This document shows, one piece after another, positions 1 to 64,000 of a DNA stretch of 64,000 bases. Position 1 is the first letter of the stretch. Each line of letters starts with the position of its first letter. A model generated the notes under the pieces. It worked only from the letters and a program-made list of their open reading frames with translations, ran no database searches and was not told where the DNA came from. The stretch spans positions 31,930,001 through 31,994,000 of the forward strand of contig OZ287758.1 of assembly GCA_965649765.1 (NCBI GenBank), given 5' to 3'. Both the position numbers and the translations under genes were made by a program. Origin of the DNA: Bispira polyomma. Taxonomy: Eukaryota.

Positions 1-270
1 ACTTGCTGATTCAAATTATGGTCATTTTAGTTTGGATAATATTTATATTTCTGAATTCTATGAAATAGTATTAGTACTTAATGTGCTGTGTTTAATTTGT
101 TTCTTAGTGAAGCCTCTTACCATATGGAAGATACGTGCCAAAGCTAAAAAGGCATAGGGTTGTCAATTTTCAGGGTAGCACAACTCTTTCGCAATCCTGT
201 AATGACAGAAATATCAATATAACTAATCTTTTAGATAGATGGTAGTCTTTATTTTCAACTAGATCCTCGC

Positions 271-660
271 TTAGTTGCTTCTATTCTCCGAACAGTCATA
301 GACATTTGACGAGCAAATGATGTCCATATCATGTTTATAAGAGGGTAAAAAGATGAATTCACAAGAGAAAGTTCCATGCTCAGAGTTATTTACATGTGCC
401 TCCTGACAGATGACTCCTGATTGTCTGTCAATTACTTCTATCAGATCTTTTACAAAACCATCAAAGTTAGTGCCTGCACGCAAATAGACAGTAATTAGGA
501 TAAGGTCTGCCAGGAAAGCTCCTGTTGCTATTTCAAGCTGATAAACGTCTTTGGCATTAGACAGGTATTCACTACACATACCAATATGTACTCATTTGTC
601 TCAAGAAAGTCTCACTGTAGCCTGTTGTTCTCAGGATTTTTAGATCTTTTAAAGTCGTAT
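271..660 (-). pseudogene. Accessory orfC copy of the env-LTR family
   Basis: YLSNAKDVYQLEIATGAFLADLILITVYLRAGTNFDGFVKDLIE aligns with ORF 20445-20771. The start is degraded; an acceptor ttccacag|AT lies at 661. Confidence 0.75.
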
Positions 661-1019
661 CTGTGGAAATAATTACACTGGTATTTCCAATGGTATTTTT
701 TTTTCTGAAGTGACTGCAGTAAGATAAGGAGTCTGGTGTAACAACAAATGTGTTTCCTTATATACAGTGGGATATTTGTATTCTTTTACCATATGAATTC
801 GGATTCACTTCATTCTTATAACAACATTTTCTCTTGAGAACATGAATATTACTTTTGTTTATTAAGATAATTTGAACATAGACAACATTGGAAAATGTTT
901 CTTTCAGTTGCATTAGGGAAACTATTATTAAATGGGAAAAGTTTGAAAGAGAAGCATTTTAATTCAAATAACATAAACACCAACAACAGTTATACATAAT
1001 TTCTGGCCTTAGTCTATTG

Positions 1020-1400
1020 AGTGGAGTCATCTAAAACTTTAATCCTAATCCATAGAAATAGTCAACCATTTTTTTTTATCCCACCTCTGTTATATATTCA
1101 CCCACAGTTTCTCCTGGCTTCAGCGTTCTATTAATGACAGTCATTTGTCTCTGCAGTTGAGTATGGGTGGCAGTGATATATTTATCTCTAAAGGCTGCTT
1201 CAAATACTGCATAATCATCTCTGGTTTGTTGTAGCAACAAGTGTAACCATTTTTTGCACTACCAGTGAAAAGAAGGCCCAGCAGATTGCATATAACATTT
1301 CTCTACCATCTATCTGCTATTTCTGGGTGAAGATCGTTAAAAGATACAGGCTTAAAAGGACGGGACTAATGGATTGTGTACTTGTAATATATTTAGAACT
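1020..1400 (-). pseudogene. gag: Degenerate Gypsy gag (capsid) remnant
   Basis: Manual translation FKPVSFNDLHPEIADRW*...FEAAFRDKYI...LKPGETVGEYITEV matches the element 1 gag (LRPASFKGLASEDADRW...AFRQKYI...ETVEAYITDV). Confidence 0.75.
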
Positions 1401-1621
1401 TGATCCATGTTGTTCTGTACTGGTCCTGTAATTTGTGTGCATTTTCTGGTTCTTCAGGGATAACATTTAGTGGAAATTTTTTTCATTCTCGATGCTTGCA
1501 GATTTTTCAAAAACCAATCAGTTCTACAAACAATTTATAACATCTCTACTGGGTAAAAGTCTAGATTTACACCTACCAGTCTTTCATCAAGTAATATCTT
1601 TGAATTCCAGGTTAACAGAAC

Positions 1622-4600
1622 TGTTACGCTCATTTTTCCTTGGTGATAACAAAGTTCCAGGGTTTGGATCTTTTCTCTTTGTAGGACATAGTTCAGTTTT
1701 AATTAGTGTAGGTCTTTTAGAGTTTCATGGCAACACAGGTTTCCAAAGTAAAAAAACCTCGCAAAATGATATCCATTCAGTTGATTTTACAAATGTCATT
1801 TTAATCTTGATTTGCTATCTCATGCTACATACTTTAATGACTTACCAAAACATTAAATACTATCATAAACAACATTATTCCATTATGTGAAAACTCTCAA
1901 AATAAATACAAGTTTTACCTTTACTAAAATATTCTAAGTTCTAAGACTAATGTAGAGTTTACAAGAATTTCTATTTCATATTAGAATTTTCCAAGTCCCA
2001 AGCTGGTAAAGAGAATTGTTTTTTAAATTTTAACCATTTACGCTGGACTTCTTAACTTCTCTGCCTTGACACCCTATGTGTCAGGGTTTTTATAGACAAG
2101 GATTATTCAGCCCTTGACAAAGGAAAACATACATAGTTCGATACTGTCCAACAGAACACATGACTTAAAGTCCTCACTGGATGGGGTCAGAACAATGCAC
2201 ATGCACTAATTGGCTTTTTTCCAATACTTACGTAAAAACATAGATTATTGGACACTGTCCAACAGACCACATGACATAAAGTCCTCACTGGACGGAGTCC
2301 ATAACAACACGCATGTACTATTTGGAATTTTTGTAATACTTTTGTTTTGATCAACTTAGGCATTACTTAATCTTAGGTTAAGATAATCACATTTTAGACA
2401 GCTGTACACAATATCCAAAGACACCAAAAAGTAACATTTTGACCGCATGTAGTGGCTGAATCCTTCATACCTAAATTATTCGGGTGATTTGAGACGCTGT
2501 GGGTCCAGTAACACAGTATTTCCAGATATAGCCGCATAACTGGCTGTTAATGCGAACACACGGCAGTTTGTACACCTACTTTAACCGAATGAGATTGTGG
2601 AGCTTGGAGTCGGACCTGCACTAGACATAGTTGTCACGGTTCCTGTTTGAGATAAAGATGTTTGCAAAACGTTGTTTGTCAACGTGGAAGTATCTGAATA
2701 CTAAAAAATAACACCTTAGATTGCACTTCCCGGCTTACATACACATGTAAAGATAAGTGTTCCTACATTCGTTTAACATACAATGTTAATAGTTTGATAC
2801 TCACAATATGTACAATATACAATAATATGGCGAACTTATATATTGAGGTAATCTTAATTAGGTTTACCTCTTAACAGAAATCTGACTTAAGGTCACCATC
2901 AATTTACGAAAACATTTAAGTCAAGAGAGTGACTTAAGGTCACCGTAACTTGTTATACTGAATTATTCTTTTTAATAATGTTTAATCAAGGTCACCATAA
3001 ATAAGTGATTAGTTAGAAAAACTAACTAAACATAGTGACTTAAGGCCACCTTAATATTGACATTTACTTTAACTCAATAAAATCAACTTTTTATAATTGA
3101 TACAAAGATTGTTCAAAAAAGAAATGTTCCTAACCAAAATATGTATATATATAGTTAAACATTAAGTGTAACCAGTTTAAAATCTTAGTTTAATTCTGTA
3201 TTATTTTCCTGCTGATAAGAAACTGCTTTACTAGTGTGTGCACAGTCTGAGGTGGGTATGTGCTGGATGTGATTATATATCGATTAGCACAACAATTAGA
3301 TGGTAGAAGTCGTCCAGCCACCGAGAAATCCAGCTTCCGGTCATGTCAATCTTGATTTGCTATCCCATGCTATATACTTTAATGACTTATCAAAACATTA
3401 AACACTATAATAAACAACATTATTCCGTTGTGTGTAAACTCTCAAAATAAATACAAGTTTTACTCTTTTCCAAAATGTTCTAAGTTCCAAGACAAATGTA
3501 GGATTTACAAGAATTTTCCATAACTTTATAAAGAGAATTGTTTTTAAACTTTTAATCATCTATGTTGGACTTCTCAACTTCGCTGCCCTTCTTCCCTGAC
3601 TCCCTTTGTGTCGGGGTTTTTATAGGCAAGGATTACTCGGCCTTTTGGCAAAGAAAAACATACGCAGTTGGACACTGTCCAACTGAACACATACAAAGTC
3701 CCCACTGGACAGAGTTCAGAACAACGCACATCTACTAATTGGAGTTTTTCCAATACCTATGTTAAGACCAACTTGGGCATTACTTAATGTCAGGTTTTAG
3801 ATGATCAATCTTTGGACACTGTCCAAGTCTCTTGCTGTAGCATGTGTGCCGCGCAATATCCCTAGCTTATTAGGGGGCAGTTTGCCAGCTCCGCATATTA
3901 AGCGGTGGACTGACAATGCTGGCTAATGGTCAAAACTGCACTGCAGTAGAGCTAACACAGACTAATTGATACATCTGATGTGAGGTGCTTCTTTAACAGT
4001 GTTTTGATACATGATTTACCAGAGAATATATTATTAAAACTAGCTATTATTAAACTGATACATTATTTAAAACATGGGTGGATATATACAGATAATTCTA
4101 TATTTCTCACGTTAACTTAACTTGCAAAGGGTGAGGTTTATATAATTGTAATTTCAGCTGGCTTTTTACTGATTTAATCAGTAAACCAAACATTAACTAA
4201 ATTCAGTTTATTTCATTAAAAATATGCAGAGTAATTGCAAATCAGTCTTTATATAGTACTAGATTTGCTCTGCCTTAACACACACATTGAGGACTAATAT
4301 TTGTAAGATTTGTCTCTAAATTAGGCTCAGCAATCTGGCATATTGCCTTGTGAGAATTTTGTCTACTCAGTGCTGACTAATGCTGGCCAACTCACATGAT
4401 TCTGTAGTCTTATTGACTTGGCTGCAGTTCAATATTTTGTGATGTACACAGCTCTCTAATAAGGAAAGTATTAGTGTTTGTAGCCAAAAGGGGGACAACA
4501 GCAGATACCTCTATGGCGAGTTGCCAAAAGGAAATAAAAGAATTGCTAAAAGTGATCAATTGCAATTTCTCTGTTTTAGCCACATGGATAACATAATTAT

Positions 4601-4665
4601 ACCCATCATTTTAATTACATCTTGTTAATTAACTACAGAAAAGTAGAGGAATTTGTGTCATAACA
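1622..4665 (-). repeat. Interrupted/composite 3' LTR of element 1
   Basis: 1622-1975 matches 11720-12040 and ~4097-4665 matches 12035-12592. The intervening ~2.1 kb holds related LTR pieces (1795-2395 resembles 3345-3830) and a decayed orfD piece (2400-2700). Confidence 0.7.
2715..3215. repeat. ~500-bp module with clustered AAGGTCA motifs, copy 1
   Basis: Colinear with 27947-28445. Confidence 0.8.
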
Positions 4666-5067
4666 ATACTTTCGACACAAAGAAAAGCTGTCCTCAGCTT
4701 TGTAAGAATGGATATCAATAATATGTTTTCTTTGCATACAACATCAATATAATTCACTAAGGTCTAACACCTAAAGATATAGGTGTAGAAATATAAACGC
4801 CTTAATGTATACTGATAAGAGAAACGTACAACATTCCGACACCTGCGGGTACCCTTCCCTTAACTCTTAATGAAGGACAGGTGTGTCTTTCTGTAAACCC
4901 TTTTCAGGCAAACACAACAACAATACAGCAACCACAGTACAATCAAGAGAAAACAGTTTGTGGGATAACAAATCATATGGACAATACAAACTCAGACAAC
5001 ATCAAATATGTTAAATAGAGGAGTTCAGTGAGAGTTAGAGGCATTGAAGGTTAGAGTCATTAAGAGT

Positions 5068-5511
5068 TTATAATATTATGAAGACTGTACAAGCTTGTGA
5101 ACTATAAGATAAGTTTTGATCATATGTACTAGAAGAGTCACAGCATGTTGTAATGAACATACCACAATTGTTCCTGTACATTTTGGACAGCTGTACATAA
5201 TATCCAAGGACACCAAAAAGTAACATTTTACTCGCATGTAGTCGCTGAACCTTATTCCCAGATATAGCCGCATAACTGGTTGTTGAGGCAAACATATATC
5301 AGCTTTTACACTCACTTAAACTGAACGAGATCGTGGATAAAACAACGGAGCTTGAAGTTTGACCTGCACCATATACAGGTGTCTCGGTTCCTGGTGGTAC
5401 AACAGCGTTGGTCAACAAGGAAGTATGCGAATACAAATTCACAAACAGTGGATCCATGTTGTCTGAAGCTACTGGCAGAACATCCTAGAATGCAAGAGGA
5501 TGTGTAGACAT
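5068..5511 (-). pseudogene. Accessory orfD, element 1
   Basis: Frameshifted ORFs 5068-5295 and 5076-5315; SLDIMYSCPKCTG...YLIVHKL aligns with the C-terminus of ORF 19949-20401. Confidence 0.7.
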
Positions 5512-5569
5512 TGTGTACTAGAGACTCACTGAAGCTTAGAGACAGATGTGGGTGCAGTTGGCAATAAGC

Positions 5570-5791
5570 TAGAGCTCTTGCTCTATGTCATGAAGAAAAT
5601 CGTGGGTATCCACTCCAACTTTTAAAGAAACTTTAATGAGGGTATGATTTCCATAAGCAACACCAGTGATAACATGTGTCTAAAATATGCCTTCACAATC
5701 TTATAAATATTCCAAGACGTCGCCACCATCAACTGAAAGGATTATTTGGTCACTGCCAAAAACTTGAATGTCCAAAATGAGGATTGTTCAT
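5570..5791 (-). pseudogene. Accessory orfC, element 1
   Basis: Nucleotide copy of ORF 13792-14058 with a deletion and stops. Confidence 0.7.
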
Positions 5792-6242
5792 TTGGTTTGT
5801 TTCCCTGACTAATCTGAATAAGAATGAAATATAAAAAAAACTTTCTCTTAAGGTTATGAAATAAATGTTTATGTAGTAAAATGGGAAATATTTGTTCCTA
5901 TTTGAAAAACAATACGAATAATTTGCCTATTTAGTGACATATACTGTAAAAACTGTGCTAAAATCGGAGTAGATTAAATGTCAAAAAAGTGTGGATTCCA
6001 ATTCTCGATTGGATCACACCAAGACGGATTATTGGGACGGTTGCACGGGAAATCCCTTCTTAAATGGCCATGTTTAATAATAGAGAGAGTTATATACGCA
6101 TCATAATCAGTCTAGGAGTCATCAGACTGTCTTTAATATTTGGTTAAATTACGGAGGTGATATAGCTCCTTGAAGGCATGCCTAAATTGTTTTAAAGTCT
6201 TGGAAAAAGATTCTGTAAGTTCTAATAGTGCGAAGTCATCCC

Positions 6243-6802
6243 TTAGGGGAAGGTCAAAGGTGTCCACCTTATAGTTTTTTGTGTATGCTCATCTAAAGAA
6301 CAAATCAAATCTATATCATAGAATCGCATGTCCCGGTTATTATTGAAATAATAGTATAGCGCATACAAGACGTCAGCCCATTTCTTCGGGGAAATAGGTT
6401 TGAAAGTTTTCAAAATATCTATGTCGTAAATATGATTTCGCAATTGTAGATATACACAGGCTCTGATCACGTCAGCTGTTTCAAAATCACCAGAGATTGG
6501 ATTTCCCAAAATACAGCTTAAAGCACATGTCAAAGATTCTACATTCTCTAAAATGCATGACATCCGACAATGTACTCCACTTTAATCGGAAAGTAGAAGA
6601 TTTTTCAAACTTTTTTTCAAAGCTCCCTAGTTTTTGAAAAATCTGGACAAGCAAAGAAACTTGTAGAAAGATGTCCAATTTGATTAGAATCTCTTGAAAC
6701 CCTCCGACAGTAAAGGTGATACATTCCATGATGTCCAGCAAATTCCAAAGGTAGCCAACAATAAAAAGAAATGTCAAAACTTACACTTGCAAAAAAAAAC
6801 AA
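6243..6802 (-). pseudogene. Accessory orfA, element 1 (helical protein of unknown function)
   Basis: DVIRACVYLQ...KKWADVLYALYYYF aligns with NIIRAAIYMQ...SQWASIAYILSYHY of ORF 29323-29916. Confidence 0.65.
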
Positions 6803-7324
6803 AGAAATTTATCAACAAAATCACTAAAAAACAAAAAAAAAATTCTAATTGGTGTACAAGTATTTCTGATAATATCCCTTAGTTGAGAGAGCTTTTTGAG
6901 TATTTCCAAATCCAACTACAGTAGCAAAAAACAGTGTCAACACTTATGAAAGAGTGAGGGATGGGGGTAGGTTGTGGCCAGTATTTACACACTGTGCTCA
7001 CTCAAATTAATCAGTCCCATTGTACTGGAGAAGTAGTTGGTGAGTGAATAAAAGGGTGTAAAGTGGGGCAGGCTTTTAACAAAAAAGGGTGCCGCTAGAA
7101 CAATATATAGTGTACAGTAGAAGTACGTTCTAGGATGAGATTAAGGTATTAACAGATTAAAGGATATGGTTCATAATGGATGCACTTCCCGTAATGAGAG
7201 AAAAGCATAAGGGATTAAGGGGGTGGCACTCAGGAAAGGTTTCACAGAGTCTCCATTTGGGGCTCGGAGTGCCTTTGTCCATGGTCTAATTGCCTTATTT
7301 GTTGCATTGGAATATATTGAGAAC

Positions 7325-9640
7325 TTACTTTACTATTTCTATTTTATGAAACAAGATATCTTGCACATCTCCATCAGTCACCACCGACACCCTGACTACA
7401 AACGCTTTATCTTTAATGTTTAAATACTTTAGAGCAGATTTTGGGCTCAGCCAAAGTTTTGAAGGTAAATAAATGATATTTCCTGACTCAGATAAGGTGA
7501 TCTTAAGAAAATCCCAGTTAAATTTGATCTGTGGAAATAATAGTTCTCTCAAAACTGCAAAAGAGAGCTCTCTCTGGTGTTTCTGGAGTTTTGTGAACAG
7601 AAAGGGATTTTTTTGGAAGAAACATTTACACAGTTTCAGTAGCAACAAAATAAATTGCATCATTATTACAAAGGATAGTAAACCCATAAGAGCATAAAGT
7701 AAATACTCTATCTCTGTCCCAAGTTTTAAGTTTAAGTCATGTGGATCCCTAGGTGCTAATGTGGCAAGAGCCACAAACTCGGCATCCCTTTGGATAAAGT
7801 TTCTCCTTAGGGTGGCCTGTGACTTGTACAGCTTAAATGTAACCACAAACTCAATTGTAACTACCATCAGTGTGACATAGATAGAAATTACTAACCAAAG
7901 CGAGTTAACAATGGCGATATCGGCCAAAAGTTTGACTAAAATAAGCATCCCACGGGGTGGCATAGAGGGTTTCATTATTTCTGATTGCCTTAAAAATTTT
8001 CTTTAAATCCAGAACACTTTCGTCCTGATTTACCAACATAAGCTAATGTCCAAACTTAACTCTAGTGAGATTAATTTCTGGAAGGCTAAATTGACCACTG
8101 CGTAATTTGTCAGTAAATCTACTTCTGTGGCAACTAGTAACTCCACATTGCCATATAATTTGGAACTTGTTCGTAGTCTGAAAATCCAGGGTAAGAGCAA
8201 CTTTCTGTGCTTGGGGGAATGTAAAAGCTACTACCTTTCAAGCTACATGAATATTTATGGATAATGACACAATTTGTACAGCCCTTAAAAATTCTTGGAG
8301 GCATGGATTCACATGTTTCGACCCAATTTCTTTCTGAAGTACCAATAAGTACTTTCCCATCTTGCAAATCTGTGAAGTGAGCTTCTTTAGGATCTGGATT
8401 TGGATGTAAACTAATTTTACATAAATTATATACTTTGTCAAGGTCATTGCTATATAAATCACTGGCATAGGTCGGTTGACTGCTCTCGAATATATTTTTA
8501 ATGTACTCTGACACTGTTTTAAATAAGATCCTGGACAAGACTGGAATGTAACCTGATCAATTTCAGTGAAAAATCTAATTTCTGTGGTCACTCCTAAATA
8601 AGCAGGCAGTTCATTAATAGATGTGAATGAATTATTCCTATGCCCTGCTACAACTGGAATGCTTTCTATCTTTTATACACTAAAAGCAAATTAGTACTAG
8701 ATATTGGTATATCTAGTTTAATGTACAGAATATTCTGTGTTCTGGCAAAACTTATTCTGTTAGACTGATAAAATGTATTTGGATTTGAATGTAATAATTT
8801 AAACGAAGGATGTTAAGTCTCAGATAGTAAGAGATGTATCCAAGAATAGTTTTTATCCGAATGGGAGAAATTACATGCATTGGCAAATAACCTTTTAGTG
8901 TTAAAGTGGTATAGCTTTCTATAATTTTGTCCATTTCTGATGTCATAAGCAACATAGAGGACACTTCTCTTGCATTAATTGAATGCATCAGTGTGACTAT
9001 TTCTTAAGAACTTCTATTCTGGCTTCCATCTCATTTAAAGTTTCAGTCCATGAGTGTTGTAATTTGTCCATTTCATGAATGCTTTCAATAATTAAGAGTT
9101 TGTTTTGTGTACAGCATCAGCTATACGCTTAAAATTCTCATTACTTTCCATTTCCAGGGATGATAATCAACTGTTAAACTTCATGAATCCTTTGAATGAT
9201 TCTGGGTTAGTTACCAAAGCGACGATATGAGCTTTGAGTATATTCATGTCTTTTGCAGTTGCTATCCCAAACAAATTCTTCGATATAGTTCCTAAAAAAT
9301 CTAGTGGGGCTCTTCTTTTCCTCTGTCGAGGTTTCATATTATCATTTAACTTCTGTACTCTGCCAGCCGGTATTAATCCGTTTATAATACTTCGTTTCTC
9401 ATTTAATTCCTTCTTCAACAATGCTCTGATTGTAATTTAGAGCTGTAAGATCTGGTAATGGAACTACAATTGTATGCCCTTAATACGAAATAGAGTTATC
9501 CAACACTGCAACTCCTCTAAGCACAGTTCTTTCACCACCACTTGTGGAAGTCCACTTTCAACAGAATATCTTCCAAGAATCAAGTTCAGGCCAAGGAAGA
9601 AGGTGGCCAGCCTACTCCATTGTGAGACCTTCATCTTCAT
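7325..9640 (-). pseudogene. env: env, class I fusion glycoprotein of the baculovirus-F/errantivirus type, frameshifted
   Basis: Signal-like N-terminus; furin site RKRR followed by APLDFLGTISKNLFGIATAKD; Cys-rich segment; two TM segments; colinear with env at 22115-24766. Confidence 0.88.
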
Positions 9641-9715
9641 CTTGGTTACTTTAATGTTCAATTTTAGCTAAGCTTTGGTTGGCACCTGGATCTTCTGAGT
9701 TGCATGTCTGTTTCT

Positions 9716-10060
9716 TCAGCTTGGAGCATCTGTGCTTACTTCACACACAGATTTTTCATCAGGTTGATTTTTGTTAAGACTAAAATCAGCAACGAGTGTT
9801 GAGTTTTGGTCATCAATATTTAGGTCATCACTTTCTGCAGCTTTCTGTTTATAGCTGTCTGTAATATCTGCAATGTTTGACTCGTCTCTAACTTGTGGTT
9901 CATCTACATCAACCAATTGTTGATCTTCTTGTACTAAACCATCATGTTCTTCTGATGCATCATCTTCTCCCAGTATTGCTTTGAGTTCTTCGTCTATGGG
10001 TGGTACAACAGTCCAATCGACATAAGGTCTGAGACGGTCAACATGAAGTTGCGTTTTCCA
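9716..10060 (-). pseudogene. pol: Integrase C-terminal tail with acidic extension
   Basis: LHVDRLRPYV...PPIDEEL matches VHVNRLKPYV...PPIDEEL in ORF 25012-25680. Confidence 0.8.
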
Positions 10061-10300
10061 ATCAAAAATAAAAATGACAATTGCAAACTTAAATGTAGTG
10101 GAGCACACAGTTAATGTTTCTTTATCACAAGGCTTCAGCTTATCTTTTAAATGAGGAAATTGTTAGTTTAGGTCCTGCCAGTGAAATAGTAGATCCAGAA
10201 TCAAAGGGTGCAAATATTTTCATAAATGACAAACCTTTTTGTTTTATCATATTCTGCATTATACACGCATCTGTCTTGCCCCTCTTGCCACTCTGACTGC
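10060..10300 (-). pseudogene. pol: Retropepsin protease remnant
   Basis: Minus strand reads MKIFAPFDSGSTISL, an aspartic protease DSG motif. Confidence 0.7.
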
Positions 10301-10329
10301 GGGCAGTTTCCGTCATTACATTCGTCTGG

Positions 10330-11296
10330 TCTGCGCCACAGCCCCATTCGGTGACGCATGCTGATAGTTTAAAGGCCCTCTTGGGGTGTTATTCCATTGA
10401 TTAAAATTTCTACTTTTCAGCTGTGGGCAATGATTCTTCATGTGACCTCTCCTATTGTACCTGTAGCATGTAACATGTGCCAGCTGCGGCTTTATGACCA
10501 GATTTTTGACATCGTTGGCTTTAAAGCTGAAAATTTTCCTTCATAGCTGGTGTTTGGAATTGTGGTGCTCTCGTCTGAAACGGCTGGCTCCATAGATTAA
10601 TCTTCATAAACTGGACACTCTCTAGGTTATTGATAGCTTTAGCTAAATATCCCATACTTTTGTTGTAGGTATCCTGCATCAAATTAACTTTCAGAACCAC
10701 TGTCTTTGGGTTTTAAATTCTTAATACATTCTGCTAGTTTAGCTTTTGTCTTAGTAGCCTTCTGAGGATTATAAACCTAGTTTCGGCATCACCTTTTTGT
10801 AGCTGGCTGCATCTTTGTCTGACATCAGTTATATAGGCCTCCACTGTTTCTGCCGGTCCTTAACTCTATCAAACAAACCTTGCTCCTTCAACCAATTAAG
10901 ATTATTTGCGTCAATATATTTCTGCCTGAATGCCTCTAGCAGTTAGTTCCAATTTCCCCTCAGTGCTTCTAGCAAACTATTGTACCAAATTTCTGCTGAT
11001 TGCTCTACCATCAGGCGAAATATTTGGGGTTTTCTCCTGTCATTCATGTTACAATAATCTGAATAACTCAAAAATATTTTTATCCAACGGTCAGCATCTT
11101 CACTAGCCAATCCTTTAAATGATGCAGGTCTTAGAGATGACTGTTCGGCTTGATTACCTCTTTGCTGCAATGCTTGTTGTATTTTTTCCCGGTTGACTTC
11201 ATGAGCAGCACTCTGATGATCATTTTGTTGGATCAGCCCCTGTACCTGATTTCTTAGCTGATCATTATTTCCAGCTAAAACATCCAAATTTGCCAT
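10330..11296 (-). pseudogene. gag: gag of element 1
   Basis: ORF 10943-11296 is capsid-like, continues through stops to ETVEAYITDV and a decayed CCHC knuckle CYRYNRRGHMKNHC (~10425-10470). Confidence 0.82.
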
Positions 11297-11700
11297 ATCT
11301 GACCTTAGCAGGTAATATTTCTTAAAGGTTGATCTCTTCTTGGGAAGTTTTTCTGACTTCTTTGATGCATCCAGCTTGCTCCACTAAGTTTTGATTACCA
11401 TGCTGTTGGAATTATTCAATATCGACAGCATAGGCAGGTGGAAGATCTTTGTGGTGCCTTTTTAAATGTTTCATGAGCATTTTTCTACTTGCGTGTTTGT
11501 ACTTACGAAAACAACAGCCATGGCTCCAAGCGGTGGTGCTTTTGTCATTGTCAAAAAAAGTTAATGCGTGTGACCCTTCTCTGGTTAAGGTTAAAAGTTG
11601 TTTATCAGCACTTGTATGTGCTGGATGACACTGCTCTTGACATGTTTTTCCTTGAAATTACCTATGTGTCCTGGAAACCACCTTATTGTCCTTGAGATTA

Positions 11701-11716
11701 CCCGGCATCTCCACCA
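11701..11716 (-). promoter_or_regulatory. Primer-binding site complementary to the tRNA-Ala 3' end
   Basis: Minus strand TGGTGGAGATGCCGGG, 3 nt after the LTR end TAACA; eukaryotic tRNA-Ala ends in CCCGGCATCTCCACCA. Confidence 0.9.
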
Positions 11717-11719
11717 AAT

Positions 11720-12592
11720 TGTTATGCTCATTTTTCCTAAGTCATAACAAGTTCCGGGGTTTGGATCTTTTCTCTTTGTAGGACAAAGTTCAGTTGTGTA
11801 GGTCTGTTAGAGTTCCGTGACGACACATGTTTCTAAAGTAAAAACTCGCAAAATGATATCCATTCAGTTTATTTTACAAATATTATTTTAATCTTTATTT
11901 GCTATCCCATGCTATATACTTTAATGACCTATTAAAACATTAAATACTATAATAAACAACATCATTCCAATAGTTTTACCTTTTTCCAGAATATTCTAAG
12001 TTCCAAAACTAATGTAGGATTTACAAGAATTTTATATTTCTCAAAGTGAACTTAACTTGCAAAGTGTGAGGTTTATATAATTGAAATTTCAGCTGGCCTT
12101 TTATTAATTTCATTTGTAAATTCAGTTAATTTCACTAAAAATATGCAGAGAAATTTGTACTTTATATAGTACAAAGATATACTGTGCCTTAACACACACA
12201 TTGATGACTAATAAAGTGTAAAGTTTGTCTCTAAATTAGTTATGGCATAGCAGTCTGGCATATTGCCTTGTGAGATTTTTGTCTACTCAGTGCTGACTAA
12301 TGCTGGCCAACTCACATGATTCTGTAGTCTTATTGACTTGGCTGCAGTTCAATATTTTGTGATGTACACAGCTCTCTAATTAGGAAAGTATTAGTGCTTG
12401 TAGCCAAAAAGGGGACAACAGCAAATACCTCTATGGCGAGTTGCCAAAAGGGACTAATAAGAGAATTGCCAAAATTGATCAATGGCAATTTCTTTGTTTT
12501 AGTCACATGGATAACATGATTATACCCATCATTTTAATTACATCTTAGTAATTAATTAACTACAGAAAAGTAGAGGAATTTGTGTCATAACA
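11720..12592 (-). repeat. 5' LTR of element 1 (~873 bp)
   Basis: TGTTA...TAACA ends; minus-strand TATA at ~12161-12169 and AATAAA at ~11895; adjacent PBS. Confidence 0.85.
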
Positions 12593-13228
12593 ATACTCTC
12601 GACACACAGAAAAAGCTGTCCTCAGCTTTGTAAGAATGGATATCAATGAAATGTTTTCTTTGCATACAACATTAATATAATTCACTAAGATCTAACACTT
12701 AAAGATATAGGTGTAGCAATATAAACACCTTAACTTATACTGATAAGAGAAACATACATTCCCACACCTGCGGGTACCTGTCCCTTAACTCTTAACGAAT
12801 GACAGGTGTGTCTTTCTGTAAACCCTTTTCAGGCAAACAACAACAATAAAGCAACCACAGTGCAATCAAGAGAAAACAGTTTGACTTACTATGAAATAGA
12901 CATATAACTACTTGATTATAAATGGAAACCTAACCGGTGTCAAACTTGACACACAAAAATATATATAGAGTACATGACTGACAGTTAGTATATAGAGCTA
13001 GCATAACCGGTGTTCACAGTGAACACACCAAAATATACATAAAACCATGTTTTGTCTGTTTGCTTGATACCATTTACGTGTGACTAGCTTTTAGAACAGA
13101 TAACACATTTAACACTGCAGTAATGTGGGATAACAAATCATATGGACATTACAATCTCAGACAACATCAAATATGTTAAATAGAGGAGTTCATTGAGAGT
13201 TAGAGGCATTGAAGGTTAGAGTCATTAA

Positions 13229-13748
13229 GAGTTTATAATATTATGAAGACTGTATAAGCTTATGAACTATAAGGTAACTTTTGATCAAATGTGCTAGAAG
13301 AGTCACAGAATATTGTGATGAACATACCACAATTGTTCCTGTACATTTTGGACAGCTGTACATAATATCCAAGGACACCAAAGAGTAAGATTTTGCTTGC
13401 ATGTAGTGGCTGAACTGAACCCTTCATACCTGAATTCTCCGGCTGATTGGAGACGCCGTGGGTTCAGCAGCACATTATCCCCAAATATAGCCACACAACT
13501 GGTTGTTGAGGCAAACATATAGCAGCCTTTACACTCACTGAAACCGAACAAGGTCGTGTGGAAATCACAGGAGCTTGAAGTTGGACCAGCACCAGATACA
13601 GGTGTCGCGGTCCCTGCAGAGGTGGAGTTGGTGGTACAACGACATTGGTCAACGTGGAAGTATCCAAATACAAATTCACAAACGGTGGATCCATGTCATC
13701 TGAAGCTACTGGCAGAACATCGCCGAATGCAAGAGGACATGTAGACAT
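13229..13748 (-). pseudogene. Accessory orfD, tandem copy
   Basis: VAIFGDNVLLNPRRLQSAGEFRYE aligns with VAIYNKSVVFDPYKLARPGSFRIE (19949-20401); frameshifted. Confidence 0.7.
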
Positions 13749-13791
13749 TGTGTACTAGAGACTCAGTGAAGCTTGGAGACAGATGTGGGTG

Positions 13792-14058
13792 CTAGAGCTC
13801 TTGCTCTATGTCATGAAGCAAATCGAGGATATGCACTCCAACTTTTAAAGAAACTTTAATGAGGGTCTGATTTCCATAAGCAACACCAGTGATAACATGT
13901 CTCTCAAATGTGCCTTCACAATCCTGTAAATATTCCAAGACGTCGCCACCATCAACCGAAAGGACTATTTGGTCACTGCTAAAAATGCCATATACATTAA
14001 AAATGGTAATTGAAGTCATAGTACTCAGGCTTGAATGTCCAAAATGAGGATTGTTCAT
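13792..14058 (-). CDS. Accessory orfC, tandem copy
   Basis: Open 88-aa ORF with the YLxDxE...TG...G..TLI...L..G pattern shared with 20445-20771; acceptor at 14081. Confidence 0.65.
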   Translation of the reverse strand: MNNPHFGHSSLSTMTSITIFNVYGIFSSDQIVLSVDGGDVLEYLQDCEGTFERHVITGVAYGNQTLIKVSLKVGVHILDLLHDIEQEL

Positions 14059-14430
14059 TTGGTTTGTTTCTCTGACTAATCTGAATTAGAATGAAATATA
14101 AAAAAAACTTTCTCTCAAGGTTATGAAATAAATGTTTATGTAGTAAAATGGGAAATATTTGTTCCTATTTGAAAAACAATACGAATAATTTGCCTATTTA
14201 GTGACATATACTGTATAAGAAATCAGTGGTTTTTTTTCATGTATATTTTTTTTTAAATACGGAAATAAAATCAAATTTGAAGATCCAGAGGTAAAAAATG
14301 TGCTAAAATCGGAGTAGATTAAATGTCAAAAAAGTTCGGATTCCAATTCTCGATTGCATCACACCAAGACGGATTACCGGAACGGTTGCACCAGAATTAC
14401 CTTCTTAAATGGCCATGTTCAATAATACAG

Positions 14431-14700
14431 TTATATATGCCAAGTCAAGGAGTCATCAGACTGTCTTTTAAACAGAACACATGAGTAGGATTCCCAACAA
14501 GCAGGACAAAAGGTTTTAACCACTGCACAACAGGTCACACGTTCGTAATAGGTTTTAATGAAATGTTCCTTGCCACATTTTGAACAGATCAAATATCCAT
14601 ATAAACGGTAATGTCTGGTAATGTAATATTTGGTGAAATTACAAATGTGATATAGCTCCTTGAAGGCATGCCTAAATTGTTTTAAAGTCTTGGAAAAAGA
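14431..14700 (-). CDS. Accessory orfB (Cys-rich, putative Zn-binding), 5'-truncated
   Basis: CSKCGKEH...CC...FCPACW; the same spacing recurs in 28775-29293. Confidence 0.6.
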   Translation of the reverse strand, partial: SFSKTLKQFRHAFKELYHICNFTKYYITRHYRLYGYLICSKCGKEHFIKTYYERVTCCAVVKTFCPACWESYSCVLFKRQSDDSLTWHI

Positions 14701-14750
14701 TTCCATAACACATACACATTGTTTTAAAGTCTTGGAAAAAGATTCTGTAA

Positions 14751-15245
14751 CACATATACAAATCCCTATTAATTGATAATTCAAATTGTTTCATATAATT
14801 AACCTCATCAAATGCCTGTCTGGCATCGGCATAAAAACATTCTAATTATATATAATATAATTTTTTCTAATGGAACACATATACCCTTAAACATTTTACT
14901 TTAACATTTTTAGTGTTTCTGCCACCATAGATAGTGTACCATAACCAGCCCTTCTTGGTTATGTGTACCTCCAGGACTTCACCACCTCCAGGTACTTACA
15001 AAAACACTTTTGTTCGAGGTAGACCTCTACAGACACCGGCCTACCCGGACAACGGAGGTACTAGCTGGCGCTCCGCGGTTTGCTTCTCACGATTGCCCTG
15101 CACCACAGGCAGGTCTAATCTTCTAGGACTGGGTTTCGTAACTCAACACACCTGACAGTAGAACCTGGCAGGCCCAGTGAATGGCATCCTATAGTTTTGT
15201 GTACCCACTAAGAAGCAACGGGGGCATTGCAAGTCTACAAGACAT
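14751..15245 (-). pseudogene. Element-2-type 3' fragment with decayed orfE
   Basis: Colinear with ~19415-19935. Confidence 0.75.
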
Positions 15246-15419
15246 CTTTTCTCTTTGTAGGATATAGTCCAGTTTTCCAGTCACTATTAGTACAAAAATT
15301 AAAAAAAATAAACACAAAGAAGTCAAATAAAAATTAAACCAAATATATAACTTTAAGAAGGAATCCACATTAACACTTTTGACAAGCTGATCGCAAACAT
15401 ACAAATCATTTAGCAAATA

Positions 15420-16030
15420 CCATTACCCTATACCTTTTATTTTCCTTAACCTTTACCAGTTATAAAGTATTAATTATCACTCCTTTAAACAGATGCCCAC
15501 CTATCCCAAATCTGATAAAAATTTCTTTATTTTAGCACAATATTCCCCATCTGTATAAAGCCGATGTAATCTGTGTTCCAGAGGTTTCAGATTTATTCTC
15601 CTACCATCTCAAAATAAATGAAATATATAATTTTTAAGAACTAGTATTAAACTATTGATTGGAATATAATTCTGGTCTTTATATGTATTACCAAAAGTGA
15701 CTTTCAAACAAGTAAATTTATTTAAAATCTGATACGCTCTTCCAGTAGTTTCTCAATATCTTCCTATAATTTCTTTGAATTTGGACATTCGTAAAAAATA
15801 TGCAATAAAAAAGAAAAAGTTTAAGACTGCTGACAAAAAAGACAGTTGGGATTGTCTTTTAGACCTAGTTTGCACAGATAACTGTTGATTCCTAAGATCC
15901 TGTAAATCAATTTTAGCTGAAACCATACAAGTTGAATGTTTCTCAGTGTTTTAAAACATGGAAAACAAGATTTTTCAAGTGACATTGTCAATATGAATTT
16001 GAAGGTTTTCATTCCAGTTGAGTTTTATTT
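15420..16030 (-). mobile_element. L1/Tx1-like LINE 3' fragment (zf-RVT region)
   Basis: WFQLKLIYRILGINSYLCKLGLKDNPNCLFC. Confidence 0.75.
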
Positions 16031-16249
16031 TATGATAATTTTGGAATTTGGATAAAAAAAAATAAAGAATAAATTTAAGATTAATGGGAAAAAGGAATAA
16101 TACAAATACCACCATATATTGCATACCACTCCCAGTCATCTATACTAAATGGAATTTCTAGGACTCCATCTCTGGGTATTCTAAGCAGCTGGTCCAACTC
16201 CCGCCTTACCACCTTCAGGTAGTGGGAGAAACACTTACAGATACAAATT

Positions 16250-17475
16250 ATTAATTTATATCGTCTTTTGTACTATATTAATATGTTACCATAGGTCGCT
16301 GATAAGTTACTGTACTGTTGACACACTGATAAGTTACTGTACTGTTAACACAATTCAAATAAGCTGTTCATACTTAACACATATTAATATTGACACCACA
16401 TTTGTTTTAAATTTTTCTTTAAACAGTTTGTTTTGACTCCGATGTTTTCTGGTAAGGCATTCCATAATTATGGACCACAGACACTGATAGCTCTGTCAAC
16501 ACAAACACAGTTCTTATGTTTTGTAAATGGGACACTTAACATTTTTTGTTCCTTATTGGAGTGCAGTCTGAATCTTGTGGACTGCACTGGTTTCACCAAT
16601 TTCACGTATTTTGGAGCTAGTTGATGTAGGCTCCTGAAGAACTGGGCAAGTGCTTTGTATTTGATTTGTGTATTTGATTGGTGGCCAGTGTAACACTTTT
16701 AATGCTGTAGTATTACTGTCGTATTTGCTGAATCTGATTACAAGTTTAGCAGTTATGTTTTGAACTCTCTGTAACTTTTTTATTGCAACAACCGGTAATT
16801 AGCTGTTTAGCGCATTTGCATAATCTAGGAGGGAGATAGTGAGTCCTAAAGCAATTGTCTTTGCTGCCTCAATCGTCAGGCTCTTCTGAATGATTTTCTA
16901 TGTGTACAAGTTTCCCATTGCTTTTCTTTACTATTTGCGATCATTCTTTCTTTGCTCCCAAGATATTTTGATGCAATAGCTTTGTTTTACCCTTTCATTG
17001 ATGAGATTAATTGAATATGTGTTTGATTTTTTTAGTTGTTGCCGTGACCGAATAGCATCAATTCAATTTTAGCCTGTTTTGATCCATCCAGTCTTTGATA
17101 ACAACAGCAAGCTCTTCTAAAGTTGAATTGTGTATTGTTCATGTGAGCTTGATGATCCTCCAAATGATTGTTTTCGTGCACGATCATCTGCACAACCAAG
17201 TGTATCAATGTCTGGTGGTATAATTTTCCGCATTGTACTGGCGTAGGCTAAATATAGATTTGGACCAGCAGCGGATCCTTGTGACACTGAGAAAGATGGA
17301 TGTCTTTTAAATGAGTACATGGCTCTTACCATCACCTTCATGTTTCGTGGTTTAAGATAAGGGCCAAACTAGTCCAATACTGTGTGATATTCTAAACCTT
17401 TTGTTCAGGACATCCAAGAAAATGTTATGATAGACTATATCGAATGCAGTACTGAGGTCGATGGTATTAGGGCCT
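16250..17475 (-). mobile_element. CR1/L2-group LINE, 5'-truncated RT remnant
   Basis: DLSTAFD, VSQGSAAGPNLY and CADD motifs; short tandem repeat near the 3' end (~16299-16352). Confidence 0.8.
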
Positions 17476-18030
17476 GTTGTTCTTCCAATAATTAACCCCA
17501 ATAAATATAGGGATCTTTGAAACTCTTGATGTTATCTCGGACAAATCTCTTAAGGTTATTTGTAATAAAAAGTCGGCAATAAACTAAAGATAAATGTTTA
17601 TTTTATTAAGTAAACGATTGCAATTTGCATAATTTCCAATTACATTATCATTACCTGAAATGTTAAAGATTATTTACTACATATTAATATCCAACTTCTT
17701 ATAATTATTTTATTAATCAATACTATAAACATCCTGACATATCCGTTGAAACATGCCAGTCTTTCAGAGTATCATATTAATGACTAAATTGAGGCTTAAA
17801 ATACCACTGAATCCACAAGAGAGACAGCTGATTTTTAAACTGGTCACAGCTGCAAGCTGCTAACCTATATATACTGAGGCCATCAATATTGTTCTTTTCT
17901 ATGTTGGCACTCTCAAGATTTGAACATAGAGACATTTTATTAACAACCTTTGAGCTCACCAGGCATACTCTTAAAAAACCAGCAAGTTCTATTTCATACT
18001 CAGATTATTAATGGCATCTCACAAAGAATG

Positions 18031-18538
18031 TGTTACGAGGTTATTTTCAGTGGTCAGTCTTGACCTCTTGCTAATCAGTTTAACCCCATATCAGCTGGGA
18101 TCTTTTATCTCAGAGAAGTATGAAGACAAGAAAAGATAAACTTGATCACTGTCACAACATTTATTACTAAACAGCACGACACTTACATAATAATTATCCA
18201 AGTAAGAGATGTAACCATAACAGTTAATGAATCCAATGGACTCCCACTAAGCTTTATTAGGCTCTCTCTAGCTTCACTCCAGCCTCCACTTCAAGTAGCT
18301 GTGTGTCTGTGGACTAAGCTTTATATAGTTTCAATAGCAATTTTAGGATTTTGAAGGTATTTATGGAATTTAGAATGTGATGTGGGAATGGAATTTAGGG
18401 ACTGCTATAACTCACTTGACACCAATGGAATGTTATGTGAAGGAATGGCACTTGACACCAATGGAATGCCTTGTTTAGGGAATAGCATGTATTGAATATT
18501 ATGTAAGAACAAGTTTTAATGGAATTTTGGTCATAACA
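18031..18538 (-). repeat. 3' LTR of element 2
   Basis: TGTTA...TAACA; roughly 97% identical to 26493-27014 by eye; TATA at ~18320-18328, AATAAA at ~18160. Confidence 0.93.
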
Positions 18539-19637
18539 ATTGCCTCTCGCCGAATTAATTGTGTCCACACAATTACTTGATTTTTAGACAAAGGTATAAG
18601 TATGGCCGAGGACCATACCCCTACTCTTAACGAAAAGCAAATACTTACACCTTTATGGCTTAATGGATACACCTCTTTAACAGGGAAACCAAATATTATA
18701 TTATTATACACACACATTCATATAGTATATAGCAGAAAACTACCCTATTAATACAACATACAGATGATTATAACTCACTAACCTTTCTATGACATTGACC
18801 ATTAAACTTGAAATATATGATTAAACAACACTTATAAAATATGATGTAAAAGTTATCTATTATATGTTATTATAACGACGGTGTAAAACCTGTACTAATA
18901 ATGTACACTGAATTACATTGTACTACTTGGAAGATAAACACACATTAAAAAAAATATACATGTCAAATATATATATATATATATATACCAGCACACATTA
19001 ATATGCCAAAAAGTGTCTTTTTAAAATAAATACTGTAAAATTACAACACCCACTAAGACACACATTTTAAATAATTCTCTTGAAATACACCATTGGAGAC
19101 ACTGTGGATATACCTGCTGATTTAAAGGGCAACATTCCAAAATACATAGTATACGTAGAATATATCAGTACATGAATAATACAATTACAATGATACAACA
19201 TACACAAATATATGTAAGGTTAGCATTTATGGTTAACATTTGACACAATAATTTCATAACCTCAGAAATCAGTAACCCGTAAGTCAAAGTAGAGAATATG
19301 TCGTTAAATAGCTCCATACAAACTTTACCCCAAAACAGATCAACTATAGTTTGAGTTAAAGTTTAACTGTTAAAAGAAATCATTAATTCACCCAATAATC
19401 ATAACTTTAAAACATACACAAATCCCTATTAATTGATGATTCAAACTGTTTCATATAATTAACCTTATCAAATGCCTGTTTTGGCATAAAATCATTCCAA
19501 TAATATTTACTATAATTCTTCTAATAAAACACCTATACCCGTAAACATTTTACTTCAACATTGTCAGTGTTCCTGCTGTCATATATTGTGTACCACAACC
19601 AGTCCTCCTTGGTTATGGGGACCTCCAGGACTCCATC

Positions 19638-19928
19638 TCATGGCATGCTGAAGAGCAGGTCCATGTCACGCTTAACCACCTCTAGGTAGTTACAACAACA
19701 CTTGTGTTTGAGGTGGACTGCTACCGACACTGGCCTACCGGGACACCGATGATAGTGGCTGGTGCTCCTTGGAGTGCTGTGCAGGATGGCCCTGCACCAA
19801 AGACAGGTCCAATCTTCAAGGACTGGGTTCCGTAACCCAGCACACTCCTGGCAGTGGAACCTAGCAGGCACAGTGAAGGGCACCCTACAGTTGTGGGTAC
19901 CCACTGAGAAGCACCGGGGGCATTCCAT
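19638..19928 (-). CDS. Accessory orfE (Cys/His-rich, putative Zn-binding)
   Basis: MECPRC...HNC...CQEC...CLWC...HYHRC; copies at 39313-39609 and ~14960-15235; acceptor at 19931. Confidence 0.7.
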   Translation of the reverse strand: MECPRCFSVGTHNCRVPFTVPARFHCQECAGLRNPVLEDWTCLWCRAILHSTPRSTSHYHRCPGRPVSVAVHLKHKCCCNYLEVVKRDMDLLFSMP

Positions 19929-19948
19929 GTCTAAAAAGAACACATCAC

Positions 19949-20401
19949 TTATCTGATCAACTGATGCACAGTTAAGTATTCTTGAAGAACTCTATGGATT
20001 GTTGCAGCAGAATACTGAGAGCTTGTAAACATCAGGCCACCCCTGCAGCAGGAAGTCGGTGACAGGTCCATGAGAATCATGTCATAGAGCTTGCCTCTCA
20101 TGAAAGCTCTACAACTTTCGATTCTAAAGGAACCTGGCCTGGCCAATTTATAAGGGTCAAATACTACACTTTTGTTGTAGATGGCCACAGGCTGTGGTTG
20201 TTTACTTAAAGCTACACATCTTGGACACATGGGGTTTGGTTCATTCTTAGGGCTGTGTTGTGGCAGTCTACTTAATGCTGAGGTGGAGGTGATACTAGAT
20301 GGGTAGGGTATAGTATATGGGAGAGAAGCAGTCACTAGTTCTGTTGGAGAAAATCTGCCAGAAGTAATGTCACTGTTGCCTATATCAGCAAATAGATCCA
20401 T
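19949..20401 (-). CDS. Accessory orfD
   Basis: Open 150-aa ORF; S/T/P-rich N-terminus, CPRC, conserved C-terminal domain; homologs in elements 1 and 4. Confidence 0.72.
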   Translation of the reverse strand: MDLFADIGNSDITSGRFSPTELVTASLPYTIPYPSSITSTSALSRLPQHSPKNEPNPMCPRCVALSKQPQPVAIYNKSVVFDPYKLARPGSFRIESCRAFMRGKLYDMILMDLSPTSCCRGGLMFTSSQYSAATIHRVLQEYLTVHQLIR

Positions 20402-20444
20402 CTTCGTCTTGTTTTTTTGTTTTTTTTTCTCAAATTTCTAGCCC

Positions 20445-20771
20445 TTAGATAATTACAATAACGTCTGGATCAGAGTTTTCTACAGATTCCTCCTGGTGGG
20501 TATCTTCAGAAGTGGGACAGATCTCACTAATTTGATTGACATCAATTTCTTCCAACAGATCTTCAACAAAACCAGCAAAGTTAGCACCTGCACGTAAATA
20601 GGCAGTGATTAGTGTGAGGTCTCCCAGGAAATCTCCTGTTACTATCTCAAGCCGATAAACTTCCTCAGCATCAAACAGGTATGCACTACACAGACCAGGG
20701 TCTGTACGGAGTTGTGTGGAGAAATTCTTACTGTAGCCAATTAAGCTGATGATTAAATCTTTTGGTGCCAT
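20445..20771 (-). CDS. Accessory orfC
   Basis: Open 108-aa ORF with at least five homologs in the window. Confidence 0.75.
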   Translation of the reverse strand: MAPKDLIISLIGYSKNFSTQLRTDPGLCSAYLFDAEEVYRLEIVTGDFLGDLTLITAYLRAGANFAGFVEDLLEEIDVNQISEICPTSEDTHQEESVENSDPDVIVII

Positions 20772-20980
20772 ATCTTTTGTGGTGTCCTTGGATATTTATT
20801 TTGTTCCCCTTTTTTTCTCAACACTTTTGAAACAACAGCTTTGTTTTAAACAAGAACTTGTATACTATTTTACTTCACAACTGTTAACTTTATTTTACTT
20901 TGTTTTGCTCTTCTCCAGTATTGAGTGTACACTATAGATGCTCAAGAATGGGTGTGGGAATCTGACATCCCAAAGATTCC

Positions 20981-21013
20981 CTTATATAGACACAATGCAA
21001 TCAAGGAACCAAT
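20981..21013 (-). promoter_or_regulatory. Putative internal promoter upstream of orfC
   Basis: Minus-strand CTATATAAG ~210 bp upstream of the orfC ATG; CCAAT at 21009-21013 on the plus strand. Confidence 0.4.
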
Positions 21014-21270
21014 AATAGTCATGTCTAAAAAACCTTTTAGCTATAGATTGTTCTGTTGATGATGGTCCCATGACCGTTATTAATTGCCAACATTTGTTCA
21101 CTCACATTCCAAAAATTTATCACATACAAACTCTATTAGTAGTACTGATTGCCTCATTTGGGACAGAGATGAGTAGATATGCAACCCAAAGGGGGGGTAG
21201 CTTCTGCTTGGAGAAACACTTTAAGACCGGCTTTAAATTTATAAAAAAAAATTGTTTTACCCTGTTTTCT

Positions 21271-21272
<2 letters not shown>

Positions 21273-21312
<40 letters not shown>
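21273..21312. repeat. Poly(T) run
   Basis: About 40 T residues. Confidence 0.9.
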
Positions 21313-21314
<2 letters not shown>

Positions 21315-22114
21315 AAATGTTAAATACATATATATGTGTATAGCTAAACTACCACTAATATACATTTTTATATATATGCAACACAGCAGCTACACAAATA
21401 CATATAGTGTCTAAATATATCAATTGAAGCACATTAGCTTGTAAAGTGAATCCCAATCCTAGGAATGTGTATAGGCATGGCTACACAAGATGAGCCTAAT
21501 AACAGTTGATTACATGGTTTTGTATTCTGTATATGTCGTTTCACATCTCTGGTAGGTTCATTCCAGATGGTATTATCAGGTTAATGAGTAGTGAGGCTTC
21601 AGAAGTGTTATGGAATTGTATTTAGTATTCTTGTTTATTGCGAGCTTTCTAAGTATGATAATCGAGTCCATCACAGGGAATAGGGGAATGTAGATAATCC
21701 AGATTGGGTTTATAAACCATTTGTGTCACGTTGGAACATCTGGGAAATGCTGACCCTAAATTACTGCAGGAGTGCTGAAATATTTGCATTACAGATGGTA
21801 TTGGTCTGATAATAAGCATTCATGATTTGTAGGAATGCAATGACATTTGCTAGAACAAAATAAACCTTTTACCAAAACTATCCCAGGCATGGGCTAGTTA
21901 ATTAACTGGGACTGGCAGCGAAAATTACGGTAGATACAAATTACTATAAAAGTAGTCCTTGTGAATTGGCAATCAAGATGGAGTGGTAATACTATTTGAG
22001 GATTGAACTACAGTAATAAAGTAACCTTAAATAATACATGCTGTTGTCACCCTTTTTGTTCCATATTGTGACAAGATCACCACAATGAACTAGGATAGCT
22101 GATTAAAACCATTT

Positions 22115-24766
22115 TCATACAGGAATATCGTCACGCTCACAGATGGAGGATGGTGGAGGTATATTTTCTTCTATAGTACTTATGGTGACACTTCTCTTAA
22201 GGGGGATATTTATAACCTGCTGCATAATGGTCACAGACCGTAGTGAGTTTACTAGAATGACTCTCATTATCATTGGTCTGGCTTTCATTTGGGTGTATCT
22301 AATATAGTTAAGAAATCCCAAGTTCACCTCATTTGGAAGGACAATCTGTTGTCCTGTCGTTTTAGATGAAATAATCAGGGTATTCCAATCTATTTCCAGA
22401 TAAGGAAATCTTGTAGACAAATGGTTTTTATGCTTAGGGTTGGAATAAACTATTTCAGCAATAGGGATGGGTAATCTTAGAACTGTAGCAGACACTGTCT
22501 TTCGTAAATCTGTGAGAATCAACTGTACCAGAGTATTCTGGGAGTCTAGGGCTCTGGTAAGGGCGGCAGAATTATTAAGTACTGGCCTCAAAACATATTT
22601 TATACACTTAACTAGTTGGTACACGACAATAGTCACAATACCTACAGTCAATAATGAAACTACATATAGCTCTAGGTTTCTCTGTCTAGTGCAAGAGGCT
22701 TCCTGTGCTGCAGTACGGGGCATACAAGTACTTAGTGCCAATAATTCAGGGATTCTTCTGTGGATAGTCTTTTCCAATGATGTTATGTGCCTCCTCATCC
22801 TTAGGTTTAAAACAAGACTTAAAGCTACACTTAGTTCTAGTGCTAGGAAAGCAATCAGTTCGAAGCTTATCATATAATGGGAGGATTGAGGTAAAGTTGA
22901 CATGTCGTCTAACAAAACATCAAGGGGGTCAATAAATGAACTTTGGTTATCCTGCGTTGTTGTAAGAGCACTATGTAAATCTAGGGCTAGTTCCCCATTT
23001 TGTAAGCCAAGTGTCTTTTGTACCCAAGGGCTCTTGGACAGAGTAATGTCAGGGAAATTAACTGTTGATGCTAATACCTTCCTGAAGAAAGTATTATTAA
23101 CATTCAACAGCAACTCAAAATCTATATGTTTAAAATATAACAGGGCAGCCATATAATTTGGTACCAGTTCAAAGTGGTTAGTCTGATTCTTTGAGCATGC
23201 TTCAATGCTTGGGGCAATATACAGAGAGCTACCCTTAATGGAACATTCACACTGTCATTTAATGATACAATTTCTACATCCTTCTAAAACCTGTGTAGGT
23301 TGTCTTATACAACTTTTTATCCACTTGTTGTCAGTTGTGCTAACAAAAACTCTCTCCTGATCTAGATCAATAACGTGGGTCTGAATAGTTGAGGTATTTG
23401 GATACAATGTTACTTTGCATTCATCCTGTATCTTATTCTTATGCCCTAAATATATTGCACTGGCACATGTTAAATCATTTCTACTGTATAAATTTAAAGA
23501 AACCTTACAGCGTTTAAGAGTAATACCTTCACAACTATCAAAAGTAACTTTGTCAATTTCAGAGAAAAACGTTGCATCTTTACTGATCCTTAAATAATCT
23601 GGTAGCCCCCTAACTTTAGTAAACGATGTATTGTTTCTACCCAAACTTATTGGGATGCTACTCACTCTAAAGACATCAAACAAAACTGAATTGGTACTCA
23701 AAGGAACTTTAATTTTGACAAATAAATGATTCTTAGTGGTGGCATATGTAATTATTCCAGACATTTGATAATAGCTTGCTGGCTGCCTGTAAACTATCTG
23801 GTAATTAAGATAATGTAACTGTAAATAGCTAGATACATTATCTAGGATATCCTTCAAATGATGTGGGGTTATAATTTGTACTGGAACATATCCTCGTAGT
23901 AGAGAGTCACATCCTGATATGAACTTTTCCAGCTCTGTTGTCACCAGAAGCATGGTACTTATTTCTCGTGAATTTATTCCATGCATCATTGCCATAACCT
24001 GCCCCAAGAGTTCGATGTGGGCTTTGACATCATCTAAAACATCTTTAAGTGAGTCCCTTAAATCTCCCATTCCTTGAATGGTGTAGTTGATTAATCTTCT
24101 ATTGGAGTTGATACCTTCTTGAACAATTTTAAAATTCTTGTTGGTTGTAACTTGTATAGAAGACAATTCTGTTGCAAATTTCCTGAATCCACTGAAATTT
24201 TCAGGATGTTCTTCTAAAGCTATTATGTATTGTTTCAGTAGATCAACATCTTTTGATGTAGCAGTGCCAAACAAGCTCTTCGAAATACTTCCAATAAAGT
24301 CAAAAAGAGACCTGGATACTCTGCTCTTTAAATTCCTCACTCCCAGGAATTTGTGCAGCCTGTCGGGCTGCAATATATTATACACCATCTCAACCTTTTC
24401 TTTAATACCTCTGGCCAGGAGGTTTCTGACGTCATCATATGTCTCAAAAATCGGAGAATACATCTCACAAAGTTTACTCATAAACTTTTTATGTTCAATA
24501 TCTCATTTTCTATGACAAAATGGATCCTGTATCCTGAGCTCATCCATGGTTGCTAACTTTATAGCAACTGTGTGACTCCACGATGAAGCAAAATTTTCTA
24601 CACTTGCTACTTGTTTGAAGACATCTCCCATGTCTCCTCTTATAATAACATTCCCATCACAAGTAGCGGATTTCAAACTCAGATAACCAAGCAGCAGAGT
24701 AGTCCAAAACATCATCTTCATTTTTCTTGATTTGACACTAGCAACACCAACACTTCTTTTGGTCAC
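22115..24766 (-). pseudogene. env: env of element 2 (about 870 aa reconstructed; one frameshift, one in-frame TGA)
   Basis: Signal peptide MMFWTTLLLGYLSLKSATC; RVSR followed by SLFDFIGSISKSLFGTATSKD; heptad region; ORFs 23255-24481 and 22115-23152 share a frame; splice acceptor tttccttctattttgcag at 24766. Confidence 0.92.
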
Positions 24767-25011
24767 TGCAAAATAGAAGGAAAATCAACTTAATGACAGG
24801 TAATCTAGAGCTGTTTGACTTTGGGCTTTGTACCACATATGGGTACATTATGAGTAGCAATATATTCCTTAGCCACACTATTAAGATTCTTATAAGGTTC
24901 ATAAGTGCGAGCTTCTGAAGGGTAATCCTTCCAATCAATTAAGTATTCTAAGTCCCCATGTTTATTATACCTTCCTTTTATTATGCGGTTTACAACATAT
25001 TCTTTATCAGA

Positions 25012-26296
25012 TTAAGATCCAGACTCACTGTCTTCTTCCACAATGTCTAGTAGTGGAAATCTTTGTCTTCTTTGTCGAGTTGACCGCTGTAACACTGATT
25101 CAATATTTTTTGGTTGTTCTAGACTTTGTGCTATTGGCTCCATACTATTTGCTAGATTTTGCTCTATCTGGTCCGGTCTTTCTGTACTGCTAGCTGTCAG
25201 GTTAGGAGTACTATTTTCAAGGGGATTTCCCTCCAGTTGGGCATCACCCTGGTCAGCACTAGCTTCCTTAGTTTCCTTTTCATGAAAGATATCTGAAAGA
25301 GGTGTGTCCATATTAGTTTCTGTTACATCCACAGTATGTCGGTCCTGCTCTGTGTCACTCCAGATTTCATCAATATCCTCCTCAGTAACCTTTGTACCTA
25401 ACAGTTCATCTAGTTCTTCATCAATTGGTGGTTTGACATCCCTAGATACATATGGTTTCAATCTGTTAACATGTACCATGTTTTTCAAAGGTTTCAGATC
25501 ATGGGCCCTGACAAGTTTATAATTCTTTTCATGTACTTGATTGACAATTATAAAAGGGCCTTCATATTTCCTATGAAATTTTCTGATTTCTCCCACTTTC
25601 ATAGAAGGAAAGTACACCCAGACACGCTGTCCCACTTCATATTCAATAGAATATGACTTTTTGTCATATTGTTCTTTCATTTCTCCTTGTGATGTTTCAT
25701 TTCTCCTTGTGATGTTTCATATTTTCCTGTGCTACCTCATGGGCAAATGCCAACCCCTGGACCATTTCTTTAATGTAGGCTTTATCATTTGTATTTGAAA
25801 ACTCAGGTAAACTTGGCATGGTAGTACTGATTGGGCTAAATGGTTCTGTCCCAAACATCAAATAAAAGGGTTGGTAGTGTGTTGTATCACTGCATACTGT
25901 GGTGTTATATGCGTAGCACACAGGTCTGATAAATCTGTCCCAGTCCCTGTCCCTAGCATCCACAAGTGTAGTTAGTTGTTTTACCAGAGAGTAGTTGAAT
26001 CTTTCAACTGCACCATCAGTTTGGGGATGGAATGGAGAGGTTACAAGTCGTTGCATTCCTACCAACTGAGCTGCTTCATTAACAACACGGGACACAACAT
26101 TACTTCCAAGGTCTAACAATAATTTCCTCAGAGCTGAGAAGCGAAATACTATTTCATCAACAAGAATTCGAGCTATGACATGTGCTTTGGTGTCATGAAT
26201 AGCAAAAGCTTCAACCCACTTTGTAGCATAATCAAGGAAAACAAGGATATATTTTGACCCAGAGTAAGTTTCTTTTGGTGGTCCTAGGATATCCAT
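25012..26296 (-). pseudogene. pol: Integrase (rve core, GPY/F motif, acidic tail)
   Basis: MDILGP, DYATKWVEAFA, TSPFHPQTDGAVERFN, YEGPF; frameshift caused by an exact 20-bp tandem duplication at 25681-25720. Confidence 0.93.
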
Positions 26297-26474
26297 GGCC
26301 AGCAGTCACCAGGGCAGAAACAAGGCAATGGACGTTTGACCTAAGTATTGAAAAGGCCCCGATACCAGAAAGTGTGGTCTAGTTGTCCGCGTAAGGGTAG
26401 CCGGTAGAACTAACATCGGATGATTGTATATTATCTTGCACGTTTGTTCATGTCTCATGACTTCTTATGAAATA

Positions 26475-26490
26475 CCCGGCATCTCCACCA
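26475..26490 (-). promoter_or_regulatory. tRNA-Ala primer-binding site
   Basis: TGGTGGAGATGCCGGG, identical to 11701-11716. Confidence 0.9.
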
Positions 26491-26492
26491 AT

Positions 26493-27014
26493 TATTACGA
26501 GGTTATTTTCAGTGGTCAGTCTTGACCTCTTGCTAATCAGTTTAACCCCTTATCAGCTGGGATCTTTTATCTCAGATAAGTATGAAGACAAGAAAAGATA
26601 AACTTATCACTGTCACAACATTTATTAGTAAACAGCACGACACTTACATAATAATTATCCAAGTAAGAGATGTAACCATAACAGTTACATGAATCCAAGT
26701 GACTCCCACTAAGCTTTATTAGGCTCTCTCTAGCTTCACTCCAGCCTCCACTTCAACTAACTGTGTGTCTGTGGACTAAGCTTTATATAGTTTCAATAGC
26801 AATTTTAGGATTTTGAAAGTATTTATGGAATTTAGAATGTGATGTGGGAATGGAATTTAGGGACTGCTATAACTCACTTGACACAAATGGAATGTTATGT
26901 AAAGGAATGGCACTTGACACCAATGGAATGCCTTGTTTAGGGAATAGCATGTATTGAATGTTATGTAAGAACAAGTTTTGATGGAATTTTGGTCATGGAA
27001 TTTTGGTCATAACA
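26493..27014 (-). repeat. 5' LTR of element 2
   Basis: Near-identical to 18031-18538 plus a 14-bp duplication; followed by the TSD AATG. Confidence 0.93.
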
Positions 27015-27946
27015 AATGGTCTGTTCACGTTATCTATCGAAGACTACTTGTATTGCTTCTTCGATATTGACAAAAATATTACCTAAGGATAAGTCACCGA
27101 AGCTAAATTTGGATAAAACAACTCCTAAAACAATCTCTGATAAAGCATAAAAAACTTGGATAATTATTGTTCAGTGAATCTTGGTAAGGATACTTGTGTT
27201 CATTACCAAGGCTTTCATGATGACTATTTTATTACGAAGCAAGAAAGACAATATTAGCAAAAAGAAGTAATAACCGAAAAGGTAGAAGAAGTGGTAATTT
27301 TGTTCTTCATAACTAGCGTGGACTCTTTCAAGTGTGACCCCACACTTCAATAAATAAAATAATAAAATAAACCAAATGACAAAAATCCTTTATTCCCTGT
27401 ACTTAATACCTATTTAAAGCATAGAGTACACAGCATTATACATATTAAAACAAAACAAAAAACTAAGTACATCATTATACCGGAAGACCAACCTGATAAA
27501 GTATTCCCTTTAAGTAATGTAAACAAAGGTTTCCTTTACCATAGCAAAGTTCCATACAGTGATCAACATGGAAACCTTTCACCCTGGAATACACAACTAG
27601 AACATTAAATAATCTGGCCATTGTTTTTAGATCATAACCTGCTTTTTATCTTGAGCCAGGAGGAATGTTGTTTGTACTCGTACATTGTTCAATTTAAACA
27701 GTTGTTTGAATCAGTATATCCAGTAGCTGATAAATCTTTTTATCTAGGGCCAAAATAAACTAACACAGAATTTTTTTTAGCTTGGTTTAAAATAAAGACA
27801 TTTGATCAGTGCAACTGCCTTTAGGTCAACTGACATTACATTTGTCACTCTTTGAAGTGAATTATCTAACAAACACATTGTACACATTTAATTAGAGTAG
27901 CCCACAGATGAGAAAAAGCAGAAAATAATGAGAATAATAGATATGG

Positions 27947-28445
27947 ATTGCACTTCCCAGTTTACATACATATGTAAGATAAGTGTTCATACATTCATTT
28001 AACATGCAATGTGAACAGGTTAATCCACACATCTACAATATACAACAATATAGTGAACTTATATATTAAGGTCACTTTAATTACAGATGAAGTTTATCTC
28101 TAACAGAAAAAGACTCGAGGCCACCATGAATTTAAATTAGTTAAGAGAGTGACCTAAGGTCACCTTAACTTGTAATTCTGAATTTAACCTTTAATAAAGT
28201 TTAATTAAGGTCACCATAAATAAGAGACAAGTTTTTCGTACAAAGTAAACATGGTGACTTAAGGCCACCTTAATCTAGATATTGCGATTTACTTCTACTC
28301 AACTGTTTATAATTCATACTAAGAATGTTCATAAAATAAAAATAAAAAATGTTCCTCTCTGCAATCTGATATATATTACAAAGTGAGTTTAACCGATTTA
28401 AAATGTCAGTTTAATTCTGAACTATTTTTTGACTGACAAGAAACG
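27947..28445. repeat. AAGGTCA-rich module, copy 2
   Basis: Colinear with 2715-3215. Confidence 0.8.
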
Positions 28446-28774
28446 TCATTAACTGAGAAATCCAACTATCAGGACAGGAAATTGAAGAAACCTAATATCG
28501 GCATTGTAACTGTAGGTGTCCTCCGAGAGTCGAACATCACTGCCCCCTCGGATATTAGAACAAATGCATCTGTAGTAGTTGCAAGAGTATTGCACCATGC
28601 AGACTGTGGAGGAGGCATATCCTAGGTCAAAATTTAGTGCTCCCGTGTAATGTCTGTCGAAATGGTGTCTACAACTTGCATTATTACTGTCTTAGTTTTA
28701 GGCATTTTATATTTTTTTGGTTCTGTTATCTGGTTGCATAATACACAAACAATATTATTGTATTGGTTTATCTT

Positions 28775-29293
28775 TTAAAGTGGATTTTTTTTTTGTTTTA
28801 ACGTGGAAATTGTTTTTCTATCAATCGAACAATGGTAGAAGGCTGGATTGCCAACTGAGCTTATTATAATATTGGGAGGTCGAGTTTGGGGCATCCAGAA
28901 ATCCTTAGGGCCAAAGCTTGGAGGAGTAAGATGACTAAACTTCCCAGGAAAAACAAACATGGTTCGGGTCAATTGTACTGTATCTATGGCATTATAGAAG
29001 CTGTTATTCCAGCCCAGACCGATTTCAAAATCGGCAGATACTGGTGGACTGGAATGTATTGAATCCCAATCCTCTGGGGGACCAAGCGGGGTGGTTGACC
29101 AACAAGGTTCACAATACAGTGACCGGTTGTAACAGCACAGCTTTACTGTTATACTGGCATCCCTTATTGTGGGTGTCAGGAGGTACTCATTCCCACAAGA
29201 AAGACATCGGTTTCGATAACACCTGTGACATATTCCTAATTTTGCGATTATCAAAATATTGTTCCATAAATTGCCATAATGTGACATTGGCAA
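28775..29293 (-). CDS. Accessory orfB (Cys-rich)
   Basis: CHRC, CLSCGNEY, CC, YCEPCW; frameshifted duplicate at ~31015-31530. Confidence 0.62.
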   Translation of the reverse strand: MPMSHYGNLWNNILIIAKLGICHRCYRNRCLSCGNEYLLTPTIRDASITVKLCCYNRSLYCEPCWSTTPLGPPEDWDSIHSSPPVSADFEIGLGWNNSFYNAIDTVQLTRTMFVFPGKFSHLTPPSFGPKDFWMPQTRPPNIIISSVGNPAFYHCSIDRKTISTLKQKKNPL

Positions 29294-29322
29294 GAATTAG
29301 GTCCTCCTCGTCATCAGCACTA

Positions 29323-29916
29323 TCACGTTTGTATCTGAAGTCGACACATCCCACCCCCATGAGATCCGTGGTTGGGACAATTCATAAAGATATACGTAGA
29401 GCTTGTTAAAATATTTGTTAGGATCCATGGCATGACATCACTGACTCGGTGGTATAGGTCCGCCTGATAGTGGTAGGACAAGATGTAGGCAATACTTGCC
29501 CATTGGGACCAGGTAATTTTTCCCACCCAAGCGGTCAAATGATAAAAAGTTTCCTTTGTGGTGAACTGCATATAAATGGCAGCCCTTATGATATTAACCA
29601 TGTCAGGTTTCTGAGTTCTAGGTTTTTGCCTAGAAATAAGATTAAACACAGCAATCAAAGATGTAGCTGTAAAACGTAACATATCTTTGTAGGAGTTTTT
29701 TCTACCCAAACGCTGTGCAGGGTGTTCAAAGGTTACTATGTTATCATGATTCCCTGGTTGATCCAGTAGTTTCCCTAACCGAAACCTTTTGACCGCCAAA
29801 TCTGAATAAAAAAGCAAGTCCACAAGAGGAAAATACCTTGTAAGCCCCCCAGTTGGCAATCTCAACTTAAGGTCAACAGATTCAAGATCTGGTGATGGAA
29901 TTAATTCCTGAAACAT
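29323..29916 (-). CDS. Accessory orfA
   Basis: Open 197-aa ORF homologous to 6243-6563; partial duplicate at ~31590-31830; upstream TATAAAAG at ~30190. Confidence 0.68.
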   Translation of the reverse strand: MFQELIPSPDLESVDLKLRLPTGGLTRYFPLVDLLFYSDLAVKRFRLGKLLDQPGNHDNIVTFEHPAQRLGRKNSYKDMLRFTATSLIAVFNLISRQKPRTQKPDMVNIIRAAIYMQFTTKETFYHLTAWVGKITWSQWASIAYILSYHYQADLYHRVSDVMPWILTNILTSSTYIFMNCPNHGSHGGGMCRLQIQT

Positions 29917-30482
29917 TGTTAGAATTGATACAAATTAAGTGTTGGTCAAAAGAATAAATTTTACAAGTATTTTTATTTTAATTTAATCTAGAAAAACTGC
30001 GAACTAAGTTTACACAAGTATAGTTATAATAAAAAAATGTGAAGTTTCTTCATCAAACAAGTGTGATATCCCAAAACTGAATAGTGAACTAATCTAAGAC
30101 TTTATTCTTCATAAAAATTTATTAAACAGCCGAATGGTGCCTTGGCAAAAAGAATCCCCACAAGTGGATCTGGGATAACTAGCTTCCTTTTATATACTTA
30201 TTACAGACCTTAGGGTTTTAGACAACGGAAGAAAAGAATGCAACCATGTGAAATCATATTAAGTCCCTAAATAGTTTGTTTAGAAGTATCTGTGAAAGAG
30301 ACGCTACAGCTGGTGTCATCCTGCTAATTGCATTTGTGTGGAATTATTTCATTAAGACACAAGGAATTATCATATTGAGTCCCAAATTAGTTTATTAGGA
30401 TGCATCTGTGAAAGAGTTGCTACAGCTGGTCTCATCCTGCCATTTTCATTTGTGTGGAATTATTTTATTCAGACACATATAA

Positions 30483-30944
30483 TTAACTGTAACAGTGAAC
30501 TCGCATGACAGTAGTTGCAAGAGCATTGCACAGAGCACACTGTGGAGAAGGCACTGGGCCAACAATACGCTGGCTGTTGTTAGAGAATAAATCACAAAAA
30601 TACGGGTGGTGCCGCGGATTTGTTGAATGTGAGATGCTGGTGTTGCTGGGCCGTCTTGGTTGGCTCAAGACACTTGTGGAGCCAGATGCCCATATTGGGT
30701 ATAGGTCTTTTAATTCTTTTAATTCTGTCATAAAGTGGCCATTATCAGTTCCTGAAGTCACAAAAACTCGAAGTAATGGTTTTGTTCCATATTGGGCCCC
30801 ACTAATCAGGTGTAATTCTTAAACAGAATGATGTCCATCAATAAACTCGTGACAATATCCCAGGTCAACATTTTGTGCTTCTGTGTACTGTCTGTCGGAC
30901 ATAGTGTCTATAACTTGTATTATTACTGTCTTAGTTTCAGGCAT
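30483..30944 (-). pseudogene. Accessory orfC, with an orfD-like CxxC tail
   Basis: MPETKTVIIQVI...DLGYCHEF...V*ELHLISGAQYG..LLRVFVTSG...FMTELKE aligns with orfC; one in-frame stop; acceptor at 30969. Confidence 0.6.
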
Positions 30945-32317
30945 TTTGTATTTTGTTGGTTCTGTTATCTGGTTGCATAATACACAAACAATATTATTGT
31001 ATTGGTTTATCTTTTAAACTGGAGATTTCTTTTTTCTTTTAAAATGAAGATTGTTTTTCTATCAATTGAACAATGATAAACGGCGGGATTGCCGACTCGC
31101 TTATTATAATATTGGAAGGTCGATTTCAAAAATGTGGGGCATCCAGAAATCCATAGGGTCAAAGCTTGGAGGAGTTAGATCACTAAACTGCCCAGGAAAA
31201 ACAAACATTGTTTGGGTCAATTGTATTGGCATTATAGAAGCTGTTATCCCAGCCCAGACCGATGTCAAAATCGGCAGATACCGGTGAAAAAGAATGTATT
31301 GAATCCCAATCCTCTGGGGGATCAAGCGGGGTGCTTGACCAACAAGTTTCACAATACAGTGGCCTGTTGTAACAGCATAGCTGTGCTCCCATTTGGCATC
31401 CGTTACTGTGGGTGTCTGGAGGTACTCATCCTCATAAGAAGGACATCGTATTCAGTAACACCTGGGACATGTTCCTAATTTTTCGGTTATCAGAATATTG
31501 ACCTATAAATTATCTGCGAAATTTTCATAATGTGACTTTTGCTTTCTGTTCGTCATCAGAAGGGCCAAAGTTGAGCTGATCTGAAGACAACACAACCCAT
31601 CCCCATGAAATCCGTGGTAAAGACAACTCGTAATTATCTACTTGAAACTGTTTATGACCCACTGTATGATATTATATGCGCGGTGCTATGGGTCCTCTGC
31701 ATAGTGGTAGGACAGGATGTAGGCAATATTTTCCTATTGAGACCTGGTAACTCTGCCTACCCAAGCAGTCAAATTTAAAAATGCTATCCCTGTTGTAAAA
31801 TGCATATAAATGGCAGCCCTTAAACTGTCCATAGATTTTGTTGACTGACCAATTGCTTTGTCCTAAGTCTCCTGCATCAGATTAACCTTATCTGGGGAAA
31901 AGGTTTTAGACTTCAGATTTTCTATACTCTAAGCCAATCATGCCTTAGTTTCCAACTCATCTAGGGTTTGTGGCTGTTGACCTATGACAAACATACACAT
32001 GATTATCTTTCTACTACATTTACCATTATTGTTGCAAGGTTATTCCCAGTGGTCGCCTCGACCCCTAACTCATTCGTTTAACCCAATATTTTGCTGGGAT
32101 TTTTTACCTCAGAGAAGTATGAAGACAAGAAGAGAGAAATTTGATTACTGTCACATTATTTATTAGTTAACAGTTTTATCTACTCCACTGACTGCAATCA
32201 AGCTTCTTTAAACTTTAACTAGCTGCATCTTCAGCCTCCAATTCAACTAACTGTGTGTCTCTGGGCTAAACCTTATATAGGTTCAATAGCATTTTTAGGA
32301 ATCTGAAGGTATATATA

Positions 32318-33743
32318 TGTTACAGTAAATATGTGAAATCAGTAAATACGCGTAATCCCTAAAAATTTCAGTAAATACACGTACTTACTGGTTTTGGGCC
32401 TGCATTATTTCACAAGTTTACTGGTGGTCATTTCAGTAAACACGTGTAATGTGAAAATTTCATTCAAGGGTTTTATTGACATTTAAAAGATAAATATCAG
32501 TGTTTGGTGAATTCATCAGTCTTTCTCATGAATATGATATACATGTAGTATTTGGTGGTTTGTGTTTAAAGTTATTAAAGTATCTGGATTTAGTTAGGTC
32601 GCTTCAAAGCATGCTACATCACATGCATTTTGGATTTACATTATTGTCTGTTTACACAAGTGTGGTCAAAATATTGGTTTACACATTTTAAAAACAAATT
32701 GAACACTCTTATTTGTTTTACATTTAAAATTGAATAATTATAAAACTGTGAAAATTAAATATAATTTTAAATTACTATTTTATTAAATAAAGACTAAATG
32801 TTATAAGGTACTAGTTTGTAAAACTTTCTTTTGATATTATTATAAGCAGTTAACTGTGCTTCTATAGCATCCAAATAACATCAAAGACTCTATTACATGT
32901 CTGTACAGGCCACACTAGCTTTGAAGGTAATATGATAATTAGATGAAAAGAACCCTTTATAAACCCTTCTTTTGATGTACCTAAAACTGTAAAATGTGGT
33001 TTCTGTGTAAGGTAAATCTCATTGAATACTTACAATTGCCTATATTGGATGCTATATTCAAGCAAGATCTATACATTTCAGCAAACTAAAAAAAACTTTC
33101 TTTCAAAAGATTAATATTTTCAAATGATTGAAAAAGATAAAAAATGCTGACCAAAATAAGAGTAGACATATTTACTTACTATTACCAACCACTTATACAT
33201 GTACATATTTTCTGTAATAATGTAACTAATGAATTGGTGTCCTTTACTACATTAAATATACCACATGACATGTAATATATGAAAAAATGTCTTTTATATG
33301 AACAAATCTATTTCAAAAGTCATTTTCAGGTGTAAATATATATTTTAAAGACTACTTGGAACATATTGGTGTAATAAATTGGATGATATGTATAACATAC
33401 ATTTAGGATAGACAACATAGTATATATGTACATGTAATGTGTCTAAATAAATTTACCTAAATAAAGATGGACTCTTTAATAACTTGTAAAATCACCACTA
33501 CCACATAATTATACATCATATGGATGAAAAATACTTAATGTGGCAAGTTAATCATAACTTGAAGAATAATAAGACAATTCAGTAAATACGTGAACTTACT
33601 GGACCCAAAAACCAGTAAGTACGCGTATTTACTGAAATCTTTAGGGATTAAGCGTATTTACTGATTTGGTCAGTAAATACGCGTATTTACTGAAAATTTC
33701 AGTAAATACGCGTATTTACTGATTTCACATATTTACTGTAACA
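32318..33743. mobile_element. Non-autonomous TIR DNA element inserted in the LTR
   Basis: TIR TGTTACAGTAAATATGTGAAATCAGTAAATACGCGTA at both ends; flanked by (TA)n; absent from the element 2 LTRs. Confidence 0.88.
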
Positions 33744-34468
33744 TATATATATGAAATTGAGAATGTGATGTGATATGAGATTTAAGGAATTTTATAACTC
33801 ACTTAACACCAATGGAATGCATTTACGTTATGTAAAAGATAATGGAATGCATGGAATTTTATGAAGGAATGAATGTATGCATGGAATGTTATGTAGAAAT
33901 GCAAGTGCAACTGTTAAGGAATTTTGGCAATAACAATTGCCTCTGGCCAAATTAATTGTGTCCACACAATTACTTAAAGTTTGGATAAAGGTGTAAGTAT
34001 GGCCGAGGACCATGCCCTCACTCTTAGTGAAAAACAGATACTTACACCTTTATGGCTAAATGGATACACCTCTTGAAAAGGAACACAAATATATTATGCA
34101 CACACATTTATAAGTATATAGCAGAAAACTCCTGTATTAATACAACATACAGATGATTGTAACTCACTAACCTTTCTATTACATTTACCAGTAAACTTCA
34201 GATATATAATTAAACAAAAGCTTATATAATATAATGTAAACGTTATCCATTATATGTTATTATAACTACGGTGTAAAACCTGTACCAACATTGTATACTG
34301 AATTAAATTGTACCAGTCTCCAAACTATTAAATCTGATAAGTTAAGTCTGATAAGTTCAGTTTGTGAAACACTGATGCTGTTTGGGACAATTTTATTTAC
34401 AAATTCCAGATTTGGAAATATGTACAGCTGTATAGTAAATTTTTGATTTAAAAATGCCAAAGCCAAAA

Positions 34469-35350
34469 TCAAAAAGAGTGGGGGATGATTGCAGCAAAAG
34501 TTGTTGGTATAATTGAAGCTGCATGAGAAGTAGATTCTAAATATGTCCAAATAGCATGAGATTTCCAGCATCCATGTTTTTGGATGTTTTGCAATCTTAC
34601 ATTATTATTGAAGGCCAGGGATGCTCCTGACCTTCTAAAGCAGTGAAAAGAATGATCATTTGTTGGAATGTTATTTTGTTGTAATATCTTTTTCAAAATT
34701 GCTCTTAATTTTGATTCTGTAATGCACTTTCCATTTGTTTGTGGGTCTGCTAACAATGGTGCAGTACCAGGCAATGGATATTTTTGGAAAAGTATCTTTG
34801 CAGTTGTTACTGGACATAACCATGGATTTTTCAAAGTTGGTAACTGAATAACATCTGGTTGTGTCCTTATTTGGTTGGTTTTTAACCATTTCAATACAAG
34901 ATGAATTCCTGGTGGTGAAAACACCACATCTGACCTAGTTATATGACGTGTATGATCAAACTGATTTTTTTATTGAAGGTGTCAGGTTTGATATTCTCAA
35001 AAATAAAAAAAATGCAAACAAAAATGCTATTCTATATAGTTGTGTGTAATTTATATAAATCAAACACTCCTTTTGGCCTTGGCTTATATGTGGAGGTCAA
35101 CATTATAGCCTTTTGATATGATGAGATTCTTGCATCATACAATTGCTCATCAGCTATGTGATTATGTTTAGCAAAAGACCTTATTGCTGCCAAGTAGTTA
35201 TTCACTACTTTGTAAGAAAGGTTATTTTGTTGCAAGAACTCCAAAAAGTCCAAAATGGCTGCCAAACCAAAAGTGTTTTGTAAGTTATGGTATATGCTAA
35301 ATGCCAAATATAATCTGATCTGACTGTTATATTGTCTAACTGTTCTTGGT
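34469..35350 (-). pseudogene. Tyrosine recombinase (SAM-like N-terminus plus catalytic domain)
   Basis: KTNQ, LCPV, HCFRRSGASLA...HGCWKSHAIWTY. Confidence 0.9.
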
Positions 35351-35430
35351 CTGTGTGCTGTCTTGATTCTTTTTATTGCTGTACTAGGTAGTTGTCTTGT
35401 ACTGTCTGTTGTATCTGCAATATATATTTT

Positions 35431-37654
35431 CTAAATGTCATTGTCAAGTTTAAACAATTGTATGGAAACGTCAAACATGTTAAATTTCTTACGAATTATT
35501 GTTTTTACTTCAACTATATATGTCCCTAAGTCATGCCATCTTGACAAAGTGTCAGCTATTATATTCTTTTTCCCTGCTATGTGTTGTGTGAATTTCGATG
35601 TTGTGCTCTGCACATATTAGCCATAACGGTCTCAGGCAAGTACTTAAATATGGGTCTCTTGTGTTGGATGATCGAACCACTGATACGACTGCTGAATCAT
35701 CCGACTGGATTCTTATCGTTCCGTTCTGCCATTTTTTTTGCCCATAATTTTAGAGCAATTATGACACTTACCATTTCAAAATGTACAATTTTTTTTTTTG
35801 TGTATTTTTTTTCTTTCATTGACATATACATTAGCACAATTCACAAAAACACAGTTACAATACAATAAAGAACACACTGTTACAATACAATAAAGACAAA
35901 AATCCAAACAAAACAAGATACCAAAAACCCTCGCTGTACCGTTGAATCTCATGGCAAACTTTATGAACCAATTTAAGTCTTTTCTAAAGTTTTCATCCAA
36001 TACTATTGTATTTTTACTTGTAGAATTTCGTGATACTTGTAACATTCTATTCATGAAAATTCTTGATGGTTTAATACATCTATGGATATATAAAAGTTTT
36101 CCTAACAAGGATTGGTACTTGTTTTTCTTTACCTTTTTTAAATCCTTAAAAGATATACACGTTTCATGAATACTTTGTAATTTCTCATTATCAATACTTG
36201 GCGTTTTCTCGTTAATATCTATAATTATACCCATACATGTTACTCTTTTACTTGGTTCTACTAATTTTGACTTATTAATAGGTAGACCAAGTTGGTTCAA
36301 AAGTTCAATCAGAAATTCATATGCTAAGGTTGCCTTAACTTTTTCTTGTACTAATATGAAATCATCGATGTAGTTAAATACCTTGAAATTATGTTGACGC
36401 ATTATATGCGTTATTGCGTCCGATACGCGCATAAAGACTGACGTGCCGTGTGTTAACCCGAACGTCCAAGTTAAATCTACAAAATATTTATTCTTCCATT
36501 TATATCCTAATTTAAGACTGTCTACCGGATCTATACGTAAGTTTCAAAACGCATGCGCAATATCGATTTTTGCTAACATAGCTTCATCACCTATAGTCTG
36601 TATTTCTTGTACTATTTGGTCTATTGTCGGTAATTTCAATTCAAACTCTACCTTGTCATAACTATCTTTTACTGTACAGTTGTTTACTGAAAACCCTAAT
36701 GGATGAGATAAGTTTAAAATTAAGCGTCTCTGGTCAGTGTCTTTTGGTCTTGTCAAAAGTGGTGAACAGTAAAAATATTCTGGAATCTTATTATTTGTTA
36801 TTTCTATAATAGTCCCTTTTGTCTGTTTTTTTTTTTTAAATATTTATCAATATAATCTGGATACTGATTTGCAGAAAAATGATTGTCAGTATGTTTGTTA
36901 TCTAATCTTTGTCGGTCATACAAGGAAATAGAAAATCCATATTCCAGGTATTGTAACAATAATTCGTCCTCATAATTCCACAAGTATTTTTTCCAATTTT
37001 CTATGTTCAGTCCACATTTAATCGGTATTCTTGCTGCCTTATAATTTTCCATTCCTGTTTAATTACTTTATATACATATAGCAGTTTGTCAACAGTATTT
37101 ATGTCCACTTGTTCTTTGTCTGGTCCTGTAAAGGAGAAATTAATTTTTCCTGTACTTATAAATCCATACTTCCTACAGTCTATGTCTTTTGTGTCCTTAT
37201 TTCTATTGTCATTGTCTTCTACATATTCATCCAGTCTATCCTTATCATACAATAGTAGTGTCGATATTAGTGATGAAGCATTATCTATCAGTTTATCTGT
37301 GTATTCATCTACTATTCTTGTGTGTTTCTGTTTTGTCTGTATGACTGTTCTATCTGTTTCTGTTTTTTGATTCTGTTTGTTAATTTTCCTTGTATTTTTG
37401 TTCTTTTCGTTCTGTATTATTGTCTTGTTTTTGATTATTCTCTCAAGCTCTTTGTCTGTTTGTGAGCATTGTGATGCAATCACAATGTCTCCTGACTCCT
37501 GGCTGCGAATGTGTTGTTTGCTGTATTTGTCGACATCAGCGCCTGTGAGTAGAAAAGCCGGTTCAACGTCCAGTTCGTTCCATCGAGCCAGGTCAATCTC
37601 CCCTCTTCCACGTCGTGCATGTTTGTCGCGTAGGACCCTCTCGCCACCTGTCAC
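35431..37654 (-). pseudogene. DIRS-type RT/RNase H
   Basis: RRLILNLSHP, AKIDIAHAF, YIDDF, HIAGKKNIIADTLSRW; many frameshifts. Confidence 0.9.
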
Positions 37655-38615
37655 GATATATTACTTGCATCCCTTAACGTGTCTCCCAGCTGTTTTAACA
37701 TGGCCCTTGAAATTGCATTATTTTTTACTTCCAAAATGTTCTGAATTTGTCCTGACGTGAATTGGGCAATACTAAGTTCATCATAAGCTATTTTTTTTTT
37801 ACTAATACCTGTCAAACACCCCTCATTCGGCCAACGAAAAATTGGGTCGGCTGTACATATGTCTGCTGTATTAAATCTACCAGATTTTCTTTTCATGAGG
37901 GACTTACCCTGGAGGAGTTCGCTTGCTGGTAGTTGTTCATATTGCTGTAGTCGTGCACTCACTTCATTCTGTAGTAATGCCGAATGACGAAGTACATCAG
38001 CTGATGGTACAATGTCCTGTCCTTCTAACGCAGCTGGAAGATTGTATCGCCCCTGTGTCTGCGAAATTCCTCCTGGTTGTATCGGCATTATCTCGGCTTC
38101 CACTGTTGGCTGTGGTAACGAGAATTCGGATAAACGCAGTTGTGACCCTGTGGTAGGTCTCGTTTGCTGTAACCCTCCCTGTGGTGGTTGCCACTCGTGT
38201 AAAACTGGTTGTAATACTGTAGCCAGTCTTGTTTTCTGTGTATGAGCGGACGTGCTTGGTAAAGCATATGAAGTGGTATTAGGTACACTAGCAACTGAGG
38301 AAACTGTTACCTTTTCTCTTTTTTTTTTAACCCGTCCACGTCTTGTTGTAATCTGTTGAACGACTTCAGCATGGTTTCCATCATTCCCTGCTGTCGTAAA
38401 CACGTTTCTTTGATTTCGTCAGACGAAGATTTACCTTCTGGCGACTTCGATACTGAAGCACCGACGTCCTCTTCATATTCATCACTCACATAACTAGTAT
38501 CCAGTATTACTTCTCGAGTACATCGAGCCCCCACTGGACTTGTGTGTCGTATTTTACACCTTGAACACGAGACTGCCTGTAGTAGTCGTGAAGTTTTCTT
38601 TATTGCTTTTCCCAT
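37651..38615 (-). pseudogene. gag-like ORF of the YR element
   Basis: N-terminal CSRCKIRHTSPVGARC finger; IAYDELSIAQFTSG segment; position 5' of RT. Confidence 0.7.
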
Positions 38616-39312
38616 TATAAATACCCTCCAATAGTATGACACACACACATATAAACTAAAAACAATAACTAAAAACGTAAAATGTCGTCTTCATATATAA
38701 AATCATATAAAATATATTTTTTCTTTCCAAAATCCAATATGGCGCCTAAAATTTTTAATTTTTCCTTGTTTCTACTTTGGCTACCAAAGTAAATGTAAAT
38801 GCCATATCAGACCCCAGCTACTGCCCTTAGCCTATTTCACCCTAACGACCACACATAAATATACTGTCGTTAGTCGCTAAACTACAGGGGTTTACTGTAG
38901 AACCCTGAGGTGCCATGCCACTAATGTGTGCAGTGACAATCACACTTTGAAGATAAATACACACAAAACAAAAGGTTATAATGTCAAATATATACCAACA
39001 CACATCAATATGCCAAAAAGTGTCTTTTTAAAATATTTATTGTAAAATTACAACATCTATTAATACACACATTTGATATAACATGACAATAATTTGAAAT
39101 ACACTGTTGTAGACATTGCTGCTGATTTATAGCTTATATTTCAACATACATAGTGCACATATAATATAGTAGTACATATAAAATTATGTAATAATAATAC
39201 AATTATTATAATGCAACATATAAAATACATGTAAAACATTTATGTATCCCCTTTTTTAGTGCCGAACCAACTATACTCGTAAACACTTGAACTTATTTAG
39301 TGTTTCTGCTGT

Positions 39313-39609
39313 CTACTTACTGGGATCCTCCAGGACTCCATCTCTCAGCACGCTGAGAAGCATATCTAATTTGCGTTTAATCACCTCTAGGTAGTTGCAA
39401 AAACACTTGCGTTCGAGGTAGACCTCTACTGACACCAGCCTACCTGGGCACCTACGGTAGTGGCTGGGGCTCCTTGGAGTGCTCTGCAGGACAGTCCTGC
39501 ACCAAAGGCAGGTCAAATCCTCCAGTACTGGGTTTCCTAACCTGGCTGGCACAGTGAATTGGACCCTACAGTTGTGCGTCCCAACGGTGAAACATCTGGG
39601 GCATTCCAT
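39313..39609 (-). CDS. Accessory orfE, element 4
   Basis: Open 98-aa homolog of 19638-19928; ATG directly after ttttgtag. Confidence 0.7.
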   Translation of the reverse strand: MECPRCFTVGTHNCRVQFTVPARLGNPVLEDLTCLWCRTVLQSTPRSPSHYRRCPGRLVSVEVYLERKCFCNYLEVIKRKLDMLLSVLRDGVLEDPSK

Positions 39610-39625
39610 CTACAAAACACATCAC

Positions 39626-39930
39626 TCATCTGGTCAACTGATGCATCTTTAAGTATTCATGAAGAACTTTCTGGATTGTTGCAGCAGAATACTGACAGCT
39701 TGTAAATACCAGAACACCACTGCGGCAGAAAGTCGGTGACATGTCCATAAGTATCTTGTCATAGAGCTTGCCTCTCATGAAAGCTCTACAACTTTTTATT
39801 CCAAAGGAACCTGGCCTAGCCAGCCCATAAGGGTCAAACACTCCACTTTTGTTGTAGATGGCCACTAGCTTTGGTTCTTCACTTGAAGCCACAGGGCTGT
39901 GTTGTGGTAGTCTTCCTATCGCCGAGGTGG
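39626..39930 (-). pseudogene. Accessory orfD, element 4 (N-terminus deleted)
   Basis: Close homolog of the 19949-20401 C-terminus. Confidence 0.72.
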
Positions 39931-39939
39931 GCTGATGTC

Positions 39940-40155
39940 AAGTACATCTAGCAGGTCTTTCAAAAAACCAGCAAAGTTTGAACCTGCACGTAAATAGGCA
40001 GAAACTAAAGTTAGGTCTCCTAGGCAATCTCCTGTTACTACTTCAAGGCGATAAGCTTCCTCGGTATCGGACAGGTATGCAGGACACAGACTTCAGAGTT
40101 GTGTTGAGAAATTCTTTCTGAAGCCTATTAAGCTGATGATTGTTTTTTACGCCAT
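39940..40155 (-). pseudogene. Accessory orfC, element 4
   Basis: Nucleotide homolog of ~20550-20771; acceptor at 40158. Confidence 0.72.
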
Positions 40156-41094
40156 ATCTATGTAAAAATAATTACAATGTCAGTAGTCATATGGTTGTCT
40201 TTGTGTTTGTAAAGCTTTCTCAAAAGAGTGTTATTAATTATCAGCAAGGAGAATAATTATATAACTATATGGCAGAGAACCCATTAATAATATAATACAA
40301 CATACACCTGCTTATAATTCACTAATCTGTCTACTACATTTACCAGTAAGTAGTTTAAAACTCTTAGTTTTGAACCCTTTACTTTTATATTTTTAATTTT
40401 TACACCTCCGTGAGGTGTGGTATCACTGTTAGTCATCAACACTTAACAGAATTTATAGTCAGTTAAATGTAAATATCAATCCTCCGTTAAATTTAAATGT
40501 CACTCCTCAGAAAACCTGGCATGATGAATGAAACCCTACAGATGTGCTTCCCGACAGCAATACATCTGGGGCATTTCATGTCTGCAGCTGATTTTTCTGA
40601 ATTGACTGCAATAAGTTAAGGAGCCTTTGGCATCTTCTCAGAATAAATTTATGCAGTGCATGAGGGGTTTACAATATTAAGATACTTACTGCAAATATCA
40701 ATCCTCCATTAAATGTTAATGTCACTCATCAGAAAACTTATCTGGCATGATGAAGGAAACCCTGCAGATGTGCTTTCCGACAGCAATACATCTAGGACAT
40801 TTCATGTCTGCAGCTGATTTTGCTGAAGTTACTGCACAGAAGAAATATATTTGGCTGTTTTACAATATCAAGATACTCGTACCTTTATGGCTTAATACAT
40901 ACACCCCTTTAATAAGGAAAACAAATATTATCTCACTGTTGCCTATTAATTTGAGAATTTTTTATCTCTTGAATCCGTATTTATTGGATTGTTTTAAACT
41001 CTGCAATAACCTTTTTTGCCTCAGTAAATATATATTTCGACTTTGCAAAATTTCTGTAATTCCTAGGAGTTTGGAGATATTCATCCTTCATCCT

Positions 41095-44000
41095 CAAGAA
41101 TGACATTGTATCAAGCTACACTGCTGGTAGCTGTTCATTACTTTCTGTTTGTCAAAATATAGTCATATAAACTCCCTCCTCAGTTGTCATGATGTCACAT
41201 TTCTTCGTTTTGTGTCATAAGATAAATCGAAATGGATAATTCAGGTTTGTTTCATTGGAATGATAATTATCCAAGGTTTGCTTTGTCGATTGTTTTATTC
41301 CAATTGGATGTTTGTCACCTTACCACAACATATTTGTGAATACAGTCTGTTATGTTCCAAAAATAATTCAAGTATGAAGTGGAAATTGCTACTTTCATAA
41401 TATACTTTGTGTGTATATTACAAGTCCAAGTGTTTCCAAGTTTCCGAGCTGACTACCTATATTTGACAATATATCTCAATGTCCAGTTGTTCAAAGTGTG
41501 AGCATAAAACAGAAAATTACTTATTGCCGCATACTTATACACAACTTACGCACAAGTATAATTAAATCTTTAGTACTGAAATAGTGAGTCTTTTAAGACT
41601 GTATTTTAACAACATTATTATCTGTACTACTTCAGTGCAAACGTTAGAAAAAGGTTGGTGTGTCCAGTATGGGGGTGACACATTTTATTGACAGGTGTCC
41701 AAGTAAAACTAGTCCTCCAGAGTGATGACAATCTTTATTTGAAATACAGAGATTTTCCTAATTAGATCTTTATTCAACCATCAATTAGTACTCCATCTAC
41801 ATCCTTGTAGTTCAGACCCCAACCCGTCCCAATATAACCTAAACAGGTACTAGAGTGGACGTTAAATATCCAAATTAGAAAAAAAAGAAAAAAATTCAGA
41901 CTCCAACAGGATGGAGCTTCTTTTATAGAAAATTGTTTGTTATACTTGTTTATATTATAATAATTAATATGGTCAGTTGATGGGTTTACTAGAGAAATTT
42001 TCTGTGTGCATACGATTAACATTCTGTTCCTCGGGAAAAAAGCAAAGTATTACAAGGGATTTCTTTAAATTCTCTTTGTGACAGAAGCGTTCATTAGTAT
42101 TCTTTGTTGCTAAAATTATTCCAGAATGATATCAAAACCATTTTGATCATACATAATAAAGTAAACATAACTTAGGGATGCACATTAACAATGTAAGCTT
42201 GTTTCTGTCTTTATTTATATATAATGAGGAAAATATAAATTTGGGGTGTTCATTAACAATGTAAGGCTGCTTCTGTCAAAGCAGAGAATCCTGTGCCATT
42301 TCGACCAATGCTTTTAAATACTTATCTTAACTTCATTTTAGACTTTACTTTTGTAGTGAATGTTATTAGTATAATTAAGTCTACAAATGACTTTTGATAA
42401 TTGATACTTATTTGGAATTTGGCCTGCGGCACACTTCTACAAACAGGCACAAACAGTAGAACACTGGCAAGTGGAATTGTTAAGTGGGTAATATTCTATA
42501 GAGTCACACAATAATGTAATGTAGGTTATTTTTTTTTTCCTTTTACATGATTCTTTTCACTGGTAGTTTTTTAAAAAGTACATCAAATTTCCTACAAATC
42601 TGGGCAGGTCAGCCGAGTTGATAGTAACACCGCTTCTGGTGGGAAAATATTTCCCACCGGCCTCAGACCACTTTCTGATGTTCATAAAAGGCATCCTAGT
42701 ATTCAATGAGACGCATACCTTGTTTCCCAGATTTGTAAGATAATTAACTTTGTTGTCCTCCTCAATGAGATCAAGGAGGGTGATCACTTCATTTGTGTCG
42801 GCCAAGAAATCCCTTCTCATTTTTGCTTGCAGTTTAAGTTTTCCTTACAAGGATTGACACCGCAGTCCCCCATTTTTATTCTCATTGACAACATCCACTG
42901 GCGTCTTCCTCAATGGTGTTGTGTCTAATGTTTATGATGAAACACCACTTTTCACATCATTTCTTGTTGGTTTAGTCATAATGCACTAATTTGAAATGAT
43001 AATAGAGTGCATTATTTGCAAACATTGTGATTATTGATTAATATTGAAAATTATACAGTGTCACAGTCTGGGTAAAACAAAATGTACTCACTCTATAGAG
43101 CTCGGTATTTGTAGACTTGTGGAGTTATATTTGGCGCAGATGACGATGATTGATCAGATTATGACGTCGCAGCCTGTTATTCCTTAGCCTTAATTTCATG
43201 ACCAGTTCATCATGCAGTGCCAATTTCATGTAGTGCCATGTTTGGGGTTACCTGTAGTTGCCTAAAAGTAGCTGTTATACTTATTGTAACACTATCTCTA
43301 ACATAGATATTCATCCGTATCACACTAAATAGTGTTTTGTAAAGTTATCTGTTAAAACAACACAGCTGCACTCCCTTTTTGGAATTCTGAAATTCCTGGG
43401 ATTCGGGAGATATGCATCCTCACAAGGACATTGTATCCAGGTACACTGCTGAAAGCTGTTCATTACTTTCTGTTTGTCAAAATATAGTTTCATAATCACC
43501 CTCCTTAGTTGTCATAATGTCACATTTCTTCTTTCTGTGTCATCAGATAAATTGATATGGATAATTCCATGGTTTGTTTCATCAGAATGATAATTATCCA
43601 AGCTTTGCTTTAGCGATTGTTTTATTCTAAGTGGATGTTTGTCGCGTAACCACAAGTGATATATTAGTGAATACACTCTGTTATGCGCCATAAATAATTC
43701 AAGTATGAAATGAAAATTGCTATTTTCAGACTATGCTTTGTGGACTAACTATATGACAAGTCCAAGTGTTTCTATGTTTCTAATCAGGACACCTATTTGA
43801 CCATATATCTCGATGTCCAGTTGGTAAAGTGTAAGCATAAAACAGAAGAATACTAATTGCCGCAGACTGATACACGATTTACACACAAGAACAATATAAT
43901 TGTTAGCACTAAAATAGCACTCCCACAATTTAATTCTCATTAAAAAGCGTCCACTGCCGTCTTTCTCAAAGGTGTTGTGTCTGAAGGAAAAAAAAGAAAG

Positions 44001-44460
44001 ACTTAGTTACTGAATATTTGACATATATGTTTCATACGCAATATGACTTATTATCCAATCAAGTTGAGAGAATGCATGTGAACAAAAAAATAAACTTAGG
44101 GTAAAAATTAGTATATTCAAGTATACAGTTTTATATAATGTTTATGATGAAACACCACTTTTCACATCATTTCTTGTTAATTTAGTCATAATGCAATAAT
44201 TTAAAATGACAATAAAGTGCAATATTTGCAAACATTGTGAATATTATTTAATATTAAAATTTATACAGTGTCACAGTCTGGGTAAAACAAAATGAACTCA
44301 CTCTATAGAACTCGGTATTTGTAGACCTGCTACAACTTGTGGCGTTATGTATGGCTCAGATGGCGATGATTGACCAGATTATGCCACTACAGCCTGTTAT
44401 TCCTTAGCCATAATTTCCATGATCAGTTCATCATGCAGTGCCAAATTCATGTTGTGCTCA
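41095..44460. repeat. Diverged local duplications
   Basis: ~41095-41590 resembles ~43420-43920; ~42925-43240 resembles ~44135-44455; also 40465-40690 resembles 40690-40880. Confidence 0.75.
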
Positions 44461-44543
44461 TCCCTGTCAGAGCATATTTTCTTGATTACATCATTTGAAC
44501 TTGTGACGTTGATCTTCTCCATGGTTTCCTTTGCAGTTGGCAT
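42557..44543 (-). pseudogene. Spliced PC4/Sub1-like gene, degenerate and partly duplicated
   Basis: LGNKVCVSL...MNIRKW...FPTRSGVTI (42557-42820); upstream exon remnants with a gtgagt donor (~44300) and ccttcag acceptor (~43981). Confidence 0.6.
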
Positions 44544-44917
44544 TCTGATTTTAGAATAAACAAACTGAAATTATTTGAATGAATTATTTAATCAAAATAG
44601 AACTTCACTTCAGAGGTGTAAAAGATATTTTTATCTGTTTTTAGTGACTTATTTTATCAAAGCAGACCTATATAGGTACATTAAATTGTAGAAATGTTTT
44701 AGTTAGATTGCATAGATAAGTAATCCACTTCCACTTGAGTAGTAGACCGGTATCGCTGGTAGACACCCTGGTTGGCTACGATAGACCCCGCGCTTTGCTT
44801 AATAGACCCCACGCTTTGGTATGATAGACCCCGCGCTTTGCTCAGACAGGAGTTAAAGCTGTCAATTATTTATGGTAAACCCAACGCTCTGCTCCAACGC
44901 TCTGCTCGGGTAGTGTT

Positions 44918-45096
44918 GAAGTCGGGAAGTCACACAAAGGTAAGTCTGCCATAAGTCAAGAAGTCAAGAATTATGCTAAACATTTTACCCTAAATCAAGA
45001 AGTCAAGAAGTCACTGTGAACGCTTTAAATCTTGTTTTATTAAACCACACGCTTTGCTCAGTAAGTGGTAAACCCAAAGCTCTACTCGATATCTCT

Positions 45097-45131
<35 letters not shown>

Positions 45132-45226
45132 TCAAGAGTCATTGAAGGGTTTACTGTATGCTTACCCAAGAAGTTAAGAAGTTAGTGTAAATGTTTTAAA
45201 CCATTTAAAGGTTTTGCCTTCCCACA
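44918..45226 (+). repeat. ~290-bp direct repeat, copy 1 (AAGTCAAGAAGTCA-rich)
   Basis: Near-identical to 50326-50614 apart from a poly(T) expansion. Confidence 0.9.
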
Positions 45227-46184
45227 GTAGTTTTGTTAGTGTATGTTTAGTTGACTCTACTGTAACACAGCAGTTAGCAGGTTTTCAGTGTAAACACTCC
45301 CCCTCCCCAAAACCCAGTGAAACACACACAACTCATTTTAAGTGGGAAGTTCTGTGTACAAAGAGTGCATCTCTTTAATTGATTGTTATATTTACCTTAC
45401 TTTTATCCACACTTTTAGAAAAAAAATAACCTATTAAAAGCTTGAAATGTTAACTTTTCATTTATGTAACATTTAAAGAATATAATAATTGTTCTCTTGT
45501 TTAAAACTAGCACATTCCATTCCATGTACTTACTACAATAAACTGCTGAATGAAATGAACTTCTGTTTAAAACAGCTCATTTATATCAAACAATTTCAGT
45601 ATGAATTGGGTTTTTTATTTTCTTAAAAATTATATGTTTATAATGTACTACCTTTCCTGATTCAAATAATATACCTGAAAAATACTTTCCATTTTTTTTA
45701 ATTAGAAAAAAAATGGCAATACAAAGTACTCACATTTAACATCAGTGTTGGCTCAAAATATCCTGAACACGTGCATATGTGAAGTACACAAGGCTTTATA
45801 TCACAGAAAGCTGAGTGTAAACATATATCCTTATGCCTCTGTATAAACAAAACTCTACCAGTGAAGGAATAGGTGTTGTGTTTTCTGTTACAGTCTTCAT
45901 TACTGAGACAATTAGATTGTCAATATATTTTATATTTTAAATGAATACTTTTTTATAAATAAACTCTGAAACTTGAAGGAGACAGGAATGTTATGAAGAA
46001 AAATATATACAGTTTCCACTAACACATTTTCTTGCAGCACAGTTCTTTCTGTTATTGATAAATCTATGTAATAACATATATTAGACTGATCTACATTATA
46101 TTATCACTGATCCACTTAAAATTAGTGTAAAATGCCAATTAACTTTAATTCCATTCATTGTTACACAAAGGCAAGTCTATCGAC

Positions 46185-49100
46185 CTATAGTTTGTGTTTT
46201 TTGAATTTAGGTTTAACAACTTTTTGCTGAACAAGAGGATGGTTTATTGTGTGATGTTCCCGCATAACATACAGCAGTCTTTTTTCCAAATTGGGAACAT
46301 GGGACATGGTAAGCTCAAGTTTATTGAATTCCCGATGTATGGATTCTCCTCCTTGTTCTCGATGAAGAGCCATACCAAATTTATATTTATGCATCAATTG
46401 AACAATGTGGTCTTCTAAAAAATGCATCTTGGGTATCACACAGTTTGGAAAATGTTCTCTGTAAAATGACATGTATTTCTGAATGGCATCACTTGCTTTC
46501 TCAAGATTATTTTGAGTAACTGACCTCATATGGCCAATTTCATCATGCACAACAGAAAACAAAGTATTCAGTTTTTGAAATTTCATTGCTATGCTTGCAA
46601 CATTTTCATTGAGCTCAATATTTCTGGACAGTTCACACACTTTTTCTTGTAAGCTTGCAAGGGCAATGAAGTGGCAGACAAGCTTGCCAAACAAGCATTG
46701 AATTTTAACATTTTAGACTTGAAAGTCCCCTATACAGACTTCAAAGTTAATGTAAATAGTGTTTTTAAACAAAAGTGGCAAGCCCAATGGAATGCGTGTC
46801 CTGATAACAAACTATTTCAAATAAACCCTACAGTTGGAGATTTTAATTTTTGGACGGGTTTATCTCGTAGGGAAGAAATAGTTATTACTCGAGCCCGTAT
46901 AGGACACCTATTTTACACATAGTTATCTGTTGAAAGGTGAGGATAAGCCCTGGTGCATTCCATGTCATTGTCCCGATACAGTGAGGCATATATTATTAGA
47001 CTGTATCGACCTACATGACATTCAAAAAAAGTTTATTAATGTTAATAATATGAAAGATTTATTAAATAGCAATGTAAATAGTATTTTTAATTATTTAAAG
47101 GAAATAGGTTTGTTTTATAAGTTTTAAGATATAGTTAAATAATTTATTCTGTTAATAAGAGTTAATTTATTGTGTTGTCTGTGATATCTTTGTTTTTTAT
47201 AGTCTAGTCTTGTTTGTAGTATTGTTATATTTATATTTTGTATTTATTTGTTATATTTTATATTTTTGGCATCTTATTCTCTAATCTAGTCATTGTTTCG
47301 TTTGTTTAATGTTAATGTTGTTTGTATATATTTAGTTAATGTATTTATTAATTTTAATAGTGTAGTATAACACTAAGGTGTTTTTGCACTAAAATTTTAA
47401 CTTAAATTAAATCTTGTAAGCTTGCACATGTCATCTTGTACACCTTGTTTAATGTATTTGGAGCAATGGTTGCCAACAAAGCTGCGAGAGTGATAAGCCT
47501 GTTGTACAATATGGTGTCTCTTCAAAACTTGCTGTACTTCAGCAACTAATGGTCCGCTAAATACACTCAGTGTGGGAATTGGTTTTTCCAGTTTGCGCTG
47601 TAAATTCTTGATTCTGGAGTCCAACTCTGCAGCTTCCGTTTTGGTCAGTGTAGCATTTTCACTACTGCTGTCACCTTGTGTAGGAGAGATGTATCGAAGT
47701 TCATTTTGAAGCTTGCGGCGGTTCCATACATTTTGAATAAAGACATGAAACACTGTATTGTCAAGCTTTGCCTTTGACAGTTGTATTTCACTAGCAATTT
47801 CTAAATCTACTTCATGTAGATCCTTTTCAAGGAGATCATGATGCTTTTTGACAACTCCAAGTAATATGTGCAGATAAGGTGGACGCACATGACTTATCTT
47901 TATATCCCATAATGGATCATGAATAACTTTCTGATACTGGGAGGCCAGCTTTGTTTGGCCTTTTCCCTTTTTGATGAAATTATCATGATCCATTTTAAGT
48001 GTGGAGAGTGTTCTCTTTGCAGAATGACCTCTGTGGTGTAATGATGTCTGCATGGCATCAGTTTTGACTGAGCACCATAAACAAAAATATGTCCCCCTTG
48101 CACCCGACAATCCATACATAGCAGAAAGAAATGCATAGTCTCCAAACAAAAACACCCTGATCTTCTTTCTCTTCCAATGTCCTTTCTGTAATTTCTGGAT
48201 TTCATTCTTGTATATTTCGGTTAATTTTGTAAGATTTTCATGCAGATCTTTGGCTGGCATACAAGCAATCGCCATAGTATTTTGTTTTGCATTTGGCTTT
48301 TCTAAATTGCAAACTTGAAGACATAATTTAAATGATTTCCCACCATGATCACCACCGAGTTTTACCCAGATTTCATTTTCAGGCATTCCTTCCTTCCAGA
48401 CCAACATATTTGCCTTTTTATAGTTGTGCAACAACTCCTTTACAAAATCTGTCAAATCTTTTATGTACACGACAGGGACCTGTACTTCTCTAAAACCATC
48501 TTTGCTTTTGCATGCTACATCATCTCTTTCTTTGGCCTTGATCATCGTGGTGGATAGGTGATCAGAAAGCAGAAATTTTCTTTCAGCTCTTAATGTTTTT
48601 TCACTCTCACACTTAATACCAAGAGTTTGAGACAAAAAACGTGTCTGCATTCGATGTTGTGCCCAGGATAATCGTAGTGAAGTCTTCATGGCTAGTGCAA
48701 CTCTTTTTGAAAGAAAACTTTTTTGTTTTACTCCCGCACCTGCACATATGTCTACACGAGATTTGTTAGACACAAGTTTTAGCTCTGACGTTTGTTGCTT
48801 TTGATGAGAAGTAATACCTGGCCCAGCCACAATAGCACGAAATTTGGAAATCTGTTTTGCCCTTCTTCTTTTTAATGGTGATTTTGCCATATCAGATGAC
48901 TTTCTGGGTTTTACAAGTCTTTTTAGCAGAATTGGTTGGCCTCCAGTTTTGCAAGCTATTGTGGTTTTCTGAACAGAAGTAATGATCAGACATAGTTCTG
49001 ACAGAACACACAGAGTATATATCCTGGCATATTTGGCATGTGAAAGTTTTACTTTGAGATAATGACATATTCTGGATTTCAATATCCATCTTTTCAGAAT

Positions 49101-49558
49101 GATTTCTTTCTCCAAAAAGTATGCTAAAAATGTTTTCATCTGGTTTTTGTGCATTTTTTGGTCTGCCTTGCTTCTTAATGCAGACAGATCTGCCTTTTTT
49201 CTTTTGTGAATTGTATGAATTACATACGAAACAGTTATATCTTTTATGTGATGACCACATTTTATTCACACTATTTGCCTTTTCTTTTTCTCCTAAAAGC
49301 CTTTCTTTGTTCATATTTGAATCATCTGACAATACCTTGGCTTTTTTCATTTTGTTATAACAAGGACAACATATAATTTTAGGGTAAATATCATTATCAC
49401 TACAAATATCCAATCCAAAAAATATATATATTTCATCTTTCACATTTTGACAAACTCTTTGTGGAGTTTTTTTCCGTATTTGTTGATCAGTCAGTGCTCT
49501 TTTTTCCACATATTCTACACATATTTAATAAACACTGTTTGTGGTAATCAAAAGACAT
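46185..49558 (-). pseudogene. Chapaev-type (RAG1/Transib-related) DDE transposase with N-terminal Zn domain and partial RING
   Basis: CRICG...YPKIICCPC...WSSH..NCFVC; CQIC..HYFC; GGDHGG, GDY, CLWC, LHILLG, FVGNH, PKMH, EQGGESIH. Confidence 0.85.
46660..47411 (+). mobile_element. 5'-truncated I-group LINE (RNase H end plus CCHC) with 15-bp TSD
   Basis: GNEVADKLAK, TRARIGH, CIPC...TVRHILLDC; TSD TCTTGTAAGCTTGCA at 46645-46659 and 47412-47426. Confidence 0.9.
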
Positions 49559-50325
49559 GTTTTCAGTTTTATATTTTACAAATTATCAAAGGATCAGTAT
49601 AAGTGAAATTAGAAGGTACTTTTGAATACACATGAGCCAACTACCAGCATGGTGTATGTAGAAACTGTGAAGTTCTAAAAAGACATTAATAACTATAAAC
49701 ATGTATGAATTACAGGAAACATACACACATGTACAACTACTGCCACAAAGCCATTAATAACTGTATGACTCACAGGATACATGCTTCCTTTTTCAACTAA
49801 CTGGTTGAACAATTTTGACAACATTCAGTGGACTACTGCTTGTTTAAAAAAAGTGGAAAGCATATATTATTTATATCTATTGAAAGAGTAGACTTTCTAG
49901 AATAAGGTGTTATAAGTTTTTTTTAAATAAAAAACCCGTATCTATTAAAATATTGACATTAATGTTTGTAGTAATTCCTTGAAAAAAAACAGTTTCCCAT
50001 TTTTTTGTTACTTCTTAGGTGGGAATGGAATGTCAGTAAATTTAATCTATATATACTTTTTTTCTGTAAAAGTATTTAAACCACTGTATACAGAACAGAA
50101 TAAGCTTTTAATACATGTAATTTGTTTATTTATAAGTACAATACATCCTGAGAAAAAGGGCATTATTTAAAAGAAGTATGTAATTAACATCCCCTCTTTG
50201 TAGAATTATGCCAAACATTTACATCTGCTTACCTAAGTCAAGAAGTCAAAAAGTCACAATAAACATTTTTTTTAAATTTTAAAAAGAAATAATATTGATC
50301 TCGAGTTTATTGACTTTGTAGTGTA

Positions 50326-50614
50326 GAAGTCGGGAAGTCACACAAAGGTAACTCTGTCCATAAGTCAAGAAGTCAAGAATTATGCTAAACGTTTTACCCT
50401 AAATCAAGAAGTCAAGAAGTCACTGTAAACGCTTTAAATCTTGTTTTATTAAACCACACGCTTTGCTCAGTAAGTGGTAAACCCAAAGCTCTACTCGATA
50501 TCTCTGGATTTTTGAAAAGTCAAGAGTCATTGAAGGGTTTACTGTATGCTTACCCAAGAAGTCAAGAGGTTAGTGTAAACGTTTTAAACCATTTAAAGGT
50601 TTTTGCCTCCCACA
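50326..50614 (+). repeat. ~290-bp direct repeat, copy 2
   Basis: Matches 44918-45226. Confidence 0.9.
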
Positions 50615-51222
50615 AGAAAGTACAGTAAACAAAGTGTAAGACTTCAACAAGTCACAGAAGAAGGATTTGGTGTGAATTTTTATCTTCTAACATGAGTTTG
50701 GAAGTCAAGAAGTCACAGTGAAAATTCGGTAGAAGTCGAGATTTCAGTTTTACGGAGTCAATAAGAGTCAATATCTTAAAGTTAAATGAACCTAAACCTT
50801 GTAGCCAGACCTCCGCTAACGTCAAATTCTACAATTTCACCCCAGATTAAGCTCAAATTCTATAGATTTACCTTAGATTAAGCTCTATCCCCAGATCAAG
50901 GTTTACTTCACATTGAACATAGACCTCTCTCTCTAAATGTCGAAATTCTGTAATTCCAAAAATACAAATCTGTTTTTGAAGGTAACTTTAGGTTAAATCA
51001 TGTAACATTGAGTTTGTAAAGTACTTTCAAGGGGTTTCTACTGTAACATACTAACTTATGGGTGAATAAATGGGGTCTATTCAATTCTATTGAAAATATT
51101 TATTATAAAAGGTTGTAGTATTTCTCATGTCTTCAGTGTTGCTAACATCTGTACACAATTGTGTTGAAGTAATTAAAACAATCAAGGAGCGATATTGTGT
51201 GTTTATTAATTAATACAGGACT

Positions 51223-52710
51223 ATGGCTTCAATGTAAGTATTCTACTATTTTTCTAGTTTGGCATTAAGATTGAATGATTTAACTAATATATTTATAAAT
51301 TATCAACAATTCTGTGTTATTGTTAATCTATATGCAGTTAGAGGATAAGAGTTTAAATGTAAATATTCTAGGAATCATCTATTTTGAATGATTAACATAA
51401 GGAGTGAGTATGGATACAATGTGAATTAATTCATGATTTACTATTCTAATTTAGGGTGTTAATATTTTAAGAAAAGAAAAATTTATGATGACGGGAAAGA
51501 TAACTCTAACAATAGGAATGGTGGAAAAAAACCAAAAAGGTAATAGTTTGTTATCTTGTTTTTGAGGTTTTCACATATATATATATTGGTGAATATTTCA
51601 GTGATATACAAAAATATACATTACTACAACTACAACCAAACAAAGGTGTATTATATAATACATGAACACCATATATATACAACATATACTATATGTGGAC
51701 ATATGATATCTATAACGTTCACAAACATTAGACATTACAAAATAGTTGGGATTTTATATATAATATCAATCAGTTGGTAAATTATAATGTAAATAGCTAA
51801 CATAAGAAAATGTTAATTTTGACAGCTCCCTCTTTGATGATGATTATTCTGAGGAGGAAGAGGAAGACTCTGACTTAGATTTGACGTTAGTAGAGTCGTT
51901 TACGGCTCTAAAGCCTCCTTCTAAAAAGGGAAAAACGACTAAACCAAAAGGAAGAGGGAAGACACCTGCGGTTCATCTATTAGCGAGGATGGCAGAAGCT
52001 ATCGAACCACCAACCAGACTGCCCACTGGCGCCTGCAATATACAAGAGGAAGCACAACCCTGTCAATCTACGACTGTGTCAAGTGCTACACCAAAAATGT
52101 AAGGATACATGTAGTATTAATTCATCCAACTAGCACAGAGTGACTATGTATATTTTCTATATAATTAATACATATATACTGTAGGTCTCTATAAATACCA
52201 ATACAATATATAATCTAGTAATATATGTATATTTCTATATAATTAATACATATATACTGTTGGTCTATATAACTTATATACAATCTAGTAATGATTAAAA
52301 GATATTGCAAAAATATTCCATTTGTGTTTAGCACTTTCGTGGAAAGGATTAACGATGACCTTAGTCTACAAAGAGATTATGATGAAGGAGAGACAACTCT
52401 TCTAGTGTGTTACAGGACAGATGCTATCCGATTGTACCAGGAACATCTGGAAATTCTCTTAAATAACATATCAGAGTTAACTGCAGCGGTTCAGAGAGCT
52501 CGTGATGACAGACGAGTCTCAATGATGCTGGAATTGGGTGATGGTATCCGAGCAGCTGTCACAACCAACTTTCCCTATGTTTCTGTGCGCCGTTTCCACA
52601 AAAATTACAAGGGTCAGGATATCCCTGTCCAACATAAAGGATTCCTTCTTCTCTTTGAAGATATTGAACTCTTCGCTCAAAGCCTCAGAGCCTTCTTGAA
52701 TAGGTTTTAA
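51223..52710 (+). CDS. Three-exon gene: acidic/basic N-terminus plus PC4-like ssDNA-binding domain (220 aa)
   Basis: Exons 51223-51233, 51826-52098 and 52332-52710 join in frame via GT-AG introns; LGDGIRAAV...YVSVRRF...P..KGFLL; TATAAAA at 51104. Confidence 0.72.
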
Positions 52711-53164
52711 ACCTAATGGATGTTGTGTTAAAGACAGTTTAATAGGATTTGTTGGGGTTTTTCTTTGTTTTTTTTTTTGGTGGTGGTGTTGAAACGTTTA
52801 AAACATTTACTGTTTTTCTCTTTTATTAATGAACTATAAATTTTGGTGGTGGTGTTGAAACGTTTAAAACATTTACTGTTTCTCTCTTTTATTAATGAAC
52901 TATAAATAGTACTCTAATAATGTTACATATAGTAGTCTGCATATCAACCGATTAGCATTAATGATTGATTTAGTGATTTATATCAAATTTGTAATAAACT
53001 TTTAACCAATTTAGCGTTAATGATTGATTACAGGCTTATATCACGTTGTACATGATTTGTTCTTTGAATAAATTTGTGGATGAATTTATGACTTATTTGT
53101 TTCTGGAATGCATTAGGTTTGGAGTTCATAACTGATTATCAACATACATACATACTCACCTATA

Positions 53165-54538
53165 TTATAGGTCTGTTTCTTGACTGCCATAGCTCATATT
53201 GTCTAGGAATATGGGGCTTGTCTCCCTCCTTCTCCTGACGCTTTTTGAGAGACATTTCAGAAGACAAATAGTGATCACCACACTGATTATAATTGTCACC
53301 ACACCAAAGCCACAACCAATTCCAATAATCATCTTTTTATCTATAAGATAACAAACATATCATTTCTTAGGAAATTCCTGTAACTTATAACATCAGATTC
53401 TGTTTATGACAGATTATCTTAATCATAGAAAATTTTGAAACTTATAACCTATAGTATCAGATTCTGTTTATGACAGATTATCTTAATTATAGAAAAGTTT
53501 AAACTATACTTAATAGTACCAGCATCTGATCTTGGTAACTCTGTTGAGGGCGTTATGTATATGACAACGTTATTCATATTAAAGTTTGAAATAAAAATCA
53601 TGTCCAAACTATAAAGACTAATACTTGATTTAGCAAATTCTCTTGAGGACGTTGTGTATATGACAGCGTTGCTCATATTAAGTTTGAAATATACTTACCA
53701 ATACTGGAGTTTGACCCAGGTGACTCTGAGGACATTGATGTAGTGCTAATTGTTGTCTTAATAGACATTTGTGTGGTGGTAGGTTGAGGAATAATACTCT
53801 TTTATTTCCCTATGAATAGAATACTTTCATTATTCATTGAACTTTACTTAGTTTGGTGGTAATATTATAACAGTACGTTCACTTACCACAGAATTATTTG
53901 ATCTTATCTTCTACCTATTATTTAACTATATATATCTCTCTTATAACCTTTAGAAGTTAAGTTTGTGCAAGTAATATACAATGCAAATAATTATCTTGGA
54001 ATTGTCTGGTTTGAATGTAGTTATGTTAACACAAGACTTGGGATAACTTAAACTCTCTATGACTGTTATGGGTATAAAACTATCAAAGCTGTTATTCTAT
54101 TAACAATTAACCACAGACATTTAGTTGTTGTCTAGAGTTAGCTTGTCAAAGTTATAGTATTATTACCATGATCTAGAGTTGAGATAATCATTGACATTGT
54201 AGTCTGTTGTTGGGTTGGCTGGGGTGAGTTCTGTACAGTTGATGATTGGGTAGTCTGTACAGTTGATGGTGGGGTGGTCTGTACAGTTGACGGTGGGGTG
54301 GTCTGTACAGTTGATTTGGGTGAATTAACCCTCTGAGTGGTTTGTACAGTTGGTTTGGTTAATGACGTTGTAAATATCTCACTTTTTCTGGGTTTTCTAT
54401 ATCCAGTTTTGGTTGCCCAAAGATATTATTACAGTTTATTTGTTTTTCTAAACACATGCATTTATCTTCAGCAATACAATCATTGGCTAACACACTTGTG
54501 CAAGCAGTCAAACATACTAATGTGATTAGTGTAAACAT
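53165..54538 (-). pseudogene. Spliced type I membrane protein (signal, Cys domain, mucin-like stalk, TM), degenerate
   Basis: MFTLITLVCLTACTSVLA-NDC...CMC...INC; 21-nt STVQTTPP repeats at ~54230-54315; TM exon IIGIGCGFGVVTIIISVVITICLL...RRRR after the acceptor at 53341. Confidence 0.6.
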
Positions 54539-55089
54539 TTTGCTTGATTTTTTTCGATTTGCTTTGTATGTAATTCCTAAAACTTGACGCATTCACCCTC
54601 TCACAAGAACTAATCTAATCTGACACAGGAGTTTGTCTATCTCTCCTGTGTAATACTTAGCCAAAAGGTTGTTTTTTTTGGGTGGAGGTGGAGTTTGAGT
54701 GATTGTTTTCTAAGATATCTGGTTCGCATTAGAGTTGGCAAGGTAACTATACCAACAGAAAGAAGAACACCATTCTTAACAGAATAATGCACATAAATCT
54801 ACTAAAGCGAGGAAAAACTTGGATAGATATCTTACATGCATAGTAATAACTATTTCTTGTCTGCAATTAGAGAGATACTATCAGTTAGAGTGACAGGCTT
54901 AGACTTATATGTGAATGGTTGTATATATTTCATTTGTGTATGACTTCACAGACTAAAGTTCTTGTACGTTGTCTTCTGTTATGCATTAATGTAAAGATAT
55001 ATCATTTCACTGCATTCCTAATCACCCTCAAAGTTTTTCCTCTCTCTTAAGTTGATCTTCTAAGAGCACCACATAAAATAAATTCCATA

Positions 55090-55472
55090 TTTGTCCTTTG
55101 TTAAATACATTACTGTAAAGATGTATGATTTCACTACCTTCATAATCTAACAAATTTAGATGGTTTAAAGTTACCCCATTTGTTTTCAACAGCAAATAAA
55201 ATCGTCCTCTGTTAAATACATTACTGTAAAGATGTATAATTTCACTACCTCATAATCTAACAACTTTAAACGGTTTAAAGTTACCCTTTTTGTTTTAACA
55301 CCAAATAAAATTATCCTCTGTTAAAGTACATTACTGTAAAGATGTATAATTTCACTACCTTTATAATCCAACAAATTTAGATGGTTAAAAGTTACCCCAT
55401 TTGATTTTTTTCTTTTTACACCAAATAAATTGTCCTCTGTTAAATATATTACTGTAAAGATGTATAATTCAC
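55090..55472. repeat. Tandem repeat, ~110-120-bp unit, about 3.5 copies
   Basis: Recurrent tcctctgttaaatacattactgtaaagatgtataatttcactacc. Confidence 0.88.
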
Positions 55473-56138
55473 TCTGTTCTTTATGTAATGCATCTCTGAT
55501 AGTTAGTAATTTAGGACTTGGTTTTGTTTCATTAAAATTTAGATGACCTTAGTGAACTTAAACAATTATATAGTTAGCACATATGTATTCTTTCTTAGTA
55601 CATATTCATAAAGGTGTGTTTTGTATGAAAGTTCTTATAAATAGTACTCTTAAAGTTTGTCCTCTGTATGAACTAATCTCCAGTAGGGAGTGTCTTCTTG
55701 TTGTAAGTGCGTCCTCTATGTATTAATCAGTTATTTAGTACGAGTGGGTCCATTCTCTCCTTGGTTTGGTTGACAAGGTTTTAACAAACTGATTGACAAG
55801 CTTGTGTGTGTGTATTCATTTAGCAGGACCTCTTTAGACAGGGTTTACAAGGTTTCAACAACAAATCAATTTGTAAAGTCGTCCTTTATGTATGAGGTCA
55901 TTTATGTTGTGACTTTACATTATAAAACAAGAAGTTTCTTATAGTACAAGTGTTAACTGGAAATTATTGTGTAGTTGAACAGGTTATTATATGTGTGCAG
56001 AAGGAAAGGATTATTTTTTACTAAAATATTAAAGTAAGTATTATTTAACTTGACTGTTATAAAGTCTCTGTAGTATTGTATAGTTTGTTATGATGTTAAA
56101 TATGTCAATGTATTAATAATACATTGTGACAGGATTAC

Positions 56139-56286
56139 TGAAAACATCATGTATCTTATTATGATGTATTCATGTTATTGTATTACTTATGATGTGTTCA
56201 TGTTATTGTATTACGTATACTAATACATATATGTATAAGTAATACAATAACATGAATACATCATAATAAGATACATGATGTTTTCA
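56139..56286. repeat. 52-bp perfect inverted repeat (hairpin)
   Basis: Arms 56139-56190 and 56235-56286. Confidence 0.9.
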
Positions 56287-56327
56287 CTTTCATCTATTGC
56301 TGACACTCTGCTATTTGTTTGTTATAG

Positions 56328-56477
56328 ATGGCACAGAATTATGCTCCTCTAACAGTTTTAGAAAGGCAAGAGCTTCAAAACCAACCAAATGTAACTATGA
56401 TAGAAGAGTGGGCCAAAGTTAGAGATATATCTAATCATCCTGAGGTGCTTCAAAAGATTGTTGATAAAGTTAGAGAG
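56328..56477 (+). other. Probable coding exon (50 codons), unknown gene
   Basis: gttatag|ATG...GAG|gtaggt, open throughout; no downstream exon identified. Confidence 0.45.
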
Positions 56478-57231
56478 GTAGGTAACAAATATTTACTTTA
56501 TTTGTAGCAAAAAAAAAGTACAAAAGTATGAGATTCTTTCCTTAAACCTGAAATTACCTTTGAACAGAGTTACAAGTTTAACAATCATATATTATTAAAA
56601 TAAATTACTATGTAACTGTACATAGTATTAATAACTTCCCATGTGGTCTATTTGACACATTCTTGTTTAAAACAGTATTAGTAGTAGATTCAAAGAAGTC
56701 AGAATATTTAATTAAGAATTACTGGAATGTATTAAATCTTAATAATAGAATTAACAGTATTGTTTGGTGGAATTATATTTAACACTAACTGTAACTTTAA
56801 CGTTCTGATACTTTAAATTTAGTTTGATTTATTATTACTAAGTAAAATTACATTTTTTTACAAATTTTATTAACTTGCATATATCAGAACACATCTTGGT
56901 AAAAAAAAAACTATATAATTACTCTGTTTACAAAAATCACAGAAAAATATCAATATATAATAATAACAGTAATATTAACAAAAACAAAACCACACAATCA
57001 CAGCATAACATCAGTAATAATAAAATAAACTTGTAAGGGTGTTGTCTACTCAATTACAGTATAATAACAGTAATATAAATAATCACATAAGTTGTTTGTC
57101 TACCTAATCACTGTGCATTAACAATATAATATTCACATAAGGGTTCCACAGATAATATATATTTACCAAATCACAGTTAAACTTAACTAATAACTAAGTA
57201 CCTGAATCAGAATCTAATTAGAGGTACTGCA

Positions 57232-58903
57232 TTAATATATGGTTGTTATAACAGAATCCATTGAGTTGGTCCTATAGGACAGTCCTTTAAAGGAAACATC
57301 CTTGTCAACTTGGTAATGAGTAGTAGGTCCTGGTTTAGAACCTAGTTTCAGAGAGTTCAGTAGTGTTTTTGGACCTCGTCTGGACTCCACTGCTCCTTCC
57401 ACTTTGTCTTTTGCCTTTACCTTTGGGATAGTTCTGTATATTGAAACACCAAATATTAGCTAGTTTTAGTTGAAGTTGAAGGAATACAAGATATTTAACA
57501 GGTTAACATTATAAAGTTAGTCAATGGGATCTCTTACTAACCTCCACTAATTATTTTTAGAAGCATTTTATCTATACTTCCACTTCTCCTATTATATGTG
57601 AGGGAGATACTATAGTGCTGGTATGCCTGGTTTTTTCAGGATGTTACTACCAGTTCATTTACTCAGATTAACATTTACTTCTACTTCTAAGATATTTAAC
57701 CTGTACTAAATATATTTAGAAGCATTTATCTATACTTCCACTTCTCCTATTATATGTGAGGGAGATACTATAGTGCTGGTATGCCTGGTTTTTTCAGGAT
57801 GTTACTACTAGTTCATTTACTCAGATTAACATTTACTTCTACTTCTAAGATATTTAACCTGTACTAATATTATTTATTTATTTACTAGTATTGTGTCTAT
57901 ACTTCCACTTATCAATATATGTAAGAATACTACTACCACTAGTACATTTACTCAGATTAATAGTTCACTTGTACTTAAACAATAGTTAAACATTATTTTT
58001 AACATATATATACTAACCCTGGGTTAAGTTCTCTTGGTTTTAGAGGCTCGGGTCGCTTTGATCCCTGGCTGATGTAGTGCTCTGGTGTCCTTAACTCTTC
58101 TTGAGGTGGATCCGCTGTAACAACATGTCTTGGAAGTCCAGACATTCTTGAATTTCCTCTGTAATTCAAAATAAAGGAATTAAATACATGGATATATATT
58201 TTATTTTACATTGGATATTAGTTTAGGGTGTATTCTAATGCCTAATTTAATTAACCTGATAATAATAAGTGACACTACTTACCACTACATAAAAATTAAA
58301 AGTCTTGTGCACTTGACAGATTCCTATATCTGAATCAACATCACATTTATTTGGATATTAATAATAAGAAGTGTTATACCTTTCTGGGTCTTGTCCTGAT
58401 GCTGATCCACTATGATTCCTCCAGCACATACGTTCTTGTTTCCGGAGATAGTTTACTGTTCTTCTGATACCCTCAATCATAATACCCACATATGTGGCAA
58501 TTAGCACTCCAACTGTCACCCAATTTGGGACGTTGTCATCGTGACTTGTTATGTTTGTATTCTCTTCTTTCTCTGGTAATTCAACTTTTACCCCGGTAAG
58601 TCCGTTACAACCACCGTACATGGTTACCTGTACCCCGTTCGGGCAGTTCACAGTTACTGTATTAATAAAATTCATAGATTCCAAGTTTGGAAAGGCATTC
58701 ACCAGTTTACTAACATCTACTATGCTGTCCTTAAACACTGCATGGATAAATCTAACTGACACCGAGTACACTGTTTTTAAATCAACATTGTCACACTCGA
58801 CCCTCGATAGTCCACAACTGCATCCACTTGGGCATCCCCACACATTAACACAAAACATCAACACTATTATAACCACAACTAATTCTAGAGATCTACAGTT
58901 CAT
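57232..58903 (-). CDS. Three-exon type I membrane protein with LRRNT-like Cys cap (288 aa)
   Basis: Signal peptide, CPSGCSC...VEC, TM; exons 58903-58380, 58158-58018 and 57433-57232 splice in frame. Confidence 0.65.
57555..57960. repeat. Intronic ~160-bp tandem duplication
   Basis: 57555-57708 nearly identical to 57715-57867, plus a partial third copy. Confidence 0.88.
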
Positions 58904-59088
58904 CTTGTTTGTATTTACTTATTATTCCTTGATTTAACTTTCGTCCTACAAAATAACCACGCTTTCCACAAGTTTTGGTTCGTACTAAATTTTCTGCGTA
59001 CAATAACTGAATATAAACCGGATTATAAGAGTTATCGACAAATTTTACAGGTTTTCTTGCTACATAAAGTACTTGTGTAAAATAATAA

Positions 59089-59196
59089 GGTAAACGTAAA
59101 ATGTTTATATTGACTATTGTTGTATTACTTATACATATACATATTATAATGTATAAGTAATACAACAATAGTCAATTTAAACATTTTACGTTTACC
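59089..59196. repeat. ~47-bp inverted repeat upstream of polB
   Basis: Arms 59089-59135 and 59150-59196, one mismatch. Confidence 0.9.
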
Positions 59197-59217
59197 ACCT
59201 TCTTTTTATTTTAATAG

Positions 59218-62200
59218 ATGATGAAGAGTTATTCGACTGCTGACCAATTCCAAGAACGTATAGGGCAGACACAGAGTAACAATACACCTTCAAATATAGA
59301 AGAGGTGGTAAAGCTGCATTGGAACTGTACAAAGTGTGGGTTGACTCTACACCAACAACAGAAATGGAAGAAACATCAACAAAGCTGTCAAGGTTTATTG
59401 TGTGTTCCAAATAAGAAATTTCAGTGTGGGTATTGTTTAAAACTCTATGGTCTAAAATCTAGTTTCAAGAGACATTCTTTAAAATGTAAAGGAATTGAAA
59501 CTGAGAAGGTTTTGTTTACATGTAAGAAATGTAAAAAATCGTACATATCAAAGGTTAATTACACAAAGCATATAAAAATCTGTAGTAAACCAAACACAGA
59601 TCCAACTATTTACAGGTGTAGTTTGTGTAATGAACAATTCCTAAGCAGGTCCTATCTATACGTGCATAGGATAAATCAACATGGTGGTGGTGACACTAAT
59701 AGATCTGAAGATTCTGATTCTAGTGAATTTCAGTTGCATTCTCCACCATGGTTGATCCTGAATTGCAAAAGATTTATGATTCAAATGCTGCTCACATATT
59801 AGCTCCACACCAAACAGAGGGTGTAGTAAAAAAATACAATTTTCCAACAGAGAATTTAGATGGAGGTGTGGGTGAGATAATGAAACGTATAGAACACATT
59901 TTAAAAGAACAAAACAAAGCTTTCAAGATTAATATTAATTTAGGGTTTATTTTAAAAAACAAACGTACTGGTGAGTACAGATATTATGTTCGATATGCCA
60001 ATTCCTATTTATTTCCAAAACCTTACACTATAACTAGAATGACAAGTTTAAGAGCTTTAAAAAACAAATTAAAGAAGTTAAATCCTACTGAATATATTAT
60101 GAACAATCGACCTAACAGTAGGTATGTCCCTGTTTTTATCACTAACCTACGAATAGATGTTGCCTTGTTAGATTATGTTTTAGGGAAATCTGTAGAAGTT
60201 CCTGACTTTGTAAAAAGATATAAAAGTGTATTCACTTTCCTCACATCCCCTAAGTCTGGAAAAACATATTCTGATAATTTGTGTTTCTTTCGCTGTTTAG
60301 CTTGTCATGAGTTGAAATCTAAATACTCGATTGACATTTTAGCCAAAACTAAATTTGAGGAGTGGATTGATTTTACTGGTAGAAATGTGAAAGATTTTAA
60401 GGGTGTAACTTTAGATGATTTACCTGATTTAGAACAGTGTTTTCAGGTTAATATTTCTGTATTCCAATTATTAGAAAATTCTTGTGTTTTAACACATTAT
60501 ACTTCTTCCTGTGATTTTGGAACTTCTTTTTTTTAGATAAACAAGAAGGTCATCTGTCTTATGTAACCAATCTGAACTTGTATGCAAAAAAGTATCAATG
60601 CTCAAAATGTGAAAGACATTTTAAACAACGTTCTTACCTTTCAAAACATTTCAGACACTGCTCAAATGTGACTAAATTAAAATTTCCAGGTGGGTTTTAT
60701 AGATCTAGTGAGAATGTATTTCAAGAACTTGAAAAGTATAACATTTTGATTCCTTTGAAAGATAGATTCTTTCCATATTTTATTACTTATGATTTTGAGG
60801 CAATTCTTCAAAAGCAAACTGAGCAATCTTTTGGGCAAAGAAAACTATCTTGGAAAGAACAACATATACCAATATCAGTTGGGGTAGGGTCAAATGTAGA
60901 CACTTTTGAAACTGGTAAATGTTTTGTTGATTTTAATCTTGACGAGTTGTTATCACAAATGGTAAATTATATGGAAGAAATTTCATTAAAAGCAAAGTCA
61001 ATACAAAAGGTTAAATTCTCTGCTGCTTTTGAAAGATTAGACAACCTTCTAGAAAATATAAAGAAAAGATTTGGAGATTCTGATATTACAGATTTACTGC
61101 AGAGTGGTATTCAAGATTCTAAAGACTTTGAGATTGAAGAAAGCGAAGAAGTTGAAAAAACTAATACAAAGTTTGAGTCAAGATTAAAAAAACAAAATTA
61201 CTTTGACAAAGCTATGGTTAAGTTACTGCAGACAAATAATCTCCAGGTAGATTATAACAGTTATAGTGATGAAAGTGATGAGGACATTGATAATGGCAAT
61301 GAAGCTAATGAGGATACCTTTTTGGAGACTCTTCTTCATGCAGATCAAATACCAGAAGAATCAGATAAAACTTTAAAACAGAAATTACCATCTAGAAGCC
61401 TTTTTGTAAAAACAATGTGCAAGAAAATTCATAACTTAAGGGAACGTTTGGAAACTTATTGTCAGTGTACCCCTGTGCTAGGTTTTAATTCTTCAAAATA
61501 CGACCTAAACTTAGTCAAATCCAAATTATGCAAATATTTAAAGTTAGATGAGAAAGAAAGGAAATGTTTTACTGTGAAAAGAAACAACACATATTTGACT
61601 ATTTCTACACCTACTTTAAAATTTCTGGATATTAGTAATTTTATTGCACCAGGTTATTCATATTCACAATTTTTGAAAAGTTATAATGTCAGTGAGGAAA
61701 AAGGATTCTTCTGTTATCAATATCTCAGAAGTCCTGATGTCTTAGACGAAACGAGTCTCCCCACATATGACAGTTTTTACAGTGATTTAAAGAATTGCAA
61801 TGTATTAGAAAGTGATGTTTCACAGTGGAAGGTAAAGTATAATGTTACTGTAGGGAGTCAAGATGTTGAGTACAATTGTTATAACAAACCATCAAAAAGT
61901 AGTAGCTCAACACTTTCATACCTAAATCTAGAGAGAGAAGTGAACTTCTGTGGACATTGCACTAAATTGCAATGTATTTGTGCAAGTAAACCTAAGACTG
62001 GATTTCAAAATTACTTAAACTTATTGAGAATATGGAATGAAACTAACATGCAAACTATACGTGATTTCTTAATTTGGTACAATTTAAAGGATATAAATCC
62101 TTTCACTGAAGCTATTTCAAACTTCCAACAGTTTTATAAAAGAAGTGGTATAGATGTATTCAAAGATGCTATTTCAGTACCTGGTGTAGCTAGGAAAATG

Positions 62201-64000
62201 TTATTTGAGTCAAAAGATGCTTGTTTCCAGTTATTTGATAAAAGTACTGAAGACCTCTATCGCAAGATAAAACAATCTATATGTGGAGGTCCTTCTATTG
62301 TTTTTACACGATATATGACAGTAGGTCAACGTTTAAGAGAAGGAAATGAAACATGTCAAGCTATTCTGGGATATGACGCTGCGTATATCCTTTCTCATTA
62401 TCAAAAGATATGCCTTGTGGATCTTTTGTCAGAAGACATGAGACTAATGGTTACAAACCAGAGGTTCAAACTAAGTATTTGGATATGTTTTATTGGATGG
62501 ATAGACTTTCAGAATATTCAGATTTTACATAGATTAAATAGTGGGAAAGAGTACTATGTCATGGGTTTCAGAGTGGATGGAATTTGTGGTAATGATATAT
62601 TTGAATATTTAGGAGATTATTTTCACGGCTGCCCAAAATGTACTGCTAAATATAAGGACAAGAAACCAAAGTCATGGTTACAAACACAATTGAGAAAGTA
62701 TGAAAGGACAATGAACCGAAAACAGTATCTGGAAAGTTTAGGCTACACAGTCACTGAAATTTGGGAGTGTGATTTCAAAGAAATGTTTAGACATTCTATT
62801 GACCACATAAGAGACAGATATTTACCAACATATTACACCTCCAATAAAAGAGGGCTGTCATATTTGAAAGTATTAAAAGACATCCAAAATGGTAAGCTTT
62901 TTGGTTTAGCTGAGGTTGATATTGAGCTTCCACAAACATGGGGATCAAATTTTACTCAAGAACTCCCCCCAAATGAATATTTTAGTGAATTTTGCCCTAT
63001 ATTTTGCACTACAGATGTTCCAATGGAGGTCATAGGTGAACATATGTTAGATCATATAGAAAAGCATGACCTTTCAATGGAATCTAGACGTTTGTTAGTA
63101 GCTGGGACTAAAGCTAGTAAATTGATGCTCTCTACACCTTTATTACAATGGTACCTCAACCATGGTTTGGTTGTGACAAGAATTTATGAAATTGTCGAAT
63201 TTTCACCTCTTACATGTTTTGCCAAATTCGTGGAGGATACCACAGAAGCCAGAAGGTTAGGGGACAAACAGTCTGAGCTAAGTTTAATCAGCCAAACAGC
63301 AAAATTATTATCTAATAGTGCTTACGGTAGTTGTATTATGAACAAAGAAAACTTCATGAATATCAAATATGTGAAAGGTGATAGCCCAGCTAAAATAGAA
63401 ATAAACCTGAGTTTCGCAAAGCTACTTTATTAGATGATGGTTTTTATGAAATAGAGGCAGCAAAAAGAACTATTCGTCTTGATATCCCAATTCAGATTGG
63501 TTTTTTCATTTTGAATTATGCAAAATTGCGAATGTTGGAATTTTATTATGATAATTTGTGTAAGTATGTTCCTAGAAACAGATTTGAATGCATTCAAATG
63601 GATACTGACAGTTTATATTTTGCAATATCAGGGAAGTCACTTGAAGATGTAGTTTTTGAGGACAAAAGGTTGGAGTTTGAAAACAAACTTAAAGGTAAAT
63701 GTGGAAATTTCACTTTGAAAGCTGATAGGGATTACTATTTCCCTAGAACTTGTTGTGAAACACATAGCTTGTTTGATTTTAGAAGTCCAGGTCTGTTTAA
63801 AAAAGAAGGGTCAGGCACTGAAATGATTGCTTTGTGTTCTAAAACTTATGTTCTTGAACAAGAAAATGGGTTTAAACTGTCTTGCAAAGGTGTGAACAAA
63901 AAAGCCATCAAAGATCCTCTAAGTATTATGCAAAATGTTTTGCAAACACAGAGGTGTGAGACAGCTATAAATAAAGGTTTCAGACCGAATAGCAATACAA
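59218..64000 (+). pseudogene. polB: Polinton-type protein-primed family B DNA polymerase with N-terminal C2H2 fingers and a Vsr-like insertion; frameshifted, runs off the window
   Basis: YDFEA, GFNSSKYDL, FLDI, KGFFCY, GGPSIVF, KLLSNSAYG, YAKLRML, MDTDS, PGLFK, KGV; breaks near 59750, 60530, 62380-62515 and 63420. Confidence 0.93.

Follow-up and report, generated by a model that had tools for sequence, protein, structure and literature searches.

A selected accessory gene of about 75 residues behind the F-type envelope gene of Ty3/gypsy elements in Bispira polyomma

Envelope-carrying gypsy elements are commonly pictured as simple gag-pol-env units, and accessory genes such as lentiviral vif, vpr, vpu and nef or spumaviral tas and bet are carried by the complex retroviruses. 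The "ancient errantiviruses", which carry an F-type env and an integrase chromodomain, were recently surveyed across 1512 elements in which gag, pol and env are the only genes annotated (Chary and Hayashi, eLife 2026, PMC13524379); the main text and seven supplements of that survey make no mention of accessory genes or zinc, and the main text makes none of splicing. Extra genes are described for other LTR elements in the abstracts of two reports, namely the RNA export factor CERV of Cer1 (PMC10309623) and the additional ORF3s of bdelloid elements, which encode a DEDDy exonuclease or a GDSL esterase (PMC5408684). Troyka, judged from the abstract of PMC12440569, is not relevant to the gene described here.

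We analyzed a 64,000-nt stretch of the B. polyomma genome (GCA_965649765.1, contig OZ287758.1, forward-strand positions 31,930,001-31,994,000), hereafter the window. Its host elements are chromodomain-bearing, F-env Ty3/gypsy LTR elements, or errantiviruses, with the layout LTR-PBS-zinc-finger ORF-gag-pol-env-[orfB]-orfC-orfD-[orfE]-LTR. The genes beyond gag-pol-env are a leader C2H2 zinc-finger ORF, found in families A, B, C and E and probably also in D, and, in the cassette env-[orfB]-orfC-orfD-[orfE], orfC, orfD and orfB and/or orfE. Pfam searches placed gag ahead of a pol with RT, RNase H and integrase in that order (ORFs of L018, L019 and L031), a chromodomain C-terminal to integrase (PF00385, E 2.2e-9 and 6.7e-9) and Baculo_F in the window env of family A (E 4.1e-10) and in a family B env (E 0.0022). 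The PBS is identical in families A, B and E and fits the tRNA-Ala end given in supplement 1 of PMC13524379, and paired LTRs are 92.7-99.6% identical in seven elements outside the window. We rejected membership in the Retroviridae on domain content, as env is F-type and the pol domains are Ty3/gypsy-type with a chromodomain. In an integrase tree of loci from the B. polyomma genome only, in which family D is absent for want of pol, all orfC-bearing rows fall within one clade (15 rows, support 100/99), and orfC is carried by none of 28 env loci outside that clade in the same genome.

A sequence-only reading of the window had named six orfC copies and a stub. All six are present, on the minus strand like every other feature given below (271-40155), and the three peptides it quoted are found in the sequence. 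Only two copies are uninterrupted: a family B copy of 75 aa at 13792-14019 (profile limits 13789-14019; an additional in-frame ATG lies at 14058) and a family A copy of 108 aa at 20445-20771 (profile limits 20529-20771), which consists of a 75-aa core and an acidic tail that ends in a SIM-like motif. The other four of the six contain stops or a disrupted 5' end. An A-type (A3) copy at 271-660 has a disrupted 5' end and an open frame at 274-591 (profile limits 418-591), a family B copy at 5569-5793 has two in-frame stops and a 5' deletion (profile limits 5572-5793), and an A-type (A2) copy at 39931-40155 has two stops and an acceptor-like site 2 nt before its ATG (profile limits 39937-40149). 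The family D copy at 30483-30944 stood only in part: 30711-30944 is an orfC core with one stop (profile limits 30711-30938), and the rest is a piece of orfD joined to it through a deletion. The stub near 28705, a family D N-terminus at 28640-28705, gave no significant profile match (E 0.34-2.4); it is nonetheless a real homologue, for the DNA upstream of it, like 12 of its 17 initial residues, matches the start of the copy at 30944. The proposed domain size of about 90 aa was too large, since only about 75 aa make up the folded core, the remainder being a variable tail.

These copies sit among further element remains. Family B contributes an orfD fragment (2386-2700), two frameshifted orfD genes (5079-5517 and 13244-13754), a broken orfB with a helical domain and a Cys-rich finger (5980-6780), a broken F-type env (7245-9527), remnants of a pol C-terminus and of gag (9530-11338), a leader C2H2 ORF remnant (11415-11618), an LTR fragment (11718-12036) and the 3' part of an orfB (14325-14790); an orfD C-terminal fragment lies at 3196-3369 (profile E 4.7e-7). 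The family A element runs from its 3' LTR (18030-18534) to its 5' LTR (26495-27015), which are 97.2% identical, and contains a Cys/His-rich orfE with no Pfam match (19536-19937), an orfD with a Ser/Thr/Pro linker and a conserved Cys-containing domain of about 90 aa (19949-20401), an intron-loss joint (20772-20790), env (22115-24649), the integrase part of a pol whose RT, like gag, is deleted (24808-26334) and the 5' remnant of the leader zinc-finger ORF (26331-26441). Family D is represented by an orfD fragment (28451-28612), an orfB-like region with helical and Cys-rich parts (28775-29934) and a broken orfB-like region (31006-31925), and the A2 copy by orfE and orfD remnants (39322-39928). 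A paralogy between orfC and orfD, suspected by eye, was discarded (HHalign probability 0.1-0.2%, cross-profile scores inside the shuffle range). No homologues of orfD were found outside the genome, and families F and G give a weak indication of an orfD-like domain, with 2, 9, 4 and 98 of 1000 shuffles reaching the score. A RING-like pattern seen by eye in orfB and in the orfE of family C yielded no significant Pfam or PDB match.

To the question of whether orfC is one family across subfamilies, the shuffle test gave a clear answer. With one subfamily left out at a time, all 16 held-out sequences scored 15.2-63.2 bits; for no sequence did one of 1000 shuffles come up to its score, and the maximum for reversed sequences was 5.5 bits. 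Models built without a subfamily still recovered its window copies in a six-frame search (E 8.7e-15 to 1.5e-3). The claim that orfC occurs in every subfamily likewise held for the env elements seen in the window (A, B and D), and it extends to C and E elsewhere, with no fewer than 30 loci, spread over five subfamilies, across the 1-Gb genome. Outside this genome, a search of 1.84 billion representatives gave 15 relatives at E<=1e-3, their position behind env being assumed, and some of them join subfamilies in the tree (P0001 with A, 98/93; P0005/6 with C, 92/89). The orfC tree roughly follows the integrase tree, and B pairs with E in both. As the sequence-only reading had held, orfC belongs to no known family: there was no significant match in Pfam (best E 0.015, ZT_dimer, in 2 of 16 members), PHROGs (best E 0.017) or PDB sequences (best E 0.052), and none in the ESM Atlas, phage records or IMG/VR. 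Word-indexed searches returned no match with 7 rows and three proteins, all already known, with 39 rows. A sole metagenome match, L140, proved to be a chance likeness of 18 residues inside an unrelated ORF.

orfC is under purifying selection. Within families, dN/dS was below 0.5 (0.10-0.47) in 13 of 16 pairs, which share members, and 0.74-0.96 in the remaining three, which are short and decayed; six shifted-frame controls gave 0.66-1.82. For orfD, selection was seen in three of five pairs. That the copies are non-coding 3' UTR, alike by chance or mere descent, might be suspected from the four broken copies in the window, yet between subfamilies 26-43% of residues are kept despite saturated synonymous sites, young copies have the start and stop of orfC in register, and the structural model described below is confident. 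Together, the held-out shuffle test and dN/dS refute this explanation, which we consider extremely improbable.

AlphaFold predicts a compact alpha/beta fold for orfC, in agreement with the sequence-only reading, as a beta-beta-alpha-beta-beta-alpha arrangement with four strands (pLDDT 94.3, pTM 0.81); an earlier model from 16 rows reached pLDDT 66 and its fold matches are meaningless. Among the glycines that had been called invariant, G45 occurs in all 21 non-redundant rows, but G25 in only 14 and G49 in only 17. Foldseek with the pLDDT-94 model found nothing at E<=1e-3, and structure superposition found nothing at Z>=8, the level at which the tool calls a common arrangement; these absent matches do not show the predicted fold to be new. 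The best superposition (Z 6.1, rmsd 2.5, 57 aligned) places model residues 1-60 on the beta-grasp of a protein L variant, with TM 0.46, and the model has an additional C-terminal helix relative to the beta-grasp. The whole model superposes on two split beta-alpha-beta folds, a ParC subdomain at Z 5.0-5.5 and YML108W at Z 4.9; ubiquitin itself yields a TM of 0.21-0.34. A ubiquitin-like modifier was rejected, as none of 22 full-length orfC ends finishes in GG. D23, E39 and H41 each occur in 18 of the 21 rows, the A-type branch having the pair at 39 and 41 exchanged (R/Q and E, respectively), and D+E equals or exceeds K+R in 20 of the 21 cores. In the model, the central strands present hydrophobic residues on either face around D23, E39, H41 and K55, which suggests a protein-binding surface, although helix 2 could cover the second sheet face so that it would not be exposed. 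In a SIM pattern, acidic residues flank a [VIL]-x-[VIL]-[VIL] core that lies within a disordered tail; motifs of this kind occur in 8 of 19 orfC tails against 3.3 expected, in rows that are not independent and in none from families B, C and E, and are weak evidence for SUMO binding.

How orfC might be expressed is suggested by the family A intron. This GT-AG intron, 533 nt long in L017, ends 2 nt before the orfC ATG and is precisely missing in two of six copies compared, the window copy at 20.7 kb and L025, which probably represent one event seen twice. Among 13 family A deletions, the joint alone can be read as GT..AG inside its microhomology, a reading that 0.6% of random deletions allow and 3e-5 allow with strong sites; the joint is also seen in contigs of runs X1 and X2 from one sample. 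An RT template switch could also have produced the joint, given its imperfect microhomology of 7 nt. Of 16 gene starts, 5 have an acceptor-like site 0-3 nt ahead of them, compared with 17 of 349 ATGs in the background (p 8e-4, at a threshold set post hoc); only two of these five starts belong to orfC and two to sister family F, and family C has no such site close to its orfC ATG. From the precise intron loss and the acceptor-like sites we infer that orfC is likely expressed from a spliced subgenomic RNA. Contigs of three runs from two samples extend over genes, spacers and LTRs, with nearly no coverage of orfC in X3; they are uninformative on expression, being of uncertain kind and covering spacers and LTRs too.

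The view that orfC is the most consistently retained accessory gene is not borne out. Within the window orfD is recognizable at eight places and orfC at seven, and six copies from families A and E (L100, L101, L103, L115, L102 and L105) have lost orfC through deletion. None of the deletions that removed the cassette from L100/L101, L102 and L103 has GT-AG borders. L100 and L101 lie on different contigs, are 99.2% identical and share one orfC-D-E deletion while keeping an open 889-aa env, and several young copies with intact env are without the cassette. Since L100 and L101 keep an open env, orfC is likely either trans-acting or dispensable in cis.

What orfC does is best accounted for, at somewhat less than an even chance, by a selected accessory gene of about 75 aa, likely spliced, whose product would act in trans to blunt host silencing or restriction. 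Under this proposal the protein would be translated from a spliced subgenomic RNA whose acceptor lies at the start codon or close to it, would serve as a small, acidic, non-enzymatic adaptor that binds other proteins, and would partner with orfD and the Cys-rich neighbors. As a first guess based on the SIM-like tails of some lineages, its target might be the SUMO/chromatin silencing machinery. A far more speculative version, which we regard as a long shot, is that this gypsy lineage independently evolved the full complex-retrovirus design, with a spliced counter-defense cassette in which orfC would be a beta-grasp-like SUMO-pathway antagonist alongside orfD and RING-like neighbors, and that the host responds by gathering these very cassettes into piRNA-cluster-like loci of a single orientation, the window among them.

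Alternatively, orfC could, by itself or together with orfD, regulate the element's RNA in the manner of Rev, Tat or CERV, through transactivation or the export of unspliced RNA. Several splice acceptors mean that an element must have its unspliced RNA exported, CERV does so for Cer1 and is itself made from a spliced mRNA according to the abstract of PMC10309623, action in trans suits the cassette-less copies, and residues 12-75 of the model match the ferredoxin/RRM-like folds of HMA, AsnC and S6 permutants (Z 3.6-4.8). The acidic core nevertheless shows no basic RNA-binding stretch in the alignment, sister and outer env lineages do without orfC, and the leader C2H2 ORF is a better candidate regulator, so that we hold this role to be unlikely. 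The position of orfC directly behind env, its small size and stable fold, and its rough tracking of the integrase tree would also suit a structural or assembly helper that binds Gag or the long Env cytoplasmic domain; against this, the alignment contains no signal or membrane segment, related F-env lineages manage without orfC, and so do copies with intact env, though these could be complemented in trans, which leaves the idea rather improbable. Conservation of D23, E39 and H41, unusual for polar residues in so diverged a family, raises the prospect of a small metal-dependent nuclease or hydrolase. The A-type exchange resembles a salt-bridge swap rather than a catalytic site, however, and sequence and structure searches matched no enzyme fold or family; we consider an enzyme quite improbable. 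The trans-acting adaptor stays our preferred reading. Being small, confidently modeled and of no known family, orfC is a tractable target for structural and interaction studies, and the cassette offers candidates for how animal retroelements evade piRNA or chromatin silencing, where few proteins are known.

With the ancient errantiviruses (PMC13524379) the elements share the LTR-gag-pol-env(F) order, a chromodomain after integrase, a tRNA-Ala PBS and several young copies per family; relative to those elements as annotated, they have two to three further genes behind env, plus one ahead of gag. CERV and the bdelloid ORF3s, as the abstracts describe them, are likewise extra genes of invertebrate Ty3/gypsy elements, but single ORFs, whereas orfC is one of several genes in a cassette that follows an intact env and matches no Pfam family. 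No sequence or fold likeness of orfC to known accessory proteins was found. Complex retroviruses resemble the orfC clade in having several small accessory genes around env, apparently with their own splice acceptors and dispensable in cis, and differ in that the orfC elements carry a Ty3/gypsy-type pol that includes a chromodomain, together with an F-type env. The clade has three to four genes beyond gag-pol-env, probably with splice acceptors of their own, and, if so, would be an invertebrate counterpart of the complex retroviruses.

orfC, an orphan ORF behind env, is a real, selected and unclassified small protein from an errantivirus clade whose accessory region comprises several genes. In the first 41 kb of the window, fragments of env-carrying LTR elements are piled up, a content that suggests an invertebrate genome; their protein matches all lie on the minus strand, among them Baculo_F (23258-24502, E 4.1e-10) and, by domain search, an integrase (25700-26305). 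The full-length plan, read from copies outside the window, is LTR, PBS, gag, pol with a chromodomain, F-type env, orfC and orfD; orfB precedes orfC-orfD in subfamilies B and D, orfE follows them in A and C, and the LTR pairs of full-length copies are 92.7-99.6% identical. The PBS is common to A, B and E and complementary to the tRNA-Ala end given in supplement 1 of PMC13524379. Subfamilies A, B, C and E carry a leader ORF of about 80 aa, with a C2H2 finger, after the PBS and ahead of gag (L018:5700-5939, minus strand; L068:5098-5340; L031:5322-5543; L027:3241-3477; in the window 26331-26441 and 11415-11618, minus strand); a D-like locus shows it weakly. The finger's Pfam E-values span 1.4e-6 to 2.7e-3, with a single match of the four exceeding the curated cut-off, and the conserved leader ORF is a candidate regulator of the element.

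Direct sequence check bore out the six orfC copies and the stub (28640-28705, family D) that the sequence-only reading had placed in the window. Using four single copies as queries against the genome (1.035 Gb, 75 contigs), we found at least 30 distinct loci plus the stub, in five subfamilies (A 9, B 6, C 7, D 2, E 6). The proposed homology across subfamilies held when each was left out and the rest realigned, with 16 of 16 sequences outscoring all 1000 of their own shuffles. The core measures about 75 aa and not the suggested 90 or so, and the copy at 30483-30944 does contain orfC, but its span is partly orfD put in frame by a deletion. Nor is orfC the only accessory gene so consistently retained, since the window has orfD at eight places and orfC at seven.

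Within subfamilies, dN/dS lay at 0.10-0.47 for 13 of the 16 pairs compared; the other three, short and decayed, reached 0.74-0.96, and a shifted-frame control of six pairs gave 0.66-1.82. Between subfamilies synonymous sites are saturated and 26-43% of residues are kept. The suggested profile search, run with 16 rows, recovered 15 relatives among 1.84 billion representatives, all of them clusters of ENA records (one member from Logan) and many on contigs whose length runs from hundreds of kb to Mb. In a tree of 24 rows, relative P0001 groups with subfamily A (98/93) and P0005 and P0006 with C (92/89), while nine more join B and E (81/95); the subfamilies are therefore probably older than the Bispira polyomma genome.

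To test whether every subfamily carries orfC, we fetched 38 further env loci, drawn from 67 env matches. The claim stands for the window's subfamilies (A, B, D) and for two more (C, E), but not for the genome's other env lineages: one locus (L127) has orfC, and all 28 outside the clade are without it. Deletions cover orfC in six of the ten loci inside, and another three are truncated or decayed. In an integrase tree of 31 rows A, B, C and E unite in one clade (15 rows, 100/99), whose sister (L106, L108, L111, L113, L125) carries other post-env ORFs and no orfC. Post-env ORFs of sister lineages (L106:2795-4601, minus strand; L107-L111, L114, L122; L125:5135-6897) include an acidic one of 168 aa, a low-complexity one of 196 aa and some of 192-219 aa whose C-terminal domain weakly resembles orfD; in two of them acceptor-like sites abut the ATG. 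Loci L100 and L101 lie on different contigs and are 99.2% identical; both have the same loss of orfC-D-E and keep env open, and the cassette is thus dispensable in cis.

Several features suggest that orfC is expressed from a spliced RNA, which we consider likely. The sequence TTTTTGCATAG/AT directly precedes the orfC ATG in L017, L021 and L023, and a donor, AAG/GTATGT, lies 432-533 nt upstream of it in the family A copies L017, L020 and L021. The donor-to-acceptor stretch is precisely absent from the window's copy at 20771 and from L025, and contigs from two sequence runs of one sample show an identical skip of 533 nt, whose ends read CT..AC on the plus strand. On the simplest reading, the missing stretch would reflect reverse transcription of a spliced RNA; the alternative is a template switch at an imperfect 7-nt microhomology. 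Thirteen family A deletions were compared, and the orfC-adjacent one alone can be read as GT..AG within its microhomology; simulated deletions can be so read in 0.6% of cases, or 3e-5 with strong sites. Acceptor-like sites stand before env as well, before orfC of A2, B, D and E, before orfE of A and before two ORFs of the orfC-less sister family F, with none before the ATG of family C orfC; they fall within 3 nt of 5 of 16 gene starts versus 17 of 349 other ATGs, at a threshold set after looking. A GT directly follows the PBS in A, B and E.

The compact alpha/beta fold proposed earlier is supported by a confident AlphaFold2 prediction built from 39 rows (pLDDT 94.3, pTM 0.81), with strands at 5-10 and 15-20, a helix at 24-32, strands at 37-43 and 52-58, and a helix at 64-74. 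The suggested Foldseek search with this model gave no match at E<=1e-3 in PDB or BFVD. VIA-align placed a protein L variant best (Z 6.1, residues 1-60, rmsd 2.5), followed by a ParC subdomain (Z 5.0-5.5) and YML108W (Z 4.9), all of them values that common arrangements also reach. Across 21 non-redundant rows G45 never varies and D23, E39 and H41 each occur in 18; strands 1 and 4 have consecutive hydrophobic positions, and D+E equals or exceeds K+R in 20 cores; in A-type orfC the character of positions 39 and 41 is exchanged. We infer that orfC forms an alpha/beta domain of two layers, one conserved face of which would serve for binding.

Beyond its established coding constraint, position, clade restriction and dispensability in cis, orfC might be a non-enzymatic adaptor in host counter-defence. 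This tentative reading, perhaps somewhat short of even odds, is proposed because orfC is acidic, lacks a membrane segment and an enzyme match, shares with other trans-acting accessory genes a loss from some copies, and has Cys-rich neighbours (RING-like by eye only). A Rev/CERV-like regulator seems unlikely for so acidic a protein; a particle helper, which loss from copies with open env does not favour, rather less likely still; and a small enzyme, given the missing enzyme match, the least likely. For the adaptor reading, SIM-like motifs end 8 of 19 orfC tails (3.3 expected) in about five independent lineages, with none in families B, C and E. Since piRNA-guided silencing requires SUMO in Drosophila (as reported in bioRxiv 10.1101/533091), the SUMO pathway as a target is a lead, not a result. 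Elsewhere in the cassette, an SPT(E/D)L motif is kept at the orfD N-terminus of A, E and D before a Ser/Thr/Pro linker (from L020:4523, L069:4550 and L071:4812); a RING-like Cys/His pattern ends family C orfE (L028:4816-5637) and orfB has a Cys-rich finger (L013:172-1140), neither with a significant Pfam or PDB match. In env (22115-23254 and 7325-8002, minus strand) a long region of beta-rich pattern behind membrane segments is kept across families.

Three loci (window 1-41000; 7.752-7.812 Mb of contig C9; 25.488-25.518 Mb of contig C4) gather 3' cassettes of several subfamilies in one orientation each, with little pol: 2165 bp in the window against about 6900 bp of orfB/D/E/X, 702 bp on C9 and none on C4. 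By their arrangement they look like single-strand piRNA clusters, but some copies are local duplicates. The window also holds a DIRS/Ngaro-type element (34469-38690, minus strand) that has gag-like ORFs, an RT (35776-36543) and a tyrosine recombinase (34469-35430) and is flanked by short repeats, both inverted and tandem (32310-33751); transposase-like ORFs with DUF1280 (46185-49524, minus strand; E 6.5e-18); and a large DNA element (58358-64000) with a C2H2 ORF (59218-59802), by eye polymerase-B-like long ORFs (60515-64000), an LRRNT-containing membrane-protein ORF on the opposite strand (58358-58918) and palindromes (56139-56286, 59079-59206).

Accessory genes are not described in the main text and seven supplements of PMC13524379, as far as these were searched, and the literature searches, which took in PMC10309623, PMC5408684, PMC12440569 and PMC11952523, yielded no description of the orfC cassette; a prior annotation, for example in Repbase, may exist. 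The orfC family and its complex-retrovirus-like layout thus appear undescribed so far. Extra ORFs in LTR elements are of a known kind, PMC6431247 reporting occasional capture of ORFs downstream of env, and chromodomain-bearing F-env errantiviruses are described in PMC13524379 from cnidarians, molluscs and annelids.

What the first reader, a model, noticed from the sequence alone, without database searches (positions are those of the whole stretch)
4666..40160. A 'complex' env-bearing Gypsy-like retrovirus family with a conserved accessory-gene cassette between env and the 3' LTR
Seen in sequence: small ORFs occur downstream of env in a conserved order. Element 1 and its tandem copy have orfA-B-C-D; element 2 has C-D-E inside TSD-bounded LTRs; element 3 has A-B-C; element 4 has C-D-E. 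Homology is visible at protein level between subfamilies whose LTRs differ, which argues for selection on the proteins. Established: Gypsy elements and errantiviruses normally carry only gag-pol-env, while multi-gene 3' accessory regions are typical of vertebrate complex retroviruses (lenti-, delta-, spuma-, epsilonretroviruses). Inference: an invertebrate infectious retroelement lineage with its own regulatory or anti-defence genes. I do not recognise any of the five proteins.
Basis: partly seen in the sequence, partly recalled or inferred. Interest (0 to 1): 0.92.

Follow-up and report, generated by a model that had tools for sequence, protein, structure and literature searches.

The report
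Extra gene pair after env in gypsy-like retroelements
A family of envelope-carrying gypsy-like retroelements in an invertebrate genome keeps two extra small protein genes, plus lineage-specific ones, between env and the 3' LTR. These genes are under purifying selection and match no known protein, a layout otherwise typical of complex vertebrate retroviruses.

Summary
The observation largely holds. All retroelement genes lie on the minus strand, and every copy in the window is defective. Element 2 is bounded by 97%-identical LTRs and a 4-bp target duplication. It carries an integrase remnant, an F-type env, then ORFs C, D and E about 1 kb before the 3' LTR. C and D recur in elements 1, its tandem copy and 4. 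E occurs in elements 2 and 4, A in elements 1 and 3, and B only in element 3.

Ten related loci from one public assembly (ERZ22147071) settle the matter. Near-complete elements there read gag, pol (PR-RT-RH-IN-chromodomain), env, C, D, and always in that order. C and D are 0-43 nt apart or overlap. Between lineages dN/dS is 0.07-0.21, as low as gag. AlphaFold gives confident folds: C is beta-grasp-like, and D has a disordered N-terminus plus a Cys/His alpha/beta domain. Nothing known matches either one.

The ORF directly after env is env's own C-terminal part. Element 4 has no env.

The family is of the chromodomain-bearing env-carrying Ty3/gypsy kind already described, but the post-env genes appear undescribed. 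Their function is only inferred.

The parts
27015..27018 (.). Target-site duplication CATT, upstream flank of element 2
   Evidence: same 4 bases at 18027-18030
26493..27014 (-). Element 2, 5' LTR (522 bp, TG..CA)
   Evidence: 97% identical to the 3' LTR
26475..26490 (-). PBS-like 16-mer TGGTGGAGATGCCGGG directly after the 5' LTR
   Evidence: the same 16-mer follows the LTR of element 1 (11701-11716) and of locus L002
25372..26299 (-). Element 2, pol remnant (integrase core and SH3-like C-terminal part only). gag, protease, RT and RNase H are deleted. One frame change.
   Evidence: Pfam rve, SH3_Tf2-1; 60% aa identity to L002 pol residues 969-1271
22115..24652 (-). Element 2, env (F-type, with second TM segment and long C-terminal tail). 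Broken by 2 in-frame stops, no frameshift detected.
   Evidence: Pfam Baculo_F E 3.6e-10; 35% aa identity over 807 of 896 residues of the L003 env
20772..22114 (-). Element 2, env-C spacer. No conserved ORF. Holds an A(40) run at 21274-21313.
   Evidence: no match to any other copy
20445..20771 (-). Element 2, gene C (108 aa, uninterrupted)
   Evidence: C profile E 4.7e-37; homologs in L002-L006 and L009
19949..20401 (-). Element 2, gene D (150 aa, uninterrupted)
   Evidence: whole-length 52% match to P0001 and 27-30% matches to P0004-P0006 in an exhaustive HMMER search; profile E 4.4e-69
19554..19991 (-). Element 2, gene E (Cys/His-rich). One premature stop relative to the 152-aa relatives.
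18539..19553 (-). Element 2, non-coding spacer between E and the 3' LTR, ending in a short purine run before the LTR
   Evidence: homologous to element 4 at 38944-39244 and 33932-34313
18031..18538 (-). Element 2, 3' LTR (508 bp), followed by TSD CATT at 18027-18030
10319..11383 (-). Element 1, gag. Broken: 2 frame changes, 4 stops.
   Evidence: 51% aa identity to the whole L002 gag; PBS-like 16-mer at 11701-11716
9899..10319 (-). Element 1, pol remnant (about 90% of pol deleted)
   Evidence: 145 of 1465 residues alignable
7325..9524 (-). Element 1, env including its C-terminal TM/tail part. Broken: at least 3 frame changes, 8 stops.
6243..6581 (-). Element 1, ORF A (106 aa)
   Evidence: homologous to element 3 A by jackhmmer; no relatives outside the window
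5572..5926 (-). Element 1, gene C, decayed (2 stops)
5079..5315 (-). Element 1, gene D, C-terminal part only recognisable
   Evidence: D profile E 4.8e-09
4084..4960 (-). Element 1, 3' block holding the (truncated) 3' LTR. Repeated at 12019-12883.
   Evidence: 88% identity; the true LTR end of this subfamily is at about 11717-11720
13795..14085 (-). Tandem copy of element 1, gene C
   Evidence: C profile E 2.7e-15
13244..13463 (-). Tandem copy of element 1, gene D (partial, 1 stop)
   Evidence: D profile E 1.6e-10
29323..29916 (-). Element 3, ORF A (197 aa, uninterrupted)
   Evidence: no Pfam, PDB or database relatives
28775..29293 (-). Element 3, ORF B (172 aa, Cys-rich, uninterrupted)
   Evidence: relatives only in the decayed duplicate
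31006..32039 (-). Decayed duplicate of element 3: gag fragment running on into A-like then B-like sequence (several stops and frame changes)
39919..40140 (-). Element 4, gene C (partial)
   Evidence: 68% aa identity to element 2 C
39629..39937 (-). Element 4, gene D (C-terminal two thirds)
   Evidence: 68% aa identity to element 2 D
39313..39609 (-). Element 4, gene E (98 aa ORF, small internal deletion)
   Evidence: dN/dS 0.15 against element 2
34314..38943 (-). Nested RT-bearing element without terminal repeats, inserted in the E-LTR spacer of element 4. Not part of the cassette.
   Evidence: clean insertion relative to element 2; weak RVT_1 match
32030..33925 (-). Element 4, 3' LTR remnants (32030-32316 and 33746-33925) split by a 1.4-kb insertion
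271..591 (-). Further copy of gene C (102-aa ORF). A gag fragment lies upstream at 1079-1258.

Best explanation
The window is a graveyard of at least five defective copies, from three subfamilies, of one family of Ty3/gypsy (Metaviridae) retroelements. The family has the gene order gag, pol (PR-RT-RH-IN-chromodomain), F-type env.

Shown: members carry a conserved two-gene module between env and the 3' LTR.
- C is 87-155 aa. It has a beta-grasp-like domain of about 80 residues followed by a helical or acidic tail.
- D is 150-170 aa. It has a short acidic-hydrophobic motif at the N-terminus, a disordered Ser/Thr/Pro-rich linker, and a compact Cys/His-bearing alpha/beta domain of about 95 residues.
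- The two genes are always in this order, 0-43 nt apart or overlapping by 4 nt, and lie 0.8-1.1 kb before the LTR.
- Lineage-specific ORFs are added around this core: A and B upstream, E downstream, and Y in L002.
- C, D and E are kept by purifying selection in the lineages that went on copying, and decay after insertion.

Inferred: C and D are non-structural proteins made from a subgenomic, probably spliced and bicistronic, mRNA. They act together on the element's own expression, through RNA export or translation, or through transcription from the LTR. In this model D binds nucleic acid through its metal-binding domain and recruits host factors through its N-terminal motif.

My confidence that these are real, selected element genes is about 0.9. 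My confidence in the regulatory function is about 0.4.
For: Synteny. env-C-D-LTR occurs in L002, L003, L004/L005 and L006, and env-C-D-E-LTR in L009 and window element 2. D-E-LTR occurs in L001. C-to-D gaps are -4, 10, 15 and 43 nt.

Selection.
- L004 vs L006: C 0.07 (changes by codon position 1/1/11), D 0.17 (10/6/24), gag 0.14, env 0.33.
- Element 2 vs L009: C 0.19, D 0.12 (45/36/81).
- E, L010 vs L009: 0.21.
- Element 2 vs element 4: E 0.15.
- Near-identical copies L009 vs L001: D 0.77 and E 0.51, as expected after insertion.

ORF maintenance. D is 166 aa in 7 of 9 distinct variants of one subfamily. E is 152 aa in 6 copies on 6 contigs. Identical C proteins sit on 4-5 contigs. The L002 LTRs are 100% identical over the 572 bp held in the locus, with gag, pol, C and D uninterrupted.

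Folds. The D domain has pLDDT 80-97 and the C domain 76-91. The best Foldseek leads for D in two independent libraries are the zinc-bearing IF2-beta/eIF5 fold, followed by small RNA-binding alpha/beta folds. Cys and His positions are conserved in D and E.

Precedent. A spliced-mRNA-encoded RNA export factor is known in the invertebrate Ty3/gypsy element Cer1 (PMC10309623).
Against: There is no transcript, splice-junction or peptide evidence. No Foldseek match reaches E 0.001, and the IF2-beta-like resemblance has TM 0.3-0.37. No Pfam, PDB or database homolog exists outside one assembly. Metal binding is inferred from conserved Cys/His only, and in the element-2 lineage the second Cys pair is CC rather than CxxC. 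The dN/dS values rest on short genes, NG86 only, and dS is saturated in the deeper pairs. All window copies are dead, so nothing here bears on activity.
Confidence: 0.55

Rival explanations
1. The genes are real and selected, but they work as antagonists of host defence (small-RNA silencing or restriction factors), as Vif, Vpx, Vpu or Bet do in vertebrate retroviruses. D would be an adaptor whose N-terminal motif hijacks a host machine, and C would be a ubiquitin-like partner.
For: The layout of D (short linear motif, disordered linker, small metal-binding domain) fits viral adaptor proteins. C is beta-grasp, that is ubiquitin-like, in topology. The 3' region gains and loses lineage-specific ORFs (A, B, E, Y), as accessory regions under host pressure do. 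The whole 3' module has been swapped between lineages (L003 vs L004).
Against: Between related lineages C and D evolve conservatively (omega 0.07-0.17), without the fast or positive evolution usual for host antagonists. No similarity to any known antagonist was found. There are no data on host small RNAs.
Confidence: 0.22
2. The genes are real and selected, but they encode virion, assembly or entry cofactors (structural accessory proteins) rather than regulators.
For: They sit next to env, and env here has an unusual second TM segment and a tail of about 190 aa. Accessory small ORFs with a transmission role exist in the Drosophila MDG1 group (PMC11952523).
Against: C, D and E have no signal peptide or TM segment in the sequences read. 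D is half disordered. Only Y of L002 looks hydrophobic, and it has no support beyond three near-identical copies.
Confidence: 0.12
3. C-D is a captured or hitch-hiking module (host-derived or from another mobile element) that travels with the LTR without serving the element.
For: The module is exchanged as a block together with the LTR. Many internally deleted copies keep it (elements 1, 2, 4 and the copy at 271-591).
Against: No cellular homolog turned up in 1.84 billion representative proteins or in the 5.8-billion-cluster index. Position, order and orientation are conserved in six subfamilies diverged to 25-45% aa identity. Purifying selection is as strong as on gag. The element 4 RT-bearing insertion, which suggested a separate element, is a clean nested insertion absent from element 2.
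Confidence: 0.07
4. Not genes at all: chance ORFs, decayed pieces of env, or fragments of nested repeats.
For: The ORF directly after env is indeed part of env. B and Y have no support beyond close copies. Similarity between elements 2 and 4 is also visible in non-coding frames because the DNA is 80% identical.
Against: See synteny, dN/dS, ORF-length maintenance and confident folds above.
Confidence: 0.03

Closest known systems
Env-carrying Ty3/gypsy elements outside insects ('ancient errantiviruses'), chromodomain-bearing clade of Cnidaria, Mollusca and Annelida (Chary and Hayashi, eLife 2026, PMC13524379)
   Same: LTR element with gag, pol carrying a C-terminal chromodomain, and an F-type env. 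Multiple near-identical copies per genome.
   Different: That study defines and analyses three ORFs only. Its main text does not mention ORFs between env and the 3' LTR. Here 2-3 further selected genes lie there.
Insect errantiviruses (gypsy, ZAM, Idefix and relatives)
   Same: Ty3/gypsy backbone, baculovirus-F-like env, 4-bp target duplication.
   Different: Insect errantiviruses have no chromodomain and no genes after env (my knowledge and PMC13524379).
Cer1 of C. elegans and its CERV protein (PMC10309623)
   Same: An invertebrate Ty3/gypsy element that encodes a non-structural protein from a spliced mRNA, needed for export of unspliced genomic RNA. This is the functional model I favour for C-D.
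   Different: Cer1 has one such protein and no F-type env. No sequence or fold relation was detected: searches with C, D and E returned no named hit.
MDG1-group sORF1/sORF2 of Drosophila (PMC11952523)
   Same: Small accessory ORFs in invertebrate Ty3/gypsy elements with low dN/dS.
   Different: Those lie upstream of gag in elements without env, and sORF2 is a TM fusogen-like protein. C, D and E are soluble and lie after env.
Bdelloid rotifer LTR retrotransposons with diverse ORF3 (PMC5408684) and plant Ty3/gypsy additional ORFs (PMC7264820)
   Same: Modular gain of extra ORFs between pol and the 3' LTR.
   Different: There the extra ORF takes the place of env (esterase, exonuclease, env-like) or is a plant-specific, often antisense, ORF. 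It is not a multi-gene block downstream of a true env.
Complex retroviruses of vertebrates (lenti-, delta-, spuma-, epsilonretroviruses)
   Same: Small regulatory or accessory genes clustered 3' of, or overlapping, env, with lineage-specific gain and loss.
   Different: They belong to a different family (Retroviridae). No homology to C, D or E was found. Expression by multiple splicing is known there but is only inferred here.

Membership tests
Ty3/gypsy (Metaviridae) LTR retroelement | Paired LTRs with TG..CA ends, short target-site duplication, PBS after the 5' LTR, purine tract before the 3' LTR | tested here: met
   Element 2. L002.
Ty3/gypsy (Metaviridae) LTR retroelement | gag with capsid-like domain and CCHC knuckle; pol in the order PR-RT-RNase H-IN | tested here: met
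   L002 gag and pol by Pfam. Window element 1 gag is 51% identical to it. Window copies themselves lack most of pol.
Env-carrying, chromodomain-bearing Ty3/gypsy clade (PMC13524379) | F-type (baculovirus F / paramyxovirus F-like) env downstream of pol | tested here: met
   Pfam Baculo_F E 3.6e-10, 39.5 bits against a cut-off of 24.1, for element 2 env. Weak hit in L009. The env proteins of L002-L006 are 35-40% identical to it but do not reach Pfam on their own.
Env-carrying, chromodomain-bearing Ty3/gypsy clade (PMC13524379) | Chromodomain at the C-terminus of integrase | tested here: met
   Pfam Chromo in pol of L002 (E 6e-09), L003 and L009. Not detectable in the truncated window copies.
Env-carrying, chromodomain-bearing Ty3/gypsy clade (PMC13524379) | Placement of pol (RT/IN) inside that clade in a phylogeny | not tested
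   No reference sequences of that study were available to the tools. Fetching animal-virus comparators is barred.
Insect Errantivirus | No chromodomain; insect-type RNase H bridge region; insect host clade | tested here: not met
   A chromodomain is present. The bridge region and the host were not tested.
Complex retroviruses (Retroviridae) | Accessory or regulatory genes 3' of or overlapping env | tested here: met
   By layout only: C, D and E lie between env and the 3' LTR.
Complex retroviruses (Retroviridae) | Homology of pol to Retroviridae, and of the accessory proteins to Tat, Rev, Tax, Rex, Tas or Bet-type proteins | tested here: not met
   pol has Ty3/gypsy-type Pfam domains plus a chromodomain. 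C, D and E give no Pfam, PDB or BFVD match of significance.
Cer1 CERV-like export factors | Sequence or fold relation to CERV; expression from a spliced mRNA; nuclear localisation with genomic RNA | not testable with these tools
   No named hit came back from any search with C, D or E. There are no expression data.

The most novel reading that the evidence does not exclude
This is the first 'complex' metavirus. An env-carrying Ty3/gypsy lineage of invertebrates evolved, independently of vertebrate retroviruses, a 3' block of non-structural genes. The block consists of a conserved C-D pair with new folds plus exchangeable extras (A, B, E). It controls the element's own RNA or counters host silencing, and it is swapped between lineages together with the LTR.
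Probability: 0.5. Interest if true: 0.85.

Novelty: new variant of a known kind. Interest (0 to 1): 0.72.

Why it matters
Accessory genes are the textbook line between simple and complex retroviruses, and they have been treated as a vertebrate retrovirus trait. Here a selected multi-gene block sits after env in invertebrate Ty3/gypsy elements. This suggests that such complexity arose more than once.

It also yields two or three orphan protein families with confident predicted folds to study, and it makes one question directly testable: how do env-carrying retroelements outside insects handle spliced and unspliced RNA, and host silencing?

There is a practical consequence too. Pipelines that annotate these elements as gag-pol-env miss about 3 kb of their coding and cis-acting content.

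Tried and rejected
- **C-D-E as the gag-like ORF1 of a tyrosine-recombinase (DIRS-like) element.** In element 4 they lie upstream of ORFs with weak RVT_1 and Phage_integrase matches. Rejected: that 4.6-kb stretch is a clean insertion relative to element 2 and has no terminal repeats. In L002-L006 and L009, C-D follows env inside LTR elements.
- **A of element 3 as diverged gag.** Rejected: in the decayed duplicate a gag fragment merely runs on into A-like sequence. The gag profile does not hit A.
- **'ORF after env' as an accessory gene.** Rejected: it is env's C-terminal part.
- **P0003 (1545 aa, 10 repeats) as a D relative.** Rejected as a repeat-summed false positive.
- **Searches that returned nothing:**
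  - Word-index search with A.
  - Pfam on A, B, C, D, E and Y.
  - PDB sequence profiles. The 'Bagel' hits to B have no stretch passing on its own.
  - Foldseek at E of 0.001 or better.
  - Rfam and tRNA scans of the window.
  - JGI metagenome scan with D.
  - Exact look-up of the 585-aa ORF.
- **Host species not identified.** The hints are a tyrosinase gene in L008 and the host range of the chromodomain clade (PMC13524379).
- **Comparison with named proteins.** I had Tat, Rev, Tax, Tas/Bel1, Bet, Vif, CERV and sORF1/2 in mind as comparators. None came back as a hit, and no letters of them were used.

Full report
**1. What is in the window**

ORF listing, self-comparison and Pfam scans show that all retroelement genes between 270 and 40160 lie on the minus strand. 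Every copy is damaged.

Element 2 is the cleanest.
- Its LTRs at 26493-27014 and 18031-18538 are 97% identical with TG..CA ends.
- Both flanks carry the 4-bp duplication CATT.
- A PBS-like 16-mer follows the 5' LTR, and a short purine run precedes the 3' LTR.
- Inside, gag, protease, RT and RNase H are missing.
- What remains is an integrase remnant, then an env with a Pfam Baculo_F match above the curated threshold. That env is broken by two in-frame stops.
- A 1.3-kb spacer follows, containing an A(40) run.
- Then come C (108 aa), D (150 aa) and E, a 1-kb non-coding stretch, and the LTR.

The other copies:
- Element 1 has a broken gag, almost no pol, a badly broken env, then A, C and D.
- A tandem partial copy upstream of element 1 repeats C, D and the LTR.
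- Element 4 has C, D, E and LTR remnants. It is interrupted by a 4.6-kb RT-bearing element that is a clean insertion relative to element 2. It has no env.
- Element 3 has two uninterrupted ORFs, A and B, and a decayed duplicate in which a gag fragment runs on into A-like sequence.
- A further C copy sits at 271-591.

**2. Are the small ORFs genes?**

An exhaustive HMMER search with D against 1.84 billion representative proteins found five true relatives. One is a whole-length 158-aa protein at 52% identity, and three are 166-241 aa proteins at 27-30% identity. A sixth hit, P0003, is a repeat artefact. All are encoded on megabase contigs of one ENA assembly, ERZ22147071.

Their surroundings are decisive.
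- **L002** reads gag (Retrotrans_gag, zf-CCHC), pol (protease, RVT_1, RNase H, integrase zinc-binding domain and core, SH3, chromodomain), env, C and D. An 828-bp spacer and an 865-bp LTR follow. The two LTRs are 100% identical over the 572 bp held in the locus.
- **L003, L004/L005 and L006** show gag-pol-env-C-D as well.
- **L009** is colinear with window element 2 and reads pol (with chromodomain), env (Baculo_F), C, D, E, LTR.
- **L001** has D-E-LTR next to a satellite array.

C and D are never separated. The gap from the C stop to the D start is -4 nt (an ATGA overlap), 10, 15 or 43 nt.

**3. Selection**

| Comparison | Gene | dN/dS | Changes by codon position |
|---|---|---|---|
| L004 vs L006 (84-93% nt identity) | C | 0.07 | 1/1/11 |
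| L004 vs L006 | D | 0.17 | 10/6/24 |
| L004 vs L006 | gag | 0.14 | 15/7/32 |
| L004 vs L006 | env | 0.33 | 29/26/54 |
| Element 2 vs L009 | C | 0.19 | 32/20/45 |
| Element 2 vs L009 | D | 0.12 | 45/36/81 |
| L010 vs L009 | E | 0.21 | 21/15/34 |
| Element 2 vs element 4 | E | 0.15 | 15/7/30 |
| L009 vs L001 (95% nt identity) | D | 0.77 | 7/6/6 |
| L009 vs L001 | E | 0.51 | 19/10/16 |

The last two values are what is expected when differences arise after insertion. This contrast between deep and shallow comparisons is the usual signature of genes that matter while an element lineage is copying.

ORF length is also kept. D is 166 aa in 7 of 9 distinct variants of the L002 subfamily. E is 152 aa in six copies on six contigs. 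Identical C proteins sit on 4-5 contigs.

Caveats apply. The genes are short, I used Nei-Gojobori estimates only, dS is saturated in the deeper pairs, and my first estimates were taken from BLASTP segments, which biases them downward.

**4. What is core and what is not**

- C and D are present in all six subfamilies.
- E occurs only in the lineage of elements 2 and 4, L001, L009 and L010.
- A occurs only in window elements 1 and 3. It has no relatives in any locus or database.
- B occurs only in element 3.
- A hydrophobic 138-aa ORF, Y, overlaps the start of C in L002. It is known from three near-identical copies only.
- The ORF that directly follows env is not a separate gene. This is 7325-7975 in element 1, the second env ORF in element 2, and a 139-aa ORF in L002. 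In L003 and L004, and in sister copies of L002, the same sequence is the end of one 725-896 aa env ORF.
- So env in this family has a second TM segment and a tail of about 190 aa, and L002's env is broken once, by a frameshift.

**5. Mosaic structure**

L003 and L004 are 88-92% identical in gag-pol and 74-82% in env. They then lose all DNA similarity from just after env to the LTR, where C and D are only about 40% identical in protein. The 3' module (spacer, C, D, spacer, LTR) has therefore been exchanged between lineages by recombination.

Three subfamilies share the same PBS 16-mer.

**6. What the proteins look like**

C, D, E, A, B and Y have no Pfam family at the thresholds used and no PDB sequence relative.

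AlphaFold2 on shallow natural alignments gave the following.
- **D:** a disordered N-terminal 67 residues, then a confident domain with pLDDT 80-97 and the order helix-strand-strand-helix-strand-strand-helix.
- **C:** a confident 80-residue strand-strand-helix-strand-strand domain, followed by a long helix and a disordered tail that is acidic in some lineages.

No Foldseek match reaches E 0.001.
- For D, the best leads in both PDB and BFVD are the zinc-bearing IF2-beta/eIF5 fold (E 0.1 and 0.0097), followed by small RNA-binding alpha/beta domains. A granulovirus ORF33 appears at E 0.04.
- For C, the leads are protein L/G B1 and ubiquitin/SUMO-like beta-grasp domains (E at least 0.1).

D keeps a CxxC at the start of the domain, a Cys in the strand 3-4 loop and a C-terminal His in all lineages. 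E keeps eight Cys/His positions. Its only sequence lead is a C1 domain at E 0.066. Metal binding is my inference from these patterns.

**7. How it most likely works**

Shown: a selected, tightly linked C-D gene pair lies 3' of env, with lineage-specific additions.

Inferred:
- The genes are the last on the genomic RNA, so they need a subgenomic message. Each copy has a pyrimidine run plus AG 30-60 nt before the C start, but that is weak evidence in AT-rich DNA.
- The short or overlapping C-D junction suggests one bicistronic message and a joint function.
- D's layout is that of an adaptor or regulator: an acidic-hydrophobic N-terminal motif, a disordered linker and a small Cys/His domain with RNA-binding-like fold leads.
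- An element that splices out env must still export unspliced RNA. I therefore favour a role in the element's own RNA handling or transcription, as with Cer1 CERV (PMC10309623).

My probabilities for function are about 0.4 for this role, 0.2-0.25 for defence antagonism, about 0.1 for a virion or entry role, and the rest unknown.

**8. Comparison with what is known**

The backbone matches the env-carrying Ty3/gypsy elements found across metazoans. In particular it matches the chromodomain-bearing clade of Cnidaria, Mollusca and Annelida (PMC13524379). That study works with three ORFs and does not mention genes after env.

Accessory ORFs in invertebrate LTR elements are not unheard of:
- Cer1 CERV.
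- MDG1 sORF1/sORF2, which lie upstream of gag in elements without env (PMC11952523).
- Bdelloid ORF3 types, which take the place of env (PMC5408684).

A conserved multi-gene block downstream of a true env is not in the papers I could search. I therefore rate it a new variant of a known kind.

The host is not identified. All relatives come from one assembly whose contigs were gene-called exhaustively, so their absence from other sources says little about distribution.

Noticed in passing
window 22115-23152 and 7325-7975 (-); L003 5510-8200: Env of this family is unusually long (up to 896 aa). After the usual membrane anchor it has a second hydrophobic segment and a weakly conserved tail of about 190 aa with no Pfam match.
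   Followed up: partly
window 34314-38943 (-): A 4.6-kb element nested in element 4, with no terminal repeats. It has ORFs with weak RVT_1 (E 0.004) and weak Phage_integrase (E 0.001) matches and a short tandem repeat at its 3' end. LINE-like or DIRS-like; unresolved.
   Followed up: partly
window 21274-21313 (-): An A(40) run inside the env-C spacer of element 2. It may be the tail of a nested retroposed sequence. The spacer matches nothing else in hand.
   Followed up: partly
window 47397-49154 (-): A 585-aa ORF with a significant DUF1280 match (E 2.3e-18). Exact look-up found no record. Not examined further.
   Followed up: partly
window 60578-63433 (+): A 951-aa uninterrupted ORF with no Pfam family above threshold (weak REase_MTES_1575 only). 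It is preceded by 194- and 262-aa ORFs on the same strand and may be another mobile element.
   Followed up: no
window elements 1, 2, 3' and 271-1258: Several copies are internal-deletion derivatives that lost most of gag-pol but kept the 3' region with C-D (or A-B). In two of them a gag fragment is joined to the 3' region.
   Followed up: partly
L003 vs L004: Mosaic relationship: gag-pol 88-92% identical, env 74-82%, and no DNA similarity from just after env through C, D and the LTR. This points to recombination that swaps the 3' module.
   Followed up: yes
window 26475-26490 and 11701-11716 (-); L002 573-590: The same PBS-like 16-mer follows the 5' LTR in three subfamilies whose LTRs are otherwise unalike. 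The primer tRNA was not identified.
   Followed up: partly
L001 1657-9848: An 8-kb satellite array of roughly 125-bp units, 84-89% identical between register shifts. It abuts a D-E-LTR fragment and replaces env and C.
   Followed up: no
L010 11720-19157 (-): A row of large ORFs (694, 452, 412 with dUTPase, 484 aa) next to a D-E fragment. Possibly a different retroelement with a dUTPase.
   Followed up: no
BFVD hit Q9DVZ9: The D domain resembles a 97-aa ORF33 protein of Plutella xylostella granulovirus (E 0.04, TM 0.51 on the target). This is not significant, but env here is also baculovirus-F-like.
   Followed up: no
The window therefore holds more decayed copies than four.
   Followed up: partly
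window 55091-55473 and 57538-57925: Short tandem duplications (units of about 110 and 158 bp, 87-97% identical), unrelated to the finding.
   Followed up: no
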